Source: Balanoglossus misakiensis (lineage: Eukaryota > Animalia > Hemichordata). From it: DNA of 64,000 nucleotides. Location of the stretch: contig CM082589.2 in NCBI GenBank assembly GCA_040954595.2, positions 8,816,894-8,880,893 on the forward strand. The letters are read 5' to 3'. Below the pieces are notes generated by a model. The model ran no database searches. It saw only the letters and a program-made list of their open reading frames with translations, and was not told the origin of the DNA. Shown one piece after another: positions 1 through 64,000 of this stretch (within the stretch, counting starts at the first letter, position 1; every line of letters starts with the position of its first letter). The position numbers were made by a program, and so were the translations under genes.

Positions 1-3000
1 GTATTTTCACACTTTTTGTAAGTGAAGCCTGACTGTCGCCTGTCTTAGGTCAAACACTTCATATGCGGTCTTACCCGTCATTGGCACAAACACTTCAGCC
101 TCCCAATGTAGCTATTGTATTTTCCACTTTTTGTAAGTGAAGCCTGACTGTCGCCTGTCTTAGGTCACCACTTCATAAGCGGTCTTACCTGTCATTGGCA
201 CAAACAGTCTCAGGAAGTAAGCTTTCAGCCTACCAATGAAGCTATGTTATTTTCCACTTTTTGTAAGTGAAGCCTGACTGTCGCCTGTCTTAGGTCAACA
301 CTTCATAAGCGGTCTTACCCGTCATTGCACAAACAGTCTCAGGAAGTAAGCTTTCAGCCTACCAATGTAGCTATTATATTTTCCACTTTTTGTAAGTGAA
401 GCCTGACTGTCGCCTGTCTTAGGTCACCACTTCATAAGCGGTCTTACCCGTCATTGGCACAAACAGTCTCAGGAAGTAAGCTTTCAGCCTACCAATGTAG
501 CTATGTATTTTCCACTTTTTGTAAGTGAAGCCTGACTGTCGCCTGTCTTAGGTCACCACTTCATAAGCGGTCTTACCCGTCATTGCACAAACAGTCTCAG
601 GAAGTAAGCTTTCAGCCTACCAATGTAGCTATTGTATTTTCCACTTTTTGTAAGTGAAGCCTGACTGTCGCCTGTCTTAGGTCCCCACTTCATAAGCGGT
701 CTTACCCGTCATTGGCACAAACAGCCTCAGGAAGTAAGCTTTCAGCCTACCAATGTAGCTATTGTATTTTCCACTTTTTGTAAGTGAAGCCTGACTGTCG
801 CCTGTCTTAGGTCACCACTTCATAAGCGGTCTTACCCGTCATTGGCACAAACAGTCTCAGGAAGTACGCTTTCAGCCTACCAATGTAGCTATTATATTTT
901 CCACTTTTTGTAAGTGAAAGCTGACTGTCGCCTGTCTTAGGTCACCACTTCATAAGCAGTCTCACCCGTCATTGGCACAAACAGTCTTAGGAAGTAAGCT
1001 TTCAGCCTACCAATGAAGCTATTATATTTTCCACTTTTTGTAAGTGAAGCCTGATTGTCGCCTGTCTTAGGTCACCACTTCATAAGCGGTCTTACCCGTC
1101 ATTGGCACAAACAGTCTCAGGAAGTAAGCTTTCAGCCTACCAAATGTAGCTATTGTATTTTCCACTTTTTGTAAGTGAAGCCTGACTGTCGCCTGTCTTA
1201 GGTCACCACTTCATAAGCGGTCTTACCCGTCATTGGCACAAACAGTCTCAGGAAGTAAGCTTTCAGCCTACCAATGTAGCTATTGTATTTTCCACTTTTT
1301 GTAAGTGAAGCCTGACTGTCGCCTGTCTTAGGTCACCACTTCATAAGCGGTCTTACCCGTCATTGGCACAAACAGTCTCAGAAAGTAAGCTTTTAGCCTA
1401 CCAATGTAGCTATTGTATTTTCCACTTTTTGTAAGTGAAGCCTGACTGTCGCCTGTCTTAGGTCACCACTTCATAAGCGGTCTTACCCGTCATTGGCACA
1501 AACAGTCTCAGGAAGTACGCTTTCAGCCTACCAATGTAGCTAGTATTATTTTCCACTTTTTGTAAGTGAAGCCTGACTGTCGCCTGTCTTAGGTCACCAC
1601 TTCATAAGCGGTCTCACCCGTCATTGGCACAAACAGTCTTAGGAAGTAAGCTTTCAGCCTACCAATGTAGCTATTGTATTTTCCACTTTTTGTAAGTGAA
1701 GCCTGATTGTCGCCTGTCTTAGGTCACCACTTCATAAGCGGTCTTACCCGTCATTGGCACAAACAGTCTCAGGAAGTAAGCTTTCAGCCTACCAAATGTA
1801 GCTATTGTATTTTCCACTTTTTGTAAGTGAAGCCTGACTGTCGCCTGTCTTAGGTCACCACTTCATAAGCGGTCTTACCCGTCATTGGCACAAACAGTCT
1901 CAGGAAGTAAGCTTTCAGCCTACCAATGTAGCTATTGTATTTTCCACTTTTTGTAAGTGAAGCCTGACTGTCGCCTGTCTTAGGTCACCACTTCATAAGC
2001 GGTCTTACCCGTCATTGGCACAAACAGTCTCAGAAAGTAAGCTTTTAGCCTACCAATGTAGCTATTGTATTTTCCACTTTTTGTAAGTGAAGCCCTGACT
2101 GTCGTCTGTCTTAGGTCACCACTTCATAAGCGGTCTTACCCGTCATTGGCACAAACAGTCTCAGGAAGTAAGCTTTCAGCCTACCAATGTAGCTATTGTA
2201 TTTTCCACTTTTTGTAATTGAAGCCTGACTGTCGCCTGTCTTAGGTCACCACTTCATAAGCGGTCTTACCCGTCATTGGCACAAACTGTCTCAGGAAGTA
2301 AGCTTTCAGCCTACCAATGTAGCTATTGTATTTTCCACTTTTTGTAAGTGAAGCCTGACTGTCGCCTGTCTTAGGTCACCACTTCATAAGCGGTCTTACC
2401 CGTCATTGGCACAAACTGTCTCAGGAAGTAAGCTTTCAGCCTACCAATGTAGCTATTGTATTTTCCACTTTTTGTAAGTGAAGCCTGACTGTCGCCTGTC
2501 TTAGGTCACCACTTCATAAGCGGTCTTACCCGTCATTGGCACAAACAGTCTCAGGAAGTAAGCTTTCAGCCTACCAATGTAGCTATTTATTTTCCACTTT
2601 TTGTAAGTGAAGCCTGACTGTCGCCTGTCTTAGGTCACCACTTCATAAGCGGTCTTACCCGTCATTGGCACAAACAGTCTCAGGAAGTAAGCTTTCAGCC
2701 TACCAATGTAGCTATTGTATTTTCCACTTTTTGTAAGTGAAGCCTGACTGTCGCCTGTCTTAGGTCACACTTCATAAGCGGTCTTACCCGTCATTGGCAC
2801 AAACAGTCTCAGAAGTAAGCTTTCAGCCTACCAATGTAGCTATTTTATTTTCCACTTTTTGTAATTGAAGCCTGACTGTCGCCTGTCTTAGGTCACCACT
2901 TCATAAGCGGTCTTACCCGTCATTGGCACAAACAGTCTCAGGAAGTAAGCTTTCAGCCTACCAATGTAGCTATTGTATTTTCCACTTTTTGTAAGTGAAG

Positions 3001-6000
3001 CCTGACTGTCGCCTGTCTTAGGTCACCACTTCATAAGCGGTCTTACCCGTCATTGGCACAAACAGTCTCAGGAAGTAAGCTTTCAGCCTACCAATGTAGC
3101 TATTTTATTTTCCACTTTTTGTAAGTGAAGCCTGACTGTCGCCTGTCTTAGGTCACCACTTCATAAGCGGTCTTACCCGTCATTGGCACAAACAGTCTCA
3201 GGAAGTAAGCTTTCAGTCTACCAATGTAGCTATTGTATTTTCCCACTTTTTGTAAGTGAAGCCTGACTGTCGCCTGTCTTAGGTCACCACTTCATAAGCG
3301 GTCTTACCCGTCATTGGCACAAACAGTCTCAGGAAGTAAGCTTTCAGCCTACCAATGTAGCTATTGTATTTTCACTTTTTGTAAGTGAAGCCTGACTGTC
3401 GCCTGTCTTAGGTCACCACTTCATAAGCGGTCTTACCCGTCATTGGCACAAACAGTCTCAGGAAGTAAGCTTTCAGCCTACCAATTGTAGCTATTGTATT
3501 TTCCACTTTTTGTAAGTGAAGACTGACTGTCGCCTGTCTTAGGTCAACACTTCATAAGCGGTCTTACCCGTCATTGGCACAAACAGTCTCAGGAAGTAAG
3601 CTTTCAGCCTACCAATGTAGCTATTGTATTTTCCACTTTTTGTAAGTGAAGCCTGACTGTCGCCTGTCTTAGGTCACCACTTCATAAGCGGTCTTACCCG
3701 TCATTGGCACAAACAGTCTCAGGAAGTAAGCTTTCAGCCTACCATTGTAGCTATTGTATTTTCCACTTTTTGTAAGTGAAGCCTGACTGTCGCCTGTCTT
3801 AGGTCACCACTTCATAAGCGGTCTTACCCGTCATTGGCACAAACAGTCTCAGGAAGTAAGCTTTCAGCCTACCAATGTAGCTATTGTATTTTCCACTTTT
3901 TGTAAGTGAAGCCTGACTGTCGCCTGTCTTAGGTCACCACTTCATAAGCGGTCTTACCCGTCATTGGCACAAACAGTCTCAGGAAGTAAGCTTTCAGCCT
4001 ACCAATGTAGCTATTGTATTTTCCACTTTTTGTAAGTGAAGCCTGACTGTCGCCTGTCTTAGGTCACCACTTCATAAGCGGTCTTATCCGTCATTGGCAC
4101 AAACAGTCTCAGGAAGTAAGCTTTCAGCCTACCAATGTAGCTATTGTATTTTCCACTTTTTGTAAGTGAAGCCTGACTGTCGCCTGTCTTAGGTCACCAC
4201 TTCATAAGCGGTCTTACCCGTCATTGGCACAAACAGTCTCAGGAAGTAAGCTTTCAGCCTACCAATGTAGCTATTGTATTTTCCACTTTTTGTAAGTGAA
4301 GCCTGACTGTCGCCTGTCTTAGGTCACCACTTCATAAGCGGTCTTACCCGTCATTGGCACAAACAGTCTCAGGAAGTAAGCTTTCAGCCTACCAATGTAG
4401 CTATTTTATTTTCCACTTTTTGTAAGTGAAGCCTGACTGTCGCCTGTCTTAGGTCAACACTTCATAAGCGGTCTTACCCGTCATTGGCACAAACAGTCTC
4501 AGGAAGTAAGCTTTCAGCCTACCAATGTAGCTATTGTATTTTCCACTTTTTGTAAGTGAAGCCTGACTGTCGCCTGTCTTAGGTCACCACTTCATAAGCG
4601 GTCTTACCCGTCATTGGCACAAACAGTCTCAGGAAGTAAGCTTTCAGCCTACCAATGTAGCTATTATATTTTCCACTTTTTGTAAGTGAAGCCTGACTGT
4701 CGCCTGTCTTAGGTCACCACTTCATAAGCGGTCTTACACGTCATTGGCACAAACAGTCTCAGGAAGTAAGCTTTCAGCCTACCAATGTAGCTATTATATT
4801 TTCCACTTTTTGTAAGTGAAGCCTGACTGTCGCCTGTCTTAGGTCACCACTTCATAAGCGGTCTTACCCGTCATTGGCACAAACAGTCTTAGGAAGTAAG
4901 CTTTCAGCCTACCAATGAAGCTATTGTATTTTCCACTTTTTGTAAGTGAAGCCTGACTGTCGCCTGTCTTAGGTCACCACTTCATAAGCGGTCTTACCCG
5001 TCATTGGCACAAACAGTCTCAGGAAGTAAGCTTTCAGCCTACCAATGTAGCTATTGTATTTTCCCCTTTTTGTAAGTGAAGCCTGACTGTCGCCTGTCTT
5101 AGGTCACCACTTCATAAGCGGTCTTACCCGTCATTGGCACAAACAGTCTCAGGAAGTAAGCTTTCAGCCTACCAATGTAGCTATTGTATTTTCCACTTTT
5201 TGTAAGTGAAGCCTGACTGTCGCCTGTCTTAGGTCAACACTTCATAAGCGGTCTTACCCGTCATTGGCACAAACAGTCTCAGGAAGTAAGCTTTCAGCCT
5301 ACCAATGTAGCTATTTTATTTTCCACTTTTTGTAAGTGAAGCCTGACTGTCGCCTGTCTTAGGTCAACACTTCATAAGCGGTCTTACCCGTCATTGGCAC
5401 AAACAGTCTCAGGAAGTAAGCTTTCAGCCTACCAATGTAGCTATTATATTTTCCACTTTTTGTAAGTGAAGCCTGACTGTCGCCTGTCTTAGGTCACCAC
5501 TTCATAAGCGGTCTTACCCGTCATTGGCACAAACAGTCTCAGGAAGTAAGCTTTCAGCCTACCAATGTAGCTATTATATTTTCCACTTTTTGTAAGTGAA
5601 GCCTGACTGTCGCCTGTCTTAGGTCACCACTTCATAAGCGGTCTTACCCGTCATTGGCACAAACAGTCTTAGGAAGTAAGCTTTCAGCCTACCAATGAAG
5701 CTATTGTATTTTCCACTTTTTGTAAGTGAAGCCTGACTGTCGCCTGTCTTAGGTCACCACTTCATAAACGGTCTTACCCGTCATTGGCACAAACAGTCTC
5801 AGGAAGTAAGCTTTCAGCCTACCAATGTAGCTATTGTATTTTCCACTTTTTGTAAGTGAAGCCTGACTGTCGCCTGTCTTAGGTCACCACTTCATAAGCG
5901 GTCTTACCCGTCATTGGCACAAACAGTCTCAGGAAGTAAGCTTTCAGCCTACCAATGTAGCTATTGTATTTTCCACTTTTTGTAAGTGAAGCCTGACTGT

Positions 6001-9000
6001 CGCCTGTCTTAGGTCACCACTTCATAAGCGGTCTTACCCGTCATTGGCACAAACAGTCTCAGGAAGTACGCTTTCAGCCTACCAATGTAGCTATTATATT
6101 TTCCACTTTTTGTAAGTGAAGCCTGACTGTCGCCTGTCTTAGGTCACCACTTCATAAGCGGTCTCACCCGTCATTGGCACAAACAGTCTTAGGAAGTAAG
6201 CTTTCAGCCTACCAATGAAGCTATTGTATTTTCCACTTTTTGTAAGTGAAGCCTGATTGTCGCCTGTCTTAGGTCACCACTTCATAAGCGGTCTTACCCG
6301 TCATTGGCACAAACAGTCTCAGGAAGTAAGCTTTCAGCCTACCAAATGTAGCTATTGTATTTTCCACTTTTTGTAAGTGAAGCCTGACTGTCGCCTGTCT
6401 TAGGTCACCACTTCATAAGCGGTCTTACCCGTCATTGGCACAAACAGTCTCAGGAAGTAAGCTTTCAGCCTACCAATGTAGCTATTGTATTTTCCACTTT
6501 TTGTAAGTGAAGCCTGACTGTCGCCTGTCTTAGGTCACCACTTCATAAGCGGTCTTACCCGTCATTGGCACAAACAGTCTCAGAAAGTAAGCTTTTAGCC
6601 TACCAATGTAGCTATTGTATTTTCCACTTTTTGTAAGTGAAGCCTGACTGTCGTCTGTCTTAGGTCACCACTTCATAAGCGGTCTTACCCGTCATTGGCA
6701 CAAACAGTCTCAGGAAGTAAGCTTTCAGCCTACCAATGTAGCTATTGTATTTTCCACTTTTTGTAAGTGAAGCCTGACTGTCGCCTGTCTTAGGTCACCA
6801 CTTCATAAGCGGTCTTACCCGTCATTGGCACAAACTGTCTCAGGAAGTAAGCTTTCAGCCTACCAATGTAGCTATTGTATTTTCCACTTTTTGTAAGTGA
6901 AGCCTGACTGTCGCCTGTCTTAGGTCACCACTTCATAAGCGGTCTTACCCGTCATTGGCACAAACTGTCTCAGGAAGTAAGCTTTCAGCCTACCAATGTA
7001 GCTATTGTATTTTCCACTTTTTGTAAGTGAAGCCTGACTGTCGCCTGTCTTAGGTCACCACTTCATAAGCGGTCTTACCCGTCATTGGCACAAACAGTCT
7101 CAGGAAGTAAGCTTTCAGCCTACCAATGTAGCTATAGTATTTTCCACTTTTTGTAAGTGAAGCCTGACTGTCGCCTGTCTTAGGTCACCACTTCATAAGC
7201 GGTCTTACCCGTCATTGGCACAAACAGTCTCAGGAAGTAAGCTTTCAGCCTACCAATGTAGCTATTTTATTTTCCACTTTTTGTAAGTGAAGCCTGACTG
7301 TCGCCTGTCTTAGGTCAACACTTCATAAGCGGTCTTACCCGTCATTGGCACAAACAGTCTCAGGAAGTAAGCTTTCAGCCTACCAATGTAGCTATTGTAT
7401 TTTCCACTTTTTGTAAGTGAAGCCTGACTGTCGCCTGTCTTAGGTCACCACTTCATAAGCGGTCTTACCCGTCATTGGCACAAACAGTCTCAGGAAGTAA
7501 GCTTTCAGCATACCAATGTAGCTATTTTATTTTCCACTTTTTGTAAGTGAAGCCTGACTGTCGCCTGTCTTAGGTCACCACTTCATAAGCGGTCTTACCC
7601 GTCATTGGCACAAACAGTCTCAGGAAGTAAGCTTTCAGTCTACCAATGTAGCTATTGTATTTTCCACTTTTTGTAAGTGAAGCCTGACTGTCGCCTGTCT
7701 TAGGTCACCACTTCATAAGCGGTCTTACCCGTCATTGGCACAAACAGTCTCAGGAAGTAAGCTTTCAGCCTACCAATGTAGCTATTGTATTTTTCACTTT
7801 TTGTAAGTGAAGCCTGACTGTCGCCTGTCTTAGGTCACCACTTCATAAGCGGTCTTACCCGTCATTGGCACAAACAGTCTCAGGAAGTAAGCTTTCAGCC
7901 TACCGTTGTAGCTATTGTATTTTCCACTTTTTGTAAGTGAAGACTGACTGTCGCCTGTCTTAGGTCAACACTTCATAAGCGGTCTTACCCGTCATTGGCA
8001 CAAACAGTCTCAGGAAGTAAGCTTTCAGCCTACCAATGTAGCTATTGTATTTTCCACTTTTTGTAAGTGAAGCCTGACTGTCGCCTGTCTTAGGTCACCA
8101 CTTCATAAGCGGTCTTACCCGTCATTGGCACAAACAGTCTCAGGAAGTAAGCTTTCAGCCTACCGTTGTAGCTATTGTATTTTCCACTTTTTGTAAGTGA
8201 AGCCTGACTGTCGCCTGTCTTAGGTCAACACTTCATAAGCGGTCTTACCCGTCATTGGCACAAACAGTCTCAGGAAGTAAGCTTTCAGCCTACCAATGTA
8301 GCTATTGTATTTTCCACTTTTTGTAAGTGAAGCCTGACTGTCGCCTGTCTTAGGTCACCACTTCATAAGCGGTCTTACCCGTCATTGGCACAAACAGTCT
8401 CAGGAAGTAAGCTTTCAGCCTACCAATGTAGCTATTGTATTTTCCACTTTTTGTAAGTGAAGCCTGACTGTCGCCTGTCTTAGGTCACCACTTCATAAGC
8501 GGTCTTACCCGTCATTGGCACAAACAGTCTCAGGAAGTAAGCTTTCAGCCTACCAATGTAGCTATTGTATTTTCCACTTTTTGTAAGTGAAGCCTGACTG
8601 TCGCCTGTCTTAGGTCACCACTTCATAAGCGGTCTTACCCGTCATTGGCACAAACAGTCTCAGGAAGTAAGCTTTCAGCCTACCAATGTAGCTATTGTAT
8701 TTTCCACTTTTTGTAAGTGAAGCCTGACTGTCGCCTGTCTTAGGTCACCACTTCATAAGCGGTCTTACCCGTCATTGGCACAAACAGTCTCAGGAAGTAA
8801 GCTTTCAGCCTACCAATGTAGCTATTTTATTTTCCACTTTTTGTAAGTGAAGCCTGACTGTCGCCTGTCTTAGGTCAACACTTCATAAGCGGTCTTACCC
8901 GTCATTGGCACAAACAGTCTCAGGAAGTAAGCTTTCAGCCTACCAATGTAGCTATTGTATTTTCCACTTTTTGTAAGTGAAGCCTGACTGTCGCCTGTCT

Positions 9001-12000
9001 TAGGTCACCACTTCATAAGCGGTCTTACCCGTCATTGGCACAAACAGTCTCAGGAAGTAAGCTTTCAGCCTACCAATGTAGCTATTGTATTTTCCACTTT
9101 TTGTAAGTGAAGCCTGACTGTCGCCTGTCTTAGGTCACCACTTCATAAGCGGTCTTACCCGTCATTGGCACAAACAGTCTCAGGAAGTAAGCTTTCAGCC
9201 TACCAATGTAGCTATTGTATTTTCCACTTTTTGTAAGTGAAGCCTGACTGTCGCCTGTCTTAGGTCACCACTTCATAAGCGGTCTTACCCGTCATTGGCA
9301 CAAACAGTCTCAGGAAGTAAGCTTTCAGCCTACCAATGTAGCTATTTTATTTTCCACTTTTTGTAAGTGAAGCCTGACTGTCGCCTGTCTTAGGTCACCA
9401 CTTCATAAGCGGTCTTACCCGTCATTGGCACAAACAGTCTCAGGAAGTAAGCTTTCAGCCTACCGATGTAGCTATTGTATTTTCCACTTTTTGTAAGTGA
9501 AGCCTGACTGTCGCCTGTCTTAGGTCACCACTTCATAAGCGGTCTTACCCGTCATTGGCACAAACAGTCTCAGGAAGTAAGCTTTCAGCCTACCAATGTA
9601 GCTATTATATTTTCCACTTTTTGTAAGTGAAGCCTGACTGTCGCCTGTCTTAGGTCACCACTTCATAAGCGGTCTTACCTGTCATTGGCACAAACAGTCT
9701 TAGGAAGTAAGCTTTCAGCCTACCAATGTAGCTATTGTATTTTCCACTTTTTGTAAGTGAAGCCTGACTGTCGCCTGTCTTAGGTCACCACTTCATAAGC
9801 GGTCTTACCCGTCATTGGCACAAACAGTCTCAGGAAGTAAGCTTTCAGCCTACCAATGTAGCTATTGTATTTTCCAATTTTTGTAAGTGAAGCCTGACTG
9901 TCGCCTGTCTTAGGTCACCACTTCATAAGCGGTCTTACCCGTCATTGGCACAAACAGTCTCAGGAAGTAAGCTTTCAGCCTTCCAATGTAGCTATTGTAT
10001 TTTCCACTTTTTGTAAGTGAAGCCTGACTGTCGCCTGTCTTAGGTCACCACTTCATAAGCGGTCTTATCCGTCATTGGCACAAACAGTCTCAGGAAGTAA
10101 GCTTTCAGCCTACCAATGTAGCTATTGTATTTTCCAATTTTTGTAAGTGAAGCCTGACTGTCGCCTGTCTTAGGTCACCACTTCATAAGCGGTCTTACCC
10201 GTCATTGGCACAAACAGTCCCAGGAAGTAAGCTTTCAGCCTACCAATGTAGCTATTGTATTTTCCACTTTTTGTAAGTGAAGCCTGACTGTCGCCTGTCT
10301 TAGGTCACCACTTCATAAGCGGTCTTACTTGTCATTGGCACAAACAGTCTCAGGAAGTAAGCTTTCAGCCTACCAATGAAGCTATTGTATTTTCCACTTT
10401 TTGTAAGTGAAGCCTGACTGTCGCCTGTCTTAGGTCACCACTTCATAAGCTGTCTTACCCGTCATTGGCACAAACAGTCTCAGGAAGTAAGCTTTCAGCC
10501 TACCAATGTAGCTATTGTATTTTCCACTTTTTGTAAGTGAAGCCTGACTGTCGCCTGTCTTAGGTCACCGCTTCATAAGCGGTCTTACCCGTCATTGGAA
10601 CAAACAGTCTCAGGACGTAAGCTTTCAGCCTACCAATGTAGCTATTGTATTTTCCACTTTTTGTAAGTGAAGCCTGACTGTCGCCTGTCTTAGGTCACCA
10701 CTTCATAGGCAGTCTTACCCGTCATTGGCACAAACAGTCTCAGGAAGTAAGCTTTTAGCCTACCAATGTAGCTATTGTATTTTCCACTTTTTGTAAGTGA
10801 AGCCTGACTGTCGCCTGTCTTAGGTCACCACTTCATAAGCGGTCTTACCCGTCATTGGCACAAACAGCCTCAGGAAGTAAGCTTTCAGCCTACCAATGTA
10901 GCTATTGTATTTTCCACTTTTTGTAAGTGAAGCCTGACTGTCGGCTGTCTTAGGTCACCACTTCATAAGCGGTCTTACCCGTCATTGGCACAAACAGTCT
11001 CAGGAAGTAAGCTTTCAGCCTACCAATGTAGCTATTTTATTTTCCACTTTTTGTAAGTGAAGCCTGACTGTCGCCTGTCTTAGGTCAACACTTCATAAGC
11101 GGTCTTACCCGTCATTGGCACAAACAGTCTCAGGAAGTAAGCTTTCAGCCTACCAATGTGGCTATTATATTTTCCACTTTTTGTAAGTGAAGCCTGACTG
11201 TCGCCTGTCTTAGGTCACCACTTCATAAGCGGTCTTACCCGTCATTGGCACAAACAGTCTCAGGAAGTAAGCTTTCAGCCTACCAATGTAGCTATTGTAT
11301 TTTCCACTTTTTGTAAGTGAAGCCTGACTGTCGCCTGTCTTAGGTCACCACTTCATAAGCGGTCTTACCCGTCATTGGCACAAACAGTCCCAGGAAGTAA
11401 GCTTTCAGCCTACCAATGTAGCTATTGTATTTTCCACTTTTTGTAAGTGAAGCCTGACTGTCGCCTGTCTTAGGTCACCACTTCATAAGCGGTCTTACTT
11501 GTCATTGGCACAAACAGTCTCAGGAAGTAAGCTTTCAGCCTACCAATGAAGCTATTGTATTTTCCACTTTTTGTAAGTGAAGCCTGACTGTCGCCTGTCT
11601 TAGGTCACCACTTCATAAGCTGTCTTACCCGTCATTGGCACAAACAGTCTCAGGAAGTAAGCTTTCAGCCTACCAATGTAGCTATTGTATTTTCCACTTT
11701 TTGTAAGTGAAGCCTGACTGTCGCCTGTCTTAGGTCACCGCTTCATAAGCGGTCTTACCCGTCATTGGAACAAACAGTCTCAGGACGTAAGCTTTCAGCC
11801 TACCAATGTAGCTATTGTATTTTCCACTTTTTGTAAGTGAAGCCTGACTGTCGCCTGTCTTAGGTCACCACTTCATAGGCAGTCTTACCCGTCATTGGCA
11901 CAAACAGTCTCAGGAAGTAAGCTTTTAGCCTACCAATGTAGCTATTGTATTTTCCACTTTTTGTAAGTGAAGCCTGACTGTCGCCTGTCTTAGGTCACCA

Positions 12001-15000
12001 CTTCATAAGCGGTCTTACCCGTCATTGGCACAAACAGCCTCAGGAAGTAAGCTTTCAGCCTACCAATGTAGCTATTGTATTTTCCACTTTTTGTAAGTGA
12101 AGCCTGACTGTCGGCTGTCTTAGGTCACCACTTCATAAGCGGTCTTACCCGTCATTGGCACAAACAGTCTCAGGAAGTAAGCTTTCAGCCTACCAATGTA
12201 GCTATTTTATTTTCCACTTTTTGTAAGTGAAGCCTGACTGTCGCCTGTCTTAGGTCAACACTTCATAAGCAGTCTTACCCGTCATTGGCACAAACAGTCT
12301 CAGGAAGTAAGCTTTCAGCCTACCAATGTGGCTATTATATTTTCCACTTTTTGTAAGTGAAGCCTGACTGTCGCCTGTCTTAGGTCACCACTTCATAAGC
12401 GGTCTTACCCGTCATTGGCACAAACAGTCTCAGGAAGTAAGCTTTCAGCCTACCAATGTAGCTATTGTATTTTCCACTTTTTGTAAGTGAAGCCTGACTG
12501 TCGCCTGTCTTAGGTCACCACTTCATAAGCGGTCTTACCTGTCATTGGCACAAACAGTCTCAGGAAGTAAGCTTTCAGCCTACCAATGTAGCTATTGTAT
12601 TTTCCACTTTTTGTAATTGAAGCCTGACTGTCGCCTGTCTTAGGTCACCACTTCATAAGCGGTCTTACCCGTCATTGGCACAAACAGTCTCAGGAAGTAA
12701 GCTTTCAGCCTACCATTGAAGCTATTGTATTTTCTACTTTTTGTAAGTGAAGCCTGACTGTCGCCTGTCTTAGGTCACCACTTCATAAGCGGTCTTACCC
12801 GTCATTGGCACAAACAGTCTCAGGAAGTAAGCTTTCAGCCTACCAATGTAGCTATTGTATTTTCCACTTTTTGTAAGTGAAGCCTGACTGTCGCCTGTCT
12901 TAGGTCACCGCTTCATAAGCGGTCTTACCCGTCATTGGAACAAACAGTCTCAGGACGTAAGCTTTCAGCCTACCAATGTAGCTATTGTATTTTCCACTTT
13001 TTGTAAGTGAAGCCTGACTGTCGCCTGTCTTAGGTCACCACTTCATAAGCAGTCTTACCCGTCATTGGCACAAACAGTCTCAGGAAGTAAGCTTTCAGCC
13101 TACCAATGTAGCTATTGTATTTTCCACTTTTTGTAAGTGAAGCCTGACTGTCGCCTGTCTTAGGTCACCACTTCATAAGCGGTCATACCCGTCATTGGCA
13201 CAAACAGTCTCAGGAAGTAAGCTTTCAGCCTACCAATGTAGCTATTGTATTTTCCACTTTTTGTAAGTGAATCCTGACTGTCGCCTGTCTTAGGTCACCA
13301 CTTCATAAGCGGTCTTACCCGTCATTGGCACAAACAGTCTCAGGAAGTAAGCTTTCAGCCTACCAATGTAGCTATTTTATTTTCCACTTTTTGTAAGTGA
13401 AGCCTGACTGTCGCCTGTCTTAGGTCACCACTTCATAAGCGGTCTTACCCGTCATTGGCACAAACAGTCAAGGAAGTAAGCTTTCAGCCTACCAATGTAG
13501 CTATTATATTTTCCACTTTTTGTAAGTGAAGCCTGACTGTCGCCTGTCTTAGGTCACCACTTCATAGGCAGTCTTACCCGTCATTGGCACAAACAGTCTC
13601 AGGAAGTAAGCTTTTAGCCTACCAATGTAGCTATTGTATTTTCCACTTTTTGTAAGTGAAGCCTGACTGTCGCCTGTCTTAGGTCACCACTTCATAAGCG
13701 GTCTTACCCGTCATTGGCACAAACAGCCTCAGGAAGTAAGCTTTCAGCCTACCAATGTAGCTATTGTATTTTCCACTTTTTGTAAGTGAAGCCTGACTGT
13801 CGGCTGTCTTAGGTCACCACTTCATAAGCGGTCTTACCCGTCATTGGCACAAACAGTCTCAGGAAGTAAGCTTTCAGCCTACCAATGTAGCTATTTTATT
13901 TTCCACTTTTTGTAAGTGAAGCCTGACTGTCGCCTGTCTTAGGTCAACACTTCATAAGCGGTCTTACCCGTCATTGGCACAAACAGTCTCAGGAAGTAAG
14001 CTTTCAGCCTACCAATGTGGCTATTATATTTTCCACTTTTTGTAAGTGAAGCCTGACTGTCGCCTGTCTTAGGTCACCACTTCATAAGCGGTCTTACCCG
14101 TCATTGGCACAAACAGTCTCAGGAAGTAAGCTTTCAGCCTACCAATGTAGCTATTGTATTTTCCACTTTTTGTAAGTGAAGCCTGACTGTCGCCTGTCTT
14201 AGGTCACCACTTCATAAGCGGTCTTACCCGTCATTGGCACAAACAGTCCCAGGAAGTAAGCTTTCAGCCTACCAATGTAGCTATTGTATTTTCCACTTTT
14301 TGTAAGTGAAGCCTGACTGTCGCCTGTCTTAGGTCACCACTTCATAAGCGGTCTTACTTGTCATTGGCACAAACAGTCTCAGGAAGTAAGCTTTCAGCCT
14401 ACCAATGAAGCTATTGTATTTTCCACTTTTTGTAAGTGAAGCCTGACTGTCGCCTGTCTTAGGTCACCACTTCATAAGCTGTCTTACCCGTCATTGGCAC
14501 AAACAGTCTCAGGAAGTAAGCTTTCAGCCTACCAATGTAGCTATTGTATTTTCCACTTTTTGTAAGTGAAGCCTGACTGTCGCCTGTCTTAGGTCACCGC
14601 TTCATAAGCGGTCTTACCCGTCATTGGAACAAACAGTCTCAGGACGTAAGCTTTCAGCCTACCAATGTAGCTATTGTATTTTCCACTTTTTGTAAGTGAA
14701 GCCTGACTGTCGCCTGTCTTAGGTCACCACTTCATAGGCAGTCTTACCCGTCATTGGCACAAACAGTCTCAGGAAGTAAGCTTTTAGCCTACCAATGTAG
14801 CTATTGTATTTTCCACTTTTTGTAAGTGAAGCCTGACTGTCGCCTGTCTTAGGTCACCACTTCATAAGCGGTCTTACCCGTCATTGGCACAAACAGCCTC
14901 AGGAAGTAAGCTTTCAGCCTACCAATGTAGCTATTGTATTTTCCACTTTTTGTAAGTGAAGCCTGACTGTCGGCTGTCTTAGGTCACCACTTCATAAGCG

Positions 15001-18000
15001 GTCTTACCCGTCATTGGCACAAACAGTCTCAGGAAGTAAGCTTTCAGCCTACCAATGTAGCTATTTTATTTTCCACTTTTTGTAAGTGAAGCCTGACTGT
15101 CGCCTGTCTTAGGTCAACACTTCATAAGCGGTCTTACCCGTCATTGGCACAAACAGTCTCAGGAAGTAAGCTTTCAGCCTACCAATGTGGCTATTATATT
15201 TTCCACTTTTTGTAAGTGAAGCCTGACTGTCGCCTGTCTTAGGTCACCACTTCATAAGCGGTCTTACCCGTCATTGGCACAAACAGTCTCAGGAAGTAAG
15301 CTTTCAGCCTACCAATGTAGCTATTGTATTTTCCACTTTTTGTAAGTGAAGCCTGACTGTCGCCTGTCTTAGGTCACCACTTCATAAGCGGTCTTACCTG
15401 TCATTGGCACAAACAGTCTCAGGAAGTAAGCTTTCAGCCTACCAATGTAGCTATTGTATTTTCCACTTTTTGTAATTGAAGCCTGACTGTCGCCTGTCTT
15501 AGGTCACCACTTCATAAGCGGTCTTACCCGTCATTGGCACAAACAGTCTCAGGAAGTAAGCTTTCAGCCTACCATTGAAGCTATTGTATTTTCTACTTTT
15601 TGTAAGTGAAGCCTGACTGTCGCCTGTCTTAGGTCACCACTTCATAAGCGGTCTTACCCGTCATTGGCACAAACAGTCTCAGGAAGTAAGCTTTCAGCCT
15701 ACCAATGTAGCTATTGTATTTTCCACTTTTTGTAAGTGAAGCCTGACTGTCGCCTGTCTTAGGTCACCGCTTCATAAGCGGTCTTACCCGTCATTGGAAC
15801 AAACAGTCTCAGGACGTAAGCTTTCAGCCTACCAATGTAGCTATTGTATTTTCCACTTTTTGTAAGTGAAGCCTGACTGTCGCCTGTCTTAGGTCACCAC
15901 TTCATAAGCAGTCTTACCCGTCATTGGCACAAACAGTCTCAGGAAGTAAGCTTTCAGCCTACCAATGTAGCTATTGTATTTTCCACTTTTTGTAAGTGAA
16001 GCCTGACTGTCGCCTGTCTTAGGTCACCACTTCATAAGCGGTCATACCCGTCATTGGCACAAACAGTCTCAGGAAGTAAGCTTTCAGCCTACCAATGTAG
16101 CTATTGTATTTTCCACTTTTTGTAAGTGAATCCTGACTGTCGCCTGTCTTAGGTCACCACTTCATAAGCGGTCTTACCCGTCATTGGCACAAACAGTCTC
16201 AGGAAGTAAGCTTTCAGCCTACCAATGTAGCTATTTTATTTTCCACTTTTTGTAAGTGAAGCCTGACTGTCGCCTGTCTTAGGTCACCACTTCATAAGCG
16301 GTCTTACCCGTCATTGGCACAAACAGTCAAGGAAGTAAGCTTTCAGCCTACCAATGTAGCTATTATATTTTCCACTTTTTGTAAGTGAAGCCTGACTGTC
16401 GCCTGTCTTAGGTCACCACTTCATAAGCGGTCTTACCCGTCATTGGCACAAACAGTCTCAGGAAGTAAGCTTTCAGCCTACCAATGTAGCTATTGTATTT
16501 TCCACTTTTTGTAAGTGAAGTCTGACTGTCGCCTGTCTTAGGTCACCACTTCATAAGCGGTCTTACCCGTCATTGGCACAAACAGTCTCAGGAAGTAAGC
16601 TTTCAGCCTACCAATGAAGCTATTGTATTTTCCACTTTTTGTAAGTGAAGCCTGACTGTCGCCTGTCTTAGGTCACCACTTCATAAGCGGTCTTACCCGT
16701 CATTGGCACAAACAGTCTCAGGAAGTAAGCTTTCAGCCTACCAATATAGCTATTGTATTTTCCACTTTTTGTAAGTGAAGCCTGACTGTCGCCTGTCTTA
16801 GGTCACCACTTCATAAGCGGTCTTACCCGTCATTGGCACAAACTGGCTCAGGAAGTAAGCTTTCAGCCTACCAATGTAGCTATTGTATTTTTCACTTTTT
16901 GTAAGTGAAGTCTGACTGTCGCCTGTCTTTGGTCACCACTTCATAAGCGGTCTTACCCGTCATTGGCACAAACAGTCTCAGGAAGTAAGCTTTCAGCCTA
17001 CCAATGTAGCTATTGTATTTTCCACTTTTTGTAAGTGAAGCCTGACTGTCGCCTGTCTTAGTTCAACACTTCATAAGCGGTCTTACCCGTCATTGGCACA
17101 AACAGTCTCAGGAAGTAAGCTTTCAGCCTACCAATGTAGCTATTGTATTTTACACTTTTTGTAAGTGAAGCCTGACTGTCGCCTGTCTTAGGTCACCACT
17201 TCATAAGCGGCCGCGGTCTTACCCGTCATTGGCACAAACAGTCTCAGGAAGTAAGCTTTCAGCCTGCCAATGTAGCTATTGTATTTTCCACTTTTTGTAA
17301 GTGAAGCCCTCTTGTCGCCTGTCTTAGGTCACCACTTCATAAGCGGTCTTACCCGTCATTGGCACAAACAGTCACAGGAAGTAAGCTTTCACGTACCAAT
17401 GTAGCTATTGTATTTTCCACTTTTTGTAAGTGAAGCCTTACTGTCGCCTGTCTTAGGTCACCACTTCATAAGCGGTCTTACCCGTCATTGGCACAAACAG
17501 TCTCAGGAAGTAAGCTTTCAGCCTACCAATGTAGCTATTATATTTTCCAGTTTTTGTAAGTGAAGCCTGACAATCGCCTGTCTAAGGTCACCACTTCATA
17601 AGTGGTCTTACCCGTTATTGGCACAAACAGTCTCAGGAAGTAAGCTTTCAGCCTACCAATGTAGCTATTGTATTTTCCACTTTTTGTAAGTGAAGCCTGA
17701 CTGTCGCCTGTCTTAGGTCACCACTTCATAAGCGGTCTTACCCGTAATTGGCACAAACAGTCTCAGGAAGTAAGCTTTCAGCCTACCAATATAGCTATTG
17801 TATTTTCCACTTTTTGTAAGTGAAGCCCTCTTGTCGCCTGTCTTAGGTCACCACTTCATAAGCGGTCTTACCCGTCATTGGCACAAACAGTCACAGGAAG
17901 TAAGCTTTCACGTACCAATGTAGCTATTGTATTTTCCACTTTTTGTAAGTGAAGCCTGACTGTCGCCTGTCTTAGGTCACCACTTCATAAGCGGTCTTAC

Positions 18001-21000
18001 CCGTCATTGGCACAAACAGTCTCAGGAAGTAAGCTTTCAGCCTACCAATGTAGCTATTATATTTTCCACTTTTTGTAAGTGAAGCCTGACTGTCGCCTGT
18101 CTTAGGTCACCACTTCATAAGCGGTCTTACCTGTCATTGGCACAAACAGTCTCAGGAAGTAAGCTTTCAGCCTTCCAATGTAGCTATTGTATTTTCCACT
18201 TTTTGTAAGTGAAGCCTGACTGTCGCCTGTCTTAGGTCACCACTTCATAAGCGGCCGCGGTCTTACCCGTCATTGGCACAAACAGTCTCAGGAAGTAAGC
18301 TTTCAGCCTACCAATGTAGCTATTGTATTTTCCACTTTTTGTAAGTGAAGCCCTCTTGTCGCCTGTCTTAGGTCACCACTTCATAAGCGGTCTTACCCGT
18401 CATTGGCACAAACAGTCACAGGAAGTAAGCTTTCACCTACCAATGAAGCTATTGTTTTTTCCACTTTTTGTAAGTGAAGCCTGACTGTCGCCTGTCTTAG
18501 GTCACCACTTCATAAGCGGTCTTACCCGTCATTGGCACAAACAGTCTCAGGAAGTAAGCTTTCAGCCTACCAATGTAGCTATTATATTTTCCAGTTTTTG
18601 TAAGTGAAGCCTGACTGTCGCCTGTCTAAGGTCACCACTTCATAAGTGGTCTTACCCGTTATTGGCACAAACAGTCTCAGGAAGTAAGCTTTCAGCCTAC
18701 CAATGTAGCTTTTGTATTTTCCACTTTTTGTAAGTGAAGCCTGACTGTCGCCTGTCTTAGGTCACCACTTCATAAGCGATCTTACCTGTCATTGGCACAA
18801 ACAGTCTCAGGAAGTAAGCTTTCAGCCTACCAATGTAGCTATTGTATTTTCCACTTTTTGTAAGTGAAGCCTGACTGTCGCCTGTCTTAGGTCACCACTT
18901 CATAAGCGGTCTTACCCGTCATTGGCACAAACAGTCTCAGGAAGTAAGCTTTCAGCCTACCAATGTAGCTATTGAATTTTCCACTTTTTGTAAGTGAAGC
19001 CTGACTGTCGCCTGTCTTAGGTCACCACTTCATAAGCGGTCTTACCCGTCATTGGCACAAACAGTCTCAGGAAGTAAGCTTTCAGCCTACCAATGTAGCT
19101 ATTATATTTTCCACTTTTTGTAAGTGAAGCCTGACTGTCGCCTGTCTTAGGTCACCACTTCATAAGTGGTCTTACCCGTTATTGGCACAAACAGTCTCAG
19201 GAAGTAAGCTTTCAGCCTACCAATGTAGCTATTGTATTTTCCACTTTTTGTAAGTGAAGCCTGACTGTCGCCTATCTTAGGTCACCACTTCATAAGCGGT
19301 CTTACCTGTCATTGGCACAAACAGTCTCAGGAAGTAAGCTTTCAGCCTACCAATGTAGCTATTGTATTTTCCACTTTTTGTAAGTGAAGCCTGACTGTCG
19401 TCTGTCTTAGGTCACCACTTCATAAGCGGTCTTACCCGTCATTGGCACAAACAGTCTCAGGAAGTAAGCTTTCAGCCTACCAATGTAGCTATTGTATTTT
19501 CCACTTTTTGTAAGTGAAGCCTGACTGTCGCCTGTCTTAGGTCACCACTTCATAAGCGGTCTTACCCGTCATTGGCACAAACAGTCTCAGGACGTAAGCT
19601 TTCAGCCTACCAATGTAGCTATTGTATTTTCCACTTTTTATAAGTGAAGCCTGACTGTCGCCTGTCTTAGGTCACCACTTCATAAGCGGTCTTACCCGTC
19701 ATTGGCACAAACAGTCACAGGAAGTAAGCTTTCAGCCTACCAATGTAGCTATTGTATTTTCCACTTTTTGTAAGTGAAGCCTGACTGTCGCCTGTCTTAG
19801 GTCACCACTTCATAAGCGGTCTTACCCGTCATTGGCACAAACAGTCTCAGGAAGTAAGCTTTCAGCCTACCAATGTAGCTATTTTATTTTCCACTTTTTG
19901 TAAGTGAAGCCTGACTGTCGCCTGTCTTAGGTCACCACTTCATAAGCGGTCTTACCCGTCATTGGCACAAACAGTCTCAGGAAGTAAGCTTTCAGCCTAC
20001 CGATGTAGCTATTGTATTTTCCGCTTTTTGTAAGTGAAGCCTGACTATCGCCTGTCTTAGGTCACCACTTCATAAGCGGTCTTACCCGTCATTGGCATAA
20101 ACAGTCTCAGGAAGTAAGCTTTCAGCCTACCAATGTAGCTATTATATTTTCCACTTTTTGTAAGTGAAGCCTGACTGTCGCCTGTCTTAGGTCACCACTT
20201 CATAAGCGGTCTTACCTGTCATTGGCACAAACAGTCTTAGGAAGTAAGCTTTCAGCCTACCAATGTAGCTATTGTATTTTCCACTTTTTGTAAGTGAAGC
20301 CTGACTGTCGCCTGTCTTAGGTCACCACTTCATAAGCGGTCTTACCCGTCATTGGCACAAACAGTCTTAGGAAGTAAGCTTTCAGCCTACCAATGAAGCT
20401 ATTGTATTTTCCACTTTTTGTAAGTGAAGCCTGACTGTCGCCTGTCTTAGGTCACCACTTCATAAGCGGTCTTACCCGTCATTGGCACAAACAGTCTCAG
20501 GAAGTAAGCTTTCAGCCTACCAATGTAGCTATTGTATTTTCCACTTTTTGTAAGTGAAGCCTGACTGTCGCCTGTCTTAGGTCACCACTTCATAAGCGGT
20601 CTTACCCGTCATTGGCACAAACAGTCTCAGGAAGTAAGCTTTCAGCCTACCAATGTAGCTATTGTATTTTCCACTTTTTGTAAGTGAAGCCTGACTGTCG
20701 CCTGTCTTAGGTCACCACTTCATAAGCGGTCTTACCCGTCATTGGCACAAACAGTCTCAGAAAGTAAGCTTTCAGCCTACCAATGTAGCTATTGTATTTT
20801 CCACTTTTTGTAAGTGAAGCCTGACTGTCGCCTGTCTTAGATCACCACTTCATAAGCGGTCTTACAGGTCATTGGCACAAACAGTCTCAGGAAGTAAGCT
20901 TTCAGCCTACCAATGTAGCTATTATATTTTCCACTTTTTGTAAGTGAAGCCTGACTGTCGCCTGTCTTAGGTCACCACTTCATAAGCGGTCTTACCCGTC

Positions 21001-22874
21001 ATTGGCACAAACAGTCTTAGGAAGTAAGCTTTCAGCCTACCAATGAAGCTATTGTATTTTCCACTTTTTGTAAGTGAAGCCTGATTGTCGCCTGTCTTAG
21101 GTCACCACTTCATAAGCGGTCTTACCCGTCATTGGCACAAACAGTCTCAGGAAGTAAGCTTTCAGCCTACCAATGTAGCTATTGTATTTTCCACTTTTTG
21201 TAAGTGAAGCCTGACTGTCGCCTGTCTTAGGTCACCACTTCATAAGCGGTCTTACCCGTCATTGGCACAAACAGTCTCAGGAAGTAAGCTTTCAGCCTAC
21301 CAATGTAGCTATTGTATTTTCCACTTTTTGTAAGTGAAGCCTGACTGTCGCCTGTCTTAGGTCACCACTTCATAAGCGGTCTTACCCGTCATTGGCACAA
21401 ACAGTCTTAGGAAGTAAGCTTTCAGCCTACCAATGAAGCTATTGTATTTTCCACTTTTTGTAAGTGAAGCATGATTGTCGCCTGTCTTAGGTCACCACTT
21501 CATAAGCGGTCTTACCCGTCATTGGCACAAACAGTCTCAGGAAGTAAGCTTTCAGCCTACCAATGTAGCTATTGTATTTTCCACTTTTTGTAAGTGAAGC
21601 CTGACTGTCGCCTGTCTTAGGTCACCACTTCATAAGCGGTCTTACCCGTCATTGGCACAAACAGTCTCAGGAAGTAAGCTTTCAGCCTACCAATGTAGCT
21701 ATTGTATTTTCCACTTTTTGTAAGTGAAGCCTGACTGTCGCCTGTCTTAGGTCACCACTTCATAAGCGGTCTTACCCGTCATTGGCACAAACAGTCTCAG
21801 AAAGTAAGCTTTTAGCCTACCAATGTAGCTATTGTATTTTCCACTTTTTGTAAGTGAAGCCTGACTGTCGTCTGTCTTAGGTCACCACTTCATAAGCGGT
21901 CTTACCCGTCATTGGCACAAACAGTCTCAGGAAGTAAGCTTTCAGCCTACCAATGTAGCTATTGTATTTTCCACTTTTTGTAAGTGAAGCCTGACTGTCG
22001 CCTGTCTTAGGTCACCACTTCATAAGCGGTCTTACCCGTCATTGGCACAAACTGTCTCAGGAAGTAAGCTTTCAGCCTACCAATGTAGCTATTGTATTTT
22101 CCACTTTTTGTAAGTGAAGCCTGACTGTCGCCTGTCTTAGGTCACCACTTCATAAGCGGTCTTACCCGTCATTGGCACAAACAGTCTCAGGAAGTAAGCT
22201 TTCAGCCTACCAATGTAGCTATTGTATTTTCCACTTTTTGTAAGTGAAGCCTGACTGTCGCCTGTCTTAGGTCACCACTTCATAAGCGGTCTTACCCGTC
22301 ATTGGCACAAACAGTCTCAGGAAGTAAGCTTTCAGCATACCAATGTAGCTATTTTATTTTCCACTTTTTGTAAGTGAAGCCTGACTGTCGCCTGTCTTAG
22401 GTCACCACTTCATAAGCGGTCTTACCCGTCATTGGCACAAACAGTCTCAGGAAGTAAGCTTTCAGTCTACCAATGTAGCTATTGTATTTTCCACTTTTTG
22501 TAAGTGAAGCCTGACTGTCGCCTGTCTTAGGTCACCACTTCATAAGCGGTCTTACCCGTCATTGGCACAAACAGTCTCAGGAAGTAAGCTTTCAGCCTAC
22601 CAATGTAGCTATTGTATTTTTCACTTTTTGTAAGTGAAGCCTGACTGTCGCCTGTCTTAGGTCACCACTTCATAAGCGGTCTTACCCGTCATTGGCACAA
22701 ACAGTCTCAGGAAGTAAGCTTTAAGCCTACCATTGTAGCTATTGTATTTTCCACTTTTTGTAAGTGAAGCCTGACTGTCGCCTGTCTTAGGTCAACACTT
22801 CATAAGCGGTCTTACCCGTCATTGGCACAAACAGTCTCAGGAAGTAAGCTTTCAGCCTACCAATGTAGCTATTG
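1..22874. repeat. 130-bp tandem satellite array, block 1 (~176 monomers; runs off the window edge)
   Basis: Head-to-tail copies of GTATTTTCCACTTTTTGTAAGTGAAGCCTGACTGTCGCCTGTCTTAGGTCACCACTTCATAAGCGGTCTTACCCGTCATTGGCACAAACAGTCTCAGGAAGTAAGCTTTCAGCCTACCAATGTAGCTATT (130 bp), mostly 0-3 differences per copy and no spacers. Confidence 0.99.
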
Positions 22875-23516
22875 TGTAACGGCCTTGTTGATCCATTGAA
22901 TTTGTATACATGTATATCTGTATGTATGTTATACCTGTATCTTATAGTAATTAGTTATTCAATTATTCATATGACGTAATAGTACTTACCTTCAATTGGT
23001 TAATCTTAATTATATGCAAACCACCTGGAAGTTTCATTTGACCAATGAACACAAGCTAATCTGGCACTATGATGTAATTGCTGATATAAAAGGACATGGT
23101 GCATAAAATTGGTCAGTTCACCTCTGTAGCCAGACCGGCCACACACGTTGGAACTGACATGTATTTGTTCCATTTCAGGTTAGTTTCCTTGTACCTTACC
23201 TGTTGCTTGAAGCTTTGTATTTTGGTGCATTCTACCGACTCATTTCAGCACAAGTAATTGGTGTCTTTAACTTGCGTCAATTTTCCAATTGTATGTCTAT
23301 ATTTTTCACTTGCATGAATTTTGGTGTATTCTGTTGGAGGTGAACTCCCATACATGTGTGTAATTTAGGAGTTCACCTCTGTAGCCAGACCGGCCACACA
23401 CGTTGGAACTGACATATATTTGTTCCATTTCAGTTATTAAATGTAAGGCCTATGTCTTTGTTACCCGTAACCAGTTTGGTGTGAATATGTTGGAATGAAC
23501 GGCGACAACCGTGACA
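22875..23516 (+). repeat. 5' LTR (642 bp)
   Basis: TGTAACGG...CCGTGACA; matches 30294-30935 except at 23002/30421 and 23416/30835. Confidence 0.97.
23042..23118 (+). promoter_or_regulatory. LTR Pol II core promoter (CCAAT, TATA, Inr)
   Basis: CCAAT 23042-23046, TATAAAA 23085-23091, and Inr-like TCAGTT 23113-23118 with its A (23115) 30 bp after the TATA start. Confidence 0.7.
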
Positions 23517-23518
23517 AA

Positions 23519-23536
23519 TGGCGTAGTCGGCAGGAT
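23519..23536 (+). promoter_or_regulatory. Primer binding site complementary to the tRNA-Ser 3' end
   Basis: TGGCGTAGTCGGCAGGAT 2 nt after the 5' LTR; reverse complement of the metazoan tRNA-Ser 3' end (ATCCTGCCGACTACG-CCA). Confidence 0.9.
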
Positions 23537-24592
23537 TTGGCAATTCCTACGCAAGTTCTTGTTTCGGGACGGAGAGGATGATACTGACAAGTGCCATGTT
23601 TTAACTGGTCAGAAGTGTCTGGACAACGGACAACGCCCAACCAGGTGTGTCTTTCGCTGAGCTGGACGTCCTTGGGGAGCCAACCGGACTGCAGACAGAC
23701 GGGAGCCAGGTCCAAGCGTCAACGGCGAGGAAAATTCTCTGCAGAGTGCCAAGTGGTGAAGTCGCTGAACTGTTACCGGCCGGAACTGTTTAGTGTGAAG
23801 TGTTCATCGCGGTATACAAGGTATTGTGTGTCCAGAACTTGACAGTGTTATTCCGTGCGAACTATAGACAGTGCGCATAAATTCCGTCCGTGGCGCATAG
23901 TTTCCATCTGTGATAACTTCGGACTTGAACTTGTGGACTGGGTATTTTATTGCAAACGAACTTTCTGGTTATTCGCCGTAGAACCTGGTGTAACGTAATG
24001 TTTGTAAATTTTTCTTAGAAATTTCAATATTGTCTATATAATGCAATGTGGTCAAAGTAGTTTTGACTTTGATTTAATTGTTGAATTGGGCTCCATGTGG
24101 ATATAAACCCATGTTTTGTTGCCTTTAGCCTGCTTTAAAAAAAAAAAAAAAAATTATTTTCTTTCAATAGTATATTTTGGTTAAGTGCTGAAGTATAAAT
24201 TTTCTTTGTAAATTTCAGTTCATTATTTTCCAAACGACGTGAAAAAAAAAAAATTGTCAGCGCTTGTTGAAAAAAAACTATTAAGTTATAAGTTAAATAT
24301 TGTATATTGACTTGAGTTAGTTTATTATTGTATTAGTTATTTAGTTGTTTCATTATTATTGAGACTGTCCATGAATGGTCGTATTCATCCAAATCATACA
24401 TTAGTCTCTAGAGAACCTTTGGCAGTGTCTGTAAGCTATTCTATGCTTATTTCATTCCCTGTTAACGTATGTGCTATGCCAGTAGATACTGATATTATTG
24501 TTAAGATTTTCCAGTGAAATAGCTTGCATTGCATCGTATTTAACGACACGTCAGAGTCCTCCCAAATTGCCTTTCATTTTCTGGGGAAAAGA

Positions 24593-26017
24593 ATGGCTGT
24601 GTCCAAAATATCAATTCAAGAGCGAAGCATTTATGTGCAACACTTGCCTTTTGAATGTACAAAGAAACATTTTAGAGAATTTATCGAGTTACAGCTTGGT
24701 TTGGCCCAGGTTGATCAAATTTATATTTCTGATAAAGATTCCGCTTTTGTCATATTTGAGAATATAGAATCAGCCACAGCCGCTCTGCCAGTAATACATA
24801 AAAGCACTTTTGAAGAAAGCAAATTACGGGCAAGTCGTGTGACCACAGCCCGAGGGTTGGAACTGTGGCATTTAATTGAGGAAACCGAACAAAGTACTGG
24901 CCTAGATTACAATGAAACCAGTGATCCCAAGACATCCAAACCCAAAGCAGATGTACAGGAAATTATTAACATGTTGAGTTTACTGTCTGAAGCAGATAGG
25001 AAAGCGGTTGCACAGGCCATATCACCTGCTCCACTGAAACCAATCGTATCAACCCCTATGCCACAGCCGATTCCATTTCCAGCATTTCCAGTACCAACTT
25101 CAGTTGCAGATTCTTCACCATTTATTATGTCTTCACCTGCCCAAGCAGCTGCTGCACAGCCAGCCACAGCCACTACTGCTTTTCACTCGGTGGAATTCCC
25201 AAGAATAGTCGTCTTCTCTGGCAAAGGTGATGTCACTTATGAAATGTGGCGATATGAAGTTCGAGCACTACAGAGGGAGAATGTGTTTCCGGAGACCATA
25301 ATTATGCAGGCTGTTCGGAAATCCTTACGAGCGTCCGCTGCTGAAGTCCTACTACATATGGGAGAAGACATCACAGTGTCCCGATTGATGGCGAAGATGG
25401 ACATGGTCTTTGGGAAAGTATTGCCACCGGAAGCAGTTTTGGAAAAATTCTATACAGCACGACAAACGAAGACAGAAAAGGTAGCAGAATGGGCCTGTCG
25501 CATCGAAGGACTTTTGGATGAACTCAGATCAGGTCAGTCCATCTCTAGTAATTCAGAAGAAACCATGCTTCGAACCAAATTCTTTTCTGGCCTGTCAGAT
25601 GAGCACATTAAGAATGCAATCAGACACCGATATGATACGGGAGAAGATTATTCAGGATTGTTGCTAGCCGCAAGAAAGCTTGAAGTAAATAGGGAGACCA
25701 CTACCAGGGTTCACCAAGCAACTGTTGCTGACAAGACGATGATAACCAAATTGGAGGAACTTACCAAAGGTCTGAAGAACTTAGCTGAGAAGGTTGCTGA
25801 ACTAGAGAAGCGAACTTCAACATCATCAACTCCAGAGTCTACTTTTCGCCGACGTGTCAACAATGAAAATGGCCGGGATCGGCGTGGCAACGATGGAACT
25901 CGCCAACCCAAACAAGTTTTCCCAGGCAACTGCTTCAAGTGTGGTGAACATGGACACAAAAAGACAGACTGTCCTTTAAATGGGGAGCGACCAGGCATCC
26001 GGAGGGACATGCGCTAG
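24593..26017 (+). CDS. gag: Gag: N-terminal RRM-like domain, PNMA-like capsid, CCHC zinc knuckle
   Basis: First in-frame ATG at 24593 (474 aa). IYVQHL / SAFVIF RNP-like motifs; FSGKGDVTYEMWRYEV...EKFYTARQ capsid-like region; CFKCGEHGHKKTDC knuckle. Confidence 0.93.
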   Translation: MAVSKISIQERSIYVQHLPFECTKKHFREFIELQLGLAQVDQIYISDKDSAFVIFENIESATAALPVIHKSTFEESKLRASRVTTARGLELWHLIEETEQSTGLDYNETSDPKTSKPKADVQEIINMLSLLSEADRKAVAQAISPAPLKPIVSTPMPQPIPFPAFPVPTSVADSSPFIMSSPAQAAAAQPATATTAFHSVEFPRIVVFSGKGDVTYEMWRYEVRALQRENVFPETIIMQAVRKSLRASAAEVLLHMGEDITVSRLMAKMDMVFGKVLPPEAVLEKFYTARQTKTEKVAEWACRIEGLLDELRSGQSISSNSEETMLRTKFFSGLSDEHIKNAIRHRYDTGEDYSGLLLAARKLEVNRETTTRVHQATVADKTMITKLEELTKGLKNLAEKVAELEKRTSTSSTPESTFRRRVNNENGRDRRGNDGTRQPKQVFPGNCFKCGEHGHKKTDCPLNGERPGIRRDMR

Positions 26018-26020
26018 GTC
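25975..26020 (+). other. Programmed -1 ribosomal frameshift signal
   Basis: T TTA AAT heptamer in gag codon phase (25975-25981), followed by a CGACC/GGTCG + GCAT/ATGC stem-loop. Confidence 0.8.
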
Positions 26021-29000
26021 GGAACGGTAACAGTCCCTCTAATGTTATTGATTCTTTAATAGGCCACGCCAATGAAACTGAGATTGTGTTGGAAGGATCC
26101 TCGTGTATTGCGCTGATAGACACCGGGTCCATGGTATCTACTGTTGCTGACACTTTTAACAGAGAGAAGCTACAGAAACCAATTCATGACCTGAACAACT
26201 TGGTGAAGGTAGAAGGGGCTAGTGGTACAGAAGTTCCTTACCTTGGTTATATTGAAGTTGAAGTGAAATTCCCAGATAGCCATGGACAAGAGATGTCTAA
26301 AGATATATTATTGCTTGTTGTTGAAGACACGGAATATAATCAGATGGTTCCAGTTGTGATAGGCACAAATGTTCTCCAACATTTTGTGGATGAAGATACA
26401 CAGTACAGTACAGACCTATCCTCAGTATGGAGACTAGCATACCAAGCGACTATCCACCGGCAGAGGGCCGAAGGTAGGACATTTACAGTTACCACTACTA
26501 AACCCACAACCATTGGACCATACGAACGCACAGTCATCCATGGATTTTGCAGAGTGGACCTAAGAAATTGTCAATCAGTAGTTGTGGTGGAACCAGAAAA
26601 TGACAGACTTTTACCTGGTGGTTTACTTGTTACTCCAGCCGTGTTGAAGTTAGAGCCTCGTGGTAATTCGTGTCGAATCCCAGTAATGGTGACCAACTAT
26701 GGAGCACGTGCTGTCACAGTTCCCCCTAAAAGCACCCTATGTAACATGAACTTAGCATCTAATGTCTCACAGCCTTTAGATCCATATGGAGATGATATTG
26801 ATACAAACTCAGATGGGACCACCTCACCAAAAGTACCCGATTGGCTGATAAAAGACCTGGGATTACAAGAGGCAGATACAGAATTAACAGAAATCCAGAA
26901 AGACCAAGCCTTGGCTACCATTGGTAAATGGCAAACCGTGTTCTCTACAGGTGAGAGAGATTTGGGACACACAACATTGGTAACACATTCGATAAAGTTA
27001 ACGGATGAAACCCCCTTTAAAGATAAATACCGTCGAATCCCTATGGGTATGTACGAAGAATTGCAACAGTACCTGCAAGATATGCTACAGAGTGGTGTGA
27101 TTAGAGAATCAAACAGCCCGTGGTCCTCAAATGTAGTATGTGTCAGAAAACCTGATGGGAAGCTGAGGGTGTGTATTGATTATAGACGTCTCAACGCCAA
27201 AACCATTAAAGACGCTTACGCATTACCCCGGGTATTGGATACGCTTGATAACCTTAATAACGCCGAGTGGTTTTCATCGCTTGATCTACGGTCTGGATAT
27301 TACCAAGTAGAGATGGCGGAAGACGACAAAGCGAAGACGGCTTTCACGGTGGGAAACTTCGGCTTATTTGAATTCAACCGTATGTCTATGGGTCTGACCA
27401 ACGCACCTGCAACTTTCCAGCGTCTCATGGAGAAGTGTTTTGGAGAATTGGCGTTCAGAGAATGTTGTGTGTACTTAGATGACATCATAGTATTTTCGAA
27501 GACTTTTGAAGACCACCTCAATAGATTGGAGCGGGTATTCCAGCGGCTGGCATCACATGGACTAAAGTTGAAGGCAACGAAATGTGTTTTATTCCAGAAG
27601 AAGGTGAAATATCTTGGACACGTGGTATCAGCCGACGGAATTACAACGGACCCAGACAAGGTAGCAGCTCTGAAGGAATGGCCAATACCCACTACTGTAA
27701 CAGAACTGAGAAGATTTCTTGGATTTGCAGGGTATTACAGGAGATTTATCCAAAGCTACAGTAATATTGCCAAGCCACTTAACGACTTGCTGTGTGGACG
27801 TCAGTCAAGGAATAAGGCGGGAAAATTTGAAAAACTCCAGTGGGGACAACAGGAACAACAAGCTTTCGACACTCTGAGGAAGAGCCTAATGTCGTCACCA
27901 ATACTAGCCTTTGCTGACTACTCACTTCCATTTGAAATACATACTGATGCAAGTTCCACAGGTCTGGGAGCAGTGCTGTATCAACGCCAGAAAGGTATTC
28001 TCAGAGTAATTGCCTATGCAAGTAGAGGACTCACCAAGTCTGAAAGTAATTATCCAGCTCATAAATTAGAATTTTTGGCACTGAAATGGGCCGTCACCAA
28101 GAAGTTCAACGACTACCTGTATGGAAGCAAATTCACTGTGTTTACAGACAACAACCCTTTGACGTATGTGTTAACTTCTGCGAAACTGGATGCGGTGGGA
28201 CACAGATGGTTGTCAGACTTGTCATTGTACGACTTCTCTATTGTTTACCGGAGTGGTAAGAAGAATATAGAGGCTGACGCTTTGTCTAGGATTCCATGGA
28301 ATAGAGAGAATCCAGAGACGGAAACCAATCTGGGAGCCGATGTAGTCCAGGCGCTTTGTCGAGCAACAGAAGGTCCATACGTAACTTCATTCGGAATGGT
28401 AGCAGATGAGGACAGACCTGCAGTAGTTCAAGGTGGGGATGATGTGTTCTGGAAGACGGAGCAGTCCAAAGATTCAACAATACGGTATGTGACTGATCAG
28501 CTTGAAAAGGACCACAAACCACTTATGAGAGATCATACAGGAGATATCAGACTACTTATACGAGATTGGAAACGCCTTGTTCTGAAGAATGGAGTCCTAT
28601 ACAGGAAATGCTTCATCGATGATATACAATATTTGCAACTTGTCTTACCAGTACACCATAGAAAAGATGTCCTGGAGGAACTACATGATAAACTTGGACA
28701 CTTTGGCCAAGATAAAACCCTGGATCTGGTACGACGAAGATTCTACTGGCCTAGGATGTCGATGGATGTTCAAAAGAAAGTGGAACATTGTTTACCATGC
28801 ATTCGCAGGAAAAGTTCAACTTCCTTACCCAGAACTCCCTTGGTTAATATTCACACATCACAACCGATGGAAATGGTGTGCATCGACTTTCTCCATATAC
28901 CAACACCAGATCAAGGATATAGCAACATATTAGTGATGACGGACCATTTCACTCGATACGCTATAGCAGTACCTACAAAGAACCAGTCTGCCAAAACAAC

Positions 29001-30234
29001 TGCCAAAGCATTGTTTGAACATTTGATTCTGCATTATGGGTTCCCAGGACGATTACACAGTGACCAGGGGCGAAACTTTGAGTCGTCTACAATTCAGGAA
29101 CTTTGCCGAATAGCTAATATTAAGAAGTCCAGGACCACTCCATACCACCCCCAGGGAAATGGAATGTGTGAACGATTTAATAAGACGTTATTACAGATGC
29201 TGGGAACTATGAATGAAGACAACAAAACAAGATGGGCTTCACATGTCAATACGATGGTTCATGCCTATAATTCTACAAAGCATGAAAGCACCGGATATTC
29301 ACCTTTCTTTTTGATGTTTGGTCGTGAACCAAGACTGCCTATAGATGTATCTGGACATGCAGACCAGACCAACCTAGAATGTGGTGGAACAGTTTCAGAT
29401 TATGTGACGAAACTTGCCGAACGGTTGGATTACGCCTATAAAGTAGCAACGGAACGGTCTGTTAAGTCTGGTGAACGGCAGAAGAAGTCATATGATAGAA
29501 AAGTGAAGGTGGCCATAATACAACCTGGTGATACTGTGTTGGTGAAGAATACAGGACCTAAAGACAATTACAAATTGGCAGACCAATGGGAAAAGGATCC
29601 ATATACAGTGATTTCACAGCCCATAGAAGACATTCCAGTATACGTGGTACAAAAACAAGTTAAGGGTGGAAGGAAGCGGACACTACATAGAAATTTGCTA
29701 CTCCCAATACCAATAATTCCGGACGAACTGGATGACGATGTTAACACCAAGATGACGCAGCGTGATGTTAAGCAGAGTGTACCGGGTGTTATCAACGATG
29801 TTACCCAGGATGCAGTGGACGAAGAGGATGACGGCATTGGTAAATTGCAATTCGTGTCAACTATCAACTTGCCAACAGAACACAATGCTCTTAATCCTAC
29901 TGCTGCAGAATTCATCCCATCCAGAAGAGAAAGTTCCCTGATGGACAACCCCACAAGTATGGTTAATCCGGATGGACCTTCTCAAGTACTTACCTCAGAT
30001 TTCTCGAATCATATTTTGCAAAGTACGGATGGTTGGTCATCGAGCGATCCAGATGGTATCACTCCTGCTACAACCAACATCAGTCCTGACTCCAGTAGTA
30101 GTACTCAACCTGAACCACGCTATCCTACACGACAGAGACGACCTCCAGATAGATATAGTCCCGAACAATGGAATCTAAAACAGTTTGCTCATACGACTTT
30201 ATCTTCTATACCATTTATTAATTGCCACTATTAA
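25975..30234 (+). CDS. pol: Pol polyprotein (protease, RT, RNase H, integrase) in the -1 frame relative to gag
   Basis: LIDTGS protease; CIDYRRLN, LDLRSGYYQ and YLDD RT; TDAS...ELEFLA-type RNase H (HKLEFLA); H-H-C-C plus IDF/HSDQG/ERFN integrase. Frame is open from the slippery site at 25975. Confidence 0.97.
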   Translation, partial: FKWGATRHPEGHALGRNGNSPSNVIDSLIGHANETEIVLEGSSCIALIDTGSMVSTVADTFNREKLQKPIHDLNNLVKVEGASGTEVPYLGYIEVEVKFPDSHGQEMSKDILLLVVEDTEYNQMVPVVIGTNVLQHFVDEDTQYSTDLSSVWRLAYQATIHRQRAEGRTFTVTTTKPTTIGPYERTVIHGFCRVDLRNCQSVVVVEPENDRLLPGGLLVTPAVLKLEPRGNSCRIPVMVTNYGARAVTVPPKSTLCNMNLASNVSQPLDPYGDDIDTNSDGTTSPKVPDWLIKDLGLQEADTELTEIQKDQALATIGKWQTVFSTGERDLGHTTLVTHSIKLTDETPFKDKYRRIPMGMYEELQQYLQDMLQSGVIRESNSPWSSNVVCVRKPDGKLRVCIDYRRLNAKTIKDAYALPRVLDTLDNLNNAEWFSSLDLRSGYYQVEMAEDDKAKTAFTVGNFGLFEFNRMSMGLTNAPATFQRLMEKCFGELAFRECCVYLDDIIVFSKTFEDHLNRLERVFQRLASHGLKLKATKCVLFQKKVKYLGHVVSADGITTDPDKVAALKEWPIPTTVTELRRFLGFAGYYRRFIQSYSNIAKPLNDLLCGRQSRNKAGKFEKLQWGQQEQQAFDTLRKSLMSSPILAFADYSLPFEIHTDASSTGLGAVLYQRQKGILRVIAYASRGLTKSESNYPAHKLEFLALKWAVTKKFNDYLYGSKFTVFTDNNPLTYVLTSAKLDAVGHRWLSDLSLYDFSIVYRSGKKNIEADALSRIPWNRENPETETNLGADVVQALCRATEGPYVTSFGMVADEDRPAVVQGGDDVFWKTEQSKDSTIRYVTDQLEKDHKPLMRDHTGDIRLLIRDWKRLVLKNGVLYRKCFIDDIQYLQLVLPVHHRKDVLEELHDKLGHFGQDKTLDLVRRRFYWPRMSMDVQKKVEHCLPCIRRKSSTSLPRTPLVNIHTSQPMEMVCIDFLHIPTPDQGYSNILVMTDHFTRYAIAVPTKNQSAKTTAKALFEHLILHYGFPGRLHSDQGRNFESSTIQELCRIANIKKSRTTPYHPQGNGMCERFNKTLLQMLGTMNEDNKTRWASHVNTMVHAYNSTKHESTGYSPFFLMFGREPRLPIDVSGHADQTNLECGGTVSDYVTKLAERLDYAYKVATERSVKSGERQKKSYDRKVKVAIIQPGDTVLVKNTGPKDNYKLADQWEKDPYTVISQPIEDIPVYVVQKQVKGGRKRTLHRNLLLPIPIIPDELDDDVNTKMTQRDVKQSVPGVINDVTQDAVDEEDDGIGKLQFVSTINLPTEHNALNPTAAEFIPSRRESSLMDNPTSMVNPDGPSQVLTSDFSNHILQSTDGWSSSDPDGITPATTNISPDSSSSTQPEPRYPTRQRRPPDRYSPEQWNLKQFAHTTLSSIPFINCHY

Positions 30235-30293
30235 TCAAATATCTTTAACTTACTTTAAATGACGAGGACGCCATTTCTCCTCGCAGGGGTGCG

Positions 30294-30935
30294 TGTAACG
30301 GCCTTGTTGATCCATTGAATTTGTATACATGTATATCTGTATGTATGTTATACCTGTATCTTATAGTAATTAGTTATTCAATTATTCATATGACGTAATA
30401 GTACTTACCTTCAATTGGTTGATCTTAATTATATGCAAACCACCTGGAAGTTTCATTTGACCAATGAACACAAGCTAATCTGGCACTATGATGTAATTGC
30501 TGATATAAAAGGACATGGTGCATAAAATTGGTCAGTTCACCTCTGTAGCCAGACCGGCCACACACGTTGGAACTGACATGTATTTGTTCCATTTCAGGTT
30601 AGTTTCCTTGTACCTTACCTGTTGCTTGAAGCTTTGTATTTTGGTGCATTCTACCGACTCATTTCAGCACAAGTAATTGGTGTCTTTAACTTGCGTCAAT
30701 TTTCCAATTGTATGTCTATATTTTTCACTTGCATGAATTTTGGTGTATTCTGTTGGAGGTGAACTCCCATACATGTGTGTAATTTAGGAGTTCACCTCTG
30801 TAGCCAGACCGGCCACACACGTTGGAACTGACATGTATTTGTTCCATTTCAGTTATTAAATGTAAGGCCTATGTCTTTGTTACCCGTAACCAGTTTGGTG
30901 TGAATATGTTGGAATGAACGGCGACAACCGTGACA
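30294..30935 (+). repeat. 3' LTR (642 bp)
   Basis: Direct repeat of 22875-23516, preceded by a short imperfect purine tract (AGGGGTGCG). Confidence 0.97.
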
Positions 30936-33900
30936 ATTGTATTTTCCACTTTTTGTAAGTGAAGCCTGACTGTCGCCTGTCTTAGGTCACCACTTCATAA
31001 GCGGTCTTACCCGTCATTGGCACAAACAGTCTCAGGAAGTAAGCTTTCAGCCTACCGTTGTAGCTATTGTATTTTCCACTTTTTGTAAGTGAAGCCTGAC
31101 TGTCGCCTGTCTTAGGTCAACACTTCATAAGCGGTCTTACCCGTCATTGGCACAAACAGTCTCAGGAAGTAAGCTTTCAGCCTACCAATGTAGCTATTGT
31201 ATTTTCCAATTTTTGTAAGTGAAGCCTGACTGTCGCCTGTCTTAGGTCACCACTTCATAAGCGGTCTTACCCGTCATTGGCACAAACAGTCTCAGGAAGT
31301 AAGCTTTCAGCCTACCAATGTAGCTATTGTATTTTCCACTTTTTGTAAGTGAAGCCTGACTGTCGCCTGTCTTAGGTCACCACTTCATAAGCGGTCTTAC
31401 CCGTCATTGGCACAAACAGTCTCAGAAAGTAAGCTTTCAGCCTACCAATGTAGCTATTGTATTTTCCACTTTTTGTAAGTGAAGCCTGACTGTCGCCTGT
31501 CTTAGATCACAACTTCATAAGCGGTCTTACCCGTCATTGGCACAAACAGTCTCAGGAAGTAAGCTTTCAGCCTACCAATGTAGCTATTGTATTTTCCACT
31601 TTTTGTAAGTGAAGCCTGACTGTCGCCTGTCTTAGGTCACCACTTCATAAGCGGTCTTACCCGTCATTGGCACAAACAGTCTCAGGAAGTAAGCTTTCAG
31701 CCTACCAATGTAGCTATTTTATTTTCCACTTTTTGTAAGTGAAGCCTGACTGTCGCCTGTCTTAGGTCAACACTTCATAAGCGGTCTTACCCGTCATTGG
31801 CACAAACAGTCTCAGGAAGTAAGCTTTCAGCCTACCAATGTAGCTATTGTATTTTCCACTTTTTGTAAGTGAAGCCTGACTGTCGCCTGTCTTAGGTCAC
31901 CACTTCATAAGCGGTCTTACCCGTCATTGGCACAAACAGTCTCAGGAAGTAAGCTTTCAGCCTACCAATGTAGCTATTGTATTTTCCACTTTTTGTAAGT
32001 GAAGCCTGACTGTCGCCTGTCTTAGGTCACCACTTCATAAGCGGTCTTACCCGTCATTGGCACAAACAGTCTCAGGAAGTAAGCTTTCAGCCTACCAATG
32101 TAGCTATTGTATTTTCCACTTTTTGTAAGTGAAGCCTGACTGTCGCCTGTCTTAGGTCACCACTTCATAAGCGGTCTTACCCGTCATTGGCACAAACAGT
32201 CTCAGGAAGTAAGCTTTCAGCCTACCAATGTAGCTATTTTATTTTCCACTTTTTGTAAGTGAAGCCTGACTGTCGCCTGTCTTAGGTCACCACTTCATAA
32301 GCGGTCTTACCCGTCATTGGCACAAACAGTCTCAGGAAGTAAGCTTTCAGCCTACCGATGTAGCTATTGTATTTTCCACTTTTTGTAAGTGAAGCCTGAC
32401 TGTCGCCTGTCTTAGGTCACCACTTCATAAGCGGTCTTACCCGTCATTGGCACAAACAGTCTCAGGAAGTAAGCTTTCAGCCTACCAATGTAGCTATTAT
32501 ATTTTCCACTTTTTGTAAGTGAAGCCTGACTGTCGCCTGTCTTAGGTCACCACTTCATAAGCGGTCTAACCTGTCATTGGCACAAACAGTCTTAGGAAGT
32601 AAGCTTTCAGCCTACCAATGTAGCTATTGTATTTTCCACTTTTTGTAAGTGAAGCCTGACTGTCGCCTGTCTTAGGTCACCACTTCATAAGCGGTCTTAC
32701 CCGTCATTGGCACAAACAGTCTCAGGAAGTAAGCTTTCAGCCTACCAATGTAGCTATTGTATTTTCCAATTTTTGTAAGTGAAGCCTGACTGTCGCCTGT
32801 CTTAGGTCACCACTTCATAAGCGGTCTTACCCGTCATTGGCACAAACAGTCTCAGGAAGTAAGCTTTCAGCCTACCAATGTAGCTATTATATTTTCCACT
32901 TTTTGTAAGTGAAGCCTGACTGTCGCCTGTCTTAGGTCACCACTTCATAAGCGGTCTTACCTGTCATTGGCACAAACAGTCTCAGGAAGTAAGCTTTCAG
33001 CCTTCCAATGTAGCTATTGTATTTTCCACTTTTTGTAAGTGAAGCCTGACTGTCACCTGTCTTAGGTCACCACTTCATAAGCGGTCTTACCCGTCATTGG
33101 CACAAACAGTCTCAGGAAGTAAGCTTTCAGCCTACCAATGTAGCTATTGTATTTTCCAATTTTTGTAAGTGAAGCCTGACTGTCGCCTGTCTTAGGTCAC
33201 CACTTCATAAGCGGTCTTACCCGTCATTGGCACAAACAGTCTCAGGAAGTAAGCTTTCAGCCTACCAATGTAGCTATTGTATTTTCCACTTTTTGTAAGT
33301 GAAGCCTGACTGTCGCCTGTCTTAGGTCACCACTTCATAAGCGGTCTTACTTGTCATTGGCACAAACAGTCTCAGGAAGTAAGCTTTCAGCCTACCAATG
33401 AAGCTATTGTATTTTCCACTTTTTGTAAGTGAAGCCTGACTGTCGCCTGTCTTAGGTCACCACTTCATAAGCTGTCTTACCCGTCATTGGCACAAACAGT
33501 CTCAGGAAGTAAGCTTTCAGCCTACCAATGTAGCTATTGTATTTTCCACTTTTTGTAAGTGAAGCCTGACTGTCGCCTGTCTTAGGTCACCGCTTCATAA
33601 GCGGTCTTACCCGTCATTGGAACAAACAGTCTCAGGACGTAAGCTTTCAGCCTACCAATGTAGCTATTGTATTTTCCACTTTTTGTAAGTGAAGCCTGAC
33701 TGTCGCCTGTCTTAGGTCACCACTTCATAAGCAGTCTTACCCGTCATTGGCACAAACAGTCTCAGGAAGTAAGCTTTTAGCCTACCAATGTAGCTATTGT
33801 ATTTTCCACTTTTTGTAAGTGAAGCCTGACTGTCGCCTGTCTTAGGTCACCACTTCATAAGCGGTCTTACCCGTCATTGGCACAAACAGCCTCAGGAAGT

Positions 33901-36900
33901 AAGCTTTCAGCCTACCAATGTAGCTATTGTATTTTCCACTTTTTGTAAGTGAAGCCTGACTGTCGGCTGTCTTAGGTCACCACTTCATAAGCGGTCTTAC
34001 CCGTCATTGGCACAAACAGTCTCAGGAAGTAAGCTTTCAGCCTACCAATGTAGCTATTTTATTTTCCACTTTATGTAAGTGAAGCCTGACTGTCGCCTGT
34101 CTTAGGTCAACACTTCATAAGCGGTCTTACCCGTCATTGGGACAAACAGTCTCAGGAAGTAAGCTTTCAGCCTACCAATGTGGCTATTATATTTTCCACT
34201 TTTTGTAAGTGAAGCCTGACTGTCGCCTGTCTTAGGTCACCACTTCATAAGCGGTCTTACCCGTCATTGGCACAAACAGTCTCAGGAAGTAAGCTTTCAG
34301 CCTACCAATGTAGCTATTGTATTTTCCACTTTTTGTAAGTGAAGCCTGACTGTCGCCTGTCTTAGGTCACCACTTCATAAGCGGTCTTACCTGTCATTGG
34401 CACAAACAGTCTCAGGAAGTAAGCTTTCAGCCTACCAATGTAGCTATTGTATTTTCCACTTTTTGTAAGTGAAGCCTGACTGTCGCCTGTCTTAGGTCAC
34501 CACTTCATAAGCGGTCTTACCCGTCATTGGCACAAACAGTCTCAGGAAGTAAGCTTTCAGCCTACCAATGTAGCTATTGTATTTTCCAATTTTTGTAAGT
34601 GAAGCCTGACTGTCGCCTGTCTTAGGTCACCACTTCATAAGCGGTCTTACCCGTCATTGGCACAAACAGTCTCAGGAAGTAAGCTTTCAGCCTACCAATG
34701 TAGCTATTGTATTTTCCACTTTTTGTAAGTGAAGCCTGACTGTCGCCTGTCTTAGGTCACCACTTCATAAGCGGTCTTACCCGTCATTGGCACAAACAGT
34801 CTCAGGAAGTAAGCTTTCAGCCTACCATTGAAGCTATTGTATTTTCCACTTTTTGTAAGTGAAGCCTGACTGTCGCCTGTCTTAGGTCACCACTTCATAA
34901 GCGGTCTTACCCGTCATTGGCACAAACAGTCTCAGGAAGTAAGCTTTCAGCCTACCAATGTAGCTATTGTATTTTCCACTTTTTGTAAGTGAAGCCTGAC
35001 TGTCGCCTGTCTTAGGTCACCGCTTCATAAGCGGTCTTACCCGTCATTGGAACAAACAGTCTCAGGACGTAAGCTTTCAGCCTACCAATGTAGCTATTGT
35101 ATTTTCCACTTTTTGTAAGTGAAGCCTGACTGTCGCCTGTCTTAGGTCACCACTTCATAAGCAGTCTTACCCGTCATTGGCACAAACAGTCTCAGGAAGT
35201 AAGCTTTCAGCCTACCAATGTAGCTATTGTATTTTCCACTTTTTGTAAGTGAAGCCTGACTGTCGCCTGTCTTAGGTCACCACTTCATAAGCGGTCTTAC
35301 CCGTCATTGGCACAAACAGTCTCAGGAAGTAAGCTTTCAGCCTACCAATGTAGCTATTGTATTTTCCACTTTTTGTAAGTGAATCCTGACTGTCGCCTGT
35401 CTTAGGTCACCACTTCATAAGCGGTCTTACCCGTCATTGGCACAAACAGTCTCAGGAAGTAAGCTTTCAGCCTACCAATGTAGCTATTTTATTTTCCACT
35501 TTTTGTAAGTGAAGCCTGACTGTCGCCTGTCTTAGGTCACCACTTCATAAGCGGTCTTACCCGTCATTGGCACAAACAGTCAAGGAAGTAAGCTTTCAGC
35601 CTACCAATGTAGCTATTATATTTTCCACTTTTTGTAAGTGAAGCCTGACTGTCGCCTGTCTTAGGTCACCACTTCATAAGCGGTCTTACCCGTCATTGGC
35701 ACAAACAGTCTCAGGAAGTAAGCTTTCAGCCTACCAATGTAGCTATTGTATTTTCCACTTTTTGTAAGTGAAGTCTGACTGTCGCCTGTCTTAGGTCACC
35801 ACTTCATAAGCGGTCTTACCCGTCATTGGCACAAACAGTCTCAGGAAGTAAGCTTTCAGCCTACCAATGAAGCTATTGTATTTTCCACTTTTTGTAAGTG
35901 AAGCCTGACTGTCGCCTGTCTTAGGTCACCACTTCATAAGCGGTCTTACCCGTCATTGGCACAAACAGTCTCAGGAAGTAAGCTTTCAGCCTACCAATAT
36001 AGCTATTGTATTTTCCACTTTTTGTAAGTGAAGCCTGACTGTCGCCTGTCTTAGGTCACCACTTCATAAGCGGTCTTACCCGTCATTGGCACAAACTGTC
36101 TCAGGAAGTAAGCTTTCAGCCTACCAATGTAGCTATTGTATTTTTCACTTTTTGTAAGTGAAGTCTGACTGTCGCCTGTCTTTGGTCACCACTTCATAAG
36201 CGGTCTTACCCGTCATTGGCACAAACAGTCTCAGGAAGTAAGCTTTCAGCCTACCAATGTAGCTATTGTATTTTCCACTTTTTGTAAGTGAAGCCTGACT
36301 GTCGCCTGTCTTAGGTCAACACTTCATAAGCGGTCTTACCCGTCATTGGCACAAACAGTCTCAGGAAGTAAGCTTTCAGCCTACCAATGTAGCTATTGCA
36401 TTTTACACTTTTTGTAAGTGAAGCCTGACTGTCGCCTGTCTTAGGTCACCACTTCATAAGCGGCCGCGGTCTTACCCGTCATTGGCACAAACAGTCTCAG
36501 GAAGTAAGCTTTCAGCCTGCCAATGTAGCTATTGTATTTTCCACTTTTTGTAAGTGAAGCCCTCTTGTCGCCTGTCTTAGGTCACCACTTCATAAGCGGT
36601 CTTACCCGTCATTGGCACAAACAGTCACAGGAAGTAAGCTTTCACGTACCAATGTAGCTATTGTATTTTCCACTTTTTGTAAGTGAAGCCTGACTGTCGC
36701 CTGTCTTAGGTCACCACTTCATAAGCGGTCTTACCCGTCATTGGCACAAACAGTCTCAGGAAGTAAGCTTTCAGCCTACCAATGTAGCTATTATATTTTC
36801 CAGTTTTTGTAAGTGAAGCCTGACTGTCGCCTGTCTAAGGTCACCACTTCATAAGTGGTCTTACCCGTTATTGGCACAAACAGTCTCAGGAAGTAAGCTT

Positions 36901-39900
36901 TCAGCCTACCAATGTAGCTATTGTATTTTCCACTTTTTGTAAGTGAAGCCTGACTGTCGCCTGTCTTAGGTCACCACTTCATAAGCGGTCTTACCCGTCA
37001 TTGGCACAAACAGTCTCAGGAAGTAAGCTTTCAGCCTACCAATATAGCTATTGTATTTTCCACTTTTTGTAAGTGAAGCCTGACTGTCGCCTGTCTTAGG
37101 TCACCACTTCATAAGCGGTCTTACCCGTCATTGGCACAAACTGTCTCAGGAAGTAAGCTTTCAGCCTACCAATGTAGCTATTGTATTTTTCACTTTTTGT
37201 AAGTGAAGTCTGACTGTCGCCTGTCTTTGGTCACCACTTCATAAGCGGTCTTACCCGTCATTGGCACAAACAGTCTCAGGAAGTAAGCTTTCAGCCTACC
37301 AATGTAGCTATTGTATTTTCCACTTTTTGTAAGTGAATCCTGACTGTCGCCTGTCTTAGGTCACCACTTCATAAGCGGTCTTACCCGTCATTGGCACAAA
37401 CAGTCTCAGGAAGTAAGCTTTCAGCCAACCAATGTAGCTATTTTATTTTCCACTTTTTGTAAGTGAAGCCTGACTGTCGCCTGTCTTAGGTCACCACTTC
37501 ATAAGCGGTCTTACCCGTCATTGGCACAAACAGTCAAGGAAGTAAGCTTTCAGCCTACCAATGTAGCTATTATATTTTCCACTTTTTGTAAGTGAAGCCT
37601 GACTGTCGCCTGTCTTAGGTCACCACTTCATAAGCGGTCTTACCCGTCATTGGCACAAACAGTCTCAGGAAGTAAGCTTTCAGCCTACCAATGTAGCTAT
37701 TGTATTTTCCACTTTTTGTAAGTGAAGTCTGACTGTCGCCTGTCTTAGGTCACCACTTCATAAGCGGTCTTACCCGTCATTGGCACAAACAGTCTCAGGA
37801 AGTAAGCTTTCAGCCTACCAATGAAGCTATTGTATTTTCCACTTTTTGTAAGTGAAGCCTGACTGTCGCCTGTCTTAGGTCACCACTTCATAAGCGGTCT
37901 TACCCGTCATTGGCACAAACAGTCTCAGGAAGTAAGCTTTCAGCCTACCAATATAGCTATTGTATTTTCCACTTTTTGTAAGTGAAGCCTGACTGTCGCC
38001 TGTCTTAGGTCACCACTTCATAAGCGGTCTTACCCGTCATTGGCACAAACTGTCTCAGGAAGTAAGCTTTCAGCCTACCAATGTAGCTATTGTATTTTTC
38101 ACTTTTTGTAAGTGAAGTCTGACTGTCGCCTGTCTTTGGTCACCACTTCATAAGCGGTCTTACCCGTCATTGGCACAAACAGTCTCAGGAAGTAAGCTTT
38201 CAGCCTACCAATGTAGCTATTGTATTTTCCACTTTTTGTAAGTGAAGCCTGACTGTCGCCTGTCTTAGGTCAACACTTCATAAGCGGTCTTACCCGTCAT
38301 TGGCACAAACAGTCTCAGGAAGTAAGCTTTCAGCCTACCAATGTAGCTATTGTATTTTACACTTTTTGTAAGTGAAGCCTGACTGTCGCCTGTCTTAGGT
38401 CACCACTTCATAAGCGGCCGCGGTCTTACCCGTCATTGGCACAAACAGTCTCAGGAAGTAAGCTTTCAGCCTGCCAATGTAGCTATTGTATTTTCCACTT
38501 TTTGTAAGTGAAGCCCTCTTGTCGCCTGTCTTAGGTCACCACTTCATAAGCGGTCTTACCCGTCATTGGCACAAACAGTCACAGGAAGTAAGCTTTCACG
38601 TACCAATGTAGCTATTGTATTTTCCACTTTTTGTAAGTGAAGCCTGACTGTCGCCTGTCTTAGGTCACCACTTCATAAGCGGTCTTACCCGTCATTGGCA
38701 CAAACAGTCTCAGGAAGTAAGCTTTCAGCCTACCAATGTAGCTATTATATTTTCCAGTTTTTGTAAGTGAAGCCTGACTGTCGCCTGTCTAAGGTCACCA
38801 CTTCATAAGTGGTCTTACCCGTTATTGGCACAAACAGTCTCAGGAAGTAAGCTTTCAGCCTACCAATGTAGCTATTGTATTTTCCACTTTTTGTAAGTGA
38901 AGCCTGACTGTCGCCTGTCTTAGGTCACCACTTCATAAGCGGTCTTACCCGTCATTGGCACAAACAGTCTCAGGAAGTAAGCTTTCAGCCTACCAATATA
39001 GCTATTGTATTTTCCACTTTTTGTAAGTGAAGCCTGACTGTCGCCTGTCTTAGGTCACCACTTCATAAGCGGTCTTACCCGTCATTGGCACAAACTGTCT
39101 CAGGAAGTAAGCTTTCAGCCTACCAATGTAGCTATTGTATTTTTCACTTTTTGTAAGTGAAGTCTGACTGTCGCCTGTCTTTGGTCACCACTTCATAAGC
39201 GGTCTTACCCGTCATTGGCACAAACAGTCTCAGGAAGTAAGCTTTCAGCCTACCAATGTAGCTATTGTATTTTCCACTTTTTGTAAGTGAAGCCTGACTG
39301 TCGCCTGTCTTAGGTCAACACTTCATAAGCGGTCTTACCCGTCATTGGCACAAACAGTCTCAGGAAGTAAGCTTTCAGCCTACCAATGTAGCTATTGTAT
39401 TTTACACTTTTTGTAAGTGAAGCCTGACTGTCGCCTGTCTTAGGTCACCACTTCATAAGCGGCCGCGGTCTTACCCGTCATTGGCACAAACAGTCTCAGG
39501 AAGTAAGCTTTCACGTACCAATGTAGCTATTGTATTTTCCACTTTTTGTAAGTGAAGCCCTCTTGTCGCCTGTCTTAGGTCACCACTTCATAAGCGGTCT
39601 TACCCGTCATTGGCACAAACAGTCACAGGAAGTAAGCTTTCACGTACCAATGTAGCTATTGTATTTTCCACTTTTTGTAAGTGAAGCCTGACTGTCGCCT
39701 GTCTTAGGTCACCACTTCATAAGCGGTCTTACCCGTCATTGGCACAAACAGTCTCAGGAAGTAAGCTTTCAGCCTACCAATGTAGCTATTATATTTTCCA
39801 CTTTTTGTAAGTGAAGCCTGACTGTCGCCTGTCTAAGGTCACCACTTCATAAGTGGTCTTACCCGTTATTGGCACAAACAGTCTCAGGAAGTAAGCTTTC

Positions 39901-42900
39901 AGCCTACCAATGTAGCTATTGTATTTTCCACTTTTTGTAAGTGAAGCCTGACTGTCGCCTGTCTTAGGTCACCACTTCATAAGCGGTCTTACCTGTCATT
40001 GGCACAAACAGTCTCAGGAAGTAAGCTTTCAGCCTACCAATGTAGCTATTGTATTTTCCACTTTTTGTAAGTGAAGCCTGACTGTCGCCTGTCTTAGGTC
40101 ACCACTTCATAAGCGGTCTTACCCGTCATTGGCACAAACAGTCTCAGGAAGTAAGCTTTCAGCCTACCAATGTAGCTATTGAATTTTCCACTTTTTGTAA
40201 GTGAAGCCTGACTGTCGCCTGTCTTAGGTCACCACTTCATAAGCGGTCTTACCCGTCATTGGCACAAACAGTCTCAGGAAGTAAGCTTTCAGCCTACCAA
40301 TGTAGCTATTATATTTTCCACTTTTTGTAAGTGAAGCCTGACTGTCGCCTGTCTTAGGTCACCACTTCATAAGTGGTCTTACCCGTTATTGGCACAAACA
40401 GTCTCAGGAAGTAAGCTTTCAGCCTACCAATGTAGCTATTGTATTTTCCACTTTTTGTAAGTGAAGCCTGACTGTCGCCTATCTTAGGTCACCACTTCAT
40501 AAGCGGTCTTACCTGTCATTGGCACAAACAGTCTCAGGAAGTAAGCTTTCAGCCTACCAATGTAGCTATTGTATTTTCCACTTTTTGTAAGTGAAGCCTG
40601 ACTGTCGTCTGTCTTAGGTCACCACTTCATAAGCGGTCTTACCCGTCATTGGCACAAACAGTCTCAGGAAGTAAGCTTTCAGCCTACCAATGTAGCTATT
40701 GTATTTTCCACTTTTTGTAAGTGAAGCCTGACTGTCGCCTGTCTTAGGTCACCACTTCATAAGCGGTCTTACCCGTCATTGGCACAAACAGTCTCAGGAC
40801 GTAAGCTTTCAGCCTACCAATGTAGCTATTGTATTTTCCACTTTTTATAAGTGAAGCCTGACTGTCGCCTGTCTTAGGTCACCACTTCATAAGCGGTCTT
40901 ACCTGTCATTGGCACAAACAGTCACAGGAAGTAAGCTTTCAGCCTACCAATGTAGCTATTGTATACTCCACTTTTTGTAAGTGAAGCCTGACTGTCGCCT
41001 GTCTTAGGTCACCACTTCATAAGCGGTCTTACCCGTCATTGGCACAAACAGTCTCAGGAAGTAAGCTTTCAGCCTACCAATGTAGCTATTTTATTTTCCA
41101 CTTTTTGTAAGTGAAGCCTGACTGTCGCCTGTCTTAGGTCACCACTTCATAAGCGGTCTTACCCGTCATTGGCACAAACAGTCTCAGGAAGTAAGCTTTC
41201 AGCCTACCAATGTAGCTATTGTATTTTCCGCTTTTTGTAAGTGAAGCCTGACTATCGCCTGTCTTAGGTCACCACTTCATAAGCGGTCTTACCCAACATT
41301 GGCATAAACAGTCTCAGGAAGTAAGCTTTCAGCCTATCAATGTAGCTATTATATTTTCCACTTTTTGTAAGTGAAGCCTGACTGTCGCCTGTCTTAGGTC
41401 ACCACTTCATAAGCGGTCTTACCTGTCATTGGCACAAACAGTCTTAGGAAGTAAGCTTTCAGCCTACCAATGTAGCTATTGTATTTTCCACTTTTTGTAA
41501 GTGAAGCCTGACTGTCGCCTGTCTTAGGTCACCACTTCATAAGCGGTCTTACCCGTCATTGGCACAAACAGTCTCAGGAAGTAAGCTTTCAGCCTACCAA
41601 TGTAGCTATTGTATTTTCCAATTTTTGTAAGTGAAGCCTGACTGTCGCCTGTCTTAGGTCACCACTTCATAAGCGGTCTTACCCGTCATTGGCACAAACA
41701 GTCTCAGGAAGTAAGCTTTCAGCCTACCAATGTAGCTATTATATTTTCCACTTTTTGTAAGTGAAGCCTGACTGTCGCCTGTCTTAGGTCACCACTTCAT
41801 AAGCGGTCTTACCTGTCATTGGCACAAACAGTCTCAGGAAGTAAGCTTTCAGCCTACCAATGTAGCTATTGTATTTTCCATTTTTTGTAAGTGAAGCCTG
41901 ACTGTCGCCTGTCTTAGGTCACCACTTCATAAGCGGTCTTACCCGTCATTGGCACAAACAGTCTCAGGAAGTAAGCTTTCAGCCTACCAATGTAGCTATT
42001 GTATTTTCCACTTTTTGTAAGTGAAGCCTGACTGTCGCCTGTCTTAGGTCACCACTTCATAAGCGGTCTTACCCGTCATTGGCACAAACAGTCTCAGGAA
42101 GTAAGCTTTCAGCCTACCAATGTAGCTATTGTATTTTCCATTTTTTGTAAGTGAAGCCTGACTGTCGCCTGTCTTAGGTCACCACTTCATAAGCGGTCTT
42201 ACCCGTCATTGGCACAAACAGTCTCAGGAAGTAAGCTTTCAGCCTACCAATGTAGCTATTGTATTTTCCACTTTTTGTAAGTGAAGCCTGACTGTCGCCT
42301 GGCTTAGGTCACCACTTCATAAGCGGTCTTACCCGTCATTGGCACAAACAGTCTCAGGAAGTAAGCTTTCAGCCTACCAATGAAGCTATTGTATTTTCCA
42401 CTTTTTGTAAGTGAAGCCTGACTGTCGCCTGTCTTAGGTCACCACTTCATAAGCGGTCTTACCCGTCATTGGCACAAACAGTCTCAGGAAGTAAGCTTTC
42501 AGCCTACCAATGTAGCTATTGTATTTTCCACTTTTTGTAAGTGAAGCCTGACTGTCGCCTGTCTTAGGTCACCACTTCATAAGCGGTCTTACCCGTCATT
42601 GGCACAAACAGTCTCAGGAAGTAAGCTTTCAGCCTACCAATGTAGCTATTGTATTTTCCATTTTTTGTAAGTGAAGCCTGACTGTCGCCTGTCTTAGGTC
42701 ACCACTTCATAAGCGGTCTTACCCGTCATTGGCACAAACAGTCTCAGGAAGTAAGCTTTCAGCCTACCAATGTAGCTATTGTATTTTCCACTTTTTGTAA
42801 ATGAAGCCTGACTGTCGCCTGGCTTAGGTCACCACTTCATAAGCGGTCTTACCCGTCATTGGCACAAACAGTCTCAGGAAGTAAGCTTTCAGCCTACCAA

Positions 42901-44994
42901 TGAAGCTATTGTATTTTCCACTTTTTGTAAGTGAAGCCTGACTGTCGCCTGTCTTAGGTCACCACTTCATAAGCGGTCTTACCCGTCATTGGCACAAACA
43001 GTCTCAGGAAGTAAGCTTTCAGCCTACCAATGTAGCTATTGTATTTTCCACTTTTTGTAAGTGAAGCCTGACTGTCGCCTGTCTTAGGTCACCACTTCAT
43101 AAGCGGTCTTACCCGTCATTGGCACAAACAGTCTCAGGAAGTAAGCTTTCAGCCTACCAATGTAGCTATTGTATTTTCCACTTTTTGTAAGTGAAGCCTG
43201 ACTGTCGCCTGTCTTAGGTCACCACTTCATAAGCGGTCTTACCCGTCATTGGCACAAACAGTCTCAGGAAGTAAGCTTTCAGCCTACCAATGTAGCTATT
43301 TTATTTTCCACTTTTTGTAAGTGAAGCCTGACTGTCGCCTGTCTTAGGTCACCACTTCATAAGCGGTCTTACCCGTCATTGGCACAAACAGTCTCAGGAA
43401 GTAAGCTTTCAGCCTACCAATGTAGCTATTATATTTTCCACTTTTTGTAAGTGAAGCCTGACTGTCGCCTGTCTTAGGTCACCACTTCATAAGCGGTCTT
43501 ACCCGTCATTGGCACAAACAGTCTCAGGAAGTAAGCTTTCAGCCTACCAATGTAGCTATTGTATTTTCCACTTTTTGTAAGTGAAGTCTGACTGTCGCCT
43601 GTCTTAGGTCACCACTTCATAAGCGGTCTTACCCGTCATTGGCACAAACAGTCTCAGGAAGTAAGCTTTCAGCCTACCAATGAAGCTATTGTATTTTCCA
43701 CTTTTTGTAAGTGAAGCCTGACTGTCGCCTGTCTTAGGTCACCACTTCATAAGCGGTCTTACCCGTCATTGGCACAAACAGTCTCAGGAAGTAAGCTTTC
43801 AGCCTACCAATATAGCTATTGTATTTTCCACTTTTTGTAAGTGAAGCCTGACTGTCGCCTGTCTTAGGTCACCACTTCATAAGCGGTCTTACCCGTCATT
43901 GGCACAAACTGTCTCAGGAAGTAAGCTTTCAGCCTACCAATGTAGCTATTGTATTTTTCACTTTTTGTAAGTGAAGTCTGACTGTCGCCTGTCTTAGGTC
44001 ACCACTTCATAAGCGGCCTTACCCGTCATTGGCACAAACAGTCTCAGGAAGTAAGCTTTCAGCCTACCAATGTAGCTATTGTATTTTCCACTTTTTGTAA
44101 GTGAAGCCTGACTGTCGCCTGTCTTAGGTCAACACTTCATAAGCGGTCTTACCCGTCATTGGCACAAACAGTCTCAGGAAGTAAGCTTTCAGCCTACCAA
44201 TGTAGCTATTGTATTTTACACTTTTTGTAAGTGAAGCCTGACTGTCGCCTGTCTTAGGTCACCACTTCATAAGCGGCCGCGGTCTTACCCGTCATTGGCA
44301 CAAACAGTCTCAGGAAGTAAGCTTTCAGCCTGCCAATGTAGCTATTGTATTTTCCACTTTTTGTAAGTGAAGCCCTCTTGTCGCCTGTCTTAGGTCACCA
44401 CTTCATAAGCGGTCTTACCCGTCATTGGCACAAACAGTCACAGGAAGTAAGCTTTCACGTACCAATGTAGCTATTGTATTTTCCACTTTTTGTAAGTGAA
44501 GCCTGACTGTCGCCTGTCTTAGGTCACCACTTCATAAGCGGTCTTACCCGTCATTGGCACAAACAGTCTCAGGAAGTAAGCTTTCAGCCTACCAATGTAG
44601 CTATTATATTTTCCAGTTTTTGTATGTGAAGCCTGACTGTCGCCTGTCTAAGGTCACCACTTCATAAGTGGTCTTACCCGTTATTGGCACAAACAGTCTC
44701 AGGAAGTAAGCTTTCAGCCTACCAATGTAGCTATTGTATTTTCCACTTTTTGTAAGTGAAGCCTGACTGTCGCCTGTCTTAGGTCACCACTTCATAAGCG
44801 GTCTTACCTGTCATTGGCACAAACAGTCTCAGGAAGTAAGCTTTCAGCCTACCAATGTAGCTATTGTATTTTCCACTTTTTGTAAGTGAAGCCTGACTGT
44901 CGCCTGTCTTAGGTCACCACTTCATAAGCGGTCTTACCCGTCATTGGCACAAACAGTCTCAGGAAGTAAGCTTTCAGCCTACCAATGTAGCTAT
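30936..44994. repeat. 130-bp satellite array, block 2 (~108 monomers)
   Basis: Same monomer, orientation and phase resume after the Gypsy TSD. Confidence 0.99.
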
Positions 44995-45545
44995 ACACGA
45001 ATCACGAATCTCAGGCGCGCGATGCATTGTGGGGTTGGGGCAATGGTCAAGTGGGCATCAACGGGCGCTCTCTTGCGTAACCAGGGTAAACAATAGACAC
45101 CGACCACAACAATAACACGGAAGTTATCGTCCGAAACAGGTGCGTATTGATTATTTCTCCCTATATTTTACACATGGTGACATTTACTAGTGTCCTCTAC
45201 AGCTATTTTGCAGAATTATTCTCTTAAAAACTGAAAAATTACTGACTATTATTACGGGCTTCTTCGACGTCCGACGCGTCGCCGGGCGCCGGCCCGGGTA
45301 AAGTTATGCTAGTTCAAGTTACGTTCACTTCTACTGAAGCCGAATCATCGCAAAATAATTACTTTAAGATGTTAGCCGTTTCATAAATAGAGAAAAAAAC
45401 TGTGATGTGGTACATTGGCGATATTCTCGAATATTTCTGTGATCGGTAACAAGTTACGGGCATCGCATCGGCAGCTCGTTTCGGCGGTAAAACAAAGACC
45501 GCTGCCGGGGATGCAGCTGAAGGTCTCGGTCGTCTTCTACCTCGA
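44995..45545 (+). repeat. Left terminal inverted repeat (551 bp)
   Basis: Reverse complement of 50627-51187 apart from 2 substitutions, a 1-bp homopolymer indel and an 11-bp indel. Confidence 0.95.
45018..45035 (-). promoter_or_regulatory. ZNF143/Staf-like binding site in the TIR (mirrored in the right TIR)
   Basis: ACCCCACAATGCATCGCG resembles the SBS consensus YYCCCANNATGCMYYRCR. Confidence 0.5.
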
Positions 45546-45692
45546 TGTTCTCAGGCCTGAAAGTCACTAAAAGTCATTCTGACTTACTACGAGTTGCGTG
45601 TTGTGAGACCCACTTGTTATTTTGACTATAGGGGGGCTAGTAATGATTCAATCAGAAAATTATTATAAATTGTATTTTATCTAGGTCTAAGA

Positions 45693-47324
45693 ATGCCAGG
45701 ACATCGTAATTGCTGCGTAGTCGACTGTGGAAACAGTGGCGCCAGGTTAGAAAAATGGATGACAGAGGTCTGTTCAAATCACAATTGCTTATTTGGACAG
45801 GGTCGGTGCAATTGTCCTCCACCATTTGCCCTTTTCCCGTTTCCAACGGCACTCAAAGATGCATCAGGAAGACTCAGATGGCAACGATTGATCAATCGAA
45901 AAGACGCTACCGGCAAAAATTGGAAACCAAACAGATATTCCAGGGTTTGTTCTCGCCATTTCATAGACGGTAGACCAACGAGTAAACACCCTGATCCCAT
46001 TCTGCACCTCGGCTATGTTTATTCTAAACGGCACGTCATCAAGTCCAGACGGAGTCCAGTGAGCAGGGTCGTTGACGTAGTCGAGTGTGATAGTGGAAGT
46101 GGCGAATGCGCATCTTTGCCAACAACCAGCGATGCACCACAGGACTCTGCCAATATGCCGTCATTTACACCACCATCACCCATATTAACTCATAAGCCTA
46201 CAAATGACCATGATTATTGCTCTCCACCTTGTGAACCCAGCACATGTACAAATGAAATATGTGCCGAGAAATTGAAAGCCAAAGACAGGGAGATTCACCT
46301 GCTGAGACAATATACAGGTATATTGAAACGAGAGGTGGATAATCTGAAAAAAAAACTCAACGACAAAATCAAACAGCCTTTCAGTCATGTAAATCTTTCT
46401 GATGATAGAAAAACGAGACTTTTTACAGGACTGCCAAACAAAAAAACTTTTGATAATTTATTTGATAATGTTATTCGAATTAAGGCATTGAAACTGAAAT
46501 ACTGGAGGGGCCCGAGCAAACTGTCAACTAGGGTGCGTAGGTTTACCCGGACGCCAACAAAATCTGGACCAAGTCGCCGACTCCGACAAAAGGATGAATT
46601 CCTTCTAACACTGATGAAGTTGCGTCTCGGGAGCACAAATGCAGATCTGGCTGACCGTTTTGGTGTGAGTTCAAGCACTGTTAGTAACATCATCAATACG
46701 TGGTTGCGATTTTTAGCTCGTGAATGGAAATGTCTAATTTACAATCCCCCGAGAGAAGTGGCAAGTCAACACTGTCCCACGAAATTCAGAAAATCAAAAT
46801 ATAAGAATGTTAGACACATTATAGATTGTACCGAGGTTTTCATTGAAGCACCAAAGGATCCGGTTGTGCGTGCAGCCACATTTTCTGAATACAAACATCA
46901 TGAAACAATTAAATTTTTAGTTTCAATTATGCCATGTGGGATGTTTAATTTTATATCTGAGACATGGGGTGGGAGAACGTCTGACGTTTACTTGACTCGA
47001 CAGTGCGGGTTTTACGACATACTGGAATACAATGACGAAATAATGGCAGACAAAGGTTTTACTATTGCTGATGACCTCTTACTTAGACACTGTCATCTCC
47101 ACATGCCTCCTGGCAAACGCGGTGACGAACAAATGTCCCAACGTGACGTTCTACGAACAAAAGAAATTGCAAACTTGAGAATATTTGTTGAAAAAGCTAT
47201 AAGAAGGTTGAAAACATTCAAAATTTTGAAAAATGAGCTTCCAATCACACTTTTAGATAAAGCTGATGACATCGTTACGATATGTGCAGCGATATGTAAC
47301 ACATATCCAAAACTGTGTATGTGA
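45693..47324 (+). CDS. Transposase: THAP zinc finger, coiled coil, HTH, Harbinger/IS5-like DDE domain
   Basis: CCVVDC...FPFP...W...RVCSRHF (THAP); FLLTLMKLRLG...DLADRFGVSSSTVS (HTH); IDCTE, MADKGF and RIFVEKAI catalytic motifs; uninterrupted 543 aa. Confidence 0.94.
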   Translation: MPGHRNCCVVDCGNSGARLEKWMTEVCSNHNCLFGQGRCNCPPPFALFPFPTALKDASGRLRWQRLINRKDATGKNWKPNRYSRVCSRHFIDGRPTSKHPDPILHLGYVYSKRHVIKSRRSPVSRVVDVVECDSGSGECASLPTTSDAPQDSANMPSFTPPSPILTHKPTNDHDYCSPPCEPSTCTNEICAEKLKAKDREIHLLRQYTGILKREVDNLKKKLNDKIKQPFSHVNLSDDRKTRLFTGLPNKKTFDNLFDNVIRIKALKLKYWRGPSKLSTRVRRFTRTPTKSGPSRRLRQKDEFLLTLMKLRLGSTNADLADRFGVSSSTVSNIINTWLRFLAREWKCLIYNPPREVASQHCPTKFRKSKYKNVRHIIDCTEVFIEAPKDPVVRAATFSEYKHHETIKFLVSIMPCGMFNFISETWGGRTSDVYLTRQCGFYDILEYNDEIMADKGFTIADDLLLRHCHLHMPPGKRGDEQMSQRDVLRTKEIANLRIFVEKAIRRLKTFKILKNELPITLLDKADDIVTICAAICNTYPKLCM

Positions 47325-47394
47325 GCCATGATCTGATGTATGGACCATGTAGTGTTATAGAAAACGGTATTTTCCACAATATTGTGAGTAACGA

Positions 47395-47440
47395 AATAAA
47401 TACAATGTTAATTTTCAAATAAAAAACTTTTCATTTTATT
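47395..47440. terminator. Convergent poly(A) signals of the two transposon genes
   Basis: AATAAA at 47395-47400 and 47418-47423 on +; TTTATT at 47435-47440 (AATAAA on -). Confidence 0.5.
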
Positions 47441-47488
47441 TCTTTCCTGATATGAAATTCTAAATGTACTATAAGTACTATAAGTCTT

Positions 47489-47489
<1 letters not shown>

Positions 47490-47519
<30 letters not shown>
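47490..47519. repeat. (CA)n microsatellite
   Basis: About 15 CA units. Confidence 0.95.
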
Positions 47520-47523
<4 letters not shown>

Positions 47524-47589
47524 CGCACCTATACGCACACCATCCCTCATTGACAATTATAAGGTACAGAAGAAGTTAATAACTCATTA

Positions 47590-48173
47590 CCGTAGTTGCC
47601 CGGGTAAGAACCCCTGCTCGGACAAACGCCCCCCCCCTGGTTTTAGGGCCCATTTGTAGATCGAGGCCATATCCGGTCTAAAGCCCCCCCCCCCCCCCCC
47701 CGGCCGAATATCCATTAAATTCTTGGAAATTTAATAAAGTGCAATGCAAAAAAGGCGGATTTTCATCCCCAAAGTCACTAAAAGTGAAAAAAAAATGTAT
47801 GATGATTTACTTTCGCGCTGATTATCGTACCCACCGCGGCCGACTGGCCACGCTGAGTTATATATAGCCGCTCTAGAAAACATGACCTCAGACAGGTCCC
47901 TCGGGACCGTGCCTCGAATTCAACGATCACGTAGATGGACGCGCTGCCGCGTGTGAGGTCACCGGGGAGCTTTCCAAAGCGGCCGCGTGGAGCTGCTTCA
48001 GTCCGTCCTCGACGCGAAACACCCAACATTGGAAGATCCCGACTTGGACTCAGAGGTGGCCATCCCTCATTTGCATAAATCTCGAGGCCATATCCGGGCT
48101 AAAGCCCCCCCCCCCCTGTTTTTTCGCTAATCTGTTGGCCCAGCACCCGGGGCTCTTACCCGGGCAACTACGG
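47590..48173. mobile_element. Nested non-autonomous DNA transposon (MITE, Tc1/mariner-type ends), 584 bp
   Basis: TIRs CCGTAGTTGCCCGGGTAAGA / TCTTACCCGGGCAACTACGG; TA duplicated at 47588-47589 and 48174-48175; internal direct repeats TCGAGGCCATATCCGGKCTAAAG-polyC at ~47661 and ~48082. Confidence 0.9.
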
Positions 48174-48208
48174 TAGTTACATATGTATGAAAAAATAGTC
48201 GAGGTTGG

Positions 48209-50378
48209 TCACAAGGTCTGACCAATATTTCTCATCGAAGTAAACACGAAATTAAGATGCCCTGCAAAAGTATATATGAAAAGATCACACCACTGTGTGC
48301 CGGTTATTGCCATCTGACCTTGAACTTGTGCGAAATAATGGTGATTCTTTTTCAATTTAACACTTCCACTATCATCTAATTGTATGTACTCTAAATTATA
48401 CACCGACGGAACTTCATGGCGAACTCGGAAGGGACATTTACATTCCATTAATCCCACTCCACAACATTTACAGCTTACAACAAGATCGGGAGAAGCACCA
48501 AGATAAGGCTTCTGCTTATCAATGAACAGACCACACTCCCTTTGACAAAACCCTTCATGTTTGCTCATCAGGTCGATGTACAATTTCTTCGCTTCTGGTT
48601 CAAGTGTTCGACCGTGCTTAACGGATTCAACAGTGTCAATAGAACTATCATGTCCAAATATTGTTTTTAAAAGAGAATCAACATTATGTACATTATTTGC
48701 ATGACTTTTAATTGTATTCACCTTTGTATATATTGAGTAAAACTTTGATGCAGTCAGTCTTCCGGTACGTTGCTTGCGCCATAAACTGTTACAATGCTGA
48801 CCTACAGTTTTGCTTTCCAACATATGAATATCATAATCACTATAATTTATATTCTTAAGTTTTGAAAGAAATTCATCAGTAGTATTGGATAAATTTGCAA
48901 TCTTTAAAATTTCATTTTCTTCCATTTCTTTTGGGTCATCCAACAAAATTGACTCTGTTTCCTCGGAGAATCCGTCGATTATTACACAGTCCGATACTTC
49001 TTCCGATGCTTGGAAAGTTTTCTCACGCATGGCTTGGTAACAACCATCGGGAACTGACGTCTGCAAGATGCCAAGCAGGTTTGAACGTCTGGCATCGTCG
49101 TTTTCCTCCGGAAAATGTCCGTCAGGCCGAAACTGTTTTCTACTTCTATCGACGAGGGGTCTTGAAGCGACTGCAAAACAAAACAAAACACTTGATATAA
49201 TTAATATCTTTGGGAAAAGTTTACTTCTCGTATGGTGTTGACGACAGCCTTGTTAATATTCCCGATGACTTGACGCTACACGAAGGAAAATATTATAATC
49301 TCAAAACTATTTCTCCGATCTACACACAGATATTCACCAATAACGATAGGAATGTGAATCAATGTACCTTTCTGGAATTTAGAGACTTTAAAATCCATGT
49401 CCTTCACACGCAACGGCTCTATCTGTGTTTTCTTGGCTGGGACATTCCACTGACACAATTTGGAAGTACAGGCTGCATTGGTCTGTCCTGTTCGAACTGC
49501 CGCTTCAATTCGAAAAAACATCGCTGTTATGTGGATGCATGAACATCCAAGTCTGCGAAATAGAATAACAAAAAAGTTGTTGGTAAATTACTAGCACAAT
49601 AGTAACAAAACAGTCTTAGAATGGATGAAAGGCGTTCAATCTGAACGACATGTTTCTATGGCATTATAAAGTCACTGTGTTACAGAAGAAATTTAAGTAT
49701 ACTTTGTTGCTGCTCAGAGACAATTATTGTCGTAATCAATACAATGAATGAGTGTATAAGGGGGTGTGAGTGAGTGAATGGTATTTACCCAGCAGTACAG
49801 GAGCAATATGCACTTTTTATGTCACCAGTTTTCTTCACCGCACATATCCAAACTGTGTGAGGAACATCACCTAATTTCATTGTGTGACAGCACTTTGCTT
49901 TCAAAAAGCAATATTCTGACTGTTGGGATATCGTGTGGTAGAAGATTTCTTTCATCCAGCCACCCGTATACAACCTGTACGCTTTTCCTTCTTTGTATTC
50001 ATTTAGGAGACGTTTCTGTAGCGCCACGTCGTTGCCCGGGTGATTTGTCATAATGTACATGGTAATATCACTAAGGAAAATTGACGGCCACATTTCCATA
50101 CCACGAGCTTCACCAACCCATCCGTCTCCTAGTGACATAGGGTCTGGTAAACTGTTCCCTTCTGTGGTAGTCAAAAGGGACATCATAAACTTGTGCCTCT
50201 CAAAAGACATTTCCGCAGCCGTCGGTGACTCAGGCACATTTTGTTCGATGGCTGCAAAAACTCGGGCGACTAGCTCATCCTTTCGGCCTGACGTCTTCAG
50301 ATTTCGTTTGCGGAGGTAGTCTTTGAGTGCTGATACTCTCCACATACCGATGGTCTGATAACTAATTATCTCGCTCAT
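48209..50378 (-). CDS. Spliced SAP + SWIM + YqaJ (lambda-exonuclease-like) protein; coding exons 50378-49789, 49552-49368, 49170-48209; 3' end apparently damaged
   Basis: LKDYLRKRNLKTSGRKDELVARV (SAP). GT-AG splicing joins YCSCTAG|LGCSCIH (SWIM, phase 2) and FQK|VASRP (phase 1). YqaJ motifs WRKQRTGRLTAS, HGRTLE, GASPD, ECKCP, QVQGQM. Confidence 0.88.
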
Positions 50379-50626
50379 TGTTGTAATCTACAACATATTT
50401 GTAAAAAGAAATGAATTAATAAAGATATATTTGCTTGGCATATCCAGCTCGCCGGACAATCTAGTCCTGAATATGCCTATTTCCAACTAGGCCTATATTC
50501 AATTGAGATTAAACGAAAAATTCACAAAGCTTACAGTAAAATGGTCCATTGGCCTAAGCTTATATTATATTTAAAACGAAATAAGTTTGGGACAAAATAC
50601 AGTGAAATCCCAGTTGGTCTAGTTAT

Positions 50627-51187
50627 TCGAGGTAGAAGACGACCGAGACCTTCAGCTGCATCCCCGGCAGCGGTCTTTGTTTTACCGCCGAAACGAGCTG
50701 CCGATGCGATGCCCGTAACTTGTTACCGATCACAGAAATATTCGAGAATATCGCCAATGTACCACATCACAGTTTTTTCTCTATTTATGAAACGGCTAAC
50801 ATCTTAAAGTAATTATTTTGCGATGATTCGGCTTCAGTAGAAGTGAACGTAACTTGAACTAGCATAACTTTACCCGGGCCGGCGCCCGGCGACGCGTCGG
50901 ACGTCGAAGAAGCCCGTAATAATAGTCAGTAATTTTTCAGTTTTTAAGAGAATAATTTTGCAAAATAGCTGTAGAGGACACTAGTAAATGTCACCATGTG
51001 TAAAATATAGGGAGGGAGTCTGAAGAAATAATCAATACGCACCTGTTTCGGACGATAACTTCCGTGTTATTGTTGTGGTCGGTGTCTATTGTTTACCCTG
51101 GTTACGCAAGAGAGCGCCCGTTGATGCCCACTTGACCTTTGCCCCAACCCCACAATGCATCGCGCGCCTGAGATTCGTGATTCGTGT
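50627..51187 (-). repeat. Right terminal inverted repeat (561 bp)
   Basis: Inverted copy of 44995-45545 with an extra GGAGTCTGAAG near 51015. Confidence 0.95.
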
Positions 51188-54100
51188 ATTGAATTTTCCA
51201 CTTTTTGTAAGTGAAGCCTGACTGTCGCCTGTCTTAGGTCACCATTTCATAAGCGGTCTTACCCGTCATTGGCACAAACAGTCTCAGGAAGTAAGCTTTC
51301 AGCCTACCAATGTAGCTATTATATTTTCCACTTTTTGTAAGTGAAGCCTGACTGTCGCCTGTCTTAGGTCACCACTTCATAAGTGGTCTTACCCGTTATT
51401 GGCACAAACAGTCTCAGGAAGTAAGCTTTCAGCCTACCAATGTAGCTATTGTATTTTCCACTTTTTGTAAGTGAAGCCTGACTGTCGCCTATCTTAGGTC
51501 ACCACTTCATAAGCGGTCTTACCTGTCATTGGCACAAACAGTCTCAGGAAGTAAGCTTTCAGCCTACCAATGTAGCTATTGTATTTTCCACTTTTTGTAA
51601 GTGAAGCCTGACTGTCGTCTGTCTTAGGTCACCACTTCATAAGCGGTCTTACGCGTCATTGGCACAAACAGTCTCAGGAAGTAAGCTTTCAGCCTACCAA
51701 TGTAGCTATTGTATTTTCCACTTTTTGTAAGTGAAGCCTGACTGTCGTCTGTCTTAGGTCACCACTTCATAAGCGGTCTTACCCGTCATTGGCACAAACA
51801 GTCTCAGGACGTAAGCTTTCAGCCTACCAATGTAGCTATTGTATTTTCCACTTTTTATAAGTGAAGCCTGACTGTCGCCTGTCTTAGGTCACCACTTCAT
51901 AAGCGGTCTTACCCGTCATTGGCACAAACAGTCACAGGAAGTAAGCTTTCAGCCTACCAATGTAGCTATTGTATTTTCCACTTTTTGTAAGTGAAGCCTG
52001 ACTGTCGCCTGTCTTAGGTCACCACTTCATAAGCGGTCTTACCCGTCATTGGCACAAACAGTCTCAGGAAGTAAGCTTTCAGCCTACCAATGTAGCTATT
52101 TTATTTTCCACTTTTTGTAAGTGAAGCCTGACTGTCGCCTGTCTTAGGTCACCACTTCATAAGCGGTCTTACCCGTCATTGGCACAAACAGTCTCAGGAA
52201 GTAAGCTTTCAGCCTACCGATGTAGCTATTGTATTTGCCACTTTTTGTAAGTGAAGCCTGACTGTCGCCTGTCTTAGGTCACCGCTTCATTAGCGGTCTT
52301 ACCCGTCATTGGCATAAACAGTCTCAGGAAGTAAGCTTTCAGCCTACCAATGTAGCTATTATATTTTCCACTTTTTGTAAGTGAAGCCTGACTGTCGCCT
52401 GTCTTTGGTCACCACTTCATAAGCGGTCTTACCTGTCATTGGCACAAACAGTCTTAGGAAGTAAGCTTTCAGCCTACCAATGTAGCTATTGTATTTTCCA
52501 CTTTTTGTAAGTGAAGCCTGACTGTCGCCTGTCTTAGGTCACCACTTCATAAGCGGTCTTACCCGTCATTGGCACAAACAGTCTCAGGAAGTAAGCTTTC
52601 AGCCTACCAATGTAGCTATTGTATTTTCCACTTTTTGTAAGTGAAGCCTGACTGTCGCCTGTCTTAGGTCACCACTTCATAAGCGGTCTTACCCGTCATT
52701 GGCACAAACAGTCTCAGGAAGTAAGCTTTCAGCCTACCAATGTAGCTATTATATTTTCCAGTTTTTGTAAGTGAAGCCTGACTGTCGCCTGTCTAAGGTC
52801 ACCACTTCATAAGTGGTCTTACCCGTTATTGGCACAAACAGTCTCAGGAAGTAAGCTTTCAGCCTACCAATGTAGCTATTGTATTTTCCACTTTTTGTAA
52901 GTGAAGCCTGACTGTCGCCTGTCTTAGGTCACCACTTCATAAGCGGTCTTACCCGTCATTGGCACAAACAGTCTCAGGAAGTAAGCTTTCAGCCTACCAA
53001 TGTAGCTATTATATTTTCCAGTTTTTGTAAGTGAAGCCTGACTGTCGCCTGTCTAAGGTCACCACTTCATAAGTGGTCTTACCCGTTATTGGCACAAACA
53101 GTCTCAGGAAGTAAGCTTTCAGCCTACCAATGTAGCTATTGTATTTTCCAGTTTTTGTAAGTGAAGCCTGACTGTCGCCTGTCTAAGGTCACCACTTCAT
53201 AAGTGGTCTTACCCGTTATTGGCACAAACAGTCTCAGGAAGTAAGCTTTCAGCCTACCAATGTAGCTATTGTATTTTCCACTTTTTGTAAGTGAAGCCTG
53301 ACTGTCGCCTGTCTTAGGTCACCACTTCATAAGCGGTCTTACCTGTCATTGGCACAAACAGTCTCAGGAAGTAAGCTTTCAGCCTACCAATGTAGCTATT
53401 GTATTTTCCACTTTTTGTAAGTGAAGCCTGACTGTCGCCTGTCTTAGGTCACCACTTCATAAGCGGTCTTACCCGTCATTGGCACAAACAGTCTCAGGAA
53501 GTAAGCTTTCAGCCTACCAATGTAGCTATTGAATTTTCCACTTTTTGTAAGTGAAGCCTGACTGTCGCCTGTCTTAGGTCACCACTTCATAAGCGGTCTT
53601 ACCCGTCATTGGCACAAACAGTCTCAGGAAGTAAGCTTTCAGCCAACCAATGTAGCTATTATATTTTCCACTTTTTGTAAGTGAAGCCTGACTGTCGCCT
53701 GTCTTAGGTCACCACTTCATAAGTGGTCTTACCCGTTATTGGCACAAACAGTCTTAGGAAGTAAGCTTTCAGCCTACCAATGTAGCTATTGTATTTTCCA
53801 CTTTTTGTAAGTGAAGCCTGACTGTCGCCTGTCTTAGGTCACCACTTCATAAGCGGTCTTACCCGTCATTGGCACAAACAGTCTCAGGAAGTAAGCTTTC
53901 AGCCTACCAATGTAGCTATTGAATTTTCCACTTTATGTAAGTGAAGCCTGACTGTCGCCTGTCTTAGGTCACCACTTCATAAGCGGTCTTACCCGTCATT
54001 GGCACAAACAGTCTCAGGAAGTAAGCTTTCAGCCTACCAATGTAGCTATTATATTTTCCACTTTTTGTAAGTGAAGCCTGACTGTCGCCTGTCTTAGGTC

Positions 54101-54191
54101 ACCACTTCATAAGCAGTCTTACCCGTCATTGGCACAAACAGTCTCAGGAAGTAAGCTTTCAGCCTACCAATGTAGCTATTGTATTTTCCAC
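51188..54191. repeat. 130-bp satellite array, block 3 (~23 monomers)
   Basis: Same monomer and orientation. Confidence 0.99.
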
Positions 54192-54293
54192 TTTTTTTTT
54201 TTTTTATCTTTTATTTAAACCTTCACCTCAATTACATGTTTATATAAATATAGAAAAGACAGTATTGTTGCACGGGCCTGAAGAGGTTAAAAA

Positions 54294-57200
54294 TTACAGT
54301 AAACTCGTAATTTTCTGAAAAGTTTCTAGCACAACAGCTTTCGCATCCAGTTGTTTTTCAATCTTATACCTTAACATAAACTCATTTTTGATTAAAACTT
54401 CAATCGGTGTGTTTTCATTAGTCACCCAGTACTTATGGATGCTCCATTTCCCAAGAAGAATTAAAAGCTGAAAAACATAACGTTTTTCTTTGGGTTTGAC
54501 ATTCTCGCCAACTTTTGTAAAAATAATGTCTGATGGTGTTATTTCTCTACACTCAAAACATTTAGAGATGACGTATTTCAGCTTTTTCCAGCATCTCACA
54601 GCTATTTGACAATAAATAAACCTGTGTTCCAGAGAGTCAATCTGGTGACAAAGAGGACAGAACATTGACTCATTTAACTTCCACAAGTATAAATACTTGT
54701 TACATGGTAATAAGCGTTGTAGAAGTTTCCACTGAAACTCTCTTAACTTGGCCTCTTTAGTCAACTTGTACACACTCAGCCAGATTTTGTAACAGTCGCT
54801 CTCTGGCTCTACAGGGGTGATATTTAACTTAGAAAACCATTTTGAGAGTTTATCGCTAGCCTGTACTGAGTGCCTCTGAATGAGATGAGTATACAACACC
54901 TTACAAGTTAATTTGTGGACCGGAGATTTAGAAACGCCAAGTGTGACATCATAGTCATCACTTTCAGAGTGAGCTGCATAAAAACACCTGAATTTGGAGG
55001 ACCAGACAAGGGTACGGTTCCCTGCACGGGAAGCATTGTGTTTCACCGCATACCAGGCATTCAGTACATTTACATAAAATTCTGGGAGTACAGATAAAAG
55101 AAAATCAGGAACCCTTTGCCAAATTGAGTGTTGATGCAATAAATTTGTGGTATTATCTAAAAGCAAATATGACCAGGGCAAGACAGCCCATGTCTCGTCT
55201 TTACACATTATTATTCTTTTAACCCAAAGAGCCATCATTGCTTCCACTTGGCATTTCACATTAATATGATTAACTCCTCCTAGCTTGTAGCCACTTTCAA
55301 GGATTTTGTTCGAAATTCTCCTTTTACGTTTTACAAAACTGTCAACGAGACGTTGTACTTTACAGAGAATATCATTGGGAATACCAATTACTGATGATAA
55401 ATACAAAATTTTTGAAACAGCAAGAGACTTGGTAATGAGAACACGGCCATAAATCGTGAGTTGCCGTCTTCCCCACATTTCCAAAACTTTACCTAATGAT
55501 TTTAACTTATCATCCCAGTTTAACTGCTTACACAGAGCATCATCATACCCAAAATATACTCCAAGAGTTTTTACAGGATTGTCAGTCCAACTTATATCAC
55601 CCACTTTATCGTTACATTTTCTTAAATTACCAAGTTTAAAAGCCTGCGTTTTCTTTTTATTTAACCTTAGCCCACTGCATCCTTGAAACTTCTCCATTAC
55701 TTTGAGAACAGATACAACAGAAGACAAATCTGCAACGAATACTGTTGTATCATCTGCAAGTAAAGATATCTTTGCTTCTTTGGCATGACCATTACCAGCA
55801 GGCAGACGAAACCCTTTGATAGTTTTATCATGTCTGATCTTACAAGCTAAAAACTCAATTGCTATTACAAATAAAAGTGCAGAGAGGGGACATCCCTGAC
55901 GGACACCTCTTTCTAACCTGAAGTAACTTGAAGACCAACCCTTGTATAAAATACAGCTCTGAATGTTCGTGTAGAAAGTTTTTACCCATTGACGAAAGGA
56001 ATGACCAAAATTCATACGTCGTAAAGTTTCATCTAGATAGTCCCAGTTAACGCTATCGAAGGCTTTTTCATAATCAAGGAACATGGCAACTCCCCCAACA
56101 TTGTGCTTCTTTGAGTAATGAAAGATGTCAGAGATAAGTCTAACATTTTCACCTATGAAACGCCCCTTCATATACCCGGTTTGATCTCTATGGATCAATG
56201 ACGGAAGAACGATCTGTAACCGATTAGCTAAGGCTTTAGTAGCAATTTTATAATCTGTATTTAGAAGAGACACTGGACGCCAGTTGTTTAAATCGTCCTC
56301 GGAGCCTTTCTTAAACAGGAGTGTAAGTAAACTTCGTCTCTGAGATAAAGATAGCGAACCACACCTGTAACTACTATTTAAAGATGACAATACATAATCG
56401 CAAATATCATTCCAGAAAAAACGATAAAATTCACCAGTTAACCCGTCGCATCCAGGAGATTTGTTGGGAGCAATCATACACAGTGCTTTAAAGCATTCTC
56501 TTTCTGTGAGCTCACCCTCACAAATGTCTGATTGATTCTGGGATAGCTGTGAAACAGCTGCATCTCCTAGAAAATCGTCAAGGCAACTATCTCTCGGCTT
56601 ATCTTTATACAGATTTTGATAAAAGTTCTTCTGTTCCTCAAGAATGTGCTCCGTATCAGTTACATAGGTACCCTGCGCTGTACGGAGAACATTCATCTCC
56701 TTTTTGGAGGCATTTGTCTTCTCTAAACCCAAAAAGAACTTTGTACTTTTTTCACCCTTTTCGACCCAGCGTGCCTTGGAGCGTATCTGCGCACCTTCGG
56801 CACGGAGGGTGAAAAGATCTTCCAAACGCTGTTTAATTAAACCATAAGCCTCAATGTTGGAATCAGACGGCTCATGGAGCATGTTTTGTTCAGCAGTACG
56901 CAAATGCTTCTCCAACTCCGGAATGAGGGTGTTAGAATTCTTCGTTACATTATGACAATACTCAATCGTGTACTCCTTCACATCTTTCTTTATCAAATCC
57001 CATCTAACATTGGCTTCTACATTCACATACTTAATTTTACACCGTGTCAGGAGATTACGGACACTTATAACGTAATCCTCCTTTTTAAGGAGGTGCTTGT
57101 TAAATTTCCAGGTGCCAGGACCCCTGTCAGACTTCCTATACATAATTTCTAAATAAACAGCCATGTGGTCTGTTTTCAATGCAGGTCTGATGTCAACTCT

Positions 57201-57863
57201 TTTTGTGTTTTTTAGAATGCTCTTAGATACAAAAATATAGTCAATTCTACTATAGGTCGGGCTGGGATGCAAGCGTCTCCATGTAAACTGTTGCAGTGAC
57301 GGGTTGCGTTCTCTCCAAATGTCAACCAGGGAGAACTGCTGCAGCATTTTACGTAAGGTCGGGACGGATTTATCCACAGATACCGCCCGAGATTTCTTAT
57401 CCAGCCTCTTATTAAGTGAACAATTAAAGTCGCCGGCTATTATAAGGCGTTCATACTTACAATTAACCTGAATGATGTTCATAAAGTTGACAAAAAAGCG
57501 ATTTCTCTGTACAGCATCATTCGGTGCATAGACACCACTGACTGAAAAACCCATGTTCTCGTACATACCGTTAACAATAACAATTCTACCAGAGTCATCT
57601 TTGTACACACTGTCAATATGAAAATTACAATGTTTAGCAATAAAGATTGCGACGCCTCTACTATTTTTGGCTCCTTCCGACATAATTATCCGACCTCCCC
57701 ATTCTTTTTCCCATTGAACAATATTTATATTTTCACCGTAAACTTCCTGTAAAATGGCAAAAGACGCCTTCTGGTGTTTAAGCCATTGCAAGATATCTCT
57801 ACGTTTAGAGTAATTACCTAGACCTCTTACATTTAAAGTTACAATATGTAATTTGTTACTCAT
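54294..57863 (-). CDS. ORF2: APE endonuclease + reverse transcriptase + C-terminal zinc-binding domain
   Basis: LNVRGL, LQE, GDFN, SRIDY, TDH (APE); KSPGCDG, WRPVSLLNTDYK, KAFDSV, GVRQGCPLS, LADD (RT); CPLC...H...C at the C-terminus; 1189 aa uninterrupted. Confidence 0.97.
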   Translation of the reverse strand: MSNKLHIVTLNVRGLGNYSKRRDILQWLKHQKASFAILQEVYGENINIVQWEKEWGGRIIMSEGAKNSRGVAIFIAKHCNFHIDSVYKDDSGRIVIVNGMYENMGFSVSGVYAPNDAVQRNRFFVNFMNIIQVNCKYERLIIAGDFNCSLNKRLDKKSRAVSVDKSVPTLRKMLQQFSLVDIWRERNPSLQQFTWRRLHPSPTYSRIDYIFVSKSILKNTKRVDIRPALKTDHMAVYLEIMYRKSDRGPGTWKFNKHLLKKEDYVISVRNLLTRCKIKYVNVEANVRWDLIKKDVKEYTIEYCHNVTKNSNTLIPELEKHLRTAEQNMLHEPSDSNIEAYGLIKQRLEDLFTLRAEGAQIRSKARWVEKGEKSTKFFLGLEKTNASKKEMNVLRTAQGTYVTDTEHILEEQKNFYQNLYKDKPRDSCLDDFLGDAAVSQLSQNQSDICEGELTERECFKALCMIAPNKSPGCDGLTGEFYRFFWNDICDYVLSSLNSSYRCGSLSLSQRRSLLTLLFKKGSEDDLNNWRPVSLLNTDYKIATKALANRLQIVLPSLIHRDQTGYMKGRFIGENVRLISDIFHYSKKHNVGGVAMFLDYEKAFDSVNWDYLDETLRRMNFGHSFRQWVKTFYTNIQSCILYKGWSSSYFRLERGVRQGCPLSALLFVIAIEFLACKIRHDKTIKGFRLPAGNGHAKEAKISLLADDTTVFVADLSSVVSVLKVMEKFQGCSGLRLNKKKTQAFKLGNLRKCNDKVGDISWTDNPVKTLGVYFGYDDALCKQLNWDDKLKSLGKVLEMWGRRQLTIYGRVLITKSLAVSKILYLSSVIGIPNDILCKVQRLVDSFVKRKRRISNKILESGYKLGGVNHINVKCQVEAMMALWVKRIIMCKDETWAVLPWSYLLLDNTTNLLHQHSIWQRVPDFLLSVLPEFYVNVLNAWYAVKHNASRAGNRTLVWSSKFRCFYAAHSESDDYDVTLGVSKSPVHKLTCKVLYTHLIQRHSVQASDKLSKWFSKLNITPVEPESDCYKIWLSVYKLTKEAKLREFQWKLLQRLLPCNKYLYLWKLNESMFCPLCHQIDSLEHRFIYCQIAVRCWKKLKYVISKCFECREITPSDIIFTKVGENVKPKEKRYVFQLLILLGKWSIHKYWVTNENTPIEVLIKNEFMLRYKIEKQLDAKAVVLETFQKITSLL

Positions 57864-59146
57864 TTCTTTAGTTTCCTCTTCCTCTTGCGTCTCTTTCTGT
57901 TGTCCGTGGTCGTCCCGGAAGCCGGCGTTAAAATCACGGGTGATTCCGGTGAAAGATCGGACATTTCCTCTTTTGTTGTGTCACAGTCCACGTACTGTTC
58001 AGACTCGCTCTCGCTGATATTCGCTGATGTGTCAGCGACGGCAGCGACGGAATCGTCTTGATCACAATCTTTCGGTTTCTGTATTCTTGGATCGCGCCTT
58101 TTCTCAGGAAAGTACGATGATATCGACCGCTGCGAGGCTCGTTGTCTCGATGAGGATGATGGGTCGTTGCACACTGTGTCATGACTAGTACTGCCTATGC
58201 TCGATCCACACTTCGTAGTAGCCTCCCTCGTCTGTTGGCTCTCACAATGAGCTGACGAAGCCGGTTCTGCAGCAGGTGTAGATAAAGGCGTTGGAATGCC
58301 TGCGTCACTTGTAGGTGTGGTGCTTTGTTGTGGCGTCGATGTGATAATTACTGCCTCCGTCGCAGGAGTAATCAACGCGCATACACCACTTTCCACCTCC
58401 TGTTCGGCCTGCTTTTCACACTTGGCATTAACACATTCCTTTGCAAGGTGCCCATTGCCGAAACAAAGTCTGCATTTCAAAGGATTTGTGCACTGGTAGC
58501 TAAAATGTCCAAGTTGCAAGCACTTGTTACACTTTGTTTCTTGCTCAGAGTTTCTGTTCTGCAAGCTACTGAAAAGCCTTGCAGAAAACGGTCCGACTTT
58601 AATAAATTTCGGTAGATCTTTGGATGGTTTTTCAACGAAAACCATGCGGTCCCCATTGCAAATATTGGTGAGTTTGCCGTTCACCCGCCATCTTTGCCGC
58701 AGAAGCCTAGATTTAGTTTTCAGGCCTATCGCAGACAAAGAGCTCCCGATGACGCTGTCATCTAACGACAACGGCAAATCTTTCACAATGATCTTGACAC
58801 CAACTTCTTGCAACTCACGCCTGAATGGATTCTTATCCCAAAGTTCTATTGCTTTTCCACGTAAAGACAAACCATGTTGCTTCAGTATTAGCTTATCGGC
58901 ATTGTCCCTTGGGTAAATTCTCCAGAGACCACGAATCCGCTGCAAGCCGTCAATGTTCTCAATTGGCACTACTTCAGCAATACTAGCAAGGATCTCCTCA
59001 CCTTTTAACCATTGTTTGGTCTCTGGTCTAACAACATCTGATTGTTTTAGAAATAGAACGGACTTGTGGTCCTCAGCAGTTTCTGAGTCTGCATACGGCA
59101 TGGTGACTTGTGCGTAGCTTCGGACTCCCGCCGCGCCGGCCGCCAT
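57860..59146 (-). CDS. ORF1: Tx1-type nucleic-acid-binding protein with two CCHC zinc knuckles
   Basis: SYAQV N-terminus; CNKCLQLGHFSYQC and CRLCFGNGHLAKEC; disordered S/T-rich tail; basic C-terminus RKRRKRKRKLKK. Confidence 0.93.
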   Translation of the reverse strand: MAAGAAGVRSYAQVTMPYADSETAEDHKSVLFLKQSDVVRPETKQWLKGEEILASIAEVVPIENIDGLQRIRGLWRIYPRDNADKLILKQHGLSLRGKAIELWDKNPFRRELQEVGVKIIVKDLPLSLDDSVIGSSLSAIGLKTKSRLLRQRWRVNGKLTNICNGDRMVFVEKPSKDLPKFIKVGPFSARLFSSLQNRNSEQETKCNKCLQLGHFSYQCTNPLKCRLCFGNGHLAKECVNAKCEKQAEQEVESGVCALITPATEAVIITSTPQQSTTPTSDAGIPTPLSTPAAEPASSAHCESQQTREATTKCGSSIGSTSHDTVCNDPSSSSRQRASQRSISSYFPEKRRDPRIQKPKDCDQDDSVAAVADTSANISESESEQYVDCDTTKEEMSDLSPESPVILTPASGTTTDNRKRRKRKRKLKK

Positions 59147-59372
59147 ACTGGGTGGGGTTCCTTTGTTGTAACGACAAAACTGAAAACTCCTTCAAACGTC
59201 CAAAAATGACCAGATAGTAACACAATAAAGGTTACTTCTGCTACATAGGTAGTTAAACTGCACTCCGAACACTTCGCAGTAAACAAGTTTAACAGTACGA
59301 TGACAAAATTTGTCAAAAAACTCACGGAGCGTTCAAACCCTGTTTCCGTGGATGACAGATGCAGAGCGCCCT

Positions 59373-62300
59373 TTGTATTTTCCACTTTTTGTAAGTGAAG
59401 CCTGACTGTCTCCTGTCTTAGGTCACCACTTCATAAGCGGTCTTACCCGTCATTGGCACAAACAGTCTCAGGAAGTAAGCTTTCAGCCTACCAATGTAGC
59501 TATTGTATTTTCCACTTTTTGTAAGTGAAGCCTGACTGTCGCCTGTCTTAGGTCACCACTTCATAAGCGGTCTTACTTGTCATTGGCACAAACAGTCTCA
59601 GGAAGTAAGCTTTCAGCCTACCAATGTAGCTATTGTATTTTCCACTTTTTGTAAGTGAAGCCTGACTGTCGCCTGTCTTAGGTCACCACTTCATAAGCGG
59701 TCTTACCCGTCATTGGCACAAACAGTCTCAGGAAGTAAGCTTTCAGCCTACCAATGTAGCTATTGAATTTTCCACTTTTTGTAAGTGAAGCCTGACTGTC
59801 GCCTGTCTTAGGTCACCACTTCATAAGCGGTCTTACCCGTCATTGGCACAAACAGTCTCAGGAAGTAAGCTTTCAGCCTACCAATGTAGCTATTGTATTT
59901 TCCACTTTTTGTAAGTGAAGCCTGACTGTCGCCTGTCTTAGGTCACCACTTCATAAGCGGTCTTACCCGTCATTGGCACAAACAGTCTCAGGAAGTAAGC
60001 TTTCAGCCTACCAATGTAGCTATTGTATTTTCCACTTTTTGTAAGTGAAGCCTGACTGTCGCCTGTCTTAGGTCACCACTTCATAAGCGGTCTTACCCGT
60101 CATTGGCACAAACAGTCTCAGGAAGTAAGCTTTCAGCCTACCAATGTAGCTATTATATTTTCCAGTTTTTGTAAGTGAAGCCTGACTGTCGCCTGTCTAA
60201 GGTCACCACTTCATAAGTGGTCTTACCCGTTATTGGCACAAACAGTCTCAGGAAGTAAGCTTTCAGCCTACCAATGTTGCTATTGTATTTTCCAGTTTTT
60301 GTAAGTGAAGCCTGACTGTCGCCTGTCTAAGGTCACCACTTCATAAGTGGTCTTACCCGTTATTGGCACAAACAGTCTCAGGAAGTAAGCTTTCAGCCTA
60401 CCAATGTAGCTATTGTATTTTCCACTTTTTGTAAGTGAAGCCTGACTGTCGCCTGTCTTAGGTCACCACTTCATAAGCGGTCTTACCTGTCATTGGCACA
60501 AACAGTCTCAGGAAGTAAGCTTTCAGCCTACCAATGTAGCTATTGTATTTTCCACTTTTTGTAAGTGAAGCCTGACTGTCGCCTGTCTTAGGTCACCACT
60601 TCATAAGCGGTCTTACCCGTCATTGGCACAAACAGTCTCAGGAAGTAAGCTTTCAGCCTACCAATGTAGCTATTGAATTTTCCACTTTTTGTAAGTGAAG
60701 CCTGACTGTCGCCTGTCTTAGGTCACCACTTCATAAGCGGTCTTACCCGTCATTGGCACAAACAGTCTCAGGAAGTAAGCTTTCAGCCTACCAATGTAGC
60801 TATTATATTTTCCACTTTTTGTAAGTGAAGCCTGACTGTCGCCTGTCTTAGGTCACCACTTCATAAGTGGTCTTACCCGTTATTGGCACAAACAGTCTCA
60901 GGAAGTAAGCTTTCAGCCTACCAATGTAGCTATTGTATTTTCCACTTTTTGTAAGTGAAGCCTGACTGTCGCCTGTCTTAGGTCACCACTTCATAAGCGG
61001 TCTTACCCGTCATTGGCACAAACAGTCTCAGGAAGTAAGCTTTCAGCCTACCAATGTAGCTATTGAATTTTCCACTTTATGTAAGTGAAGCCTGACTGTC
61101 GCCTGTCTTAGGTCACCACTTCATAAGCGGTCTTACCCGTCATTGGCACAAACAGTCTCAGGAAGTAAGCTTTCAGCCTACCAATGTAGCTATTATATTT
61201 TCCACTTTTTGTAAGTGAAGCCTGACTGTCGCCTGTCTTAGGTCACCACTTCATAAGCAGTCTTACCCGTCATTGGCACAAACAGTCTCAGGAAGTAAGC
61301 TTTCAGCCTACCAATGTAGCTATTGTATTTTCCACTTTTTGTAAGTGAAGCCTGACTGTCGCCTGTCTTAGGTCACCACTTCATAAGCGGTCTTACCCGT
61401 CATTGGCACAAACAGTCTCAGGAAGTAAGCTTTCAGCCTACCAATGTAGCTATTGTATTTTCCACTTTTTGTAAGTGAAGCCTGACTGTCGCCTGTCTTA
61501 GGTCACCACTTCATAAGCGGTCTTACCCGTCATTGGCACAAACAGTCTCAGGAAGTAAGCTTTCAGCCTACCAATGTAGCTATTGTATTTTCCAATTTTT
61601 GTATGTGAAGCCTGACTGTCGCCTGTCTTAGGTCACCACTTCATAAGCGGTCTTACCCGTCATTGGCACAAACAGTCTCAGGAAGTAAGCTTTCAGCCTA
61701 CCAATGTAGCTATTGTATTTTATAATTTTTGTATGTGAAGCCTGACTGTCGCCTGTCTTAGGTCACCACTTCATAAGCGGTCTTACCCGTCATTGGCACA
61801 AACAGTCTCAGGAAGTAAGCTTTCAGCCTACCAATGAAGCTATTGTATTTTCCACTTTTTGTAAGTGAAGCCTGACTGTCGCCTGTCTTAGGTCACCACT
61901 TCATAAGCGGTCTTACCTGTCATTGGCACAAACAGTCTCAGGAAGTAAGCTTTCAGCCTACCAATGTAGCTATTGTATTTTCCACTTTTTGTAAGTGAAG
62001 CCTGACTGTCGTCTGTCTTAGGTCACCACTTCATAAGCGGTCTTACCCGTCATTGGCACAAACAGTCTCAGGAAGTAAGCTTTCAGCCTACCAATGTAGC
62101 TATGGTATTTTCCACTTTTTGTAAGTGAAGCCTGACTGTCGCCTGTCTTAGGTCACCACTTCATAAGCGGTCTTACCCGTCATTGGCACAAACAGTCTCA
62201 GGACGTAAGCTTTCAGCCTACCAATGTAGCTATTGTATTTTCCACTTTTTATAAGTGAAGCCTGACTGTCGCCTGTCTTAGGTCACCACTTCATAAGCGG

Positions 62301-64000
62301 TCTTACCCGTCATTGGCACAAACAGTCACAGGAAGTAAGCTTTCAGCCTACCAATGTAGCTATTGTATTTTCCACTTTTTGTAAGTGAAGCCTGACTGTC
62401 GCCTGTCTTAGGTCACCACTTCATAAGCGGTCTTACCCGTCATTGGCACAAACAGTCTCAGGAAGTAAGCTTTCAGCCTACCGATGTAGCTATTTTATTT
62501 TCCACTTTTTGTAAGTGAAGCCTGACTGTCGCCTGTCTTAGGTCACCACTTCATAAGCGGTCTTACCCGTCATTGGCACAAACAGTCTCAGGAAGTAAGC
62601 TTTCAGCCTACCGATGTAGCTATTGTGTTTTCCACTTTTTGTAAGTGAAGCCTGACTGTCGCCTGTCTTAGGTCACCGCTTCATAAGCGGTCTTACCCGT
62701 CATTGGCATAAACAGTCTCAGGAAGTAAGCTTTCAGCCTACCAATGTAGCTATTATATTTTCCACTTTTTGTAAGTGAAGCCTGACTGTCGCCTGTCTTA
62801 GGTCACCACTTCATAAGCGGTCTTACCTGTCATTGGCACAAACAGTCTTAGGAAGTAAGCTTTCAGCCTACCAATGTAGCTATTGTATTTTCCACTTTTT
62901 GTAAGTGAAGCCTGACTGTCGCCTGTCTTAGGTCACCACTTCATAAGCGGTCTTACCCGTCATTGGCACAAACAGTCTCAGGAAGTAAGCTTTCAGCCTA
63001 CCAATGTAGCTATTGTATTTTCCAATTTTTGTAAGTGAAGCCTGACTGTCGCCTGTCTTAGGTCACCACTTCATAAGCGGTCTTACCCGTCATTGGCACA
63101 AACAGTCTCAGGAAGTAAGCTTTCAGCCTACCAATGTAGCTATTGTATTTTATAATTTTTGTATGTGAAGCCTGACTGTCGCCTGTCTTAGGTCACCACT
63201 TCATAAGCGGTCTTACCCGTCATTGGCACAAACAGTCTCAGGAAGTAAGCTTTCAGCCTACCAATGAAGCTATTGTATTTTCCACTTTTTGTAAGTGAAG
63301 CCTGACTGTCGCCTGTCTTAGGTCACCACTTCATAAGTGGTCTTACCTGTCATTGGCACAAACAGTCTCAGGAAGTAAGCTTTCAGCCTACCAATGTAGC
63401 TATTGTATTTTCCACTTTTTGTAAGTGAAGCCTGACTGTCGTCTGTCTTAGGTCACCACTTCATAAGCGGTCTTACCCGTCATTGGCACAAACAGTCTCA
63501 GGAAGTAAGCTTTCAGCCTACCAATGTAGCTATGGTATTTTCCACTTTTTGTAAGTGAAGCCTGACTGTCGCCTGTCTTAGGTCACCACTTCATAAGCGG
63601 TCTTACCCGTCATTGGCACAAACAGTCTCAGGACGTAAGCTTTCAGCCTACCAATGTAGCTATTGTATTTTCCACTTTTTATAAGTGAAGCCTGACTGTC
63701 GCCTGTCTTAGGTCACCACTTCATAAGCGGTCTTACCCGTCATTGGCACAAACAGTCACAGGAAGTAAGCTTTCAGCCTACCAATGTAGCTATTGTATTT
63801 TCCACTTTTTGTAAGTGAAGCCTGACTGTCGCCTGTCTTAGGTCACCACTTCATAAGCGGTCTTACCCGTCATTGGCACAAACAGTCTCAGGAAGTAAGC
63901 TTTCAGCCTACCGATGTAGCTATTTTATTTTCCACTTTTTGTAAGTGAAGCCTGACTGTCGCCTGTCTTAGGTCACCACTTCATAAGCGGTCTTACCCGT
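59373..64000. repeat. 130-bp satellite array, block 4 (~35 monomers; runs off the window edge)
   Basis: Same monomer and orientation. Confidence 0.99.

What the first reader, a model, noticed from the sequence alone, without database searches (positions are those of the whole stretch)
22871..59385. Three unrelated transposon classes inserted at the same base of the 130-bp satellite monomer
Seen: in the monomer segment gctATTGtattttccac, the Gypsy TSD is ATTG (22871), the ISL2EU TSD is the AT of that same ATTG (44993), and the Tx1 TSD begins one base later at TTG (54179). Known: these elements use three different enzymes (retroviral-type integrase, Harbinger-type DDE transposase, APE/TPRT). 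Under uniform insertion, two more hits within 1 bp of the first have probability about (3/130)^2, roughly 5e-4. Sequence preferences weaken this: the monomer has only 5 AT dinucleotides and its long T-runs lie next to this site. Inference: the monomer has one exposed landing site, such as the linker between phased (possibly CENP-A) nucleosomes or a bent or unwound junction, or several TE families have convergently adapted to this satellite.
Basis: partly seen in the sequence, partly recalled or inferred. Interest (0 to 1): 0.85.

Follow-up and report, generated by a model that had tools for sequence, protein, structure and literature searches.

The report
Shared transposon landing patch in satellite
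Three unrelated jumping genes do sit at nearly the same base of this 130-base repeat, and other copies of the repeat show the same favoured spot, but most insertions land elsewhere and the spot is likely just the repeat's most A/T-rich, easily opened patch that several ordinary targeting rules happen to point to.

Summary
The three junctions are as described. I ran the proposed test on 89% of the satellite's assembled copies (14 arrays, 1.01 Mb): 40 inserts collapse to 25 events, plus one at an array end. Of the 23 events outside the window, 5 start at monomer bases 30-32 (0.53 expected if uniform, P 2e-4) and 18 do not; a second cluster lies at 92-96. So a hot spot is real, a single landing site is not. 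Family target rules measured outside the satellite raise the expectation to 1.5-1.9 (P 0.01-0.03) and fully explain the wider zone 21-40 (8 seen, 7.6-9.7 expected); without one pogo-type family no excess remains (2 of 20 vs 1.4). The LINE's match is partly geometric: its priming nick would lie about 18 bp away in the T-run, and its family's duplication length fixes the far end. All three families live mostly outside the satellite, which argues against convergent adaptation. Chromatin phasing is untested; centromeric identity is doubtful. The scan met the same pattern in other genomes.

The parts
94..22874 (+). 130-bp satellite, array segment 1 (175 copies; the window starts just right of a 100-N assembly gap)
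22871..22874 (+). Gypsy TSD ATTG, left copy (monomer 31-34)
22875..23516 (+). Gypsy 5' LTR, 642 bp, TG..CA
24518..26017 (+). Gypsy gag frame (RRM-like, PNMA, zf-CCHC), stop to stop
25948..30234 (+). Gypsy pol frame (RT, RNase H, integrase; no chromodomain hit)
30294..30935 (+). Gypsy 3' LTR, 2 mismatches to the 5' LTR
30936..30939 (+). Gypsy TSD ATTG, right copy
30936..44994 (+). 130-bp satellite, array segment 2 (108 copies)
44993..44994 (+). ISL2EU TSD AT, left copy (monomer 31-32)
44995..45545 (+). ISL2EU left TIR, about 550 bp, begins ACACG
45669..47324 (+). ISL2EU transposase frame (THAP, HTH_Tnp_4, DDE_Tnp_4)
48209..50387 (-). ISL2EU second gene: YqaJ exonuclease frame 48209-49252 and SAP frame 49785-50387 (likely exons of one gene)
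50627..51187 (-). ISL2EU right TIR
51188..51189 (+). ISL2EU TSD AT, right copy
51188..54196 (+). 130-bp satellite, array segment 3 (23 copies)
54179..54196 (+). LINE TSD, 18 bp, left copy (monomer 32-49); its T5 run 54192-54196 is the inferred priming-nick site
   Evidence: TPRT geometry recalled
54197..54205 (-). LINE poly(A) tail (T9 on the + strand beyond the TSD)
54294..57980 (-). L1/Tx1-type ORF2 frame (APE endonuclease, RT, zf-RVT)
57860..59191 (-). LINE ORF1 frame (zinc knuckle)
59373..59390 (+). LINE TSD, right copy
59373..64000 (+). 130-bp satellite, array segment 4 (36 copies in the window)

Best explanation
Three unrelated transposons sit within one base of each other on the satellite monomer, other arrays repeat this preference at about one insertion in five, and the likely cause is the DNA itself: monomer bases 26-38 are the repeat's cluster of TA/AT steps and its weakest duplex, where several families' ordinary target rules would converge. 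Shown: TA-cutting families are confined to 9-10 TA steps, 3-4 of them at 26-35; ISL2EU to 5 AT steps; a TA-cutting family with CACTA-starting ends has an A-N-N-TA-N-N-T preference outside the satellite that makes TA26 its best site. Inferred: the LINE nicks in the T5 run (its only ACTTT site) and its family's fixed 13-14-base non-T duplication places the far end at 31-32; a second LINE with an (ATTG)n tail primes on the ATT at 31 by microhomology; bendable, easily opened DNA adds a shared bias that short motifs miss. Because thousands of monomers are near-identical, weak preferences become exact-base pile-ups. The Gypsy and BEL hits at 31 and the three pogo-type hits at 30 are only partly accounted for.
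For: Zone 21-40: 8 of 23 new events seen, 7.6-9.7 expected under motif-aware nulls, P 0.50-0.87. At 30-32, without the pogo-type MITE: 2 of 20 seen, 1.41-1.46 expected, P 0.42-0.44. Look-elsewhere test on the 23 new events under motif nulls: best 3-bp window P 0.17-0.35. From 24 outside half-sites, TA26 gets probability 0.27-0.52 for the CACTA-starting family, which hit TA26 twice in opposite orientations and TA93 once. LINE: 5 distinct outside sites with a clear TSD have a non-T part of 14, 14, 14, 13, 14 bases, the window 13; AC is the commonest dinucleotide before the T-run, 6 of 17. The 8 hot-zone events sit at stacking-energy ranks 4-15 of 130; the weakest centres are 34-36. The MITE chose A/T-richer base-34 variants where they are rare: T in C10 (7% of monomers) and A in the second C7 array (5%). 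Literature: ISL2EU target A|AT|T (PMC4482050, passages); Tc1/mariner prefer bendable palindromic AT DNA (PMC8934666, passages); structure plus nick motif makes LINE hot spots (PMC1635306, abstract).
Against: At the pre-named 30-32 window the excess survives every motif-aware null: 5 seen, 1.5-1.9 expected, P 0.011-0.028; with all 26 events the best 3-bp window has P 0.004-0.008 (this includes the three discovery events). The Gypsy's own profile from 13 outside sites gives base 31 only 0.013-0.025, rank 11-18 of 130. The BEL family shows no A/T preference at 7 outside sites yet starts at 31. The MITE profile (only 7 half-sites) favours TA33, TA35 and TA26 over TA30 (0.02-0.15), yet three independent copies chose TA30. 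The weakest duplex centre is 34-36, not 30-31. The 92-96 cluster (5 of 23; 1.0-1.5 expected, post hoc P 0.002-0.014) is not in weak duplex.
Confidence: 0.65

Rival explanations
1. Phased chromatin adds accessibility. A 130-bp unit is shorter than a canonical 147-bp nucleosome core (recalled), so a simple register would be two nucleosomes per three monomers (195-bp repeat), which would put linkers at two phases 65 bp apart, near 30 and near 94, where the two clusters lie; a CENP-A particle per monomer is the alternative form.
For: Two clusters, 26-32 (8 of 23) and 92-96 (5 of 23), lie 62-66 bp apart; second-harmonic Rayleigh R 0.44, P 0.0095 against uniform. The residual excess at 30-32 (P 0.01-0.03) rests on a pogo-type element, and Tc1/mariner elements prefer linkers (PMC8934666, passages).
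Against: The second harmonic is not significant under motif-aware nulls (P 0.13-0.21); no 10-bp periodicity (13th harmonic P 0.97). A 48-bp linker would give a broad zone, not a 3-bp spike, and the broad zone is already explained. No clear 3-monomer higher-order repeat. LTR integrases are reported to favour nucleosomal rather than linker DNA, so one linker would not serve all classes. Arrays were located on 11 of at least 22 large contigs, two contigs carry two arrays.
Confidence: 0.2
2. Retention bias: insertions land more evenly, but those at some phases survive array homogenisation or are copied with the array.
For: Copies are amplified with the array: 40 inserts collapse to 25 events; the MITE at TA30 stands 5 times in C1 and twice in C10; three inserts are shared by the C6, C15 and C24 arrays.
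Against: Counts were made after collapsing copies. The window's three elements are young (LTRs 2 mismatches in 642; LINE tail 99-100% identical to 9 outside copies), leaving little time for sorting. No reason is seen for phase-specific survival.
Confidence: 0.06
3. The pogo-type transposase is tethered to the satellite through a look-alike of its end-binding motif, and this explains three hits at TA30.
For: 3 of about 8 independent copies of this small family lie at TA30 of a satellite that is about 0.3% of the assembly; the related 2.3-kb copy encodes HTH_Tnp_Tc5 and DDE_1 domains.
Against: The best match of the element's subterminal repeat to the monomer is no better than shuffles: 720 of 2000 shuffles reach it, 378 of 2000 for the best two. 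It would not explain the window's three elements.
Confidence: 0.04
4. Several families have convergently adapted to target this satellite.
For: Young families are over-represented in the arrays: 3 of about 36 copies of the CACTA-starting family, against about 0.3% of the assembly.
Against: Gypsy: 1 of the 15 elements inspected lies in the satellite, and no other of 72 LTR starts falls inside a mapped array. ISL2EU: 2 of 6 ends (one element). LINE: 1 of 24 matches. Over-representation fits neutral retention in gene-poor DNA (inference).
Confidence: 0.03
5. Pure coincidence under uniform insertion.
For: The window was chosen after the fact.
Against: Replication outside the window: 5 of 23 at 30-32, P 2e-4; look-elsewhere P 0.016 for 3-bp and 0.0014 for 7-bp windows.
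Confidence: 0.02

Closest known systems
SZ-22 LTR insertions along rice CEN155 (bioRxiv 10.1101/2024.07.28.605524; passages)
   Same: Insertions occur over the whole monomer with one favoured zone (positions 100-120 of 155).
   Different: One centrophilic family, 2,258 events, in a proven CENH3 satellite; here about 20 unrelated families, 26 events, a 3-7-bp peak, centromeric status unknown.
HIV-1 integration hot spots in Alu repeats (bioRxiv 10.1101/2022.10.26.513837; abstract only)
   Same: A favoured short sequence inside a high-copy repeat turns a weak preference into an exact-position hot spot.
   Different: One integrase and a dispersed repeat; here integrases, DDE transposases and TPRT enzymes share one patch of a tandem repeat.
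Structure-plus-motif hot spots of non-LTR and Tc1/mariner elements (PMC1635306 and PMC3167599, abstracts; PMC8934666, passages)
   Same: Weak stacking, bendable A/T-rich DNA plus a short enzyme motif define preferred sites across element classes.
   Different: Those studies treat dispersed sites; here the same rules are read out on one monomer.
Centrophilic retrotransposons, e.g. Tal1 guided by CENH3 chromatin (PMC11735389, passages; PMC10984392, passages)
   Same: Young LTR elements inside satellite arrays.
   Different: Those families are concentrated in centromeres; the three families here are mostly outside the satellite and the Gypsy pol gave no chromodomain hit. The passages read gave no monomer-phase data.
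ISL2EU group of the PHIS superfamily (PMC4482050; passages)
   Same: AT TSD; THAP-HTH-DDE transposase plus YqaJ gene.
   Different: TIRs here begin ACACG, not the usual GG, and are about 550 bp against the 6-259 bp reported; the target is T|AT|T, a one-sided match to A|AT|T.

Membership tests
Single-site TE landing pad (28S rDNA R-element type; recalled) | Most independent insertions fall at one site of the unit | tested here: not met
   5 of 23 new events at 30-32, 8 of 23 at 26-32, the rest from base 5 to 117
Single-site TE landing pad (28S rDNA R-element type; recalled) | The families are restricted to the repeat | tested here: not met
   Gypsy 1 of 15 elements, ISL2EU 2 of 6 ends, LINE 1 of 24 matches in satellite
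Sequence- and shape-driven hot spot in a repeat | Non-uniform phase that replicates in independent events | tested here: met
   P 2e-4 at 30-32; look-elsewhere P 0.016 and 0.0014
Sequence- and shape-driven hot spot in a repeat | Clustering accounted for by each family's outside target rule | tested here: inconclusive
   Zone 21-40 accounted for (P 0.50-0.87); spike at 30-32 leaves P 0.011-0.028, lost when one family is removed; profiles rest on 7-24 sites
Sequence- and shape-driven hot spot in a repeat | Peak persists on naked DNA | not testable with these tools
   needs in-vitro integration
Centromeric (CENP-A) satellite with phased nucleosomes | One major array on every chromosome | tested here: inconclusive
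   14 arrays on 11 of at least 22 large contigs plus one small contig; two contigs carry two arrays; 686 of 6252 pattern hits not located; three arrays hold N gaps
Centromeric (CENP-A) satellite with phased nucleosomes | CENP-A enrichment and a phased linker | not testable with these tools
   only assembled contigs of DNA runs were listed
ISL2EU (PHIS) | AT TSD | tested here: met
   all 6 ends preceded by AT
ISL2EU (PHIS) | THAP-HTH-DDE transposase plus YqaJ exonuclease gene | tested here: met
ISL2EU (PHIS) | TIR usually starts with GG, 6-259 bp | tested here: not met
   starts ACACG, about 550 bp; the paper says 'usually'
Ty3/Gypsy | TG..CA LTRs, 4-6-bp TSD, RT-RNase H-integrase order | tested here: met
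L1/Tx1 group | Two ORFs, APE + RT + CCHC, poly(A) tail, 10-20-bp TSD | tested here: met
   best solved-structure match human L1 ORF2p, E 5e-94
Tx1 clade as distinct from L1 | Placement in an RT tree with reference elements | not tested

The most novel reading that the evidence does not exclude
Transposon scars footprint the chromatin of this satellite: nucleosomes are phased two per three monomers, leaving exposed DNA at two phases half a monomer apart (about 30 and 94), and five enzyme classes read the same register. Insertion phase would then give a chromatin map of a satellite from an assembly alone.
Probability: 0.15. Interest if true: 0.65.

Novelty: new member of a known kind. Interest (0 to 1): 0.27.

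Why it matters
It is a clean, multi-family example of how a homogeneous repeat turns weak, ordinary target preferences into exact-base coincidences, and a caution for reading such coincidences as chromatin or adaptation. A small residual remains (three pogo-type hits on a non-optimal TA, two LTR hits at 31, a second cluster half a monomer away); if chromatin data confirmed it, TE junctions would serve as a natural accessibility probe for satellites that cannot be mapped uniquely.

Tried and rejected
Transposase tethering by a TIR look-alike in the monomer: no better than shuffles. Ten-base helical periodicity of the 23 new events: none (R 0.04, P 0.97). Higher-order repeat of three monomers: no clear dip at lag 3 or 6 in 12 arrays. 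Excision footprints at TA steps as extra data: none evident among 45 distinct short insertions in 7,618 units; 20 of 48 distinct deletions of 3 bp or more start at 21-47, about twice the even share, not tested further. Array left ends fall at ten different phases (4, 27, 41, 50, 67, 70, 78, 91, 118, 129), no cluster. Reading the ISL2EU ends as a no-TSD insertion between A and T gives the same sequence and cannot be told apart; AT was kept by the literature. Public runs: 8 listed, all assembled contigs, no RNA holder listed, no chromatin library named. Laying contigs on one monomer recovered almost none of the known junctions, so it is no census; it showed one further element with a TTA duplication at 77-79 and one loose end near 72, neither in the DNA held; they were not added to the counts. 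Rows dropped before counting: 2 N gaps and 1 array-end duplication of 43 gaps; one one-sided BEL junction at base 21; 3 of 21 Gypsy flank pairs (2 missing an end, 1 mismatched TSD) and 4 duplicates; 3 of 10 BEL pairs missing an end; three 8-base LINE TSD matches that may be chance and one full-length copy without a TSD. Literature searches for multi-class insertion at one satellite base listed no such paper; the library lacks most subscription journals, and the rice preprint's supplementary figure 11 could not be seen.
Full report
Observation. The window is G000:C17:8816894-8880893. It holds four segments of a 130-bp satellite with 97% matches between neighbours, interrupted by three intact-looking elements whose proteins Pfam assigns to Gypsy (RT, RNase H, integrase), ISL2EU (THAP-HTH-DDE plus YqaJ) and an APE-RT LINE (nearest solved protein human L1 ORF2p). 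With base 0 at window 22840, the TSD starts are 31, 31 and 32.

A correction of geometry. The LINE lies on the minus strand with its poly(A) tail against the T5 run (monomer 45-49). By the standard TPRT model (recalled) the target-choosing nick is at that run, about 18 bp from the ATTG; base 32 is the second-strand cut. Five distinct outside copies with a clear TSD have a non-T part of 13-14 bases, the window copy 13. The T5 run is the monomer's only ACTTT; AC precedes the T-run in 6 of 17 outside sites. A nick there lands the far end at 31-32 automatically; my model gives this 0.13-0.44, depending on whether two or three target T's are required.

Are the families satellite-specific? No. Of 15 Gypsy elements inspected only the window's is in satellite, of 6 ISL2EU ends only the window's two, of 24 LINE tail matches only the window's.

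Genome-wide census. An exact 23-mer of the monomer occurs 6,252 times. Rare-variant patterns located the arrays; the fetched DNA holds 5,566 of the 6,252 hits, 1.01 Mb in 14 arrays on 11 large contigs and one small one. There are 43 interruptions; 2 are N gaps and 1 is a duplication of an array end. The other 40 collapse by identity, orientation and junction into 25 events; a MITE at the end of the second C7 array makes 26. Pfam shows Gypsy, Gmr1-like, BEL, several LINEs, hAT, EnSpm and pogo types among them. TSD starts of the 23 events other than the window's three: 5, 26, 26, 26, 30, 30, 30, 31, 31, 56, 67, 79, 80, 81, 92, 92, 93, 94, 96, 106, 111, 116, 117 (a few are uncertain by 1-3 bases where there is microhomology or no TSD). 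The three nearest insertions left of the window, in the same array, start at about 111, 80 and 56.

The hot spot replicates. Five of 23 start at 30-32 (0.53 expected if uniform, P 2e-4) and 8 of 23 at 26-32 (1.24 expected). The five are a BEL element with a 5-bp TSD at 31, a LINE with an (ATTG)n tail whose junction begins at 31, and three pogo-type MITEs at TA30. The MITEs are independent: the C1 and C10 copies are in opposite orientation and 97% identical, the C1 copy is closer to outside copies (98.7-99.7%), and the C7 copy is a different internal deletion.

How much do family rules explain? I built target profiles from outside copies: 13 Gypsy sites, 7 BEL sites, 24 half-sites of a TA-cutting family with CACTA-starting ends, 7 MITE half-sites, 17 LINE contexts. 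Under four motif-aware nulls the zone 21-40 is fully explained (8 seen, 7.6-9.7 expected), 26-32 partly (2.9-5.5 expected, P 0.004-0.12), and 30-32 keeps an excess (1.5-1.9 expected, P 0.011-0.028). Removing the MITE family removes it (2 of 20 against 1.4, P 0.42-0.44); counting it once gives P 0.17. New LTR events alone: 1 of 5, P 0.11. Without naming the window in advance, the best 3-bp cluster among the 23 has P 0.17-0.35 under motif nulls; with all 26 events P 0.004-0.008, or about 0.06 with the MITE counted once. The discovery triple has probability 0.001-0.003 under family rules, 2-6 times the uniform figure, so motifs alone do not make it expected; at the hot-spot rate seen elsewhere it is 0.01-0.05. 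Against the motif account: the Gypsy profile ranks base 31 only 11th-18th, BEL has no A/T bias, and the MITE profile prefers TA33, TA35 and TA26.

Physical basis. By nearest-neighbour stacking energies (values recalled, SantaLucia set), the weakest 11-bp duplex centres are 34-36, then 31-33; the eight hot-zone events rank 4-15 of 130 while the other fifteen rank 33-125. Base 34 is polymorphic: A in 3,971, G in 2,798, T in 97 of 6,874 full-length monomers; A adds another TA step and weakens the patch. The MITE sits in a T34 monomer in C10 (7% of that array) and an A34 monomer in the second C7 array (5%), as expected if local sequence is read. Published work ties hot spots to weak stacking and bendability plus a short motif (PMC1635306 and PMC3167599, abstracts; PMC8934666, passages) and gives ISL2EU an A|AT|T target (PMC4482050, passages), which four of the five AT steps match on one side.

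Chromatin. Not testable here: only assembled contigs are listed. Indirect signs are mixed. A second cluster at 92-96 lies half a monomer from the first, as a 195-bp nucleosome repeat would give; the second harmonic is significant against uniform (P 0.0095) but not against motif nulls (P 0.13-0.21), there is no 10-bp periodicity and no clear trimer repeat. Retroviral-type integrases are reported to prefer nucleosomal DNA and Tc1/mariner linkers, so one linker would not suit all classes. Centromeric identity is doubtful: arrays were found on 11 of at least 22 large contigs, two contigs carry two, and 12 of the 13 arrays with a held right end continue into the same flanking sequence, 89-99% identical over 0.5-5.3 kb where aligned to C17, ten of them from monomer base 17-18. 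The arrays look like copies of one duplicated block. Eleven percent of hits are unlocated and three arrays contain gaps, so this is not final.

Comparison. Rice SZ-22 inserts over the whole CEN155 monomer with one favoured zone (preprint passages); HIV-1 has exact hot spots in Alu (abstract). This case works like those, with more enzyme classes and far fewer events. It is not a single-site landing pad and not a centrophilic family. Earlier scan notes on other genomes reached like readings; none in this genome covers this satellite. The note that the animal is acorn-worm-like comes from those notes and was not tested.

Verdict. Real, replicated, modest hot spot; most likely written in the DNA of the monomer; a small residual leaves room for phased chromatin. 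Interest 0.27.

Noticed in passing
G000 arrays on C1, C6, C7 (two), C10, C13, C15 (two), C17, C18, C24, C25; e.g. L072 from C17:8891526: 12 of 13 arrays with a held right end run into the same flanking sequence, ten from monomer base 17-18, 89-99% identical; C10 and C17 stay collinear for tens of kb, and C15 (9.58 Mb) and C17 share left flank too. The satellite looks like an internal part of a large block duplicated between chromosomes; no long ORF was seen in the first 20 kb of the C17 flank.
   Followed up: partly
C6:0.60-0.72 Mb, C15:11.11-11.23 Mb, C24:0.83-0.97 Mb: Three arrays on different contigs share three inserts at 99.8-100% identity and their left flanks: recent exchange or duplication between chromosomes, or an assembly effect.
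   Followed up: partly
L222-L242, L311: A small pogo-type MITE family has 3 of about 8 independent copies at TA30 of this satellite; one further copy is repeated near the ends of C10, C12 and C25; a 2.3-kb relative with HTH_Tnp_Tc5 and DDE_1 lies 170 kb from the C1 array.
   Followed up: yes
window 44995-51187: The ISL2EU element has TIRs of about 550 bp beginning ACACG, longer than the 6-259 bp reported and without the usual GG; only 6 ends were found in the genome.
   Followed up: partly
monomer base 34 (window 22874 phase): Arrays fall into G-rich (C17, C10, C15 9.6 Mb, C64, second C7) and A-rich (C1, C9, C13, C25, first C7) groups, with C6, C15 11.1 Mb, C18 and C24 mixed.
   Followed up: partly
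C17:8816794-8816893, just left of the window: A 100-N assembly gap inside the array; its true length is unknown.
   Followed up: no
monomer bases 4, 50, 92 and 41, 85: Short words recur about 43-46 bp apart (TAAG; CCACTT), hinting that the 130-mer arose from a triple of a roughly 43-bp unit; seen by eye in the majority sequence.
   Followed up: no
C9:3115247-3124863 (L190-L191): A 9.6-kb DNA element with GAGTC-starting inverted ends and a 4-bp duplication carries a frame with F-box and LRR hits.
   Followed up: no
window 23115-23178 and 23370-23433: The Gypsy LTR holds an internal 64-bp direct repeat 255 bp apart; one copy in C9 has a 387-bp LTR, 255 bp shorter.
   Followed up: no
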